From contig OZ024740.1 in assembly GCA_964016885.1 (NCBI GenBank), forward strand, positions 121,644,001 through 121,708,000: a DNA stretch of 64,000 bases, read 5' to 3'. Source of the DNA: Eledone cirrhosa (lineage: Eukaryota). Within the stretch, counting starts at the first letter, position 1. Every line of letters begins with the position of its first letter. Shown here piece after piece: positions 1 to 64,000 of the stretch. A program made the translations under genes and the position numbers. The notes under the pieces were generated by a model that saw only the letters and a list, made by a program, of their open reading frames with translations, searched no databases and had not been told where the DNA came from.

Positions 1-950
1 GCAGCATCCGTGTCAACAGTTTCTTTAGTCTCTCCATCCTGGGTATCAAGAATGAGATCAGTAGCATATTGTTTGCCCTCCTTCAATATAGATGAAATCT
101 TCTTACTTCTCTCATGCTTTTCAACAAGTTTCAGCATACAGTCGTTAGTTGTTTCAAGGTATTTGGCCAGTCCAAATGGCGGTCTTGTAAGCAAGTTCAA
201 ATTGGATCAGGCCACGGCCACCTTGAGTTCTAGGTAGGTAAAGACGATCCACATCTGCTTTTGGGTGGTACATCTTAATACAGGTCAGTAGCTTACGGAC
301 TTTGGTGTCGATTCTTTTGATTTCACTCACGTTCCAGTTCAACACACCGAAGCTATGACTTACAAATGGCACTTCCAAAGAATTTATGGTAAGTACACTG
401 TTACGAGCGTTTAGTTATGATCTCAGAACTGCACGTACTCTCCTGCAACATTATTTCCTTATCCTCTCTTTCATACTTGCATGCTGTATGCCAGAGCCCT
501 TATTAATCCTGCAGTATTTATAGTTTTGTTCCTGCTCAAGTTCCTTTATGATTGTTTCAGCATCCAATTCAACTGAGTCTGAGTTGACAAGCTTCCTCTT
601 CTTGAAAGTGGCTTTTGCACGCTTGTTAAGTCCAAACTCCATCCTCGTGTGATCGCTAAAGGTTTTTACTGTCCGCAAAAAGCCTTCCAGTTCCTCATTA
701 TCTTTTCAATATAGCTTCAAATCATCCATATAAAATAGGTGGCTTATTTGTTGTTGTCAATTCTATAACCGTACCCTGTTCTATTAAGCTCGGATGTAAG
801 GGATATTAAAGCTATGCAGAAAAGCAACGGTGAAAGTGAGTCACCCTGGAATATACCACCGATGATGTTTATATTCCTAGAGCACAGTACCCAGTGGAAT
901 GAGACAATTGGATATTTGTGTTCCATAATGACATATTGTACTTCAGGAAC
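1..950 (-). mobile_element. R4/Dong-clade non-LTR retrotransposon RT fragment (family C), degraded, runs off window start
   Basis: Frameshifted ORFs 744-926 (GIFQGDSLSPLLFCIAL), 451-678 (MEFGLNKRAKATFKK) and 154-378 (HPKADVDRLYLPRTQGGRGL) match the RT and post-RT motifs of the other Dong copies. Confidence 0.8.
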
Positions 951-990
951 TTTGAGATCACAGGTCAGATTTTATTATTATTATTATTAT

Positions 991-2065
991 TGTTCTTTGA
1001 GTCTCAGTCATTGATGTTAGTTAACTGGAAAGTTTATTGCAATGAATATCAAGCCACTACCTGCAGCCTCAGATATTCAGGATGTATCGGAGGTTTCTTG
1101 CTGTTCCCAGCAAGCATGCCTTTTGAAGCGTTCCAAAAAGCGTGGCTCGGCTAATTTTCTTCAACCATCCCTGGAAACTTTTTGAGATAGTACCTAGTGC
1201 GCCTATGACAATCGGGACCACTTTGAGTTTATGGTAGTTCCAAATCCTTTTATACCTCCCACTTTAAGTCCTGGTATCGGTTAATTTTCTCCCTCTCCTT
1301 CTCTTGTACTCTCGTGTCGAATGGGCAGGCCACATCCTCAATCAGGCACGATCTTTTTTCTTAGTCCAAAACCACCAGGTCAGGTCTATTGTGTTCCAGT
1401 TTCTTGTCCGTCTGTATCCTAAAATCCCACAGCACCTTCACCTGGTCGTTTTCTATCAGCGACTCTGGCTTATACTCATACCGCTTCTCAGAATGTGGTA
1501 AATTGTTTACTTTGCATAGGTGCCAGTGGATCACCCTGCCCATCACATCATGTCTCCAGCCCTTATAGTTAGTCTGGGATTGGTGTTTACACTCGGATAC
1601 AATGTGAGCCACAGTCTCCTCTCTCTCTCCACAGATCCTGCACAGTGGGCTAGCCTCCTCCTTGTAAATATGGTGTTTCAACCACTTCGTTTTGAGGGCC
1701 TGCTCTTGTGCAGCCATTAACATTCCTTCTGTAGCCTTTTTAAGGTCTCCTCTTTTCAACCAGTTCCATGTCTGTGGATGTCTGAATTCCGTTTTCTCAA
1801 AGAAGGTACTATGAAGGGATTATTCCTGAAGGCTGCTCTTTCTCCTTGTTGTTATTTCCTCCTTGGACATCCCCTGGTCTATTGTCCTCTCCTTCAGTAC
1901 AGTTCTGAACATTGGCTCCTTACTATCAATCACGTATTTGTGTAGGTTGTTTTTCTCCATCTGAACACAGTCCTCTATGCTGATAAGACCTCTTCCACCC
2001 TCAGATCTCCTTAAGTAGAGTCTATCGACATCACTCCTCTTGTGGAACGTGTTGTAGATAGTCAA
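991..2065 (-). mobile_element. R4/Dong family B, 5'-truncated 3' fragment (CCHC + RLE endonuclease + 3' UTR) flanked by (ATT)n on both sides
   Basis: ORFs 1820-2065 and 1361-1759 (CRICGEREETVAHIVSEC, RHD, NRPDLVV). Colinear with 52790-53835. ATT tracts at ~975-990 and ~2066-2092. Confidence 0.9.
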
Positions 2066-2096
2066 TTATTATTATTATTATTATTATTATTATACA

Positions 2097-2303
2097 GGGC
2101 GGTGGATTGGAAGTATCGGTAGAGGGTCGGACGCCATGCTTTGCAGCAAAAAGTTATGCCCCTTTATGGTCTGAGTTCAAATCCCGCCGAGGTTAACTTT
2201 GCCTTTCATCCTTGCAGGGTCGATAAAATAAAGTACCAGTAATACACTGCGATAATTGCTGGCCGTGTGCCAAAAGTAGAAACAATTATTTTTATTATTA
2301 TTA

Positions 2304-2341
<38 letters not shown>
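2097..2341 (+). mobile_element. tRNA-derived SINE copy 1 with (ATT)n tail
   Basis: A-box-like TGGAAGTATCGG, B-box GAGTTCAAATCC, central GCCTTTCATCC..GGGTCGATAAAATAAAGTACCAG (resembles the Meta-type domain of mollusc SINEs, recalled not searched), ATT tail. Three copies in the window. Confidence 0.85.
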
Positions 2342-2368
2342 GCCGACCTACGTAGTAAATCGTATCAT

Positions 2369-2552
2369 AGCGGTGGATTGGCAGTATCGGTAGCGGGTCG
2401 GACGCCATGCTTTCCAGCATAGTTACGTCCCTTTACGATCTGAGTTCAAATCCTGCCGAGGTTGACTTTGCCTTTCATCCTTACGGGGTCGATAAAATAA
2501 AGTACCAGTAATACACTGGGTAATTGCTGGCCTTGTGCCTAAAGTAGAAACA

Positions 2553-2612
<60 letters not shown>
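2369..2612 (+). mobile_element. tRNA-derived SINE copy 2 with (ATT)n tail, flanked by 27-bp direct repeats
   Basis: Same A/B boxes and central domain as copy 1. GCCGACCTACGTAGTAAATCGTATCAT occurs at 2342-2368 and 2613-2639. Confidence 0.85.
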
Positions 2613-2828
2613 GCCGACCTACGTAGTAAATCGTATCATCGTGAGCGCCGCAAATGTTTGTTATTTTCAGTTGTTTAAAATTGCCATTTATGTAAATATT
2701 TTATTGTTAACTGTATATAAGTGCACATACTTTGATTTCTGAAAAGGACGCTCAAATATATTGGGGCCTTGAGCCCAAAATTTAAACTTTTTATAATTAT
2801 CAAGCAAAACATTTTTCTTTGAAAAATC

Positions 2829-4607
2829 ATGAATGACTCAGATTCACTCCTTCCTCACAATCTAACACCTCACACCGACACCACCATTGTAAATATTGCT
2901 ACGTTTGCCAACACTGGGAATGTAAGCAGTAGCAATATTTTAAATTTGTCTCAGGCAGACGTTCATTTCCCGCCATTACCAATGACTGCAGATGTTAAAG
3001 CCGCCACCACCACCGCCACCACGACAACCACCACCCCCACCACCACCACAGCGACAAAAGAAACAAAAGAAAAAATAAATTAATTCGTGATATCGAAATG
3101 AATTCAACCAAAATGAACTCTTCCACACCGAACACCACTGACGCCACCACCACCACAACTGAAACTAAAATTAACAATATCAAAAATAACGATAACAACA
3201 GCAGCAACAATGAAATTAAGAAAACTACCCTGAGTTTTGCCAGAGTAGCAAAAGCGTACGAAGCGATCCAGGTAACTCAGGAGGAATTAGAAGAAGCCAA
3301 AGGAATGGTAAAGAAAGATGGGTACAGTGTCAGCCTCCCCAATACCTAATAAAATGGAGCAACGTCGCCTATGCACCATGTCTTATCGGACAATTAACAT
3401 AAAATCGCGCCGAGTGTAACGGGCATCAGAGTCCCAAATCCAAAAAGCTTTGGGACATGTGTGGGCAAAAAACCCCAGATCAGACGTGGGCAGAAGTATG
3501 GAACCGTGGACGTGTTCTTTGAAACATCACTGGAGGCCAGAGAACACTCCATGGCCCCATTAAGAAGTGACGACTTCACACTCGTCCCAAGCTATTGTGG
3601 CCAGAGACTTGTGAAGATCAGGGTGACCCACGTTCCACCGGCCATCGAAATTCCCTGGCTAATGGCTGCCGTCCTCGCCGGCATCGAGGCCAACACCAAG
3701 ATAATTGAGATAGCGAAAGAAAAGCAGGAGAACTGGTCCGGATCTGGGATGGAGCTCCTGATCCAAGCGGACCATAAAAGCATTGAGGAGATCCCAGAAG
3801 TAATAGAAGTCACTGACGGCAGCCACCTCACCGTAATCGTCGAGAGCAGAAGACCTAGGTGTGTCGTTTGTGGTAAAGGAACCCACCTAAGGGCTTTCTG
3901 CCCTCAGGCTAAAAGCTTGAGGCCACCTCTCTTACCCACCCCAGTGACTCAACCATCAACACCACCAGCAGCAGAAAGGGCAGCAACAAATGTAGCAGCA
4001 ACAAAAGAAGCAACTGTAACAGCAACAACCCCAGCAACAGTAGCAAAACCAACACCACCACCACCCAACCCTCCAGAACTAGCACCAGCACCTACACCAT
4101 CCACCACGCCACAAACAAAACCAACGCCTATGGAGGATTTTCCACTTCTCGGCTTATCGCAACTGGAGACAGATTGTGACGACGAGGAGTGGGAAACGGT
4201 ATCAGTAAAAAAGAAAAAAAGAAACCAAAAAAGAAACAATTCTCTTCCTTCCCCCTCCAAAAACAAAATACAGAGGGAAACAAATAAATTATCAAAAGAA
4301 CCAAAACGATACACATTACACAGCATTAAATTTGAACAACGACCAATTATTACACTACATGCAACACAACACCAGCATCTCAGAAAAAGACTACACAACA
4401 ACCCAAAAGTTCACACAACCTCCACACATACAAATCACTCGCATCACACAGAAAACGTACATGACACTAAAACAAAAATTCCCCAAAGACATCGGAGACT
4501 TCCGACAAGCACTCTCCAGGAGGATTTATAAGGACATCCTTCCTGAGGAGGCCACAAGCAGTGAAAAGGATGGAAAAACCGTCCTTCCTCTACGAGAAGT
4601 AAGGTAA
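2829..4607 (+). pseudogene. Tx1 copy 1 ORF1 (Gag-like, CCHC knuckle), interrupted
   Basis: ORFs 2829-3083, 3098-3349, 3461-4531 (CVVCGKGTHLRAFC, Pro/Thr-rich region) and 4332-4607. Confidence 0.8.
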
Positions 4608-4641
4608 GTGGTCTTTCCCATCTTTTCCACTCCATTTCAAC

Positions 4642-7600
4642 ATGACCTCACTCAGAATAGGCAGCATAAATGCGCGTGGGTTGGGGTCGTCAAGGAAGCA
4701 GGGCCACCAGCTCAACGATCTCAGGTCACTAAACATAGATGTAGTCGCCATCAGCGAGACCAGATTCTCCGAAGCACGGGCCTTCGCACCGATCATCGGC
4801 GGCTACGATGTGTATGCATCTCCCAGCCGTCCGGGATCGGGGGCGGGGAGTTGCTGTGCTTTTTCGAAGAGGTTTGGATCTCGCCATACGGGCCATCTTC
4901 CAGGACCCAGAAGGTAAGTTGGTGGTGCTGGACGTGACCAGCGGAGACGTGCAAGCTTTCAGGTTAGTGGCCATCTATGCCCCGACAGGAGCAGGGCGGC
5001 CTGATTTCTTCCGGCGTCTGGAGACCTTTCTTGGAACGTCCCGCTCTTTAGTGTTAGTGGGCGACTGGAACGAGATCTTAGAGGCACGCTAGGATTGTGT
5101 GGGATTAGTGGATAGGGGAGGAGGGTGCATAAGTCTCACCAACCTCCTCAGGCGTTTTGAACTGTCTGACAGGTACCGATTGGATTTCCCGAATGTACCA
5201 ATGTGGACTTGGACAAATCGCATAGGGTCATCCAGATCATATCTAGATAGAGTATTTTGTAGGGAAATAGATAGGTCTAGCATAGGCTGTCCACAATTCA
5301 AGATAGTCAGCTACATGGACCACAAATTCGTGATGTGTGTGCTTGACTTAGATAGGCTTCATAGACGAGGACCCGGCTACTGGAAGCTAAACGCGTCCTT
5401 ACAAGCGCGCAAGGCCTACAGAGACCGGATTAGCGAACTAGTTAAGCGGGCGTTGACAAGGGCCATCATCAACAACAAGTGGTGGTTTGCTCTGAAAAGA
5501 GCAATTAGAATAAAGGCCATTAGGTTTAGTAAGGCTTTAGCAATAGAGAAAAATAGAGCAGAGGGAGAATTAGTTAGAAAATTAGACGAGGCGCTTAGCA
5601 AAGGCATCGCGACCGACATGCTTGCGGCAAAATTGGCATTTGACCAATCTTCAATGCAAAGCACGAAGTGTGTTGTCAGAGCTAGGGTGCATGCTCTCAG
5701 ACACGAGGGGACGAAAGCCGTTCAATGGGCCCGAGTGGCGGAGGCGCCTCGTGGCAACAAAGCCCCGATCTGGTTTTTGGTGGACCACGACGGGGTCGCA
5801 TGCTACTCGATCCCGGGAAAATGTGTGAAGCTTTTCAGCGACACTTCGCTCAACTGTTGGGGGGCAGCGGCGGGCCGGGTCGAGGGGTGGACTTTAGTGT
5901 CTACCTTGACGGACTGACGCGGCTCTCGGCCACTGAGGCGGAGTGTTGCGAAAAGCCGATAACAGCCCCTGAAGTACGGGAGGCAATGAATAGCTGCACA
6001 AGGGGTAATCGCCTGGTTTGGATCGTCTGCCCTATGAACTTTACTTACAGATGCCAGACTTGTTCGGAGACCTCTTGGCGGACGTCTACTGCAACTGGCA
6101 ACAGAACGGGAGAATTCCCAGCTCTGTGAGCCGAGGAGCTGTGGCACTGCTGAGAAAGGATCCGAACAAAGGGGATAACATAGATCATTTTAGGCCAATA
6201 ACTCTGCTAAGCAAATAGTTCAAGATTTTGACCAAGGTGCTAGCAAAGAGGTTGGCGCTTGTCGTTAGTGGTCTGGTGGGAGAGGCGCAGACATGCGCCA
6301 TTCCCGACAGATCCATCCACAACAACCTCCACCTCTTTCGATACATCGCAGAGAGGGTAGCTAGGGAACCTAGCACGGGTGGGTCCTTGATCAGTCGAAA
6401 GCATTCGATAGGGTCGACCATCGCTTCCTAGTGGCAGTCCTGAGGGCGGCTGGATTTGGGCCCGTCTTAAGAGGCTGGATCGCTGCCATGCACAGCGACA
6501 TCTGCTTTGTGGTGAGAGTGACCGGTCACTTTTCGGAACCGTTCAACATCATGCGTTCGGTCTGCCAGGGATGTCTCGTCTCGTCCCTCTTGTACGTATT
6601 AACTCTCGAGCAATTACTGCACAAACTGGAAACGTTGAGGGGGTTCTCGCGCGAACTAGGATGTGGAAGATCCGTGTCAGCATATGCGGACGATGTCACC
6701 GTAGTGGTGTCGAACGCCAAACACATCGAGGCGATCGGCACTACACTAAGAGAATACGACGCGGTGACAGGAGCAATGATCAACCAGGAAAAGTCAGTAG
6801 GCCTGCAGCTTGGCACCTGAAGAGGCAGGTCCATGCCGTCCAACAGCATCGTCGGGTGCTAGACGGACGGACCAGTTAAATTGCTCGGTGTCTGGTTCGG
6901 TCTGGATCTCCAGACGGACAAAAACTCGGACGAGTTGACGAGCAGGGTGGCTTCTCTCACCCAGAAAATGGCGGAGAGGATGCTATCCCTGAAAGATCAA
7001 GTGGAGGTGGCTAACGCGTATATCGCGTCCGTCATCTACTACAGCCTGACCGTCATACCTTGTCCTAAGCACCGCCTGACTGCGTTGGAGCGTTTGCTCT
7101 TTCGCTTTTTGTGGAAGGGACGCACTCCGATGGTCAGGCGGTCCATCTGCTGTCAACACCCGCTACGTGGAGGGCTGGGAATGACGTGGCTGATGATGCG
7201 TAGACACGCGCTCAGGCTACGATATCTCCACCTCTTCCACGACGGTGATCAGGTGTGGTCACCCTTTGCTTGATGCGTCTTTCCCCAGCTCGTCTCCTTG
7301 ACGGAGTACCAGTCCTGGGTCAAGCGAAGACCGAGAGGGAGCGCTTGGCGACTGGAATGTCTTCAGGCGCTCACAGCCCTCGACCAATCGGGCAATGTGA
7401 TCGGTGGAAACTCCACCTTGGCGTTCTATAGAGGATTAGTGGAGGGGAAGAGCGACCAACGTACTTGGAGAAAGTCTAGGCGTCGACGAAAATCAACTAG
7501 CCAATCTCTTCGGAAGGACTTCGGGCCGGGGCCTATGGACTACTTCCAGAAATCCCTGGCCTGGCAGTGCTACCGAGTAGCTTTGCCAGTTCGGTATAAA

Positions 7601-8050
7601 CTCTACAGTCATGGCGGTGCCGTCATCCGGGCATGTCCGAGATGCGCGCAGGGCGACGAAACCGTCCTGCACGCACTCGTCCAGTGTCCGAAAATTGCTG
7701 ACTTGTGGGTTTATGTCGAACACCTGCTGTCGCGTGTAGGAAGGATCCGGCTATCATCTGAGTCCATCGTAAGGATTGCCCCGCCCTCTTCCTTTAGCCG
7801 GGAAGGGCAGTTAGTGTTTATCTGTCTGGTGGCCATGGCGAAAGAGACAGTATGGTGGACACGTTTGAAAGGGCTGAAGACGAGCACTTAACTCTTCGGT
7901 GATGCCCTGATTAACTTTTTCAAATTTCATTTGAAAAGGAAAATCAGGGTAGAGAGGGAAGTGCTCACTTCCCATCATTCTGTTGAAAGATGGGTGAGAG
8001 AAACAAGAATGGCCCGAGTGAATGGGCCTACTCTGAGTACGTATCTGTAA
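4642..8050 (+). pseudogene. Tx1 copy 1 ORF2 (APE endonuclease-RT-CCHC), multiple frameshifts and stops
   Basis: SINARGL, ISETR, VGDWN, SYLDR, DH, GYWKLN, YADD (in 6431-6820), GGLG, CPRC..ETVLHALVQC. Confidence 0.9.
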
Positions 8051-8298
8051 ATTAAGGGTGGAAAACTGGGAGAGGGCACTTGCCTTGGTGGTCAGGGTCA
8101 CTGTGGCCTTTTACTGGGCTTTCTCCACAAATGTCCCTCCGAAATCTCCCCCCTATTGAGGAATTTTTCATTGTTATTTTTTGTTACATCCTCTGTTTTT
8201 GTTCTTTACACGCAGAAATGCCCATTTGTACCGTCCTGTATTGTCCTGCACTGTCCTTAATGTCTACTTTATATAAACCCTTGTGGTTAATAAAGAAA

Positions 8299-8334
<36 letters not shown>

Positions 8335-8335
<1 letters not shown>

Positions 8336-11300
8336 AGTTGCATTTATCTTGCTATATGTTCATACGAGTTATCACCAAGTCACAATCAGTGACCTAAAGA
8401 GACAACAAGGTCCGCCTTGTTCCATAAAGAACAGACATAAACACACATGCATCTTTAGGTGTTTAGACTTGTGATGTAGTTATATTGACAGAATCTTCCT
8501 TAGTATATGGGCAGTTCCCAGTAGTACTATATTTGGTATTTCTCCTATACGCGGGTTTCCTGGGATTTGCGATAAGTAATAACTAGACCCCTTAGGTATC
8601 ATTCCTAGAGCGCCTACAACCACTGGTATTGTTTTAGATCTCAATTTCCACATTTTTCCAATTTCTATCTCCAGGTCCTTATACTTGCTCAATTATTCAA
8701 ATGTTTTTATAGATACATTCTTGTCTATTGGAACGTACATATCAATTAGCAGGCATTCCCTATTTTTAAAGTCTTTCAGTATTATATCAGGTCTATTTGC
8801 ATCTATTTTTCCGTCTGTTTGGATGCAAAAGTTCCATAAGATTGAGATGTGATCTTTTTTCAAGTATGGGAGGTGGTTGATGCTCCCACCAATTCTTTTG
8901 ATGGGGCAGGTCAAAATGCTTACACATTATCCAATGTATGTATTGTGCAGCTCTGTCATGCCTGTTTAGGTATTTGCTTGGAGCTATAGGACTGCACATT
9001 GAAATTATATGATCAATGGTCCCGGGTTGTTTTTTTTACATACACGGCATAATGGGTGCATTCATTTTTTATTATGTTGGCTTGGTAATTTTATGTTGGG
9101 ACTGATTATATCTTGTGCTGATATAATCAGTCCTTCAGTCTCCGATTTCAGTCCAGAGGATGCCAACCACTGATGGGTTAAAGTATTTTCAACATCAGGA
9201 TTGTTAGTTTCTGTAGCAGTTCTTTCTTTGCAGTTATTTTTACCTGCTTTGCTTTTTCTTTTTTTTCATTTCAGCAGTAAATGGAACTTCTGAATTGTGT
9301 AGTCCATTACTGTATCTTTGTGCATCTTTTGATGGTTTTGTGTTTCAAAACGAGTTTGATTATACAATCATGTGATTCCCTTAGATATGTAGATATTCCA
9401 ATTGTTGCAGTTTTCAACGCAATATCTAACTGGATTAACCCACGTCCTCCTTCTTTCCTAGCGAGATATATTATATCTGTATCTGCCTTAGGGTGATGCA
9501 TTCTGTGCATGGTTAAGAATTTTCTAATTTTTGTATCGATCCTACGGATCTCTGTGCTTGACCATTTGATGACATTGTAACTGTAGGTTACTACTGGTAT
9601 GGCAAGCGTTTTTATGGCATCGATCCTATTCCTTGCGTTCAATTCCGTTCTTAAGATTGCTCTTACTTTGCGTTAACATTCCTTCCTTATCCTTTCCCTC
9701 ATTGTCGAGTGCTTGATTCCATCCCCTTCACAAAGACCTAGATATTTGTAAGTTTTTTCTTGATCAAGTTCTCTTATTACATTCCCTCGATCAAGATTAA
9801 TGTCTGGACTTTACAGCAGCTTACCTCTGGCGGACGTTGCTTTGGCACATTTATCTACTCCAAACTCCATTTTAATGTCATCACTGAACTGCTTCACAGT
9901 GGATAATAGCCCTTGCAATTGTTCATCATTTTTTGCAAATAGTTTCAGGTCATCCATGTAAAACAAGTGATTAATGATTTTGTCATAGACTTTATATCCA
10001 TGTTTTGTTTCATTGAGCATTTCAATTAATAGTATAAGTGCGATGCAGAATAAAAGCGGAGATATAGAATCACCCTGAAAAATTCCACAATTAATATTAA
10101 CTTCTCCAGCTTCCAGTGATTTTTCACTATTCAAAAGGAGTGCCGCTTTCCATCTCCGGAATGATCGGAACCTACTGTCAACGGGAGATATTTTGGTCAT
10201 ATGTATATTCAGTTAGGACTGATGTTAAAATTTTATACATTGTGGTCAAGCAAGTTATCGGTCTGTAAGTTTTGGGATTGTTTGTCTCATCATTCTTCGG
10301 AAGCAGGAATGTAATGCCGTTAACTAGCCAGGGTGGTATCTTTTCTGGCTCCTTAACTATTTCATTGTAAAGTTGGTCTAACAATTCATGAGACTGTGAA
10401 GGCATTTATCCAAAAATCTGGTATTTTGACTTTTCCTGGGGATTTCCATTTGCTGGTTTTTCTAAGAGCCAAACGTAACTGTTCAACTGTTATATTTTCC
10501 CATATTTGTTCCTCAAGGTGAGCTCTATCTTTCATTTGTCGGTCTATCCATGAGGCATGTATATTATGAACTTTTTCTTCGGCTCAGATCTTTTCCCAGA
10601 ATTATTGCCCTTCCCCCTTGGGTGGTATTTATTTAGCAGTTATTGTTGACTTGCCAATTTTTCTGTAGAAGTTTCTTTGGTTGTTTTTGAACATCTTATT
10701 GTCCTTATAGAATCTAGATCGTTTTTCAAAGCGCTTTGGCCGACACTTTTTGCTTGATTATTTCTATCAGCATGTCTATGTTACTTGTTGATTTTATACT
10801 GTATTTTCTTTTCAATTTTCTAAGTTTAGTTTGTTTAACATGTTCACCTACTTTGTAGTTTGTTAAAATTTCTATGTCAGATTGGAGAAGGTTTATTGGC
10901 GATTGATGTTCTGTTGCCAAGTAGATTTCTTGTGGGAATTCCTATGTTTTTTCATTTTCACTCCACATAAGTGAGTGGTGACTTTAGCCGATGCATAATA
11001 GAGATGATTTAAATCAGTAATGTTTAGTTTGTATGTGATAATAATGTTTTTGAGAATTATGTTTGTCTTGTGCATTATCTTTTGGTTCTGTTTGGACTTA
11101 TGGATCTTAGGGAGGGTGTCTCGTTCCCCCATGTCAGGTTCTTTCATTTTCATCTATTAGATCATAATTTCATCCTTCATGTTGGAAAGTTGATTCTCAT
11201 TCATTTCTTTATCATTTACGATCTCATTGTTTTCATTTTGAGTTTCATCTTGAGCATGCACTCCCTCCACTTTTTCGATCCTTTCTTTAATTTGTTTTGT

Positions 11301-12066
11301 TGTCAGTGATTCCGCCCCAACCCTGGGATTCGAAGTGTTACACTTTACCTCGTTTTCACTGACACATATTTCATTTTCCCTTCGCTGACTTTGTGCTAAT
11401 AGCTTGATCTGATCAATTTCTATATCAGTTAGTAACTTTTTTTTAGCAATATTTCCTTGTATGTTGGCTAGTTTGTTACTGTCAATACAGCCTCTGTTTT
11501 CGGGATGTTTCTTTTTCCAGTTGATATATGTCTGTTCTGTATTCGATTTATTTGATGGGTAGTACATGGCAGTGTAGAAAGCCTCAAGGGCTTCATTATT
11601 ATCTTCCCTTGACCATTTTCTCTCCTTTTCTTTGGATATCTTGGTGGTGATCATGGAGGGCCAACAGTAGGAGTGTTCCGGTTATGGGAGGTCTCCAGCT
11701 CCAAAGTGATGGGAAGGTTTGAACCATTAGCTTATTTTTCGACCCCATTCCGGTTCCTCTCTGAGGGAGGCGGCCCTTTTTGACTCGGGTGACTGCCGAT
11801 CCGGTATGAGATTTTATCTTTAGACATTTACTTTATTTTGTCGCGTTTTATACTTATCCGCAAAGGGGTAATCATTTCGTGTTACCACTTCTAAGACGAG
11901 TGTCAACCAAGACTAGAGGGGTCGTCCTCCCCTAGAGACACGGCTATTCCACGCCGGCCGCCATCCCGGTATATCTTGGTCAAGGGGTTTTCTTTTTTGT
12001 TGTTTTTTAAATTGTTATTACCATGAGTGGTTCCTTAATGTGAGCATTGCGTGGCTTAAGAATGCA
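8335..12066 (-). mobile_element. R4/Dong family A, near full-length, degraded, with an internal RT deletion
   Basis: Minus ORFs from 11157-11654 through RPITCL (10178-10405), QGDS..YMDDLK (9811-10200), RHD (8793-8999), RPDIIL (8693-8914) to IPVVVGALG (8480-8692). About 200 bp missing near 10190 relative to 63470-63670. 3' end abuts (ATT)n at 8301-8334. Confidence 0.9.
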
Positions 12067-12070
12067 ATTA

Positions 12071-12208
12071 TGGATTGCCAGTATCGGTAGAGGGTCGGAC
12101 GCCATGCTTTGACGCATAGAGCTACGATGCTTTCCATTCTGAGTTCAAATCCCGCCGAGGTTAACTTTGTCTTTCATCCTTACGGGGTCGATAAAATAAA
12201 GTACCAGT
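12071..12208 (+). mobile_element. tRNA-derived SINE copy 3, truncated at both ends
   Basis: TGGATTGCCAGTATCGG..GAGTTCAAATCCCGCCGAGG..GTCGATAAAATAAAGTACCAGT, as in copies 1-2. Confidence 0.8.
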
Positions 12209-12832
12209 CGCTGATGGGATAGTGGTAGCAATGATGGATGAAGTGGTGGCGGCGGTGACTATAGTGATAGCGTTGTCGTTACTGAGTTTTGTTGAATAGA
12301 CTGAAGTTTTATTTGATCTGTGTATCTATGCGTTTGTCGCGTATGTTTAATATATGTGTTGACATTTTTTTCTTAATATTGGAATTAAACATTTTGTTAA
12401 AACTTGAGACAATTATAATAGTAATTATTATTATTTTGCTGGGAGAGGTGGTGGTGGTGGTGGTGAAATTGCCGTTATCTGGCTATTGTATTTAGTGTAC
12501 GCAGAGGGGTAATGGGATAGGTGGTGTATCTAGTTTCTGGTGTTGGTGAAATTGTTGTTATTTGGCTGTTCAATATAGTGTAGACAGAGGGGTTTTCTTC
12601 CATTTATAACCACTTTCTTTTTTGAATATAACATGTTATAATACAAAATTGAATATTTGAGCGATATAACAATATATTATGGATCCGAATTTTCTGAGAC
12701 TTGAGTCTGGTGCTTTATGTATCATTTGTACAAAGAATTGTTATTTCACAATTGATTTAAATATGTTAAAAATCAAAAACTTACGGGAGCGATTTCATGA
12801 CCTTCTATCCACCACATGCGTCTTCTTTCCTA
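12209..12832 (-). mobile_element. R4/Dong family B 5' UTR fragment
   Basis: Colinear with 23260-23870 and with 53870-54290. Its 5' end abuts (CTT)n/(ATT)n at 12833-12882. Confidence 0.75.
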
Positions 12833-13098
12833 TTCTTCTTCTTCTTCTTCTTCTTATTATTATTATTATTATTATTATTATTGAATGCCATGGTTGACGG
12901 AGGCTCGGCTCTGTAAGGTATAGTAATTTTTAACCGTTAAAACAATTGTAAATTGTTTAAAACTTGAACCAAATTGTTGATAAAGACACCCTCCTCCTCG
13001 TGAGAGGGGTCTTTCTGTCCGTTATTTGGCCCTTCGGGGTTAAATAACCAGTTATTGGAGTTTTGTACCCCAAATTTCATTTTAAACAAAAAAACAAC

Positions 13099-15194
13099 AT
13101 GGCTACGAAAAAGAAATTTCATACGTCACTCCCACTCATTCCGTCTTCTTCTTCCTCAATCATCACTACAGCAGAGAGAAGATTGTCTCTCTCCCTCCCT
13201 TCTTTAAATGTGTCTCTCTCCCTCCCTTCTCTTTCGCAAGTGACGAAAGAAAAGAAAAGTCTCGTGCAAAGTGTGCAAGGTTTCTCCACGACGACGACGA
13301 CAGCGACGAAACAGGTGTGCGGGAAATACGAAAACCCAGTTCATTCGTCTGACGTCAGGAATAATAGCAGTAGCAGCCGTAATAACAACAGCAACAGTGA
13401 CAATGAAAACAACAGTAGCAGCCGCAACAGCATCACCAGCAGCATAAACAACAATAGCATTAGCAGCAGCAACACCAACAACAACCACAGCAACAGCGGC
13501 GGAGGCAGTAGTCGTAGTACCTGCAGCAACAACAAAAGTACCAGCAGCTCTGACGACAACAACAACAGCAGAGAAAAACCAATCTCATTTGCAGATATTG
13601 CGAAAAACTTGGAAACAATCCTCATAACAAATGAGGAATTAGAGGAAGCGAAGAAGATGGTGACAAAGAACGGACACCGAGCAATCTGCAAGGCAGCGGA
13701 AAAATTTTTCGAAACCCAAGAGCACTGTACGGTCACGTACCGTACATTAAGTACAAAATCCCGTAGGGTGGAAAGAGCCACAGAGGCCCAAATACAAAAA
13801 GCCTTGGGGTCTGTGTGGCAGCGGAAAACGCACATCACCCGAGGCAAAAAATATGCCACCGTAGACGTACTTTTTGCCACACCCCAGGAGGCAAAGGCCC
13901 AATCAGTAGTGACCCTAAGGAGCGAGGAAATGGTGTTGGTGCCCTCCTACTGCGGGCAAAAAATTGTGAGGGTCAAACTGACCCACGTCCCCCCCGGAAT
14001 GACCCCTTCTTGGCTGGCCGCGTCTGTCCTCGTCGGAATCGAGGACAAAATAACTGTACTGCAAGTACAGAAAAAAGTAAGAGAAGATTGGGTCGGCTCC
14101 TCCATTGAGATGCTAATCCAAACCAACCAGGAGTGCATCGAAGCTATCCCGGATGTGATAGACTTCGATAACGGCACTCAACTGCCCATAAGTGTTGAGG
14201 GCAAACGCCCGAAATGCTTTCGCTGTGGATCGAAGACTCACCTCAGGGCCTTCTGCAACGAGAAGACCCTGAGAAAGGAGAAAACCCCCCTCCTTCCGAA
14301 TCCGGCTCCACGGCTACCAGCAACAGGACAAGCGGCAACCAGGAACGATAGGTCCGTGGCACCCATACCCACTCCACGGAAATCAAAAACAGCAGCAGCA
14401 GTGGAAATATTAACAACAACAACAGCAATACCAAATGCAGCTGCAACAGAGACTCCAGTGCAAACATCACCAACAACAACAAGTGAAAGAGTGGAGCTGG
14501 TACCCCTCCCCGACCTCACAGAATCAGACATGGAGTGTGAGGTGGGAGAGGGATGGCAAAAGGTCGTAAGAAGGCACAAACGCAGAAGCAGCGCATCGTC
14601 GCCTTTGAAAAGGGAGGAAAGAAATGAGAAAAGGGTAAAGTCTACTGCAAAGTGACCCACAGCAGCAACAACACCAACACCATCACCACCCACACTAGCA
14701 CCACCATCACCACCGGCGACAACCCCACCGCCAACAACACCTTTAACACCACCACCACATGCACCAACATCGCAAACACAACAACAAAACACACACACCC
14801 AGCAACAACGACAAGAAAATAGCAGAACCACACCCACCCCTAGAAAAACAAATGCACGGCAATAAATACACACAACAAGAAACTAATGACTTACATAATT
14901 GAACACACAGACATTTCACAACAGGACTACATAATACCAGCACCAATCAAAACGCCAACTAACATAAGACTGCTAAAAATAGCACAGAAACAATACACAA
15001 ACATTAAAACGAAATTCCCCAACGCAGTTGGTGATTTCAGGGACCTAGGAGGAACCATCAATCGAAGAGTATATTCAGACATTCTCTTAGAAGAGCCGAC
15101 GACCAGCCGAAGGAACGATTCAACGGTCCCTTCACCAGACGATCAAGTGAAAAGGGATGTAAAAACCATCCCTCCTCTACCAAAAGTACGGTAA
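13099..15194 (+). pseudogene. Tx1 copy 2 ORF1 (Ser/Asn-rich N-terminus, CCHC knuckle), frame break after 14655
   Basis: ORF 13063-14655 (likely ATG at 13099; CFRCGSKTHLRAFC). C-terminal piece 14886-15194 is homologous to 4332-4607. Confidence 0.8.
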
Positions 15195-15229
15195 GTGGTC
15201 TTTCCCATCTTTTCCACTCTATTTTAAAC

Positions 15230-18200
15230 ATGACCTCACTCAGAATAGGCAGCATACATGCGCGTGGCTTGGGGTCGTCATGGAAGCAGGGTCACCTGCT
15301 CAACGACCTCAGGTCACTAAACATAGATGTAGTGGCCATCAGCGAGACCAGAATCTCCGAAGCACGGGCCTTCGCACCGATCTTCGGCGGCTACGATGTG
15401 TACGCATCTCCCAGCCGTCCTGGATCGGGTGGAGGAGTTGCTGTGCTTTTTCGGAGAGTTTTGGATCTCGCCATACGGGCCATCTTCCTGGACCCAGAGG
15501 GTAAGCTGGTGGTGCTGGACGTGACCAGCGGAGACGGGCAAGCTTTCAGGCTAGTGGCCGTTTATGCCCCGACAGGAGCAGGGCGGCCTGATTTCTTCCG
15601 GCGTCTGGAGACCTTTCTTGGAACGTCCCCCTCTTTAGTGTTAGTGGGCGACTGGAACGGGATCTTAGATGCACGCTGGGACTATGTGGGATTAGCGGAT
15701 AGGGGTGGAGGGTGCAAGAGCCTCACCAACCTGCTCAGGCGTTTTGAACTGTCTGACAGGTACCGATTGGATTTCCCGAATGTGCCAATGTGGACTTGAA
15801 CAAACGGCATAGGGTCATCCAGATCATATCTAGATAGAGTATTTTGTAGGGAAATAGATAGGTCTAGCATAGGCTGTCCACAATTCAAGATAGTCAGCTA
15901 CACGGACCACAAATTCGTGACCTATGTGCTTGACTTAGATAGGCTTCATAGACGAGGACCCGGCTACTGGAAGCTAAACGCGTCCTTACCAGCGCGCAAG
16001 GCCTACAGAGACCGGATTAGCGAACTAGTTAAGTGGGCGTTGACGGGGGCCATCGTCAACAACAAGTGGTGGTTTGCTCTGAAAAGAGCGATTAGAATAG
16101 AATCGATTAGGTTTAGTAAGGCTTTAGCAATAGAGAAAAATAGAGCAGAGGGAGAACTAGTTAGAAAATTAGACGAGGCGCTTAACAAAGGCATTGCGAC
16201 CGACGTGCTTGCGGCGAAATTGGCCCTTGACCAATTCTTCAATGCAAAGCACGAAGTCTGCGTTGTCAGAGCTAGGGTGCGTGCTCTCAGACACGAGGGG
16301 ACGAAAGCCGTTCAATGGGCCCGAGTGGCGGAGGCGCGTCGTGGCAACAAAGCCACGATCCGGTCTTTGGTGGACCACGACGGGCGCATGCTACTCGATC
16401 CCGGGCAAATGTGTGAAGCTTTTCAGCGACACTTCGCTCAGCTGTTCGGGGGCAGCGGTGGGCCGGGTAGAGGGATGGACTTTAGTGTCTACCTCGACGG
16501 ACTGCCGCGGCTCTCGGCCACTGAGGCGAAGTGTTGCGAAAAGCCGATAACAGCCGCTGAAGTAAGGGAGGCAATGACTGGCTGCACAAGGGGTAAATCG
16601 CCTGGTTTGGATGGTCTGCCCTATGAACTTTACGTACAGATGCCAGACTTGTTCGGAGGCCTCTTGGCGGACGTCTACTGCAACTGGCAACAGAACGGGA
16701 GAATTCCCAGTTCTGTGAGCCGAGGAGCGGTGGCACTGCTGAGAAAGGATCCGAACAAGGGGGATAACATAGACAATTTCCGGCCCATAACTCTGCTAAA
16801 CACAGAGTCCAAGATTTTGGCCAAGGTGCTAGCAAAGAGGTTGGCGCTTGTCGTTGGTGGTCTGGTGGGAGAGGCGCAGACATGCGCCATTCGCGACAGA
16901 TCCATCCACGACAACCTCCACCTCATGCGATACATCATAGAGAGGGTAGCTAAGGAACCTGGCACGGGTGGGTCCTTGATCAATTTAGATCAGTCGAAAG
17001 CTTTCGATAGGGTCGACCATCGTTACCTAGCGGCCGTCCTGAGGGCGGCTGGCTTTGGGCCCGTCTTCAGAGGCTGGATCGCTGCCATGCACAGCGACAT
17101 GTGCTCTGTGGTGAGAGTGAACGGTCACCTGTCGGAACCGTTCAACATCATGCGCTCGGTCCGCCAAGGATGTCCCCTCTCGTCCCTCTTGTAAGTTTTG
17201 ACTCTCGAGCCATTACTGCACAAACTGGAGACGTTGAGGGGAGTCCCGCGCGAACTAGGATGCGGAAGATCCGTGTCAGCATATGCGGACGATGTCACCG
17301 TAGTGGTGTCGAACGCCAAACACATCGAGGCGATCGGCACTACACTAAGAGAATACGAAGTGGTGACAGGAGCAATGATCAACCAGGAAAAGTCAGTGGG
17401 CCTGCAGCTCGGCACCTGGAGAGGCAGGTCCATGCCGTCCAACAGCGTCGTCGGGCGCTGGACGGACGGACCGGTTAAATTGTTAGGGGTCTGGTTCGGT
17501 CCGGACCTCCAGACGGACAAAAACTGGGACGAGGTGACGAGCAGGGTGGCTTCTCTCACCCAGAAATGGGCGGAGAGGAAGCTATCCCTGAAAGGTCGAG
17601 CGGAGGTGGCTAACGCGTACATCGCGTCTGTCATCTGCTACCGCCTGACCGTCGTACCTTGTCCTAAGCCTCGCCTGACTGCGCTGGAGCGTTTGCTCTT
17701 TCGCCTTTTGTGGAAGGGACGTGCTCCGATGGTCAGGCGGTCCATCTGTTGTCAACACCCGCTACGTGGAGGGCTGGGCATGCCGTGGCTGATGATGCGC
17801 AGGCACGCGCTCAGGCTACGACATCTCCATCTCTTCCTCGACGGTGATCAGGTGTGGTCGCCGTTTGCTAGGCGCGTATTTCCCCAGCTCGTTTCCTTGG
17901 CGGAGCTGCAGTCCTGGGTCAAGCGAAGACCGAGAGGGAGCGCCTGGAGACTGGAATGTCTTCAGGCGCTCACAGCCCTCGACCAATCGGGCAATGTGAT
18001 CGGTGGAAACTCCACCTCGGCGTTCTATAGAGGATTAGTGGAGGGTAAGAGCGACGACGTACTTGGGGAAATTCTAGGCGTCGACGAAAATCAACTAGCC
18101 AATCTCTTCGGAAGAACTTTCGGGCCGGGTACTATGGACAACTTCCAGAAATCTCTGGCCTGGCAGTGCTACCGAGGAGCCTTGCCAGTTCGGGATAAAC

Positions 18201-18649
18201 TCTACAGGCATGGAGGTGCCGTCAGCCGGGCATGTCCGAGATGCGCGGAGGGCGACGAAACCGTCCTGCACGCACTCGTCCAGTGTCCGAAAATTGCTGA
18301 CTTGTGGGTTTATGTCGAACACCTGCTGTTGCGTTTAGGACGGATCCGGCTATCATCTGAGTCCATCGTGAGGATTGCCCCGCCCTCCTCCTTTAGCCGG
18401 GAAGGGCAGGCAGTTTTTATCTGTCTGGTGGCCATGGCGAAAGAGATAGTATGGTGGACACGTTTGAAAGGGCTGAAGACGAGCACTTACCTCTTCGGTG
18501 ATGCTCTGATTGACTTTTTCAAATTTCATTTGAAAAGGAAAATCAGAGTAGAGAAGGAAGTGCTCTCTTCCCAGCATTTTGTTGAAAGATGGGTGAGAGA
18601 AGCAAGAATGGCCCGAGTGAATGGGCCGACTCTGAGTATATATCTGTAA
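15230..18649 (+). pseudogene. Tx1 copy 2 ORF2 (APE-RT-CCHC), single frame with only two premature stops
   Basis: ORFs 15230-15799, 15917-17194 and 17198-18649 share one frame. Stops TGA 15797-15799 and TAA 17192-17194 correspond to TGG and TAC in copy 1. Motifs KSPGLDG, FRPITLLN, DQSKAFDRV, QGCPLS, YADD. Confidence 0.93.
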
Positions 18650-18910
18650 ACTAAAGGTGGAAAACTGGGAGAGGGCACTTGCCTTGGTGGTCAGGGTCAT
18701 TGTGGCTTTTTACTGGGCTTTCTCCACAAATGTCCCTCCGAAGTCTCCCCCCTATTGGGGAATTTTTTCATTGTTATTTTCATTGTTATTTTTGTTACAT
18801 CCTCTGTTTTTGTTTTTTTACACGCAGAAATGCCCATTTGTACCGTCCTGCATTGTCCTGCACTGTCCTTAATGTCTACTTTATGTAAACCCTTGTGGTT
18901 AATAAAGAAA

Positions 18911-18969
<59 letters not shown>

Positions 18970-18970
18970 G

Positions 18971-21900
18971 TTTGAGTCTCAGTCATTGATGTTATTTAAC
19001 TGGAAAGTTTGTTGAAATGAATATCAAGCCATTACCTGCAGCCTCAGATATTCAGGACGTATTGGAGGGTTCTTGCTGTTCCCAGCAAGCATGTATTTTG
19101 AAGCGTTCTAAAAAGCGTGAAGGGGCCAATTTTCTTTAACCATCCCTGGAAACATTTTGAGATAGTCCCTAGTGCGCCTATGACTTCATTGCAGGTCCAA
19201 ATCCTTTTTAAGTCCCACTTTAAGTCCTGGTATCGGTTAATTTTCTCCCTCTCCTTCTCTTGCACTCTCGTGTCGAATGGGCAGGCCACATCCACAATCA
19301 GGCACGATCTATTTTCCTTCTCCCAAACCACCAGATCAGGTCTATTGTGTTCCAGTTTCTTGTCCGTCTGTATCCTAAAATCCCACAGCACCTTCACCTG
19401 ATAGTTTTCTATCACCGACTCTGGCTTATGCTCATACCACTTCTTAGAATGTGGTAAATTGTTTACTTTGCATAGGTGCCAGTGGATCACCCTGCCCATC
19501 ACCACAATCTGCAGCCCTTATAGTGAGTCTGCGCTAGGTGTTTACACTCGGATACAATGTGAACCACAGTCTCCTTTCTCCACATATCCTGCACAGTGGG
19601 CTAGCCTCCTCCTTGTAAATATGGTGTTTCAACCACTTCGTTTTGAGCTCCTGCTCCTGCGCAGCCATTAACATTCCTTCTGTAGCCTTTTTAAGATCTC
19701 TTTTCAACCAGTTCCATGTCTGTGGGTCTCTAAATTCAGTTTTCTATAAGAAGGTACTATGAAGGCTGCTCTTTCTCCTTGATGTTATTTCCTCCTTGGA
19801 CATCCTCTGGTCTATTGTCCTCTCCTTCAGTACAGTTCTGAACATTGGCTCCTTACTATTAGTCACGTATTTGTGTAGGTTGTTTTTCTCCATCTGAACT
19901 CAGCCCTCTATGCTGATAAGACCCCATCCACCTTCAGATCTCCTTAAGTAGACTCTATCGACATCACTCCTCTTGTGGAACATGTTGTAGATAGTCAATA
20001 GCTTCCTAGTCTTCCTATCCATTTCTTTTTGTTCAGCAACATTCCATCTCAGAATTCCCGTACTGTACCTAATAATAGACACAGCTCGGGAATTTACTGC
20101 ACTTATGACATTCCTACTGTTCAGATGTGACTTTAATACGCTCCTTACTCTCCGAATGTATTCAGTTCTTAACACTTCCTTCATTCTTTTTGTTCTTGAT
20201 GTCATCAGCCTCCAGAACACCCACATACTTGTATCCTTCTTCAGAGTCAATTTCTTTTATCCTCTCACCTGTTGGTACCTGGATTCCGTTACTTCTGCTC
20301 AATTTACTCCTCTTCATCACAATGACTCCACACTTACTAATACCAAATTGCATACATATATCATTGCTGAAAATACGGACAGTGTCAACAAGCACATCCA
20401 AGTCCTTCTCACTCTTCCCGAAGAGCTTAAGATCGTCCATGAAGAGGAGGTGATTGATGGTAAGCCCTCCCTTTCCCAACCTGTATCCTGCTCTGACTTT
20501 TCGCAGTACACTGGTCAGGGGCATCAGGGCAAGGACAAACAACAGAGGGGACAGACTATCTCCCTGGAAGATACCTCTCTTGATCTTCACGCTGCCCAAG
20601 GATTCTCCAGTTGATGTTAAATCTGTTTCCCAGGACTTCATACTTTTGCCCATCAACTGTCAGATGTTATCTGCCACCTTGAAGATCTCCAGGCTTTTCG
20701 TGATCCAAGAATGAGGCACCATGTCAAATGCCTTTATGTAGTCTATCGATCCCATGGCAAGACCAGTGTGTCTCCTCTTGCAATTCCTCATTACCATCTT
20801 ATCAATAAGTAACTGGTCCTTTGTACCACGTGAATTCTTTCGGCATCCTTTCTGTTCGTCCCGTAACAAGTTGTTTGTGTGGAGGTGATGGTAGATTTCC
20901 TCAGACATAATGCTTGTCAACAGTTTCCACATTACAGACAGACGTGCGATAGGTCTATAGTTGGTAACACCATTACCCTTGATTTGGTCTTTCATTATCA
21001 GAACTGTGGTACCTTTTGTCAACCACTCTGGTATCTCACCTGACATCAAGCAGTCATTGAACATGGTTGTCAGTTTTGGGTGGTGGGATGTTATATTTTT
21101 AATCCAATACCCCTGCACACCATCTGGGCCTGGTGATTTCCAGTTGGTTAGTTATTTGGCCTGCCCCTTAAGAGTTTCAACTGTGATACTCAAATCAGTT
21201 TGTCGGTGTGCCTGTTCATTGATCTCCCTCAGTACTGTCTCAATCCACGCTGCCTGGTCATTATGTTTAACATCCTGCTCCCATATTCCTCTCCAGAATA
21301 TTTTAGTTTGTTCCGCCTCAGGGATCAAGTCGTTGCCTCTTTCTTTCCCTTCAAGCTGTCCAAACAGCATCTTCTGGTTGTTGTCGAACATGCGGTTCTC
21401 TCTATACTGACTGACTCTGTTCTCGTATCGCCTGATTGTTGCACTCTTTGCAACAATGCGTTGCTTCAGTTCCGCTATGATAATATTTAGCTTTTTCCTC
21501 CTAGTTTTGTACTTTATTTCCAGTCTATTTTTAGTGTCTATGTTTTTTAGTGTCCTATTCAGTAGGGACTCAAGCTTTCCAATGTCATTTCTCATTTCCC
21601 TGATTTGACCACTCAGTCGTCCCCTCCACCAACGCTCTGCTCTTTCTTGTCTGTTGTTTCCTCTAGCTTTTATACCAAATAGTTTCCTCACCGTATTTGC
21701 TGTTGCTTTGAGGATATTGTTGCACTGGTGAAGGCTCCTCGCCTCAAGGTATGATATGACTTTGTTTACCTTAGCTGTTGTTTCTTTTAACTTTTTCCTG
21801 TCTACAAATCTTAGGTTCATAGGTTTCCCACTACCATTGTTCAATTCATCTACCACTAAGTTTAGGATATCAACTAAATCTTGTCCTAGCCTGTCAGGAT

Positions 21901-23878
21901 TCATCTCTTCAGTGGCCGTATCTCTGGTCCAGGTACTATTTATCTCAGCATTCAGATCATTGTCTGCTTCGGGTGGTTCCTCCGTTCTCTCGACCTCTTC
22001 ACCTTCATTTCCCAATGGCTCGTTTGCCTGGCATACTCCACTCACCCTCTCCAAGCTAATCTCTCTGCTCAGTTCCTCCAATTCCAGCTCGCTTATCCAC
22101 CCATTAGTTCTTATTATCCGAGCCTGCCCGGCCAATTTATGTTCATCTAATTTAAATAGACCAATCTCGTTCCAGATGTTATGAATCCGTTTCCTATAAC
22201 CTTTCTCCTTGGGGTTACTCTTCAGGTAACATTGCATAACAGTTCTATTCAATTCTTTCGTCCAGTTGGTTGTGGTCCCTTTCCTTCTTCTTCTTCTTCC
22301 GACACCAGCAGTATTTGTTTGACATCCAGGTCCCTGCTGCTGAGCCAGGGAGCACTCGTTGGGAGAGAGTCTGTCACATGACATTCTATTCTCTATTTCA
22401 CCGTTATTCGAACTGTTTAGGTTCGACATTTAAACACTCTTATCGAGGATTGGCGAATGTATGGTTACATAACCACCGGTGATGTCATCACCTCCAGTGA
22501 TTTCGTCACTCCCGGGGATTTTTGTGTGGCATTATCACGCTGTAGACGAAATTATATAAACAAACAACCAAACAGGCCCCCCCCCCCCCCCAAGAATAAG
22601 CATAAGTTTCATTGTAATGTAATGTTCGAATGTCTTACTTAGTGTTTCCCTTCCCTTTTCTGTCCGTCTGTCTGTTTCTCTCTTCATTTTTCTTTTCTTT
22701 ACGTTTTTTGTTCTTGCTGTGCTGCTTTGATTTTGGTTTTTGGTTTTTTGATTTTGACCGGGTGATGAATTCAGTCTATTTATATATTTTGATGCCTTCT
22801 TCTTTCAGTGGGGACACTGGGACACTACGATGTAGCAGGGGCTAGCGGGAGAGAAAAGCGACGGTAGTGATAATGAGGCAGTGGTGTTGGTGGTGGTGAT
22901 GGTGCTGTGCTATCAGCACCTAGCAGGAGGTAGTGGGAGAGAATAACGGCGGTAACGATAATGAGGCAGTGGTGGTGGTGATGTGATCGTAGTATTGTAG
23001 TGATGGTTTTGAAGTTGGAGTAGAAATAGCCGTTGAGGCGACTTGACCAGTGTTTTTATCGTGGTAGTGGTGGTCGTGTTGGTGGTGAAATTATCTTTAG
23101 CTATTTAGCTATTTATTTCGACACTAACATTCCTGATCCAAAATTAAATATTATTCTTGTTTATTAATATTGTCTAGTGATACCGCCACCTTCCCCTTTC
23201 ATAAGTTAACAGAAGGTAATGGGGGAATAGTGGTGGTAGCAATGAAGGAGTGGTGGCGGCGGTGATGGGATAGTGGTAGTAATGATGGTTGGGTGGTGGC
23301 AGCGGTGACTGTAGTGATGGCGTTGTCGTTACTGAGTTTTGTTGAATAGACTGTATTTTTGTTTGATCGGTGGATCTATGGGGTTAGTCGCGTATATGTG
23401 TTGACATATTTCTTTAATATTGGAATTAAACATTTTGTGAAGACTTGAGACAATAATAATAGTAATTATAATTATTATGCTGGGATTGGTGCTGGTGGTG
23501 GTGAAATTGCCGTTATCTGGCTGTTGTATTTAGTGTACAGAGAGGAGTGATGGGGTAGGTGGTGTATCTAGTTTGTGGTGTTGGAGAAATTGCTGTTATT
23601 TGGCTGTTCTATATAGTGTAGAGAGAGTGGGTTTTCTTCCATTTATAACCATTTTAATATTTGAATGTATAATGTATATTAAAAAATTGAATATTTGAAC
23701 GATATAACAATATATTAAGGATCCGAATCTTCCTGAGGCTTGAGTCTGGTGCTTTATGCATCATTTGTACTAAGAATTGTTATTTCACAATTGATTTAAA
23801 TATGTTAAACATCAAAAATTTACGGGAGCGATTTCATGACCTTCTTTACATCACGTGCGTCTTCTTGCCATTACTTCC

Positions 23879-23879
<1 letters not shown>
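18971..23879 (-). mobile_element. R4/Dong family B, full-length (about 1.45-kb 5' UTR, single ORF 22429-19044 broken by frameshifts)
   Basis: ORFs 21152-22429, 20660-21118 (DYIKAFD), 20162-20656 (QGDSLSP, FMDDLK), 19900-20250, 19044-19505 (RPDL..DVACP..EKINRY). (ATT)n at both ends. Confidence 0.92.
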
Positions 23880-23921
<42 letters not shown>

Positions 23922-23923
<2 letters not shown>

Positions 23924-24539
23924 AGCTGCATTTATCTTGCTTTATGTTCATACGAGTTATCACCAAGTCACAACCAATGACCTCAAGAGACAACAAGGTC
24001 CGCCATGTTCAAGAAAGAACATACATACTCACACATGCATCTTTAGTGTTTAGACTTGTTATGTAGTTATATCGACAGAATCTTCCTTAGTATATGGGCA
24101 GTTCCCAGTAGTACTATCTTTGGTATTTCTCCTATACGCGGGTTTCCTGGGATTTGCGATAAGTAATCACTAGACCCCTTAGGTATCATTCCTAGAGCGC
24201 CTACAACCACTGGTATTGTTTTAGTTCTCAATTTCCACATTTTTCCAATTTCTATCTCCAGCTCCTTATACTTGCTCAATTTTTCAAATGTTTATATAGA
24301 TACATTCTTGTCTATTGGAACGTTCATATCAATTAGCAGGTATACCCTATTTTTAAAGACCTTCAATATTATATCAGGTCTATCTGCATCTATTTTTCGG
24401 TCTGTTTGGATGCTAAATTTCCACAAGATTGAGATGTGATCTTTTTCAAGTATGGGAGGTGGCTGATGCTCCCACCAATTCTTTTGATGGGGCAGGTCAA
24501 AATGCTTACACATTATCCAATGTATGTATTGTGCAGCTC

Positions 24540-24540
<1 letters not shown>
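23922..24540 (-). mobile_element. R4/Dong family A, 5'-truncated 3' fragment between (ATT)n tracts
   Basis: ORFs 24292-24513 and 24067-24279 are nearly identical to 8480-8950; same 3' UTR. Confidence 0.9.
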
Positions 24541-24575
<35 letters not shown>

Positions 24576-24664
24576 TTATTAAGGCTGTGCTTTGCTAATC
24601 GTAAGATTTGCCTCATGGTCTCATACGTCACGTACATAAGTATCTATTTCTAGATCTCTACTTT

Positions 24665-26062
<1,398 letters not shown>

Positions 26063-26072
26063 AACCAATAAG

Positions 26073-26165
26073 ACCCGACGGCTGAGCTCAAGCCGTTTCG
26101 ACGGCTAATTCTGGACTAAATGAAAATTTATTCTGGTATTTAAATAGCCGAGCTTCTCAAGGGGT
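26073..26165 (-). ncRNA. Type I hammerhead ribozyme, C3U/G8A core variant (inverted pLTR copy)
   Basis: Minus strand: CCC-UUGAGAA-G..CGGCUA[loop]UAGCCG.C-GAAA-CGGCU(UGAGCUC)AGCCG-UC^GGG. Predicted cut 26077/26076. Confidence 0.7.
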
Positions 26166-26175
26166 AATTCCATAT

Positions 26176-26842
26176 ATGGTCAAATTGACAACTCTCATAG
26201 GGAAAATATTCTTTAGGCTCATTGAAAAACACTTCCCACGACAACACCGCTACCACATCACATTTAACAAAAATACCATCAAATTCTCTTACAGCACTAC
26301 ACCAAACTTCGCACAACATCTTCTCCTCCAACAACAAAAAACTCAACCCCAATGGAAGAAATAAGCAAAATAGCAGTGGAGAGCCGACCAGGAGGTGCAA
26401 CTGTCCTGATAGATCCATTTTCCCCCTCGACAACAGATGCAGAGACCGTAATGTGATCTACCAGTGCAACGTGAGGACGGACACCTCCAACAAAGTTTAT
26501 ATAGGATTAACCGCATGTGACTTTAAGACCCGGCTATACCAACACATACATGCCTTCCGAAACCCGACCCGGCGTCACGCCACTACACTTTCGGGCCACA
26601 TATGGGACCTTAAGGACAACAACATCACCTATGATCTCACTTGGAGATTACTGTCCAGAGCCAACTCTTACACGGGAGGACGCCGTCCGTGCAATTTATG
26701 CTCGGAGGAAACTTTACAAATGTTGTTTTCGACGGACCAACTCCTAAACAAGATAGAAGAACTGGTTACTGCATGTAAACACAGATTGCGTAGGACCTAC
26801 CTCGCCCTCAAACCCCATAATGACCCGGGGGGGGGAGACTAG
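26176..26842 (+). pseudogene. PLE C-terminus: linker CxC motif plus GIY-YIG endonuclease
   Basis: IGKIFFRLIEKHFP (26176-26364), then RRCNC..PLDNRC..VIYQC..VYIGLT..FKTR..H..LSGHIWDLK..CNLC..LLN..E..CKH (26222-26842). Confidence 0.85.
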
Positions 26843-27576
26843 GGCTATAACACCCCACTTGCCGATTTTGTAATGGGTAACCCCTGCTTGCCAAGGGAGA
26901 CGTAAGATCTTCTTTTCTATTTCTTTTATCGCTTCCTCTATATTTCCTTCTTACCCCCATCCCTCCCTAGTCCTTCTACCCCAGTTCTTTTTCTTTGTCG
27001 GCGTCTTTTTCTCGCCCACCCGAGGCAGCCCCTGGGCCCCTTGTAGCCTCAGTGCCCCCCCCCCCTCCCCTAGTCTATGATAGATTTGGCGGACTCCGCT
27101 TTTTATAGCATTTGTGTTAGACCTCGGATACTTGCGCCTTTTTTCCGTGCCTTCTTTATTTCTTAGTGGCATCTTTGCTTTAATTTCTCGTTTATTCAGT
27201 ATTTCTGTCTTCTCTTTTCTTTCGGGCGGGGTGGATCCTGAATTAATTTTCCGTATTCCACTTTTACTTCGTACGACCTTTCTTGTAGCTTGTATGATAA
27301 CCTTTGTAACGTGGCGTTACACTTAGTATTAGCATTAGTATATTTTTTTCGGGACTCTCAATTATTATTTCGTACTAGTTTACTTTTCTGCACTGGATGG
27401 TTGCTGGCCTTGTGCCCGGGGTAGAAACCTTTATTAATTATTTCGTGGTAGTTTCTTTAGTAGTTGCCCCCCCCCCCCCCCTTTGTTGAACCGTCACCGT
27501 ATGATATACGTACTTATACCTCTTAAAAGGGTCCTTTCCTATTCCGTTCCACCTAGTCTATTTATTTATTATTTTT

Positions 27577-27623
<47 letters not shown>

Positions 27624-27964
27624 GCTTAGCAATAGCGAGAGACTTTGGTCGTAAGAATTGCTTATCTTTTTTCTTTACATTTATTCGCTTTTTATCACTC
27701 TCAATATTTTTATATATATTTTTACCCTTCATTGTTCTACTTACCGTTTCGACTTCCTCCCCCTCCCCCTCCCTAGTATCTTCTTTGACCTCACGCCCAG
27801 CTGTAGCCGGCACTACCAACGCATGATTGGGTCTACTCCACGCCCTCCCCTTTTTCTCCTACTGGCAGGTTTAGCTACCCTTTTCCCCACAAATTTGCCA
27901 TCACATAATTACTACTAACTTGTGACCAATCCTTGTGACAATCACTTTAGCCATATATGGAATT

Positions 27965-28058
27965 ACCGCTTGAGAAGCTCGGCTATTTAAATACCAGGAT
28001 AAATTTTCGTTTAGTCCAGAATTAGCCGTCGAAACGGCTTGAGCTCAGCCGTCGGGGT
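27965..28058 (+). ncRNA. Type I hammerhead ribozyme, C3U/G8A core variant (3' pLTR)
   Basis: ACCGC-TTGAGAA(27970-27976)-stem II-GAAA(28031-28034)-CGGCT..AGCCG-TC^GGGGT. Predicted cut after 28053; one mismatch in stem I. Confidence 0.7.
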
Positions 28059-28629
28059 CTTACTGGTTCCTATTACCCACTCTACTACCCAGATATATAC
28101 ACACAGATATAGAGATCTACACACATACACACATACACACACACACAAACACAACACACCCAGACATACAGGTATATATGTATAAATACACATATTTGTG
28201 AATGTACACATATGCCTCCCTGCATATGCCCCCTTATACAACCATATGTAAGAGCACTTAAAAACACAAGTGGGTATGTATGGACAAGGGGCAGTATAAT
28301 TGAAATAAAATAATATAAAAAACAGGTGAGGGAGAAAAGGGAGAAAAGAGGTGTATAAGTCGTGGTTGAGAGTAAGTGTTTGTGAAGAGATCTGGATAAG
28401 GGCATATAGTTAAAAACTGATCTGGGTAAAGGTAGAGAACAGGATGAAGGTAGTGGTTGTGTATGTGTTAAAGGTATGGTAGAAAATAGGGCAGGTGGTT
28501 ATAAGTCAAATGAAAAAAAATATAGATAAAGATGAGGGAGAAAAAATGTATATATTGGTAGAAAGTATGTGTTCATAAGGTGATGATGTTGGTAGTTAAT
28601 GGAAGGCGTAATATGTAAAGAGGAAGCTC

Positions 28630-29436
28630 AGGGTGGTTAAGTAATAATTGGTGTGTTAATCCAGCTAAAAATTAGATGCGGTTTCAAGTGCGGACCACAT
28701 CTAAAGATCTCGGTCTTAGAGTTGAGGCAAGTGGGAGGGGTTTTTACATTTTGCAGAATTCTGAAATTTTCCATAGTACACAAAGGTATTGTGCCCTTTT
28801 GGCATTCTCTTGAGTGGTCTAAAATAGAATGTTTTTGTCTTTAAACTCCCACACTTTAATTGCCAGCGCCATTGCTGTCTTTTCTCAGGGTGTTTGAAAG
28901 AAGCGACATGTTCATAGCACCTGGTTTTAAATCTGTCCTGAGTTATGCCAACATATTGCTCACCTCTGACTAGCTGGTTATTAATCATCGGTGTCAACTC
29001 GACCTCATACACAATGGATTTGGTATTACATTTGCTATGTAATGGGCATTCTTCCGGTTTCCTGCAGCTTCATCCTGGATTTACTCTAGTACCATTTGAG
29101 TTGGTAAATTTAGTTTTCATTGTCGGGTAGTAAGAGTACCTGATTTATCTAAATTTCTATTAAATATCATATTATATCTATGATTAGGGGGAAATATTTG
29201 TCTAGAAGGTCGAGGAATTTTCTTCCTGCGTTAGATTTAACAGTTAGAGAGAAGGGAGGTGTAAACGAAATAAATTTTCTTTTCCTGTTATTGTGTTTAG
29301 TGTTAGAAAGAGAAGTAGGTAAATATTTAATACGTTCGATGAAGCCGCTGTTATTGAGGGCCTTATTATAATAAGGGGCATCTTTGTTAAAAATACCTAT
29401 TGACGAAGATAGGGTAGAGATCCTACGGCTGTTAGA
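28630..29436 (-). mobile_element. Second Naiad-like Penelope fragment (thumb, linker, GIY-YIG), degraded
   Basis: RRISTLSSS..YYNKALNNSGF..RKRKFISFTPPFSLTV (29167-29487); *SCRKPEECPLHSKC..IVYEV..YVGIT..FKTRCYEH; PLCTME..LNSKTEI in a shifted frame. Confidence 0.8.
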
Positions 29437-29467
29437 AATATATATATATTTATATATATATATATAT

Positions 29468-30490
29468 ATATTAGTGAAAAAGAACAAAGGAACTATTATG
29501 ACATTATAACAAGTTTATTGCCGACAGCCGTTTCGTCCGACCACATGGTGGGACTTTTCAAGGCATATAACATGTGACTGTAAGATCATTATCTACATCA
29601 ACGTATCACTCAAGGCTAGCAGTTTGAAATTGTGGTATACATCAGCAGCTCGGCTTGTATAGTTGGGGTCTATATTCTAAGGGGGCTCTTTTATATTAGT
29701 TGTCGGGGTCAGGGATTGAAGGTTAAAAATTAGATAATATATAATTTACGCATTAACAGTAAACTAAAAGACTTGGGGTCCCGTAGAAGCACCTTAAAAA
29801 TCCCTCAATAAGTGCATAAAGCTTACAGGCTCCAATAAACCTACTAAACTAGAAGAAATTAAGAGGCTAATAAAATAAAAAATAAAAATATAAGGTTTCC
29901 CTAAAAAAATATATAAAGTTTCCTATGAAATTCCTTCGGGCGAAAAAAGTTTTTTTCCCGAAAGAAAAAAACTTTCTTCCCGCGAGATCACGTTTACAAA
30001 TTTCAGAAAACTTACAAAGTTTTGATATTCCCTACTAAGTTGAAAGAAACTAATCAATTTAATGTTAATTCAAAGAGCCTTCTATAGTTCTCTCAGAAAA
30101 GGCCCCTTTAATATTTTTAATAGGAACCTCCTCCGAGAGACCCTTCGAAGAATTAAATTTTAGAGAGCCTTTAAGGATATATATAAAAACGAATTGAGGA
30201 AAACTATACATTAAAAGTTAAAAATTACGGTATTTGGGATATCCGAGGAATTTTCAAAGGGCTGCTTCAACAGATACAACTTAGGCATAATAGATACAAT
30301 AATTTAAGTAATTTAAGTAATTTAATTAGGGAGCAATAAACTTGTTATAATGTCATAATAGTTCCTTTGTTCTTTTTCACTAATATTTCTGCTCTGCGTA
30401 TACGCATAGAGCTTAACTAGCTACCGTCACATATTTGGTAGGTCAGACGTGATCATCGCGATTCACATACGACCTACCATACATCTTACT
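29468..30490. mobile_element. Non-coding Penelope-type element with hammerhead and 54-bp inverted repeat, inserted in (TA)n
   Basis: Inverted repeat 29468-29521 / 30333-30386, HHR at 29519-29565, (TA)n on both flanks, no convincing ORF. Confidence 0.6.
29519..29565 (-). ncRNA. Minimal type I hammerhead ribozyme (UUGAAAA core)
   Basis: Minus strand: UGCC-UUGAAAA-GUCC(caccauguggu c)GGAC-GAAAC-GGCU-GUC^GGCA. Stems I and II are perfect 4-bp helices. ACGGCUGU is self-complementary with G-U pairs. Confidence 0.8.
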
Positions 30491-30517
30491 TATATATATA
30501 TATATATATATATATAT

Positions 30518-30800
30518 CGCCCACTTAATCCTCAGAGGGTCGTGGGGCAGAGTCATCAAGTACTAATTCCAGTGGGTCTTCTCAGAAGCAACCGTCTGCA
30601 ACTGATCTGGCGGGAATGCCAAGGGAGACCTGCCAAGCTCATTTATGTTATCCAACAATTTTTGTCAGGGTCTATCGCTGGGGTCTCCTGCCGGTTGGTT
30701 TTGCCGGTAACATCTGTACAGATTTTCTTTCCTGCGACATTTAAAGCAATTGTCTATAGCATCGGATATGTCTTCTCTCCATCAGGAGAAGTATCAGCTC
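30518..30800 (-). mobile_element. Probable RTE-type LINE 3' remnant
   Basis: Minus strand reads KPTGRRPQR.., like the G-R-GRP motif near RTE C-termini; highly decayed. Confidence 0.35.
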
Positions 30801-32137
30801 TACCTGGAGTGAATCTCTGATCTTTTAGCTACAAACTCTATCGAGTAATGTTTCTCCTAAAGACTTTCAGAGGGACCCTATTTTTATCAGTTTTTATTCC
30901 CGATTTTACGTAATTAAATCAGAAATAATGTTACCTCCCTTTGCAATATATGTTGATGCTAATGCACCCCCCCCCCCCCCAAAAAAAAAATCAAAATATT
31001 CAACGGGCTATACCTTATTTCACTAAATAACGCATCAAAAGCAGGAAAGTTGTCTTGTTTTCTACAACCGAGAATCTGGTCATTTATTGAGATCTATCCG
31101 TTCTGAAATTATTATAATTCATTGAATATATCCTCATGTCATTCCTTTAGAAATTCTGATGTAATAATTTATCCAAAACAACAATATTAAAGCAACTATT
31201 TTTCGTAGAAAGCATCCAATTTTATATTTTGCAGAGTAATATTAATGTATTGCCGTATACCTGTCCACTACGTATTCAAATGACGAAGGCACTATAATTT
31301 TAATGAAATGCTACTTAGTAGAAATGCTATTACTTTCACACATGTGACTTCTTTTAATTTTATGGGTATTCTCTTTGAAATAGAATGATTAAAATATTCA
31401 TTTACCACAATTACCATTTTGATCTATCCTTATATGAAATTCATTTTATGAAATACGATTACAACATTTTATAACATTCTATTTATCAGCACTAATGATT
31501 GCACTAACATTTCACGCCATAGTATACACTAACATTTCTACAACATATAACATGCAATAGCTCTATTCCTTTTCAACTTATATCACATTAAGCCAGCTCG
31601 TGAAGGCAACGGTCAGGATCACGTCTTCTGAGAGTTGATTCATTAATTATTACTCCATTTTGAATATTCTCCAAAATATTAAATTGATTGATTGTAGTGA
31701 AGTGAGATCCACTGTTTAAGGCTTATAGATTTGGTGCGTTAAATGTTTGAAATATTGGAGTGATTTAAGTGGTAAAATATATAGAAGCTCCCCCTCCAGT
31801 TCCCTTATATTTCTATATTATTTATAATGCGAATTCTATTCACTCATGAAAATATGTAGGAATTAGAGAACCTCAATATATTTAAAACATGGTGTAAATT
31901 AAGATGATATGAAATCATATTGAGAATTATGTATTATAAATGTTGAAAAATTAGTCATACATTCAAGATTATGCCATAGAAAAATATTAATATTCATTAC
32001 AAAAAAAGAAACAATTTGTCCGGCTGAGGCCATAATATCACTAACTCAAGCACACATACATACATTCATACAATCATACATACATGATGATGGCTAACCT
32101 CACGTTATCGAGTATGGCCATTGCTCGATAAAAAACA

Positions 32138-32184
<47 letters not shown>

Positions 32185-32359
32185 CACATTAATAATTAAT
32201 TGTGATACCATCGAATGCGGAATTTTAGCCCTACCAATGATCTAAACTGTCTTGCACAGATTGGCATCCATGATAAAAAACATGTCCTGGTAATAGCCGG
32301 CTGTGGTTGATCGTCATGTACTATTGCATGTCGTTTGAGCCCTACAGCTAATCTACAGT

Positions 32360-32670
32360 CCTTTTCTCATGTTTTATAGGTATGATGAGTAGCATCTGCG
32401 ACAGCAGCCTGCTGGTCAACCATTATTCTCAATTTATGATTGTGGAGACGTCTATTGTGTCCTGCTTTGGTGAGGCAGAGTCTTGCACAGACGCTGCATG
32501 CCAGCGCCAAAGGAGGACCTTTGCTATCTGGAAATGTAACATCAACGACTTTACTGACATCCCTTCTCACTTTCTCGTATGCGATTCGAGATGCTCCCAA
32601 AGCATCTTTCCCCTCATGTACAATCTTTCTCCATTTATTACGATTACCAACTATTTCGGCTCTGTAATAT
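32360..32670 (-). mobile_element. Probable RTE/BovB-type LINE 3' remnant
   Basis: ORF 32367-32600 ends CSVCARLCLTKAGHNRRLHNH, like the terminal C2H2-like motif of RTE ORFs. Confidence 0.5.
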
Positions 32671-32732
32671 AGTTATTTTACATTGAGCTATTCTCATACT
32701 TGTAATTGGATAATATTAAATATTACCTACAT

Positions 32733-32815
<83 letters not shown>

Positions 32816-33536
32816 GAACGTTAGCAGTTATTGAATTACTTTCAGCATTCTTAAACCATCAGATTTCAAACAATTGTTCTTGTCTATATAAAGTAACCAT
32901 TTCTATTTAGTAAGGTTTAACACTATGTATAACATGCACTTTTGTAAATATTTTTGAATATTTCTTTGATTGAGTTGGATCCTATGCACTGGTAGTCAGG
33001 TCAGTTGACATTTTACAGCAACTTGCTACTAATAGCTATTCATGCTTTAGGTTTAATATTTTGTTACATAGTATATTTCATTTTAACATATTTATCTTTT
33101 CCTTCTTTTGTGTCTATTCCTTTAATACGTGCCTTGTGATCTGCAGTTATAACAACACTTTACATCCAGTCGTTTTTCTATTCTAATTAATTTATAAATT
33201 AATCAACGAAAACAGCTTTGATTCGATAACCTTAGTAACATATTTGTATCCCTTTTTTGCCGTTTTATATATTTTGTCGGTCCAATCCAATTTGCAAATA
33301 TTACTATTTATTGAAAACAATCTCAAAAAGCTAGCAATCACTAATTATAATTAACTAATAATGAAAAACTAACATGCATCCTTCGTAAAAACTGCAGATC
33401 CCTGATAGTGAAAATAACAAAACAATTTATTCTATCAGATATTGCTTGTGATTCATGCAAGTATAATGTCCATATAACCCTTGCAGGAAACCATATAAGA
33501 CAAATATAATTAGCATACCATATTTACAAAATTAAC

Positions 33537-33743
<207 letters not shown>

Positions 33744-34040
33744 TTATAAAATGTGTAGCCGAATAACACCATTACATTATATTATATGTATATATAAATA
33801 TATATATAAATATATAAACAATTAAGTTAAAAATGTACATCCACATATGTATACTGAAATACTAGTATGCATATGAATACACATACGTATACATATGTAG
33901 ATGTACCAAGTCTTTCACTGGTTACTTTACTGTGAGTATCCAGTTATTCTGTATGTAAACACACAGACAAACCGGTTTTTAGAGTCATACTGGTTTTTGA
34001 GCAAACACCTTTCCTCTATTCTCCAGAAAGCCAGACAAGG

Positions 34041-34085
34041 AATATTGAACTAGTTTCGTTGTTGTTACAACTCATCAGCAATATT
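34041..34085 (-). ncRNA. Minimal type I hammerhead ribozyme (canonical core)
   Basis: Exact reverse complement of 34921-34965. Confidence 0.88.
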
Positions 34086-34920
34086 TACCTATCTACCGGC
34101 CTTTCTGGAGAATTGTAAAAGCACATATTGTTATATGCTTTTTCTATGAAAATTAGTAGTGGGCAGACTAATTTGCATAGAGTGTGAGTACGTACCGGTT
34201 CAACGGAGACGATAAAAACAAATAACGAAACGAAATTAAATTTCGTTTCGTTTGTAACTCACTTTTGTATGACTGACGCTTAAACAATTAAGTTAAAAAT
34301 GTACATCCATATATGTATACTGAAATACTAGTATGCATATGAATACACACACGTATACATATGTAGATGTACCAAGTCTTTCACTGGTTACTTTACTGTG
34401 AGTATCCAGCTATTCTGTATGCAAACACGAATACATACAATACATAAAAATGTACATCCATATATGTATACTGAAATACTAGTATGCATATGAATACACA
34501 CACGTATACATATGTAGATGTACCAAGTCTTTCACTGGTTACTTTACTGTGAGTATCCAGCTATTCTGTATGCAAACACGAATACATACAGAATAGCTGG
34601 ATACTCACAGTAAAGTAACCAGTGAAAGACTTGGTACATCTACATATGTATACGTGTGTGTATTAATATGCATACTAGTATTTCAGTATACATATGTGGA
34701 TGTACATTTTTAACTTAATCGTTTAAGCGTCAGTCATACAAAAGTGAGTTACAAACGAAACGAAATTTAATTTCGTTTCGTTATTTGTTTTTATCGTCTC
34801 CGTTGAACCGGTACGTACTCACACTCTATGCAAATTAGTCTGCCCACTATTAATTTTCATAGAAAAAGCATATAACGATATGTGCTTTTACGATTCTCCA
34901 GAAAGGCCGGTAGATAGGTA

Positions 34921-34965
34921 AATATTGCTGATGAGTTGTAACAACAACGAAACTAGTTCAATATT
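34921..34965 (+). ncRNA. Minimal type I hammerhead ribozyme (canonical core)
   Basis: AATATTG-CTGATGA-GTTGT(AACA)ACAAC-GAAA-CTAG-TT^CAATATT: 7-bp stem I, 5-bp stem II, palindromic ACTAGT stem III. GUU cleavage at 34958/34959. Confidence 0.9.
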
Positions 34966-35386
34966 CCTTGTCTGGCTTTCTGGAGAATAGAGGAAAGGTG
35001 TTTCCTCAAAAACCAGTATGACTCTAAAAACCGGTTTGTCTTTGTGTTTACATACAGAATAGCTGGATACTCACAGTAAAGTAACCAGTGAAAGACTTGG
35101 TACATCTACATATGTATACGTGTGTGTATTCATATGCATACTAGTATTTCAGTATACATATATGGATGTACATTTTTAACTTAATTGTTTAAGCGTCAGT
35201 CATACAAAAGTGAGTTACAAACGAAACGAAATTTAATTTCGTTTCGTTATTTGTTTTTATCGTCTCCGTTGAACCGGTACGTACTCACACTCTATGCAAA
35301 TTAGTCTGCCCACTACTAATTTTCATAGAAAAAGCAAATAACGATATGTGCTTTTACGATTCTCCAGAAAGGCCGGTAGATAGGTA

Positions 35387-35431
35387 AATATTGCTGATGA
35401 GTTGTAACAACAGCGAAACTAGTTCAATATT
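35387..35431 (+). ncRNA. Minimal type I hammerhead ribozyme (canonical core)
   Basis: Same as 34921-34965 except an A>G change in stem II giving a U-G wobble. Cut at 35424/35425. Confidence 0.9.
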
Positions 35432-35653
35432 CCTTGTCTGGCTTTCTGGAGAATAGAGGAAAGGTGTTTCCTCAAAAACCAGTATGACTCTAAAAACCGG
35501 TTTGTCTGTGTGTTTACATACAGAATAGCTGGATACTCACAGTAAAGTAACCAGTGAAAGACTTGGTACATCTACATATGTATACGTGTGTGTATTCATA
35601 TGCATACTAGTATTTCAGTATACATATATGGATGTACATTTTTAACTTAATTG

Positions 35654-35717
<64 letters not shown>

Positions 35718-36895
35718 CATGAGTGTGTGTATGTGTATATGTGCGTGAGTCCCGGCTTCAATCGGGTGTATCCAAAGTAAATAAGGTACTCAATCCATTT
35801 GTAGAGTGTATATAACAAATTTAATATAGAAATGGCTTCCGTAGCACTAAAACTGTTTTCATTCGGATAAGTGAAATACGTTCTCATGAGATTTGTAGGC
35901 CGTCCTTACAATTGAGAAATTCATCTTGAATGTTTTAGGCTAACAACTCCTGTTTACACGTGACTAGTGATAGTTTTCACAAGAGAAAGTGGGTGAAATT
36001 ACCTAACATTGGATGGAGAAGTTTAACGTTTAGTAAAACTATAGAGAAAAGAAGAGATGGGTTCAATGAATAAGCCGGTATGATATATATCCTATTGTAT
36101 ATAAATACATAGGTAAATACAGAGAGAGAGGGTGATGAGGAGAAGCAACATGCCCTAGGGATATGACTGACGTGTTGTTCAGTGTCATTTTGCCCCCTAA
36201 CCTGTAGCGTTCTACGCTGCATATGATTTTAATGATAGCATGTTCTGAGTTTGAAAATATCTCAATTTGAGTATTATTTGAATTTTTTAAAGAGTCAGTA
36301 ACAGGTTCCAGGTTCCAATTGTCCAGATATGCTCCCTTTCGGAGGCTCTTTGGGTCTCGAGATACTCAACATGTGTGCATCTATCTCAAGCCTCCCAGGG
36401 CGAGTCGCAGAGACATTGGCAGATTTTACAACAAGAAATAATGACTACAATTTATTAATTGAACAAGCCCCTCTACCTAAGGCCTGTACGCATCCCTTGT
36501 AAACCAACGTGAACGACGATCCAGTATGTTTTCTGTGTTTCTTTATTTCACCATATTTCAGTTGCAGGCTCGGTAATCTCATTTGCACCAGTCATGAATC
36601 TGGTACATTTTCAAACCCCCGAAGACTAGTCCTTTTCAGAGCCGAACTTTACACGCGTCGTCATAGCTAATTTACTGGATTGTGGAAGTTATCTTGGGAG
36701 CTACTGGTGTTACCTATTGCTCCATCTCCCATAGTATTTTACAGTTGTTTGTCCATGGCTGCTTATTTGTCTCGTGGCTTTTTCAATATTAGCCACATCT
36801 GACCTGTTATCTAACAGAGCAGCTTTCAGTTTGGCGCCAAGTGCTGCATGGCTAGAATGAAAATCAGTGGTTTGAAAGGTGAGTCACACGGAGTA

Positions 36896-36993
36896 GAAGA
36901 AGAAGAAGAAGAAGAAGAAGAAGAAGAAGAAGAAGAAGAAGAAGAAGAAGAAGAAGAAGAAGAAGAAGAAGAAGAAGAAGAAGAAGAAGAAGA
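36896..36993 (+). repeat. (GAA)n microsatellite
   Basis: Pure trinucleotide run; source of the poly-Glu ORF 36848-37084. Confidence 0.97.
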
Positions 36994-37009
36994 ACTTTAT
37001 AAAATAATT

Positions 37010-37440
37010 CATTGCTTACTCTTTCATACAGTTGTTCAACTGATGAGATCTGATGTGTTTCCTGGCCATGAACAAGGTGGATGATTATCCGAGCGTGTTC
37101 ATATTATTTGGAGCTTTATTTTGTATGTTAACATTTTAAAAGGACTGAAAATGCCATCGGTTTCGTAGGGTTGACCAGGTGCATATATATGGCTAAGTTT
37201 TTGTGAATTGATACGGATGATATAATTTTTTGCGTTAATTTGCTAATGCAATAATTTGGATTAGTTTCCTTGTAATTATCCAGCAAAAGATTCATGTCAA
37301 ATGCCATATACTGCAGCTAGGCATAATCATGCTTACTCTTTCATACAATTGTTCAACTGATGAGATCTGTTATGTTTCCTGGCCATGAACAAGATGGATG
37401 ATTATCCGAGTGTGTTCATGTGATTTGGAGCTTTATTTTG
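37010..37440 (+). repeat. Dispersed direct repeat of about 110 bp (37010-37125 and 37330-37440)
   Basis: TGCTTACTCTTTCATACA..CAACTGATGAGATC..TTTGGAGCTTTATTTTG occurs twice. Confidence 0.75.
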
Positions 37441-37914
37441 CATTTCTGGACAGTTCGTTTTTGCTGTGGTGTGCTTAAACAATTTTTAGATAAAATAAAA
37501 CCTCCAAAATACTCATGCATATGTCAACGTTTTTTTGCAAAATGAAATACTGTTCATCTGAGTTACAAATGTATTATTATATTGATGATCTTTTTTTCTG
37601 TTAAACTGTTAGTGTGTATAAGTAATAAATGATCATATTCACAATAGATCTTCAACGACTTCGTAGACTGTTGGGTCACAGCTGTATACCCGACCAATTC
37701 AAGAGCGATTTGCTGAACCTTTTAATTACTTTCATATGACTTAATAGACATGACTATCACAAAATCTCAGCATATCATCTTCATCTCAGAACTTGTTCAA
37801 GTATTACAAAGGATTTACTACGTCATTTAGGTTTACCAGTTTGTCATTCGATTCCAACTCACCAATCAGAGTTGCGTGTTTGGATTTGTAGGTACAAACA
37901 ATCACACAAACACG

Positions 37915-39073
<1,159 letters not shown>

Positions 39074-40147
39074 TGTCTGTCTGTCTGTGTGTGAGTGTGT
39101 GTATGTGTGTGTGTATCAATGCATTTGTTTGTATGTGCATGTGCGAGCGTTGTTGTTCAATACCAGGTCAGCTTCGATTAATAGGCCCTGTGGTCAAATA
39201 TTATCTAGCCTTGACCTTCCAGTTCCAGCAAGTCACATAACTGCGTAGAAACCTAGGTGTTGCGATGTGTTCATGTTTCTTTACGTATGTGTATGTATGT
39301 ACACAGTCATATATTGATTGCAGGACGTAAAACGTGCTAGAGTGTGGACAATAATTCTCATCGGTATATGTGCTAAAATTCGGAATTAACATTGAAAATA
39401 CTACATATATAAAAAAAAGCGCAAATTATAAAATATTCCATCTCAACAATAAGTCATTGCATACAAACATATAAAGTTTACTGTCTCAGCGTGCACTCTT
39501 TAGCATGTGAACACCGTTAATAATATAGCACAAAAAAAGGCGGATGGATATATATTTCTGTTTAAATAAATTCAATTCGAGGAACTTGTTGAATTTCACA
39601 AAATTACATTGATATTTTTAACACGTCATATGTTATTCTTCTTTCATTTATCTTTTCTTTCTATTTAAAAATGTCACTGTTTTCTTTCTTTTTTGTCTTA
39701 CGAAATTTCATCCTGCCGCAGGATAAACTATCATATTTGTTGTAAATGCTCACCGATGGCACGTTGAAAATCTTTTGTCGCCAAATAGAATGTTTAAACA
39801 TTGAATATGAAAAAAAGAGGAGCGCTGATAATTCAAAGTCGTTGCATTTGTTCATTTTGGTTTTCGATGATTGTTAAATCTCAGGCAAATAGTCACATGG
39901 ATACGTGATATGATGAATGAGGGCATTTAACGACGTACGAAAGTGCAATTTAAATAAATTTATAGCTAAAATATTTGTTTCATGAATCGTTTACATTTCT
40001 AAATGGTATTCAAAGCAATAAGAAACGAAAATTAAAAATCACGTGAATGATTAAGAAAATTTATCCGCTAGGTATGAATATTTTACATGAAATACACTAA
40101 AACATAATCGTATATATATGTAAATATATAAATAGCTCATATGAATC

Positions 40148-40539
<392 letters not shown>

Positions 40540-40544
<5 letters not shown>

Positions 40545-41565
40545 GTGAGGTTTTTTTTACAAAATGAAAAATAACCGAGGTGTCCTACACGAGTGAAAGT
40601 ATAAGGAAAAAAAGATGAAATCGAAAATGCAGCTGCAGTCTTATTTTTTAAAAAAATATATGTATTTATTTGGTTCCTTTGCCGGTGTCGCAGTTCTTCT
40701 GCTTTTCAAAAGTAGAATTGAGATGGCCGGTCTGTGGTTTTTCTTATAACTGGTTGGTCTCTGAATGAAGGTCTCTGAATTATAGTCTCTGAATTATATG
40801 GAAAAAGTGGCTCGAAATGCCAGGTTTTTCGAGAAGTAATTTGATTGGTTGGTCAATAATTATAATAAATTTCGCGCCAGTTCGCGTTACAAAGTTCTTC
40901 AAAAAAGTAGTGGGGGGTGTCACAGGTTTTTTTTTTTCATATATGCGTGTTTGAATTTCTTTTTACTTAAAAGAAGGGGGCTCACGGATGCTTTTTTTAA
41001 TAAACGTAATTTGAATGGTTATAAATGAAATTATGGCTGTCACGTGAACAAGATTTCATTAAATTTTCGCACCCATATTTGGAAATCTATTCTGTAGCTG
41101 TTTAGAGAATTTTATGACAAGCAAAAGATAATGGTCAAGAGAAATTGGATGGGAAAATTGTTCTGGTTCAGTGAATATGGTTAGTTCGCTGGGGCGTCAG
41201 AATTCAGATTTTCTATTGAATAAAGAAAGTAAAGATATGTATGTTTATTTATACGTGTGTGTGCGTGTGTGTGTTGTGTGTGTGTGTGTGTGTATATTGG
41301 AAGATGATTCTATTAGTAAACATGAGGGAGGGAGATGTGTGCGTGTGTATATGGGTGTTATGTGTGTGTGGGAGGGGGGAGTATGTTAAGATGGAGAGAA
41401 TATATATATTTTGTGTGTGTGTATATATGTGTGTAGGAAAGTGATTTTATTAGTATAAATGGGGGAGGGAGTTGTGTGTGGGGGGTGGGGGTTGTTATGT
41501 GTGTGTATGGGTGTTATGTGTGTGTGAGTATGTTTAGCATGTTAAGATGAAGAGCATATATATAT

Positions 41566-41603
<38 letters not shown>

Positions 41604-44600
41604 TGTGTGTGTGTGTGTGTGCGTGTGTAGGAAAATGATTCCTTTAGTAGGTATATTTTTGAATGAACATATTTTCCTTACTTATTCGTATTTGTTCTGT
41701 TGTATTGTCAGTGCAAACTTATGTTAAGGTTTATTTAGTTCGGGTTTTTATTTTCTAAAGTAGAAGGTGTTATGTGTGTGTGTATGTGTCTGTTTGGATG
41801 GTTAGCATGTCATGGTGTTGACATAATGTATATTAAACCATATTTAATGCTGGTCTATATTTTTGAATAAACATATTTTCCTTAATTATTCGTATTTGTT
41901 CTGTTGTATTGTTAGTGCAAAGGTAAACTGGGAGGACTTGGAATGTGGGTGTCTTATTACTTGCGCATATGTCTAGATATGCGCTTAGTGGTATCTGTCT
42001 CGTGGTTGGATCTCGTAATTGTTGGCGATGAACTGTCATTCTGTTTCTGAGTGTGAGTTTAGTTTGTCCTATATAATATTCATTGCATCCTTTACATTTA
42101 ATTGCATGAATTAGATTTTTTGATGAGCAAGTGAAGTGATTTTTTACAGTAAAATGTTGTCCTGATTTAAATGTATACGTGTTGCCTTCAATGAGGTGAG
42201 TGCAGGTTCCAGAATTAGTGCGACCACATTTTTTGACACTTGGTTGTGGGTTTGTGGTAGGTTATTTGGCATTGGTGAGTAATGTTTGCAGTGATGTCGG
42301 TTATCTTTTGCTTTTGATTATATTGTGTGTTTCAAGGGCTTCTTTCATTCTTGGGTTTCGTTTTAGTAGTGGGATGTTCTTGTGAATAGTGTTGTAAGCT
42401 TCCGCATTTCTTGGGTTGTGTGTTGAGATATATGATATAATATTGGAGGTACCGTGAATTGGTTTCTGTTTTCGTAATTAATCAATGCCTATTGTTTTAT
42501 CCCTTTCTATTCCATTATTTATTAGTAATGGTGGGTACTCTCTTTCGAGTAGAATTTCTTTTAATTCTTGAAGTCTTTTATCTCGCGTTTTATAATTGGA
42601 GACAATTGTGCAAATTCTTCTTGCTAGGTTAAAAAGGAATGTTCGTCTTCGTGTGCTTTGGATGGTTGGAGCTGAATAGCAGGTATTGTTTGGAATCTGT
42701 TGGTTTGTAGTGTATGTCAGTTTCAATATTTGTGTCTGTTTTTAAGATTAAGATGTCCAGAAATGGGAGTTGATCTTGGCTGTATTCCATTGTGAATTGG
42801 ATGTGGTTATTGATGCCGTGTATTAAGTTTTTGAAATCCTTCAGTTGGTCGAGTGAGCAAGACCAAAGAATGAGACAATCATCCAAGTAGCGTTTCTAAT
42901 TCTCTAATAAATATTTGTGGAAGTTCAATCCGTATTTTGATTTGGACTGTTCATATATCTGGACTTCTAAGTATGTCATGACTAATTTGGCATAAGTTGG
43001 AGCGGCTTTTGTACCCATGTAACTACTGCCATCGAAATCAAAAAAGTTGTTCTGTAAGATGAATTTTAATCCCTCGGTGATGAAGCTTTTTTCTATTCTG
43101 CCATGTATCTCATTGGGATATTTCTCTAGCCAGAATCCTATTGCTTCTAGTCTGAATTGGTGTGAGATCGTTGTGTAGAGATTCACTACATCGAAAGACA
43201 GAATAATAGTGTCGTTGTTGACATGTTTGGGGAGGTGGTTTAAGAGGTCCAGATCGTCTCTTACAAGGCTTGGTATGTGTTTGAGAATTGGTTTTAGTAG
43301 TATGTCTATAAAGTTGCTCAGTCTGTGTGTTTCACATTGTGGGCTCACTACAATTGGTCTTAATTTAAGCTATGTGGGGTATTGTGTGTTCACGCAGGCT
43401 GAGGTGGATTCTTTACAGGTATCGTTAATTATTTTACACATGTGGATCTTCGGAAGTCCGTAAAGGTTGCTGGTTTTGTATTCAAAATGTGTTAAATAAT
43501 CGCGTTCCTTTTTTGTTAGGTCTTCCTGGTATCGATAAATCAGAGTGTTTAATCTGGTCATTATTTTTGATTGCTGGTAGTTTTTTACTATTTCATAGTA
43601 ATTAGTATTTTGTAAGAGAGAGAACATAGAATTTTTATATTTTTCAGCCTCCATAATGACAACAGCACCTCCCTTGTCCGCTTCCTTAATTATAATGTCC
43701 GTATTGTTTTTTAGTTCATGGATAATCTCCCATTTCCTTCGACTCGTGTTGGGTTTGGGTTTAGGTTGCGGTAGTTCATGGTATGGGAAAGTAGCTATGT
43801 GGTCAAAACATTTGTCCAGAACTCTGTTTCTACTTTTGTTTGGTTGTAGCTGCTTTTATTCCGTACAATTGATTCGTCGTTATTCTCCTTATCAAAGAAT
43901 TCCTCTGTGAGACGTAATTTTCTACAGAAGAGTGAGATATCGTCATTTATCTCTTTGGGGTTAGAGTATTGTGGTGTTGGTGTGATTTTCAGTCCTTTGG
44001 AGATAACATTTACTTGTTGGGCTGAGAGGTTTGTATATGAAAGGTTGATTATTTTCGATTTTTCAAAATCGGTTTGTGCCACCGGGTGTCGTGGGTCCTG
44101 TAGCCTTGGTCTGAAAAAATGATTTTTCTGGAATGTTTTTTTTCAATGGTATTATTATATCTAATGGTATTTCCCCTGTTGTTGTGTGGTCTTGTATAGA
44201 AGTTTCGGGGGGTATTGAGGTTTGGTTTGTTGATAGTCCGGGTTGTAGATTTTGTTCCTTTGTGTGGGTTGGGATCAACGGTTTTGGAACAGGTTCTGTG
44301 TGGGCAGGGGTCTACGGTTTTGGAATAGGTTTTTTGTGGGTTGTATCTGCAGATCGAGTCCTGTCTTGTGTTCGGGGATCTTCGGTTTTTGTTAGTAGGG
44401 TTATAGTTTTGTCTATGGTTTCTGGGATTATCGTTATAGTTTTCTGGGGGTATGTTGGACGTTTTGTTACTTTTTTTATTATTTGTTGTGCATGTTTTGT
44501 TACTTTTTTTGTTATTTGTTGTGCATGTGGTGTGTGAGTTTTAGTTTGTTTTAAAAATGGGTTACCTGTATGTTGTTCATAATTGAAGTCCATTTCGTAG

Positions 44601-45040
44601 TTGTTGAACCAGGTGGCGTTTTTTCCCCATCGCTGGAGGGATGTTAGTTCTTCATCCTCACAGTTTTCTTTCCAAAGTTTTAAGGTATTTTCGTAGAGTA
44701 GGCCTTCAGAGTGCTTTGAGATTTCTGTGTCCATCTGTTGGTCGAGTGACTTGAATTTTTCTTCGTGGAGTTGGCTCTTAATCGCAACAGTTCTATTTCT
44801 ATTTTAAATTTTTCTAACGCCAACTTTTCCCTAAGTCTTTGTTGGTTTTCTGGATCATTTGGGATGGGTTTTATTTGGAGTTTTTTGGGAAGGATTATTG
44901 GGGTAAAGTTTAGCCAATTTTCATATATGATTGCCTTGGCATTATTTTTTAGGAGATTCCAAAGGGCAAATTTGCGGGCTGTGAGCTTTTGAGTCCATAT
45001 TTTGATTAGGGTGTTTTTCACTGAGTGGACATGACGTAGA
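40540..45040 (-). mobile_element. Penelope-like element (Neptune-like RT + GIY-YIG), long degraded copy
   Basis: IINLS..KGLKITPTP, EADKGGAVVIM, YGLPKIH, LSFDVVNLYT, MGTKAAPTYA, RYLDD, LPFLD, Cys-rich linker, then FTCSSKNLIHAIKCKGCNEYYIGQT, ending PALNMV at 41833. 3' region extends to (TA)n at ~40540. Confidence 0.88.
40677..40712 (-). ncRNA. Degenerate hammerhead in the Neptune-like 3' region
   Basis: Minus strand: CUU-UUGAAAA-GCAG(AAGAA)CUGC-GAcA-CCGG-cA^AAG. Two core substitutions (A14C, U16.1C). Confidence 0.5.
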
Positions 45041-45049
45041 TTAGGTTCT

Positions 45050-48040
45050 AAAGGTAACAAACGTAAAAAAAGTCCAACAAAAGTAACAAAAAGTCTTACA
45101 TACCCACAGCAAACTATAACGATAATCAAATACAAACCTCTCAGGCCAACAAGTAAGAATTCTCTCCAAAGGACTGAAATTCACACCAACACAACAATAC
45201 TCTAACCCTAATGAGATAAATGAGGATATCTCACACTTCTGAAGAAAATTACGTCTCACAGAGGAATTCTTTGATAAGGAGAATAACGACGAATCAATTG
45301 TACGGAATAAAAGCAGCTACAACCAAACAAAAGGTAGAAACAGATTTCTGGACACATTTTGTGAACACATAGCTACTTTCCCATACCATGAACTACCGCA
45401 ACCTAAACCCAAACCCAACACGAGTCGAAGAGAATGGGAGATTCTCCATGAACTAAAAAATAATACGGACATTAAAATTAAGGAAGCGGACAAGGGAAGC
45501 ACTGTTGTCATTATGGAGGCTGAAAAATATAAAAATTCTATGTTCTCTCTCTTACAAAATACTAATTACTATGAAAGAGTAAAAAACTACCAGCAATCAA
45601 AAACAATGATCAGATTAAACACACTGATTTATCGATACCAGGAAGACCTAACTAAAAAGGAACGTGATTATTTAACACACTTTGAATACAAAACCAGCAG
45701 CTTTTGCGCACTTCCGAAGATCCACAAGTGTAAAATAATTAACGATGCCTGTAAAGAATCCACCTCAGCCTGCGTGAACACACAATACCACACATACCTT
45801 AAATTAGGATCAATTATAGCGGGCCCACAATCTGAAACACACAGACTGAGCAACTTTATAGACATACTACTAAAACCAATTCTTCCACAAATATTTATCA
45901 GAGAATTGGAAACGCTACTTGGATGATTGTCTCATTCTTTGTACCCACACACTTGACGAATTGAAGGATTTCAAAAACGTAATAAACGGCGTCATAAACC
46001 ACATCCAATTCACAATGGAATACAGCGAAGATCAACTCCCATTTCTGGACATCTTAATCCTAAAAAATACACAAATATTGAAACTGAGATACACTACAAA
46101 CCAACAGATTCCAAACAATACCTGCTATTCACCTCCAACCATCCAAATCACACGAAGTCGAACATTCCTTTTAACCTAGCAAGAAGAATTTGCACAATTG
46201 TCTCCAATTATGAAACGCGAAATAAAAGACTTTAAGAATTAAAGGAAATTCTACTCGAAAGAGATTATCCACCATTACTAATAAATAATGGAATAGAAAG
46301 GGCTAAGGCAATAGGCATTGATGAATTACAAAAACAGAAACAAATTCAATGTACGTCCGATATTCTATCATATATCTCAACACACAACCCAAGAAATGCG
46401 GAAACTTACAACACTATTCACAAGAACATCGCACTACTAAAACAAAACCCAATAATGAAAAAAGCCCTCGAAACACACAAAATAATCAAAAGCAAAAGAC
46501 AACCGAAATCACTGAAAACATTACTCACCAATGCCAAATTACCTACCACAAACCCACAACCAAGTGTCAAATAATGTGGTCGCTCTAATTGTGGAACCTG
46601 CACTCACCTCATTGAAGGCAACACGTATACATTTAAATCAGGACAAATTTTTTCTGTAAAAAATCACTTCACTTGCTCATCAAAAAGTCTACTTTATGCA
46701 ATTAAATGTAAAGGATGCAATGAAGATTATATAGGACAAACTAAACTCGCACTCAGAAACAGAATGAGAGTTCATCGCCAACAATTACCAGATCCAACCA
46801 CGAGACAGATACCACTAAGCGCATATCTAGACATATGCGCAAGTAATAAGACACCCAAATTCCAAGTCTTCCCATTTTATCTTTGCGCTAACAATACAAC
46901 AGAACAAATACGAATAAATAGGGAAAATATGTTTATTCAAAAATATAGACCAGCATTAAATATGGTTTAATATACATTATGTCAACACCATAACATGCTA
47001 ACCATCCAAACAGACACATACACACACCCATAACACCTTCTTTTTTAGAAAATAAAAACCCGAACTAAATAAACCTTAACGTACGTTTGCAGTGACTATA
47101 CAACATAACAAATACGAATAAGGAAGGAAAATATGTTCATTTCAAAATATTCCTACTAAAGGAATCATTTTCCTACACACACACTCACACACACACAGTA
47201 TATATATATGCTCTTCATCTTAACATTCTAACCATACTCCCACACACATAACACCCATACACACACATAACAACCCCCACCCCATACACAACTCCCTCCC
47301 CCATTTCTACTAATAGAATCACTTTCCTACACACATATATACACACAACATACATATATTCTCTCCATCTTAACATACCCCCCCCACACACACATAACAC
47401 CCATACACACACACACAACTCCCTCCCTCATTTCTACTAATAGAATCATCTTCCAATACACACACGCACACATGCACACACACACAACACACACACACAT
47501 ACACACACACACACACATAAACAAAGATATCTTTACTTTCTTTATTCAATAGAAAATCTGAATTCTGACACCCCAGCGAACTAACCATATTCACTGAAGT
47601 AGAACAATTCCCTCATCCAATTTGTCTTGACCATTATCTTTTGCTTGTCATAAAATTCTCTAAAAAGGCTACAGAATAGATTTCCCAATCATGGCGCGAA
47701 AATTTAATGAAAACTTGTTCACGTGACAGCCATAATTTAATTTATAAAAAATCAAATTACGTTTATTAAAAAAAAAGCCTTCGTGAGCCCCCTTTTTTTT
47801 AAGTAAAAAGAAATTCAAACACTCATATAGGAAAAAACAACATGTGACACCCCCCACTACTTGTTTGAAGAACTTTGTAACGCGAAGTGGCGCGAAATTT
47901 ATTATAATTATTGACATACCAATCAAATTAATTCTCGAAAAACCTGGCATTTCGAGCCACTTTTTCCATATAAAACAAGTAACATTCAGAGACCAACCAA
48001 CTGTGAGAAAAACCACAGACCCTCCATCTCAATTCTACTT
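45050..48040 (+). mobile_element. Inverted second copy of the Neptune-like element with two internal deletions
   Basis: ORFs 45513-45926, 45919-46179 and 46764-46970 mirror 43370-43654, 42629-42886 and 41833-42039. RT core deleted near 45882. 3' region mirrors 40711-41830. Confidence 0.88.
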
Positions 48041-48139
48041 CTGGTTTTATAATTTCACAAATTGTTGCCAATAGAGGGAGAGACTCGGTTTCTTACATAG
48101 ACAAAATACTCTCCCATTGGAATTTAATCAACATCAACT

Positions 48140-49302
48140 AGGTAGATATGTATGCTTGCATGCATGTGTAGATATGGATGTTATTGTATGTGTGGATTTG
48201 TATGCTTTGAGTTGTATGTGTGCATGCTTAGTATCTGTACATGTTTATATGCAATTATTAGATGCAAATCTTTGGAATGTTTTACATATTTTCATTGTTC
48301 CATGAAAGGATTGCACTTGTAATTTCGTAACTAGTTGTGTTCTTTCTGTTCCTGTGAAGCCTAGCTCCTCAAGATTTGTATAGAGGCAGTTAATAACATA
48401 TCCCAGTGCCCCAATAAACACAGGCATCACTCTGAATGTATAATCAGGGTGCAGTGTCTGCAGATTTCTCATCAGTTCTTCATAAATATTCTCCTTTTCT
48501 CTAATCTCTGTTAGTATATTGGCATCTGCTGGACAGCTAACTTCCGCATGCCTTCTTTTCCCTGACCCATATCATAATATGTGGTCTGTTATGCCTGCAT
48601 CTTATTGGGATTTTTACTGGAACATTCCACCAGTACTCTTTCATATTATGTATATGTATGTCTTCCACATTGTTGTAACTTTTAATGTCTTTATTATCGG
48701 GGCTCTCTTTTCTACGGATTGCATTGTACAGTGTTTTGGCCACTACATCATGCCTCATGATAGTACCGCGAGGTAGATAGTACCGCGATGACATCTTTGA
48801 GCAGCTGCTTATGACATGGGTGACATCTTCGATGTTAATTCTGCAGAGACTGCACTTGTTATCACATCTAGGTGTTTTGCCTGCATCCCTATCTCTCTCT
48901 TTTGTGAATCATGTATTTCCTATTGATTTGCTGTTCTTGGATTGCAAAAGCGTATCCTTCAAAGTGGGAGCCAATATAGCGGTTGTTGCTCCAAGATAGA
49001 ATACTTTCTTTATCTATATTACTCTCACTCTGGAGCTTCCTGGCAACATATCCATGCATGATTTTTGCTGATAAGCATGCAGTTTTTCATCCATGGATTC
49101 ACAGCGATACTGCTGAGCAACTTTGATGGGTATGAGATTTTGATGATCACACAGGGAATACCTCTCGAGGAATTCCTTCCCAACTCTCATGATCTTATCT
49201 GTTTCATGCAGATACACCTGCTCGAGAGACAAGCTCCTACGGTTTGAGCTTCGTAGACGTCGGAGTGATATGATGCAACATTCAAATGCTGTCTGAACTG
49301 AG
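48140..49302 (-). mobile_element. R4-clade LINE family D, 5'-truncated 3' fragment (CCHC + RLE)
   Basis: CSLCRINIEDVTHVISSC, RHDVVAKTLY, RHNRPHIMIW, MPVFIGALGYV. Abuts (ATGT)n at 49303. Confidence 0.75.
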
Positions 49303-49500
49303 ATGTATGTATGTATGTATGTATGTATGTATGTATGTATGTATGTATGTATGTATGTATGTGTGTGTGTATGTATGTATGTATGTATGTATGTATGTAT
49401 GTATGTATGTATGTATGTATGTATGTATCTATGTATGTATGTATGTATGTATGTATTTATGAATGCATGTATGTACGTGTGTGTATGTGTGTGTGTGTGT
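49303..49500. repeat. (ATGT)n microsatellite
   Basis: Directly visible. Confidence 0.95.
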
Positions 49501-49804
49501 CTGTGACTGTGTATAGAAAAAGTTAGATAATGTTTGAAAATCCGGTACAATGCTGCAGAAAAAATGAAGGGCAAATGATGACAAATAAAACAATGCAAAT
49601 TAATGTTTTACCCATTGTAATCTAGCATATTTCATTTTGCTATTCAGCTTACTATATATCGGGCTATATTGTATTCTGGAAGTTACATTGTTATTTCCTT
49701 ATTGATCTCTGATGTTATCTGAATGTGGACGTCTAGAAATAGAGATTACCCGAACGGAATTGTCGGGTTTAAATATAGTAACCATTATGTTGATGATGAT
49801 GATG

Positions 49805-49887
<83 letters not shown>
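49805..49887 (+). repeat. (AAT)n microsatellite
   Basis: Directly visible; forms the 5' flank of a Dong-B copy. Confidence 0.97.
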
Positions 49888-49888
<1 letters not shown>

Positions 49889-52800
49889 TACTGCTGGCTG
49901 CCACTTCCACATTATAGAATTCCTACTACTAACAAAGAGGAAGGCATCAAAATATATAGATAGACTCAAAAGAAAAAAGAAAAAACAAACAACAAAAGCA
50001 GCACAGCAACAACAGCAAAAAACGAGAAAAACAAACAGAGAAAAACAAAAACAAAAAAAGAAACCCCAAAAACGTAAAGAAAGTAAGAATGAAGAGAGAA
50101 GCAGGCGGACGGACAGAGAAGAGGGGGGAAAAAGTAAAACTTAAAAAACAAAAACTAAGTCAGACATTCGAATACTACATTACAATGAAACTTATGCTTA
50201 TTCATTTTTGGGGCCCTTTCTGCCCGTGTGTTTGTTTGTTTATGTGTGTCCGTATACAGCGTGGTGATAATGCCACACAAGGGCCAAGTGGGATGGCGGA
50301 TCCACAGATGGCTATGTAAAGATACATTCGCCAATCCTCGATAAGAGTGTTTAAATATCGAACATAAACAGTTCGAATAACGGTGAAATGGAGACTAGAA
50401 CGTCATGTGACAGACTCTCACCCAACAGGTGCCCCCTGGCTCAGCAGCAGGAACCTGACTGTCAACCAAATACTGCTGATGTTGGAGGAAGAAGAAGAAG
50501 GAAAGGGGCCAGAACCAACTGGACGAAAGAATTGAATAGAACTGTTATGCAATGCTACCTGAAAAGTAACCCCAAGGAGAGGGGCTACAGGAGACGGATG
50601 CATAACATCTGGAACGAGATTGGTTTATTTAAATTAGATGAACAAAAATTGGCCGGGCAGGCTCGGGTAATAAGAACTAATGGGTGGATAAGCGAGCTGG
50701 AACTGGAGGAACTGAACAGAGAGAATGGCTTGGAGATGGCGGGTGTAGTATGCCAGACAAGCGAGCCGGCGGGAAATGAAGGTGAGGAGGTCCTGAGAAC
50801 GGAGGAACCACCCGAAGCAGACAATGATCTGAATACTGAGATACATAATACCTGGAACAGAGATACGGCCACTGAGGAGATGAATGCTGACGGGCTAGGA
50901 CAAGATTCGGTTGACATCCTAAATTTAGTGGTAGATGAGTTGAACAATGATAGTGGGAGACCTATGAACCTAAGATTTGTAGACAGGAAAAAGTTAGAAG
51001 AAACAACAGCTAAGGTAAACAAAGTCATCCCATACCTTGAGGCGAGGAGTCTTCACCAGTGCAACAATATCCTCAAAGCAACAGCAAATACGGTGAGGAA
51101 ACTACTTGGTATAAAAGCGAGAGGAAACAACAGACAAGAAAGAGCAGAGCCGTGGTGGAAGAAGCGACTGAGTGGGCAAATCGGGGAAATGAGAAATGAC
51201 ATAGGAAAGCTTGAGTCACTACTGAATGGGACACTAAAAAACATAGGCACTAAAAATAGACTGGAAATAAAATACAAAACTAGGAGTAAAAAGCTAAATA
51301 TTATCATAGAGGAATTGAAGCAACGCATTGTAGCAAAGAGTGCCAAAATCAGGCGATACGAGAACAGAGTCAGTCAGTATAAACAGAACCGCATGTTCGA
51401 CAACAACCAGAAGATGCTGTTTGGACAGCTTGAGGGGAACGAAAGAGGCAACGACTTGATCTCTGGGGCGGAACAAGCTAAAACATTCTGGAGAGGAATA
51501 TGGGAGCAGGATGTTAGACACAATGCCCAGGCAGGGTGGATTGAGACAGTACAGAGGGAGATCGGTGAGCAGGCACAGCAACAGACTGATTTGAGTATTA
51601 CAGTTGAAACTCTTAAGGGGCAAGCCAAAAAACTAACCAACTGGAAATCACCAGGCCCAGATGGTGTGCAGGGGTATTGGATTAAACATTTAACATCCCT
51701 CCACCCGAAGCTGACGGCCATGTTCAATGACTGCTTGGTGTCGGGTGAGGTGCCAGAGTAGTTGACAAAAGGTACCACAGTTCTGATAATGAAAGAGCGA
51801 ATCAAGGGTAATGATGTTACCAACTATAGACCTATCACATGTCTGCCCGTAATGAGGAATCTGTTGACGAGCATTGTGTCTGAGGAAATCTACCATCACC
51901 TCCACACAAACAACTTGTTGCCGGACGAACAGAAAGGATGCCGAAAGAAGTCACGTGGTACAAAGGACCAGTTGCTTATTGATAAGATGGTAATGGGGAA
52001 TTGCAGGAGGAGACACACTGATCTTGCCATGGGATGGATAGACTACAGAAAGGCATTTGACATGGTGCCTCATTACTGGATCACCAAAAGCCTGGAGATC
52101 TTCAGGGTGGCAGATAACATCAGACAGTTGCTGGGCAGGAGTATGGGGTCCTGGGAGACAGAGTTGACATCAACTGGAGTATCCTTGGGAAGCGTGAAGA
52201 TCAAGAGAGGTATCTTCCAGGGAGATAGCCTGTCCCCTCTGTTGTTTGTCCTTGCCCTGATGCCCTTGACCATTATGCTGCGAAAAGTGAGAGCAGGATA
52301 CAAGTTGGGAAGGGGAGAGCTTACCATCAATCACCTCCTCTTCATGGACGATCTTAAGCTCTTCGGGAAAAGTGAGAAGGAGTTGGATGTGCTTGTTGAC
52401 ACTGTCCGTATTTTCAGCAGTGATATATGTATGCAGTTTGGTATTGGTAAATGTGGAGTCATTGTGATGAGGAGGGGTAGGTTTAGCAGAAGTAACGGGA
52501 TCCAGATACCAACAGGTGAGATGATAAAGGAAATTGACTCTGAGGAAGGATACAAGTATTTGGGCGTTCTGGAGGCTGATGGCATAAAGAACAAAAAAAT
52601 GAAGGAATTGTTAAGAACTGAATACATTCGGAGAGTAAGGAGCGTATTGAAGTCACATCTGAACAGCAGAAATGCCATAAGCGCAGTAAATTCCCGAGCT
52701 GTGTCTATTACTAGGTACAGTGCGGGAATTCTGAGATGGAATGTTGCTGAACAAAAAGAAATGGATAGGAAGACTAGGAAGCTATTGACTATCTACAACA

Positions 52801-53836
52801 TGTTCCACAAGAGGAGTGATGTCGATAGACTCTACCTAAGGAGATCTGAGGGTGGAAGAGGTCTTATCAGCATAGAGGACTGTGTTCAGATGGAGAAAAA
52901 CAACCTATACAAATACGTGACCTATAGTAAGGAGCCAATGCTCAGAGCTGTACTGAAGGAGGGGACAGTAGGCCAGGGGATATCCAAGGAGGAAATAACA
53001 TCAAGGAGGAAGAGCAGCCTTAAGGGAAAATCCCTTCATAGTACCTTCTTTGAGAAAACTGAATTTAGAGATCCACAGACATGGAACTGGTTGAGAAGAG
53101 GAGACCTCAAAAAGGCTACAGAAGGAATGCTAATGGCTGCGCAGGAGCAGGCCCTCAAAACGAAGTGGTTGAAGCACCATATCTACAAGGAGGAGGCTAG
53201 CCCACTGTGCAGGATCTGTGGAGAGAGAGAGGAGACTGTGGCTCACATTGTGTCCGACCCACTATAATGGCTGGAGACACGATGTGATGGGCAGGGTGAT
53301 CCACTGGCACCTGTGCAAAGTAAACAATCTACCACATTCTGAGAAATGGTATGAGCATAGGCCAGAGGCGGTGATGGAGAACAGTCAGGTGAAGGTGCTG
53401 TGGGATTTTAGGATACAGACGGACAAAAAACTGGAACACAATAGACCTGACCTGGTGGTTGTGGACAAAGAAAAAAGATCGTGCCTGATTGTGGATGTGG
53501 CCTGCCCGTTCGACACGAGAGTGCAGGAGAAGGAGAGGGAGAAAATTAACCGATACCAGGACCTAAAGTGGGAGGTGAAAAGGATTTGGAACTGCCATGA
53601 AGTCAAAGTGATCCCGATTGTCATAGGCGCACTGGGGACTATCTCCAAAGGTTTCCAGGGATGGTTAAAGAAAATCGGCCCCTTCACGCTTTTTGGAACG
53701 CTTCAAAAGGCATGCTTGCTTGGAACGGCAAGAACCCTCCGATACGTCCTGAATATCTGAGGCTGCAGGTAGTGGCTTGATATTCAATCCAACGGACTTT
53801 CCAGTTAACCAACATCAATGACTGAGATTCAAGGAA
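49888..53836 (+). mobile_element. R4/Dong family B, complete ORF region with partial 5' UTR
   Basis: Between (AAT)n tracts. 3' UTR 53761-53836 matches 991-1066 and 18971-19043. Confidence 0.92.
50388..53760 (+). pseudogene. Dong-B polyprotein (RT, CCHC, PD-(D/E)xK RLE), one nonsense codon and one frameshifting deletion
   Basis: 50388-51761 and 51762-53267 are in frame across TAG (TGG in the other copy). A small deletion near 53255 shifts to 53218-53760. Motifs DYRKAFD, QGDSLSP, FMDDLK, RHD, RPDL, DVACP. Confidence 0.92.
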
Positions 53837-53869
53837 TAACAATAACAATAATAATAATAATAATAAAAA

Positions 53870-56305
53870 GGGAAGAAGACACATGGTGGATAGAAGGTCG
53901 AGAAATCGCTCCCGTAAGTTTTGATTTTTTAACATATTTAAATCAATTGTGAAATAACAATTCCTAGTACAAATGTTGCATAAAACAATCAGCTTGAGCC
54001 CCCTAAAATTCGGATCCACAATATATTGTTATATCGCTCAAATATTCAATTTTGTATTATACATTTTATATTCAAAAAGAAAATGGTTTTAAATGGAAGG
54101 AAACCCACTCTGTCTACACTATATAGAACAGCCAAATAATAACAGCAATTTCACCAATATCAGAAACTAGATACACCAGCTACTCCATCACCCCTCTGTG
54201 TACACTAAACACAACAGCCTGATAACGGCAATTTCACAACCACCACCACCAATCTCAGCATAATAATAATAATTACTATTACTATCGCCTCAAGTTTTAG
54301 TGTTAACAAAATGTTTAATTCCAATATTATGGGTAAATGTCAATACATACACGCGACTAACGATAATTTCACTAAAGATAATTTCACCACCAATACCACC
54401 ACCACTACCACGATGAAAACTCTGGTCAAGTCGACTCAAAATTCTACTCCAACTTCAACACCATCACTACAGTAATACGACCACATCACCACCACCGCTG
54501 CCTCACTATCGCTACCGCCGCTATTCTCTCCCATTACCTCCTGCTAGTTGCTGCTAGCACAGCAACGCCACCGCCGCCGCTGCCTCAATATCACTACCGC
54601 CGCTATTCTCTCCCGCTACCCCCTGCTACATTGTAGAATTCTCACTAAAAGAGGAAAACATCGAAATATATAAATAGACTGAATTGATGACCCGATCAAA
54701 ATAAAAATGAAAAAAAAAAACAATAATCAAAATCAAGTTTTAGTTTTAACAAAATGTTTAATTCCAATAGTATGTGTAAATGTCAACGCATATACGCGAC
54801 TAACGATAATTTCACTAAAGATAATTTCACCACCAATTCCACCACCACTACCTCGATGAAAACTCTGGTCAAGTCGACTCAAATTTCTACTCCAACTTCA
54901 ACACCATCACTACAATAATACGACCACATCACCACCACCGCTGCCTCACTATCGCTACCGCCGCTATTCTCTCCCACTACCTCCTGCTAGTTGCTGCTAG
55001 CACAGCACCGCCACCGCCGCCGCTGCCTCAATATCACTACCGCCGCTATTCTCTCCCGCTACCCCCTGCTACATTGTAGAATTCCCACTAAAATAGGAAA
55101 ACATCAAAATATATAAATAGCCTGAATTGATGACCCGGTCAAAATAAAAAAAAACAACAAAAATCAAAATCAAAGCAGCACAGCAACAACGAAAAACGTA
55201 AAGAAAATGAAAATGAAGAGAAAAACAAACGGACGGACAGAGAAGACAGAGGAAAAACTAAGTCAGACATTCAAACACTACATTACAATGAAACTTATGC
55301 TTATTCATTTTTGGGGTTTCTTCTGCCTATTTGTTTGTTTGTTTGTTTGGGTTCGTCTACAGCGTGATAATGCCACACAAAATGCACGTGGAGTGACGAA
55401 ACCACCAGAGTCAAGTAATTCACCGGTGGTTATGTAACCATACATTCGCCAATCCTCGATAAGAGTGTTTAAATGTCGAACGTAAACAGTTCGAATAACG
55501 GTGAAATGGAGACTAGAATGTCATGTGACAGACTCTCACCCAACAGGTGCTCCCTGGCTCAGCAGCAGGGACCTGGCTGTCAACCAAATACTGCTGGTGT
55601 CGGAGGAAGAAGAAGAAGGAAAGGGACCAGAACCAACTGGACGAAAGAATTGAATAGAACTGAAGAGTAACCCCAAGGAGAAAGGCTATAGGAAAAGGAT
55701 GCATAACATCTGGAACGAGATTGGTCCATTTAAATTAGATGACCAAAAACTGGCCGGGCAGGCTCGGGTAATAAGAACTAATGGGTGGATAAGCGAGCTG
55801 GAACTGGAGGAACTGGGCAGAGAGATTAGCTTGGAGATGGAGGGTGGAGTATGCCAGGCAAACGAGCCAGTGGGAAATGAAGGTGAAGAGGTCGAGAGAA
55901 CGGAGGAACCACCCGAAACAGATAATGATCTGAATGCTGAGATAAATAATACCTGGAACAGAGATACGGCCACTGAGGAGATGAATAATGACGGGCTAGG
56001 ACAAGATTTGATTGATATCCTAAACTTAGTGGTAGATGAATTGAACAATGATAGTGGGAGACCTATGAACCTAAGATTTGTAGACAGGAAAAAGTTAAAA
56101 GAAACAACAGCTAAGGTAAACAAAGTCATCCCATACCTTGAGGCGAGGAGCCTTCACCAGTGCAACAATATCCTCAAAGCAACAGCAAATGCGGCGAGGA
56201 AATTACTTGGCATAAAAGCGAGAGGAAACAACAAACAAGAAAGACCAGAACCTTGGTGGAAGAAACGACTGAATGGTCAAATCAGGGAAATGAGAAATGA
56301 CATAA
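53870..56305 (+). mobile_element. R4/Dong family B 5' part (5' UTR with 443-bp tandem duplication, ORF N-terminus), 3'-truncated
   Basis: Starts after (AAT)n. Duplication 54291-54733 / 54734-55170. ORFs 55473-55670 and 55699-56334 match 21152-22429. Confidence 0.88.
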
Positions 56306-56407
56306 AAGGTTTAGAACGGTTGAAAAAGAGGTAAAACGTTGAAAAAGACTGGAGGCGAAAAGAAGCGTGGCTTTACCAACCAATAATAATAATAAAATAA
56401 TATTAAT

Positions 56408-59400
56408 GATTTCTTTATTAACCACAAGCGTTTAAACAAAGTAGACATTAAGGACAGTACAGGACAATACAGGACGGTACAAAAGGGAATTTCTGGTTGT
56501 AAAAAAAGTGAGGATGTAATAATATAACAAGTGAGGATGTAATAATAGAGCAATTAACAAATTCCCCAATAGGGGGAGACTTCCGAGGGACATTCGTGTA
56601 GAAAGCCCATTAAAAAGCCACAGTGACACTGACCACCAGGGCAAGTGCCCTCTCCCAGTTTCCCACCTTTAATTTACAGACACATACTCGGAGTAGGCCC
56701 AATCACTGGTGTGATTCTTGCCTCTCTCACCCATCTTTCAACAAAATGCTGGGATGAAAGCACTTCCCTCTCTACCCTGATTTTCCTTTTCAAATGAAAT
56801 TTGAAAAAGTTAATCAGGGCATCACCGAAGAGGTAAGTGCTCGTCTTCAGCCCTTTCAAACGTATCCACCATATTATCTCTTTCGTCATGGCCACCAGAC
56901 AGATACCAATTACCTGCCCTTCTCGGCTAAAGGTAGAGGGCGGGGCAATCCTCACGATGGACTCAGCTGATAGCTGGATCAGTCCTACACGGGACAGCAG
57001 GTGTTCGACATAAACCCACAAGTCAGCAATGCTCGGACACTGGACGAGTGCGTGCAGGACGGTTTCGTCGCCCTTCGCGCATCTCGGACATGCCCGGCTG
57101 ACGGCACCTCCATGCCTGTAGAGTTTATTCCGAACTGGCATAGCTCCTCGGTAGCACTGCCAGGCCAGGGATTTCTGGAAGTTGTCCATAGGCCCCGAAA
57201 GTTCTTCCGAAAAGATTAGCTAGTTGATTTTCGTCGACGCCTAGACTTTCCCTCCACTATTCCTCTATAGAACGCCAAGGGGGAGTCTCCACCGTTCAAA
57301 TTGCCCGATTGGTCGAGGGCTGTGAGCGAATGAAGACATTCCAGTATCCAAGCGCTCCCTCTCGGTCTTCGTTTGACCCAGGACTGCAGCTCCGTCAAGG
57401 AGACAAGCTGGGGAAAGACGCGTCGAGCAAACAGCAACCACACCTGAGCACCGTCGAGGAAGAGGTGGAATGTCGTAGCCTGAGCGCGTGTCTGCAAATC
57501 ATCAGCTACGGCATGCCTAGCCCTCCACGTAGCGGGTGTTGACAGCAAGTTGACCGCCTGACCATCGGAGAGCGTCCCTTCCACAAAAGCGAAAGAGCAA
57601 ATGCTCCAGCGCAGCCAGGCAGGGTTTACGACAAGGTACGACAGTCAGGCCGTAGTAGATGACGGACGCGATGTACGCGTTAGCCACCTCCGCTCGACCT
57701 CTCAGGGCTAGCTTCCTCTCCGCCCATTTCCGGGTGAGAGAAGCCACCCTGCTCGTCACCTCCTCCCAGTTTTCGTCCGGCTGGAGGTCCAGACCGAATC
57801 AGAACCCTAGCAATTTAACCGGTCCGTCCGTCCAGCGCCCGACGACGCCTCTCCAGGAGCCTCTCCGGGTGCCGAGCTGCAGGCCCACTGACTTTTCCTG
57901 GTTGATCATTGCTCCTGTCACCGCTTCGTATTCTCTTAGTGTAGTGCCGATCGCCTCGATGTGTTTGGCGTTCGACACCAATACGGTGAAATCGTGCGCA
58001 TATTCTGACACGGATCTTCCGCATCTTATTTCGCGCGGGACCCCCCTGAACGTCTGCAATTTGTGCAGTAATGGCTCGAGAGTCAATACGTACAAGAGGG
58101 ACGAGAGGGGACATCCTCGGCGGACCGAGCGCATGATGTTGAATGGTTCCGAGAGGTGACCGTTCACTCTCACCACAGAGCAGATGTCGCTGTGCATGGC
58201 AGCGAACCAGCCTCTGAAGACGGGCCCATAGTCAGCCGCCATCAGGACTATCGAAAGTTAACGATGGTCGACTGATCTAAATTGTGCAAGGTTCCCTCGC
58301 TACCCTCTCTACGATGTATCGCATGAGGTGGAGGTTGTCGTGGATAGATCTGTCGGGAATGGCGCAGGTCTGCGCCTCTCCCACCAGACCACCAACGACA
58401 AGCGCCAACCTTTTTCTAGCACCTTGGCCAAAATCTTGAACTCTGTGTTTAGCAGAGTTATTGACCTGAAATTATCTATGTTATCGCCCTTGTTCGGATC
58501 CTTTCTCAGCAGTACCACCGCACCTCGGCTCACAGAGCCGGGAATTCTCCCGTTCTGTTGCCAGTTGCAGTAGACGTCCGCCAAGAGGCCTCCGAACAAG
58601 TCTAGCATCTATACGTAAAGTTCATAGGGAAGACCATCGAAACCATACGATTTACCCCTTGTGCAGCTAGTCATTGCCTGCCGTACTTCAGCGGCTGTTA
58701 TCGGCTATTTGCAACACTCCGCCTCAGTGGCCGAGAGCCGCGGCAGTCCGTCGAGGTAGACACTAAAGGCCATCCCACGACCCGGCCCGCCGCTGCACCC
58801 GAACAGTTGAGCGAAGTGTCGCTGAAAAGCTTCACACATTTGCCCGGGATCGAGTAGCATGCGCCCGTCGTGGTCCACCAAAGACCGGATCGTGGCTTTG
58901 TTGCCACGATGCGCCTACGCCACTCGGGCCCATTGAACGGATTTCGTCTCCTCGTGTCTGAGAGCACGCACCCTAGCTCTGACAACGCAGCCTTCGTGCT
59001 TTGCATTCGAGAATTGGTCAAGGGCCAATTTCTCCGCAAGTACGTCGGTCGCGATGCCTTTGCTAAGCACCTCGTTCAATTTTGTAACTAATTCTCCCTC
59101 TGCTCTATTTTTCTCTATTGCTAAAGCCTTACTAAACCTAATGGACTCTATTCTAATAGCTCTTTTCAGAGCAAACCACCACTTGTTGTTGATGATGGCC
59201 CCCGTCAACGCCCGCTTAACTAGTTCGCTAATCCGGTCTCTGTAGGCCTTGCGCACTGGTATGGACGCGTTTAGCTTCCAGTAGCCGGGTCCTCGTCTAT
59301 GAAGCCTATCTAAGTCAAGCACACACATCACGTATTTGTGGTCCGTATAGCTGACTATCTTGAATTGTGGACAGCCTATGCTAGACCTATCTATTTCTCT

Positions 59401-62198
59401 ACAAAATAAACTATCTAGATATGATCTCGATGACCCTAAGCTATTTGTATAAGTCCACATTGGCACATTCGGGAAATCCAATCGGTACCTGTCAGACAGT
59501 TCAAAACGCCTGAGCAGGTTAGTGAGGCTCTTGCACCCTCCACCCCTATCCGCTAATCCCACACAGTCCCAGCGTGATCTAAGATCCCTTTCCAGTCGCC
59601 CACTAACACTGAAGAGCAGGACGTTCCAAGAAATGTCTCCAGACGCCGGAAGTAATCGGGCCACCCTGCTCCTGTCGGGGAATAGACGGCCACTAGCCTG
59701 AAAGCTTGCCCCTCTCCGCTGGTCACGTCTAGCACCAGCAACTTACCTTCTGGGTCCAGGAAGATGGCCCGTATGGCGAGATCCAATCCTGTCCGAAAAA
59801 GCACAGCAGCTCATCCTCCCGATCCCGGACGGCTGGGAGATGCGTACACATCGTAGCCGCCGAAGATCGGTGCGAAGGCCCGTGCTTCGGAGATTCTGCT
59901 CTTGCGGATGGCCACTACATCTATGTTTAGTGACCTGAGGTCGTTGAGCAGGTGGCCCTGCTTCCATGACGACCCCAAGCCACGCACATTTATGCTGCCT
60001 ATTCTGAGTGAGGTCATGTTGAAATGGAGTGGAAAAGATGGGAAAGACAACTTACCTTACTTCTCGTAGAGGAGGGATGGTTTGTCCATCCTTTTCACTG
60101 CTTGTGGCCTCCTCAGGAAGGATGTCCTTATAAGTCCTCCTGGAGAGTGTTTGTCGGAAGTCTCCGATGTCTTTGGGGAGTTTTTGTTTTAGTGTCATGT
60201 ACGTTTTCTGTGTGATGCGAGTGATTCATATGTGTGGAGGTGGTGTGAACTTTGGGGTTGTTGTGTAGTCTTTTTCTGTGATGCTGGTGTTGTGTTGCTT
60301 GTAGTGTAATAATTGGTTGTTTTTCAAATTTAATGCTGTGTAGTGTGTATCGTTTTGGTTGTTTTGTTTTGTTTGCTTTTGTTGTGGGTTTGTTTCTGTT
60401 ACGCTTTTTGGTGACTTTTGTGGTGTTGGTGTGGTGGTGTTGGGGTTAATGATGGTGATGGTGTTGGTGTTTGTGGTGATTTTGTTGGTGATGCTGGTGT
60501 GGAAGGTGGCATATCTGTCTTAACTTTCTTGTTCGATATTTTATTTGTTTCCCTCTGTATTTTGTTTTTTGAGGTGGAAGGAAGAGAATTTTTTTCTTTT
60601 TTGGTTTCTTTTTTTTTTTTTTACCTGATACCGTTTCCCACTCCTCGTCGTCACAATCTGTCTCCAGTTGCGATAAGCCGTGGAGTGGAAAATCGTCCAC
60701 AGGCGTTGTTTTGGTGTGGCGTGGTGGATGGTGTAGGCGCTGGTGCTAGTTCTGGGGCGTTGGGTGGTGCTGGTGTTGGTTTTGCTACTGTTGCTAGGGT
60801 TGTTACTGTTACAGTTGCTTCTGTTGTTGCTGCTACAGTTGTTGCTGCTATTTCTGCTGCTGGTGGTGTTGATGGTTGAGTCACAAGGGTGGGTAAATGA
60901 GGTGGCCTCAACCTTTTAGCCTGAGGGCAGAAAGCCCTTAGGTGGGTTCCTTCACCACAAACGACACACCTAGGTCTTTTGCTCTTGACGATTACGGTGA
61001 GGTGGTTGCCGTCAGTGAGGTTTACTACCTCTGGGATCTCCTCAATGCTTTTATGGTCCGTTTGAATCAGGGGCTCCATCACAGCACCGGACGAGTTCTC
61101 CTGCTTTTCTTTTGCTATTTCGATTATTTTGGTGTTGGCCTCGATGCAGGCAGGGACGGCAGCCATTAGCCAGGGAATTTCGATGGCCGGTGGAACGTGG
61201 GTCACCCTGATCTTCACAAGTCTCTGGCCACAATAGCTTGGGATGAGTTGAAGTCGTCACTTCTTAATGGGGCCATGGAATGTTCTCTGGCCTCCTGTGG
61301 TGTTTCAAAGAATACGTCCACGGTTCCATACTTCTGCCCACGTCTGATGTGGGGTTTTTTTGCCCACACATGTCCCAAAGCTTTTTGGATTTGGGACTCA
61401 GATGCCCGTTCCACTCGGCGCGATTTTATGTTTATTGTCCGATAAGACATGGTGCATAGGCGACGTTGCTCCATATTATTAGGTGTGGGGGGGGGGGAGG
61501 CTGACCCTGTACCCATCTTTCTTTACCATTCCTTTGGCTTCGTCTAATTCTTCCTGAGTTACCTGGATCGCTTCGTACGTTTTTGCTACTCTGGCAAAAC
61601 TCAGGGTTGTTTTCTTATTTTCATTGTTGCTGTTGTTATTATCGTTATTTTTGCTATTGTTAATTTTAGTTTCTGTTGTGGTGGTGGTCGCGTCAGTGGT
61701 GTTCGGTGTGGAAGAGTTCATTTTGGTTGAATTCATTTCGATATCATAAGTTAATTTATTTTTTTCTTTTGTTTCTGTTGTTGTTGTGGTGGTGGTGGGG
61801 GTGGCGGTTTCAACACCTGCAGTCATTGGTAATGGCGGGAAATGAATGTCTGCCTGAGACAAATTTAAAATATTGCTACTGCTTATATTTTTAGTGTTGG
61901 CAAACGTAGAAATATTTACAATGGTGGTGTCGGTGTGAGGTGTTGGATTGTGAGGAAGGAGTGAATCTGAGTCATCCATTATTTTTCCAAGAAAACATTT
62001 TTTGGTTTGATAATTATAAAAAGTTTAAACTTTGGGCTCAAAGCCCCAATATTTTTGAGTGTCCTTTTCAGAAATCAATGTATGTGCACTTATATATAGT
62101 TAACAATAAAAAATTTACCATAAATGGCAATTTTAAATAACTGAAAATAACAAACCTTTGCGGAGCTCACGATGATACGATTTACTACGTAGGTCGCC
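56408..62198 (-). mobile_element. Tx1/L1-clade LINE copy 3, full-length, degraded (5' module type alpha)
   Basis: ORF1 pieces 61479-61979, 61214-61516, 60651-61217 (CVVCGEGTHLRAFC). ORF2 pieces from ~60017 to 56674. Same termini as copy 1; (AAT)n on both sides on the + strand. Confidence 0.92.
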
Positions 62199-62220
62199 AA
62201 TAATAATAATAATAATAATT

Positions 62221-62870
62221 AGGGAAGAAAACGCACATAGTGGATATATCGTTATGGAATCGCTCCCTTAAGTTTTTGATTTTTACTTATATAAAACAAC
62301 TGTGATAGAATAATTCTCATTACAAATGAAGTATAAGTTTACAGTTTAACGCTCAGCAAGCCACAACGCATCACATTACGGCATAGGGCCCCAATATTTA
62401 TTATTTAATTTTGGATCAGAAATGTTATAGTCAAAAAAGAGAAAAATTGTAAAATGGCTAAGTGGACAGACAGACAAATAATTTCACGACCAACACCACC
62501 ACTGCCATCAACACGACTACCACGCCAAAAACTCTAGTCAGATTACCTCAACTTCTATTTCTAGTTCAACTTCAACACCATCAAAACAGTACTACGATCA
62601 CATCACCAACACCACTGCCTCATTATCGTTACCGCCGCTATTCTGTCCAAACTACCTCCAGCTAAGACAGGCATCGTAGTACCCCACTAAAAGAGGAAGG
62701 CATCAAAAGATATAAATAGACTGATTTGATGACCCGGTCAAACAATCGGAAAAACAAACATCAAAATCAAAACAGCACAGCAGCAACGAAAAACGTAAAG
62801 AAAATAAAAAATAAAAGAAAAACAAACAGACACACAGAGAAGGAAAAAAAAACTAAGTCATGTGACAGAC
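62221..62870 (+). mobile_element. Diverged, internally deleted Dong-B 5' UTR
   Basis: AGGGAAGAAAACGCACA..ATCGCTCCC start and downstream blocks match 53870-55264. Confidence 0.7.
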
Positions 62871-62964
62871 ATGCTGATAGAAATAATCAAGCAAAAAGTG
62901 TCGGCCAAAGCTACTCGTATAAGGCGCTTTGAAAAACGATCTAGATTCTATAAGGACAATTATA

Positions 62965-64000
62965 ATGTTCAAAAACAACCAAAGAAACTTCTACAGAAAA
63001 ATTGGTAAGTCAACAATAACTGCTAAATCAATACCACCCAAGGAGGAAGTGCAAGAATTCTGGGAAAAGATTTGGGCCGAAGAAAAAGTTCATAACATAC
63101 ATGCCCCATGGATAGACAGACAAATGAAAGATACAGCTCACCTTGAGGAACAAATATGGGAAAATATAACAGTTGAACAGTTGCGCTTGGCTCTAAGAAA
63201 AAACAGCAAATGGAAATCCCCAGGAAAAGACAAAATACAAAACTTTTGGATAAATGCCTTCACAGAGTCTCATGAGCTGTTAGCCCAACTTTACAATGAA
63301 ATAGTTAAGGAGCCAGAAAAGATACCATCATGGCTAGTTAACGGCATTACATTCCTGCTTCCGAAGAATGATGAGACAAACAATCCCAAAAATTACAGAC
63401 CGATAACTTGCTTGACCACAATGTATAACATTTTAACATCAGTCCTAACTGAATACACATATGACCACCTGATAACAAATGACCTATTTCCCATTAAGCA
63501 GAAAGGGTGTAAACGAGGCTCATATGGCTGTAAGGATCAGCTTCTGGTTAACAAAATGATACTGGAAAATTGTCATAATAGACACAAAGATCTATCGATT
63601 GCTTGCATAGATTATAAAAAAGCATTCGATAGTTTGCCACACAGTTGGATTGAAAAATGTTTAGAGATTTTCAAAATATCTCCCGTTGTCAGGAGGTTTT
63701 TGTCATTCAGTATGAAGACATGGAAAACGACACTCCTTTTGAATAGTGAAACAAAATCACTGGAAGCTGGAGAAGTTAATATTAATTGTGGAATTTTTCA
63801 GGGTGACTCTTTATCACCGCTTTTATTCTGCATCGCACTTATACCATTAAGTAAAATGCTCAATGAAACAAAACATGGATATAAAGTCCATGACAAAACC
63901 ATTAATCACCTGTTCTACATGGATGACCTGAAACTATTTGCAAAAAATGATGAACAATTGCAAGGGCTATTATCCACTGTGGAGCAGTTCAGTGATGACA
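62965..64000 (+). CDS. Dong-A RT region, open to the window end (not in the ORF track because it has no stop)
   Basis: Manual translation: MFKNNQRNFYRKIG..WKSPGKD..YRPITCL..QKGCKRGSYGCKDQL..DYKKAFDS..QGDSLSP..FYMDDLK. Homologous to 9850-10715 (minus). Confidence 0.85.
   Translation, partial: MFKNNQRNFYRKIGKSTITAKSIPPKEEVQEFWEKIWAEEKVHNIHAPWIDRQMKDTAHLEEQIWENITVEQLRLALRKNSKWKSPGKDKIQNFWINAFTESHELLAQLYNEIVKEPEKIPSWLVNGITFLLPKNDETNNPKNYRPITCLTTMYNILTSVLTEYTYDHLITNDLFPIKQKGCKRGSYGCKDQLLVNKMILENCHNRHKDLSIACIDYKKAFDSLPHSWIEKCLEIFKISPVVRRFLSFSMKTWKTTLLLNSETKSLEAGEVNINCGIFQGDSLSPLLFCIALIPLSKMLNETKHGYKVHDKTINHLFYMDDLKLFAKNDEQLQGLLSTVEQFSDD

Follow-up and report, generated by a model that had tools for sequence, protein, structure and literature searches.

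The Dong elements of the R4 clade (Bombyx Dong, DongAg and DongBg of the Biomphalaria snail) encode an RT, a CCHC motif and a restriction-like endonuclease (RLE) in a single ORF, and the accessible parts of two reports name the TAA microsatellite as the Dong target (PMC3812793) and, judging from a junction primer, place the TAA repeats upstream in the Dong sense (PMC3774820). The Dong pieces described here have the same architecture and target, but they comprise three families and lie on tracts mixed with Tx1 and SINE copies. According to the available part of PMC3774820, Bombyx Dong carries an HDV-like ribozyme, whereas none was found at the Dong 5' ends of the window, by which we mean the whole 64,000-nucleotide stretch of DNA that was analysed. 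Among Tx1-group APE LINEs, Kibi, Koshi and the crocodilian (TTCC)n/(TTTC)n families also reside in microsatellites (PMC4494074). Those families target (TC)n, (TTC)n and (TTCC/TTTC)n, Kibi and Koshi being compared by description only, whereas the Tx1-type LINEs of the window use (ATT)n.

TRAS1 and SART1 are R1-clade elements. In the telomeres of Bombyx they likewise provide two families that run in opposite directions on one simple repeat, as stated in the portion of PMC7265360 that covers them, but both are APE elements on telomeric repeats, whereas here one RLE and one APE class share an internal microsatellite. Keno (APE, Tx1) and Utopia (RLE) evolved the same target, the U2 snRNA genes, in parallel; from the accessible text of PMC4640811, they have a common 3' flank and hence the same direction, and their target is a gene, with no regeneration into long arrays of mixed elements. 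For crocodilian SINEU, mobilisation by Tx1-Mar was inferred because the target is common to both (PMC4494074). SINEU elements start with an snRNA head and end in poly(A), and no Repbase LINE was similar to the 3' end of SINEU-1, whereas here the link is a 3' stem-loop that both partners carry, of the kind known from stringent pairs, maize ZmSINE2/LINE1-1_ZM among them (described in the available part of PMC3747384). In the portion of Ohshima 2013 available to us, the table of 58 pairs includes no Tx1 partner. For Octopus vulgaris, the accessible text reports hotspots, along with Dong-R4 and L1-Tx1 families that were active recently, without target analysis. Precedents are known for opposite directions (TRAS/SART), for two endonuclease classes (Keno/Utopia) and for Tx1 on microsatellites (Kibi/Koshi), and they limit the surprise of the phenomenon as a whole; what appears new is that a Tx1-type element targets (ATT)n and is linked to a SINE. 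Neither an (ATT)n-targeting Tx1 nor a Tx1-tailed SINE was found in the literature searched, a point on which Kojima and Fujiwara 2004, Ohshima and Okada 1994, Repbase and the supplements of PMC4494074 and PMC13282606 may also bear.

Layout and polarity of the two blocks

The pieces and tracts of the window are listed in Table 1. Retroelements make up 98% of positions 1-24581 (block A), where six R4/Dong pieces lie on the minus strand and two Tx1 copies and three SINEs on the plus strand; block B (49.8-64 kb) is its mirror image, with three Dong pieces on the plus strand and one Tx1 on the minus strand. These are the orientations that an earlier sequence-only reading had given for 15 pieces, and the tail-to-tail and head-to-head junctions that it quoted are correct. 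All 15 pieces exist, but that reading missed a truncated fourth SINE and an R4-like remnant, and its view that all SINEs share the microsatellite is right as to orientation but not for SINE3, whose tail is lost and which touches no tract. Deletion or fusion has disrupted three of the pieces (at 12208/12209, ~56314 and 62860), and the 70 bp at 56314-56381 have no convincing match elsewhere in the window.

The region separating the two blocks is rich in other repeats, and the old R4-like remnant there (~48330-49302, minus strand) is located on ATGT repeats rather than AAT. At 24581, a stretch that might be a SINE head was dropped as not significant (p 0.09), and AT-rich loose read ends at 53543-53544 were taken as library chimeras, given the AATT site and the low agreement.

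Table 1. Elements, tracts and junctions in the window
Feature	Position	Strand	Description
R4/Dong family C	1..971	-	5'-truncated within RT, continues off window; 5' end on (AAT)6; 43-55% aa identity to Dong A
(ATT)6 tract	972..991		
Dong A, 5'-truncated	992..2064	-	zinc knuckle, RLE and 3' UTR present; tracts at both ends
(ATT)9 tract	2065..2091		Dong A / SINE1 junction, head-to-head
SINE1	2092..2284	+	tRNA-like head, A and B boxes (read by eye); 3' hairpin 2261-2271; (ATT)n tail
(ATT)19 and initial 27 bp of Tx1a	2285..2368	+	left copy of SINE2 target-site duplication; 27/27 identical to 2613-2639
SINE2	2369..2552	+	at tract/Tx1a boundary, inserted later than Tx1a; hairpin 2529-2539
(ATT)20 tract	2553..2612		
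Tx1-type LINE, 5' type a (Tx1a)	2613..8300	+	full length, decayed; ORF1 with CCHC knuckle; ORF2 APE-RT-zinc finger; 3' hairpin; AATAAA 6 nt upstream of tail
(ATT)11 tract	8301..8333		Tx1 / Dong B junction, tail-to-tail
R4/Dong family B (Dong B1)	8334..12065	-	near full length, decayed; 5' end off any tract
SINE3	12071..12208	+	tail deleted, no tract; fused to Dong A 5' UTR
Dong A 5' UTR alone	12209..12832	-	remainder deleted; 88% to 23260-23921
(TTC)7 + (ATT)9 tract	12833..12882		Dong A / Tx1b junction, head-to-head
Tx1-type LINE, 5' type b (Tx1b)	12883..18912	+	full length; 3' hairpin 18888-18900
Tx1b ORF1	13099-14655		open
Tx1b ORF2	15230-18649		single frame with two stops
(ATT)19 tract	18913..18969		Tx1b / Dong A junction, tail-to-tail
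Dong A	18970..23879	-	full length, decayed
(ATT)14 tract	23880..23921		Dong A / Dong B junction, head-to-tail
Dong B, 5'-truncated	23922..24541	-	tracts at both ends
(ATT)13 tract	24542..24580		one interruption; block A right border
Fourth SINE	27361..27458 with duplications; body ~27387-27429	+	5'-truncated down to tail; outside arrays, at 3-unit ATT site
(AAT)27 tract	49807..49887		block B left border
Dong A	49888..53834	+	truncation within 5' UTR; ORF with RT, CCHC and RLE motif
(AAT)10-like tract	53835-53864		precedes Dong A 5' part
Dong A 5' part	53865..56381	+	443-bp internal duplication; breaks ~56314, then ~70 bp of unknown origin
Tx1-type LINE, 5' type a	56408..62198	-	full length, decayed; flanking tracts 56382-56407 and 62199-62219
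Dong A-like 5' UTR fused to Dong B coding sequence	62220..64000	+	diverged 5' UTR 62220-62860; coding sequence from 62867 to window end

The window contains 16 runs of at least four ATT/AAT units, amounting to 0.77% of its bases; 14 lie at element ends and two within Dong A 5' UTRs, and no such run occurs in the 24.6-49.8 kb between the blocks. The strict opposite polarity on one shared tract that had been claimed is confirmed, since all 15 pieces obey it: 12 of the 15 5' ends adjoin a tract, each on the strand predicted for its class (one via seven AAG units), three lie off any tract, and every intact 3' end inside the window (10/10) adjoins a tract on the predicted strand. For Dong, with TAA on the sense strand, this holds for 8/9 5' ends and 5/5 intact 3' ends, in agreement, strand included, with the accessible parts of PMC3812793 and PMC3774820; insertion of Tx1 is likewise sequence-specific, with (ATT)n at both ends of 3/3 copies and at one 5' junction outside the window. 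The 12 tract-borne 5' ends use nine distinct tracts, so that random orientation has p ~ 2^-9 = 0.002 when reckoned per distinct tract (2^-12 if the 12 ends are counted apart). The outside junction, found at another locus in reads of a public run, joins a 5'-truncated Tx1 through an AAT tract to a 5'-truncated Dong A with the same polarity; its support is 134 reads with one start, from four mapped runs of the 21 listed and with repeat-located rows dropped, a filter that leaves no element termini among the loose read ends. The strictness of the polarity refers to this one junction and one window.

With 12 of 15 5' ends on tracts of the predicted strand, the tracts are insertion targets and not only tails. 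That they are merely 3' tails written by elements piling up in a tolerant region, with no targeting of repeats, is already disfavoured and seems highly improbable to us: many LINEs and SINEs do end in simple repeats (from the available text of PMC3747384), and other repeats are abundant between the blocks, but tracts also stand at head-to-head junctions (2065, 12856, 62199) and at borders (24542, 49807), where no adjacent 3' end could be their source. The same view has to accommodate twelve 5' ends on so small a fraction of the window, among them four truncated Dong copies whose truncation points differ and yet each fall on a tract.

The element copies show 85-94% identity, every copy has private differences of its own, and they are independent insertions. 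It is very improbable that the blocks are instead one ancestral compound unit copied by tandem or inverted segmental duplication, in which case the 15 pieces would not be independent. The reversed order of block B does resemble part of block A (Dong B, Dong A 5' UTR, Tx1, Dong A), and a sister Tx1 lineage, described below, does make near-identical tandem arrays; but the truncation points differ, the corresponding position holds different Tx1 5' types, copies from the same block and from different blocks overlap in their identities (85-94%), and the flanks compared have in common just a simple-repeat hit. Neither shared unique flanks nor shared truncation breakpoints were found between the blocks.

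Element classes and the 3' hairpin shared by SINE and Tx1

The Dong pieces, which were assigned to the R4/Dong class on the domains of the ORF and the TAA target, represent three families (A, B and C). Their single ORF runs from RT through CCHC to a PD-(D/E)xK restriction-like endonuclease, as motifs in the translation, and its C-terminus matches the R2 RLE (E 2e-3); none of its best 120 homologues bears a clade name. At the Dong 5' ends there is no Rfam ribozyme hit, and a descriptor of our own for HDV-like ribozymes, run with no positive control on decayed copies, gave 0 matches in eight 5' regions; no Rfam family and no tRNA was detected anywhere in the window.

The Tx1-type LINEs have two ORFs, ORF1 with a zinc knuckle and ORF2 with Exo_endo_phos, RVT_1 and zf-RVT domains, and their endonuclease matches L1 EN structures (E 5e-4), so that the two endonuclease classes of the sequence-only reading are borne out, as APE and RLE. 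The 5' halves of the two block A copies are unrelated at the DNA level (types a and b). In an RT tree that excludes Tx1L, Kibi, Koshi and vertebrate L1 references, the window Tx1 forms its own clade (100/100) within an unresolved set of Tx1-like groups that includes U2-flanked and 5S-flanked elements and a protein named TX1 149 kDa. The window Tx1 does not fit the Keno or Mutsu subgroups, with their U2 or 5S targets: the window holds no RNA gene, and its Tx1 lies outside both anchor clades of the tree. Scanning genome contigs for an exact Tx1 3'-end pattern gave 0 matches, and the viral contigs scanned held no relative of the window elements. The metagenome loci retained (80 of 438 confirmed) are distant relatives, and an (ATT)n run of at least 15 bases occurs in none of the 80; a look-up of sequence clusters yielded no names.

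The SINE, which may resemble the Nin-DC/Deu superfamily, a group defined by its conserved central domain, is ~190 bp long, with Pol III A and B boxes, a simple-repeat tail and target-site duplications; the boxes were read by eye against a consensus, and ARAGORN detects no tRNA in it. In octopus, tRNA-Deu SINEs have been named as major. SINE2 begins 27 bp into Tx1a, and its target-site duplication consists of these 27 bp plus repeats. SINE3 touches only a 5-nt remnant, which belongs equally to the Dong B1 5' end. The fourth SINE match (82% over 38 nt, E 8e-5) has an imperfect duplication of ~26 bp (27361-27386 / 27433-27458; 23/27 columns). The earlier proposal that insertions regenerate target repeats is upheld by the duplications at two SINE insertions.

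At its 3' end the SINE has a hairpin with a 4-bp stem and a 5-nt loop, which also closes the 3' end of the window Tx1 lineage. With the SINE and window Tx1 ends in register up to the tail, nine pairs show 12-15 identities over 25 positions (end-anchored shuffle p 0.0005-0.017), and the same comparison of SINE2 with Dong A and Dong B gives scores of 6 and 5; free local alignment of the SINE and Tx1 tails reaches only p 0.12-0.14. Pairing in the stem amounts to 93%, and double changes occur at three of its four pairs (second run similar), in covariation runs whose sister rows were both times chosen by motif and are related to each other. This pairing was reached by 0/500 shuffles and slid controls gave 32-62%, while the pair-count and pair-type measures fall within the shuffles (53 and 229 of 500 in one run, 162 and 315 of 500 in the other). 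Hairpin stability is unremarkable (z -0.7 to +0.4), and each of the two SINE copies folded has a centroid or a minimum-energy fold that departs from the hairpin.

A sister Tx1 lineage in another animal carries the hairpin without an ATT or other microsatellite target. The 11-nt hairpin of the SINE lies near the 3' end in 10/10 of its junction types; the lineage forms tandem arrays of 97-99.9% identity, and three array-terminal copies end ~11-18 nt past AATAAA, straight onto unique DNA and without poly(A). In the same host, two further short units end in the same loop, one of them with a third stem sequence. The SINE stem is closer to that of the sister lineage than to that of the window Tx1, so that it may be another subfamily that acts as the partner.

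Taken from the sequence, these likenesses suggest that the SINE was probably mobilised by the Tx1 lineage of the window, and its polarity would then follow from mobilisation through the Tx1-type 3' hairpin, a putative RT recognition signal. The partner could instead be another APE-type LINE (RTE, CR1 or L2) with an (ATT)n tail, the hairpin match being a relic or chance, which we regard as rather unlikely. Most known SINE tails do derive from L2, CR1 or RTE (Table 1 of PMC3747384, in the part available), and the 3' sequence shared with Tx1, although it contains the conserved stem-loop, is short (11-25 nt, compared within the window and the sister lineage); but SINE and Tx1 agree in the position of the hairpin relative to the tail, in the loop, in a compensatory stem and in polarity, and the two short units of the sister host also tell against a chance match.

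Origin of the arrays and what sets their direction

We consider it very probable that the blocks are arrays formed by repeated target-primed reverse transcription (TPRT) into (ATT/AAT)n, with the SINE probably copied by Tx1 proteins. The interpretation in the sequence-only reading is partly supported; it lacks the hairpin that would account for the SINE polarity, and the precedents for the two halves of its title. A block may have grown from a single tract, as that reading proposes (no empty site was seen), and convergent neighbours may give antisense read-through. R4/Dong elements would prime on the ATT strand and so be flanked, in their own sense, by (AAT)n, and the Tx1-group LINE would prime on the AAT strand and be flanked by (ATT)n, the strand nicked first being presumed from the TPRT rule. 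Every insertion would leave repeats flanking the new copy, through duplication and tail, and so provide fresh targets; neighbours would be fused by later deletions; and the SINE, with the 3' stem-loop of the Tx1 lineage, would inherit the target and direction of Tx1 when copied by its proteins.

In a variant of this scheme that retains targeting, the RNA mainly sets the polarity, each transcript extending a few bases into the tract downstream of it: Tx1 RNA ending in (AUU)2-4 would anneal only to a nicked AAT strand and Dong RNA ending in (AAU)n only to a nicked ATT strand, and the endonucleases may nick either strand. We hold this to be a real possibility, if somewhat on the unlikely side. 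The AATAAA of the window Tx1 stands 6 nt ahead of the tract, so that transcripts ending as far past it as the sister-lineage copies do would cover 2-4 units; poly(A) is absent from all window junctions examined; and annealing of RNA to target has been proposed for SART1 and R1Bm in the accessible part of PMC7265360. The same partial source reports, against this, that swaps of the SART1/TRAS1 endonuclease domain transfer specificity, and calls the endonuclease the primary determinant.

Still more tentatively, an undescribed Tx1-group lineage may recognise its RNA by the conserved 5-nt-loop hairpin, mobilise a high-copy tRNA SINE through that hairpin, and have as its target whatever its transcript enters past AAUAAA: (ATT)n here, where RLE Dong elements use it back-to-back with Tx1, and its own neighbour in the sister host, giving head-to-tail arrays. 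Were this doubtful reading true, read-through of the RNA, and not the endonuclease, would switch target and direction; and if the host, probably a cephalopod, is also an octopus, a SINE expansion would thereby gain an identified LINE partner.

Whichever of these holds, the window offers a natural side-by-side of APE and RLE elements that use one three-base target on opposite strands, and such a pair allows the nick and the pairing of the RNA primer to be tested against each other as the setter of direction in site-specific LINEs. By way of a stem-loop common to both, it also points to a partnership between a tRNA SINE and a Tx1-group LINE, and arrays that renew their own target are a possible mechanism for dense hotspots of transposable elements.

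Two endonuclease classes in one microsatellite

Two blocks of non-LTR retroelements, their members parted by (ATT/AAT)n, occupy parts of the window (see the table), and Dong-R4, L1-Tx1, Penelope and tRNA SINEs in combination agree with octopus repeats as described in the available parts of the published accounts, which suggests a cephalopod host. The Tx1-type LINEs encode an ORF1 with a single CCHC knuckle and an ORF2 with Exo_endo_phos, RVT_1 and zf-RVT domains, the endonuclease of which is similar to L1 EN structures. The Dong ORF (families A, B and C of the R4/Dong group) encodes RT, CCHC and a C-terminal stretch similar to the R2 restriction-like endonuclease (RLE), and therefore the two endonuclease classes proposed in a sequence-only reading are confirmed. 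Copies are 85-94% identical and every one carries private differences, so each arose by its own insertion rather than through duplication of a block.

That reading had also claimed a strict opposite polarity, which proves to be real and well supported in the window. Read in the sense of the element, (AAT)n flanks Dong pieces on both sides and (ATT)n flanks Tx1 and SINE pieces, the tracts making up 0.77% of the window. Twelve of the 15 5' ends adjoin a tract, each time on the strand predicted; nine distinct tracts serve these ends, for which random orientation has p ~0.002 by our own arithmetic. The three that lie off a tract belong to SINE2, displaced through its own duplication, and to SINE3 and Dong B1, which have a 5-nt remnant in common. 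All four 5'-truncated Dong copies are truncated at different points and every one at a tract, and all ten intact 3' ends adjoin tracts, the remaining five being deleted or beyond the window. Runs of at least 4 units are found at element ends in 14 of 16 cases and within Dong A 5' UTRs in the other two.

Features of the window
Feature	Position	Strand	Description
Block A	1-24581		left side open at window edge; element sequence 98%; order Dong C, Dong A, SINE, SINE, Tx1a, Dong B, SINE fragment, Dong A 5' UTR, Tx1b, Dong A, Dong B
SINE1	2092-2284	+	
SINE2	2369-2552	+	
Tx1a	2613-8300		Tx1-type LINE, 5' type a
Dong B1	8334-12065	-	
SINE3	12071-12208	+	
Dong A-like/Dong B join	12066-12209		Dong A-like 5' UTR upstream of Dong B coding sequence
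Tx1b	12883-18912		Tx1-type LINE, 5' type b
Penelope-like piece	26058-28073		130-bp inverted ends; adjoins (TA)35; weak GIY-YIG match, E 0.006, short of cut-off
Fourth SINE	~27387-27429	+	truncated; outside arrays
Nested tandem	33794-35678		units of 151 and 466 bp, 98-100%, with an inverted repeat; (TA)n runs on either side
Inverted pair	40707-48043		arms 40707-42923/45882-48043 and 43284-44040/45126-45883, 90-94%; Penelope-like RT sequence head to head (by eye)
R4-like remnant	48330-49302	-	old; CCHC and RLE motifs; off AAT; 5' end adjoins (ATGT)50 at 49303; 3' flank a decayed ATGT-like run
Block B	49807-64000		order Dong A, Dong A 5' part, Tx1a, Dong A-like UTR fused to Dong B
Unassigned sequence	56314-56381		~70 bp between broken Dong A and AAT tract; no convincing match within the window
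Dong A-like/Dong B join	62860-62867		Dong A-like 5' UTR upstream of Dong B coding sequence

Tx1a and Tx1b have ORF2 and 3' UTR in common (94%); at 2613-4560 versus 12883-15146 their 5' UTRs and ORF1s lack a DNA match and their ORF1 cores are 47-62% identical in amino acids, which we read as a swapped 5' half. The joins of Dong A-like UTR to Dong B, one per block with different breakpoints, reflect deletion or template switch. The old R4-like remnant may represent a fourth RLE family that targets a different microsatellite.

Probable priming and target renewal, and reads beyond the window

Judging from orientation and the rule that target-primed reverse transcription (TPRT) follows, Dong would use the ATT strand for priming and Tx1 the AAT strand, each insertion leaving repeats on both sides; the SINE would use Tx1 proteins by way of a hairpin, and later deletions would have fused neighbours at 12208/12209, about 56314 and 62860. 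Target-site duplications are invisible within pure repeats, and two SINE insertions fell on tract edges. Each flank of SINE2 bears the same sequence, the 27 bp with which Tx1a starts together with repeats, and SINE2 therefore inserted later than Tx1a; the fourth SINE, at a three-unit site, has a duplication of ~26 bp (23/27 columns). Both duplications start within the ATT repeat and run downstream, as they should under TPRT if the AAT strand is nicked first, and they lend support to the earlier suggestion that insertion renews its target.

Records from four of 21 listed public runs were mapped on 53300-63200; the best run contains only 0.40 of the words, so its source organism may be not the species itself but a relative. 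Records drawn by both families are very many (57,513 contigs in run X1; 672,480 reads in run X19), and Dong A depth, which is not equivalent to copy number, is far greater at the 3' end and much lower over the 5' UTR, the pattern expected for high-copy LINEs that are often truncated. One joint in X19 (134 reads with one start, hence one locus) sets a Tx1 truncated at 58856 head to head with a Dong A truncated near 53687, with an AAT tract between and polarity as in the window; it adjoins a restriction site and has no ligation scar. Counts for that run are 7,862 molecules with their end at 53948 (Dong A 5' UTR) and 138,620 with their start at 53711 (Dong A 3' end); from these, in a table that leaves mates unpaired, we infer many Dong-tract-Dong junctions. 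X19 also contains a strand-switch joint within the Dong A 3' region (53421-53641; ~3,700 reads, 5 starts).

A sister lineage and the probable partner of the SINEs

A profile scan of genome contigs gave 51 loci, 44 of them on small contigs that belong to a single bacterial bin (G001); these contigs bear LINE arrays and AT microsatellites, and we read them as animal host DNA contaminating the bin. Loci on contigs of this bin (L081-L123, L130, L132-L141) are near-identical head-to-tail Tx1-like LINE arrays, some with intact ORFs, of an unusual satellite-like kind, one 91-kb contig bearing as many as 13 motif sites, and have subfamilies that, like Tx1a and Tx1b, differ mainly in 5' UTRs. The elements, ~43% identical to the query, form a clade with the window Tx1 (100/100), and in the loci checked they recur every 6.4-6.8 kb. 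ORF1 follows 58 of 62 motif sites, some counted twice because loci overlap; after one comes an inner part of a different copy, and three lie too near a locus end. At least 3 ATT/AAT units occur in only one of the 44 loci, in unique flank. Ten stretches were examined: six run on into another copy, one has short units, and three are array ends that stop ~11-18 nt past AATAAA, where unique DNA begins and neither poly(A) nor a repeat is present. The lineage as a whole therefore does not share the ATT target.

These ends bear on a different account of polarity, in which annealing of the transcript tail, not the nick, fixes direction. The window Tx1 has AATAAA 6 nt ahead of the tract, and a transcript cut as far past it as in the sister would finish with two to four AUU units, which could pair only with the AAT strand; the account rests on this implied AUU ending, and we hold it to be possible but less likely than not.

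For the SINEs, whose body is presumably Nin/Deu-like, the last 25 nt align in register to the tail with those of window Tx1 (12-15/25 identical in nine pairs; end-anchored shuffle p 0.0005-0.017), and SINE2 scores 6 against Dong A and 5 against Dong B in the same comparison; free local alignment of SINE and Tx1 is not significant (p 0.12-0.14). An 11-nt hairpin, followed by a second hairpin and AATAAA, lies near the sister 3' ends in 10/10 junction types, in several of them exactly that of SINE2 and the fourth SINE; window Tx1 has the same loop on another stem. Across 15 rows, the sister rows being chosen by motif and mutually related, pairing in the 4-bp stem reaches 93% and 3/4 pairs show double changes, and 0/500 shuffles match percent paired or covariation score (slid controls 32-62%); a 12-row set that takes in two more short units from the sister host, one of them bearing a third stem, is 90% paired. 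Weighing against the link, pair-counting measures do not exceed shuffles and folding energy is unremarkable. Among the host LINEs compared, Tx1 and Dong, the Tx1 lineage is the probable partner of the SINEs. Two different non-coding short tandem units (286 bp and ~400 bp) at L134:1000-2400 end in the same 5-nt-loop hairpin, second hairpin and A-rich motif, and are candidate non-autonomous partners of the sister lineage.

Precedents and meaning

The U2- and 5S-flanked anchors are, we presume, Keno and Mutsu. Three Tx1-like relatives have U2-like sequence inside the 5' part (L010:554-716, L017:701-817, L020:782-896), comparable to crocodilian Tx1 heads in the available text of PMC4494074.

Each half of the headline has precedent in the parts of the sources available to us. 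Dong targets TAA, snail included (PMC3812793, whose APE-type label is contradicted by the RLE found here), and in the sense direction TAA lies upstream (PMC3774820). Among Tx1 families the targets are (TC)n, (TTC)n and (TTCC/TTTC)n, and SINEU is tied to Tx1 through common targets, SINEU-1 having no similarity to a LINE 3' end (PMC4494074). TRAS1 and SART1 enter one repeat in opposite directions (PMC7265360), and Keno (APE) and Utopia (RLE) have one common site (PMC4640811). None of the 58 SINE/LINE pairs in Table 1 of PMC3747384 has a Tx1 partner. Dong-R4, L1-Tx1 and tRNA-Deu SINEs are named in octopus repeat papers (PMC13282606, PMC8967140, PMC9115989), in the available portions of which their targets were not found; those of PMC4758252, PMC3531059 and PMC3124438 held nothing on the subject. 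An (ATT)n-targeting Tx1 or a Tx1-tailed SINE had no report in the literature searched, which took in neither Repbase nor supplements, and neither Kojima and Fujiwara 2004 nor Ohshima and Okada 1994; within that literature we met in print neither the combination nor (ATT)n as the target of a Tx1-group element, nor a hairpin that ties such an element to a SINE. The observation itself is real, well supported in the window and accounted for by known chemistry, and antisense read-through over the tail-to-tail junctions is a possible consequence.

Follow-up and report, generated by a model that had tools for sequence, protein, structure and literature searches.

A dispersed non-coding hammerhead repeat in Eledone cirrhosa with the insertion signature of Penelope elements

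The locus and its hammerheads

The window analyzed here is a stretch of 64,000 nt of the Eledone cirrhosa genome (contig OZ024740.1, 121,644,001-121,708,000), and coordinates are positions within it unless a monomer position is given. Between 33815 and 35657 lies an insertion built from a 466-bp unit, in which a minus arm (33815-34438; monomer approximately 76-466, then 1-233) precedes a plus arm (34583-35657; monomer 91-466, 1-466, and 1-233), with the 3′ ends outward and with remnants of a (TA)n target on the left (33778-33816) and on the right (35654-35678). Both outer ends are at monomer position 233 and adjoin the (TA)n, and it is this that sets the extent of the element; the first-pass annotation had listed it as 33815..35654, of which the left end stands and the right end is now 35657. 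The inverted arms are 97% complementary (33815-34439 versus 34567-35191), a perfect 151-bp tandem duplication spans their junction (34294-34590), and TRF reports a period of 466, with 2.3 copies and 98% matches, over 34583-35654. The same interval is non-coding, with a longest ATG frame of 50 aa and a GC content of 35%. Units at this locus diverge by 1.9%, which places it among the most heterogeneous of 66 loci. The approximately 205-bp target segment is present as a tandem duplicate (33536-33742 and 33741-35764, with 94% and 76% matches), the empty copy preceding the copy that bears the insertion; this may be an older duplication, or it may be two haplotypes assembled in tandem.

A structure scan of both strands finds 3 type I hammerheads in the entire 64 kb, all of them in this insertion. 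Copy 1 (34041-34085, minus strand) has its core at 34078 and H17 at 34048; copy 2 (34921-34965, plus strand) has its core at 34928 and a predicted cut after 34958; and copy 3 (35387-35431, plus strand) has its core at 35394 and a predicted cut after 35424. Each has a 7-bp stem I, CUGAUGA, a 5-bp stem II, GAAA, and a GUU triplet, and stem III is 2 bp with the palindrome ACUAGU. The sole difference among the 3 is an A>G in stem II of copy 3, which turns a U-A pair into U-G, so that the earlier claim of a pairing-preserving change held, as did those of a 466-bp monomer with three complete canonical hammerheads (by structure scan and TRF) and of inverted plus tandem arms inside (TA)n. The term “minimal” hammerhead did not survive: the Penelope min-HHR has a stem II of 7-8 bp and a stem I of 4-5 bp (PMC4209133), as against 5 and 7 bp here, and the motif is instead the canonical metazoan type I, which according to the same source folds as a dimer. 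From the motif, a full 466-nt monomer (34959-35424, plus strand) is predicted to be released between the two cuts. At the gathering score, Rfam returns nothing at this locus; below the cut-off of 52 bits, Hammerhead_HH9 matches the 3 hammerhead sites at 37-39 bits (E 1e-7 to 3e-7), and the Rfam microRNA matches, under their own cut-offs, were rejected as fold-back artefacts.

The 466-nt monomer folds with z = -9.5 against 100 shuffles, and in the predicted circular fold the closed end holds stem I and the ribozyme. Within the plus arm, site A (35186-35191; monomer 228-233) is the first of the two fixed 3′ ends of the family described below, and a 69-nt tail with a 13-bp hairpin at 35220-35248 runs from there to site B (tail 35192-35260; monomer 302). 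Beyond it, a further hairpin (35292-35328) contains an octamer-like motif (35294-35301), is kept in all three of the related families considered here, and is a recurrent A>G hot spot in some other copies. The motif is a putative promoter element; a snRNA-type promoter has been reported, at second hand, for newt satellite 2 (PMC2220036).

Other repeats share the window. At 15035-18649 and 50355-53267 lie several copies of LINE-type elements, in both orientations, which match endonuclease, RT, and zf-RVT domains. A 443-bp tandem duplication with 94% matches lies at 54290-55174 and, by the structure scan, is without a hammerhead. Two Penelope elements flank the insertion at some distance, where the labels Hydra-like and Neptune-like are a motif reading against section 11 of PMC8557442 and not a phylogeny: a Hydra-like relic with inverted ends (26060-28090), from a family with 784-aa open frames, arranged in tandems of 3,531 bp, and with 61,396 candidate matches, and a broken Neptune-like element with two GIY-YIG pieces in inverted arms (40600-48040), whose family has 775-aa open frames plus a separate upstream frame of approximately 410 aa.

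A young family with two fixed ends

The focal locus is one member of a young, dispersed family of short, low-GC, non-coding units in multi-copy arrays without LTR structure. Exact matches to a 35-nt ribozyme core number 5,102 in the 3.0-Gb genome (reversed control 0), and those to one end junction number 2,056 (control 0), which implies at least approximately 2,000 insertions, with the close relative RZ-1b counted in. We fetched 146 loci, of which 38 were best matches (the focal locus and one chance find included), 28 came from the core list in its given order, 60 from the site B list, and 20 from those site A entries for which no B partner was listed. Arrays range from less than 1 unit to approximately 23 units. 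Mean divergence between loci is only 3.5% and some arrays are internally identical, and hence activity is recent. Insertion targets, considered under a TSD criterion of >4 bp, are microsatellites. Arms pass straight from one monomer into the next, and when four Penelope protein pieces were used as queries, none of the 146 loci (66 + 80) had an ORF in the pLTR position; locus L230 adjoins a truncated Penelope frame at the 5′ junction of its arm. This is the result that bears on whether the monomer is simply the pLTR of an ORF-bearing element, and together with the tail signature and the (TA)n target it supports the earlier proposal of a non-autonomous, Penelope-mobilized unit. The accompanying word “replicon” was an overstatement, since it implies RNA-to-RNA replication.

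The ends of these insertions follow a simple rule. For the classification, 145 loci gave 147 clusters (two loci gave two each, and three ran off the fetched stretch); L217, with no piece of 60 nt, falls outside it. Fixed ends are at site A (monomer 219-234) or site B (296-305), 69 nt apart, and in all 92 of the 92 simple two-arm clusters a minus arm is followed by a plus arm, so that the 3′ ends face outward. Where both arms are at least 60 nt, 82 clusters have one end of each kind (A/B), 3 are A/A, and none is B/B. One of the A/A cases, L285, is two abutting insertions, leaving A/B in 82 of 84 with 2 A/A (binomial p 2e-22); since L236 and L237 are one duplicated locus, the independent A/B loci number 81, and with short arms included the A/B count is 95. 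Loci ascertained through site B are unable to show A/A, and the B/B count among them is 0. Of the further clusters, 39 were classed as one-armed, several with a short arm under the 60-nt cut-off, and 7 have some other end. A separate count of site A ends was inflated by a variable gap and served for positions only. In contigs of run X1, loose ends sit exactly at 35191 and 35260 and run into (TA)n; since the raw data show both sites as well, assembly did not create the ends. The focal A/A locus is thus one of two exceptions, and may reflect a two-template event or a later rearrangement. The observation that both of its ends are at the same nucleotide is correct for this locus (monomer 233), but as a match to a Penelope pattern it fails: only 2 of 84 long-armed family loci have it, and the ends differ in all 8 two-armed loci of an autonomous Penelope family.

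That autonomous family (L147-L166; 18 loci fetched, 8 of them two-armed, each with two different end sites) is a second Hydra-like one, with 821-aa frames, its own hammerhead with a long stem II, and a tail of approximately 85 nt, and it obeys the one-of-each rule. It is one of three families with intact Penelope frames in this genome (775, 784, and 821 aa), and the autonomous families here share the two-arm layout. Two fixed ends, a tail at one end, an inverted arm, and a (TA)n target are together the signature of Penelope insertion. The simplest reading of the A/B rule is that each DNA strand would be primed at one site of one RNA. At L048:2723-2790, a (TA)n run separates two facing ends that both lie at the ribozyme cut site itself, which looks as though priming had started from the 3′ end of a cut RNA.

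Among the candidates considered, no partner element for the 466-nt unit emerged. The monomer has no nucleotide match to the 775-, 784-, or 821-aa families or to a fourth, Neptune-like family, and junctions with Penelope sequence were found at L045, L230, L293, L248, and L184. These 5 junctions involve three different families, and 3 of the 5 break the end rule; we rejected them as proof of a partner, and in our reading they are one-armed insertions that lie next to the ends of older elements. A tail motif common to the unit and one Hydra-like family (p 0.023) was also dropped, because in a wider test it gave p 0.08; other family pairs gave p 0.1-0.97.

Two relatives of the family are without ORFs as well. 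RZ-1b (L167-L191) has a unit of 467 nt, 88% identical to the 466-nt family, with a GUC triplet. RZ-2 (L091:3190-3725 and L192-L216; 2,475 candidates) is an ORF-less hammerhead family of 442-444 nt with a CUGACGA core, a GUA triplet, a 57-nt tail, and a predicted fold similar to that of the 466-nt family, to which it is 63% identical over 313 columns. As we read the ends, RZ-1b follows the end rule (10 A/B, 0 same-site), and RZ-2 mostly follows it (14 A/B, 1 clear B/B). The hammerhead pattern was found 0 times in metagenome contigs and 0 times in viral contigs.

Constraint on the ribozyme can be read both within the family and across the three. Variants shared by at least 3 loci fall at 0 of 16 core positions and at 109 of 450 positions elsewhere (p 0.03), while locus-unique variants are found at 9 of the 16. 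The stem II pair 444/455 switches from U-A to A-U in approximately 40 loci. When 16 natural monomers drawn from the three families are aligned, both partners have changed in 24 of the 94 predicted pairs, some of them in stems I and II, although most of these changes come from three related RZ-2 rows and so represent few independent events. Core conservation and covariation support selection on the fold; activity is a separate matter.

Template, mechanism, and rival explanations

Both arms of a locus come from one source: opposite arms differ by 0.30%, compared with 3.5% between different loci, and 20 variants private to a locus are fixed in the two arms alike. The question is what form that source took. 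The arms contain 470 ribozyme cut sites, and 5′ ends show no significant excess at the cut (6 of 243, with 3.7 expected; p 0.16). Since cut sites are read through and 5′ ends do not cluster there, the template was not a cut linear monomer, which leaves a circle or an uncut multimer. Given Penelope mobilization, we consider a circular template likely.

Some of the substitutions look like RNA editing. On a variant tree of 129 loci (8 were excluded because they aligned into TA runs, were duplicates, or had a compound structure, and others for low cover), terminal-branch changes common to all covering units (n = 60; ribozyme strand) comprise 24 A>G, 6 T>C, 9 G>A, and 4 C>T. Changes confined to a single unit (n = 413) comprise 38 A>G and 43 T>C (Fisher versus locus-fixed, 0.002). 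The 24 locus-fixed A>G events are spread over 22 loci; a U or A precedes 21 of the 24 (p 0.02), which is the ADAR preference reported across metazoans (PMC9989829), and 19 of the 24 are at paired positions. A345G recurs, locus-fixed, on at least seven backgrounds; one locus has three linked A>G changes in every one of its 20 units, and another has five in all 4 of its units. An edit is made in one unit of one molecule, and its presence in every unit of an array therefore points to repeated copying of one unit. The bias fits ADAR editing of one unit that would have been copied many times. The fixed-versus-single test is post hoc, devised after the clusters had been noticed. By halves, the tree test gives 13:2 and 11:4 (second set alone, p 0.07); an earlier and narrower test on private variants, at first 7:0, did not replicate when new loci were counted (5:3) and stands at 8:3 overall (p 0.19); and the replication sets are small (RZ-1b 3:1, RZ-2 0:0). 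Tolerance of G-U pairs in stems could also produce an excess of A>G over T>C, but it predicts C>T above G>A, contrary to the 4 and 9 observed.

Our preferred reading, to which we give a probability of roughly 0.6, is that the focal locus is an insertion of a non-coding hammerhead repeat, likely mobilized in trans by Penelope and probably from a circular monomer RNA. It starts from the dispersal, the fixed ends, the two-arm layout, the (TA)n target, the conserved ribozyme fold, and the lack of an ORF, all of them plain in the genome. Arrays would be transcribed on the ribozyme strand; adjacent hammerheads would pair via the ACUAGU palindrome and excise 466-nt monomers, which a host ligase would circularize; and ADAR would edit some of the A's in stems. 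A Penelope protein would then cut both strands of a (TA)n run, synthesis would be primed by one DNA end at site A and by the other at site B of a single RNA, both ends would be extended round the circle for a variable length, and the two cDNAs would be joined at their far ends. Arrays would be further enlarged by duplication at the DNA level, a step that is seen directly for some long arms. The fuller version of this cycle is more tentative, and we place it a little short of even odds: a Penelope protein dimer would act on one ADAR-edited circle by two-site priming, one site for each cut DNA strand, and would roll round it in both chromosomal directions, the edits would be written into every unit of the new array, and three ORF-less families (466, 467, and 442-444 nt) would share with their helpers a fold and not sequence.

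The most serious competitor, which we regard as unlikely although still with appreciable weight, keeps Penelope mobilization and has the repeat copied from uncut linear multimers, with the hammerhead a slow or protein-dependent passenger and uniform arrays arising from uniform donors plus DNA duplication. Read-through of cut sites fits multimers as well as it does circles, and hammerhead mutants were without effect on insertion in vitro (PMC11167929). Moreover, block duplications are present at the DNA level: blocks of repeated single mutations lie within one arm at L249, L275, and L107/108, so duplication after insertion can homogenize arrays. Some arrays also have periods of two, three, or four units (L041-L042 three then four, L102 two, L207 two), which may reflect multimer circles or DNA duplication. 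But independent editing of the units in a multimer should raise single-unit A>G, and no such excess is seen (38 versus 43); the core is also conserved, and the stems covary, across families that are 63-88% identical. Contigs of X4 and X6 that close on themselves at 495-496 nt were dropped as evidence for circles, since a tandem array gives the same result; the 466-nt unit is present at low depth in runs X4, X5, and X6, which are labelled as three other organisms.

That the unit is the pLTR of an autonomous Penelope, with the ORF-less loci as 5′-truncated copies later amplified as satellites, we consider improbable. The tail, the two-arm layout, and the target do match Penelope elements, 24 of 57 Xenopus retrozyme families matched known elements, mostly Penelope ends (bioRxiv 10.64898/2026.07.22.740005), and the loci examined are approximately 146 among at least 2,000. 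Against this stand the lack of any ORF in pLTR position among those 146, arms that run directly from monomer to monomer, and the lack of a nucleotide match to the four autonomous families. A pLTR origin of the 466-nt unit in a more distant ancestor may nevertheless be envisaged. Mobilization by a LINE, or amplification at the DNA level alone, is very improbable; the end rule already goes most of the way to refuting it. The window is rich in LINE-type RT frames, but the unit itself lacks a poly(A) or simple-repeat tail, and two fixed internal ends with outward-facing arms are not LINE features. Dispersal over many chromosomes with identical ends is, likewise, not satellite-like.

Known systems and what the family adds

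By its sequence, the 466-nt family is a metazoan non-LTR retrozyme, and that class is already published (PMC7229834). The retrozymes of coral, mussel, and axolotl described there are likewise non-coding and low in GC, made of short tandem units that each contain a single type I hammerhead; their copies run to thousands, and their predicted circle is self-paired. The mussel family has approximately 5,000 ribozymes in 350-390-bp units. At 466 nt, the present unit is slightly above the 150-450 bp of that paper and within the 51-972 bp of bioRxiv 10.64898/2026.07.22.740005. Cleavage and circles were demonstrated in the former, whereas the present family is known from genomic sequence. Cloned mussel circles mismatched the genome, editing being named there as one explanation, and Penelope elements were proposed as candidate mobilizer; the available text describes no fixed ends, tail, or inverted arms of the kind reported here. 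Newt satellite 2 and schistosome Sm-alpha also have tandem units with dimer-type hammerheads (PMC4209133).

Li, Clavereau, and Pollet (2026; bioRxiv 10.64898/2026.07.22.740005) conclude that animal retrozymes are non-autonomous Penelope derivatives, and 1 of 9 predicted dimers was cleaved in vitro in that work. Their evidence, in the text available, is co-occurrence and pLTR homology, mainly in vertebrates; ours comes from the anatomy of the insertions, and none of the pLTRs sampled here is homologous to the unit. On the enzyme side, Frangieh (2024; PMC11167929) reports a Penelope protein, predicted to be a dimer, that cuts and extends both strands, with two internal start sites bounding the tail and with hammerhead cleavage not required for insertion. 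A tail at one end of Penelope elements is described by Craig (2021; PMC8557442) and Arkhipova (2013; PMC3846280). From these three papers, two start sites, a one-end tail, an inverted 5′-truncated arm, and an AT-rich or (TA)n target are common to Penelope-like elements and the 466-nt family; the differences are that the latter is without an ORF and has a tail of 69 nt instead of 30-40. In the passages available, the tail is “often” or “optionally” one-ended, while the one-of-each rule is counted here, at 82 of 84. Chlamys elements such as MRC1 (PMC8557442) are also ORF-less, head-to-tail, and Penelope-mobilized, but their similarity is to the 3′ ends of autonomous families, and canonical hammerheads are reported there to be missing from most Chlamys elements. 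In the open-access literature, we found no description of the 466-nt family (Dfam, Repbase, or paper supplements may catalogue it), no retrozyme with a Penelope tail signature, no count of the one-of-each rule, and no editing fixed in retrozyme arrays.

The return of animal retrozymes to genomes has so far been a hypothesis, with a circular template and an unknown reverse transcriptase, and direct support for it from genomes has been scarce. Here, approximately 2,000 young insertions with readable ends coexist with intact Penelope frames, so that both template and enzyme can be tested in vitro in the assay already published for Penelope, and the one-of-each rule constrains how a Penelope enzyme engages the two DNA strands. 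The class is known, and the genomic evidence on its mechanism is here unusually good. Should the A>G signal hold, the template would be the ribozyme-sense strand (an antisense template is considered in PMC3846280), and RNA editing would become heritable sequence.
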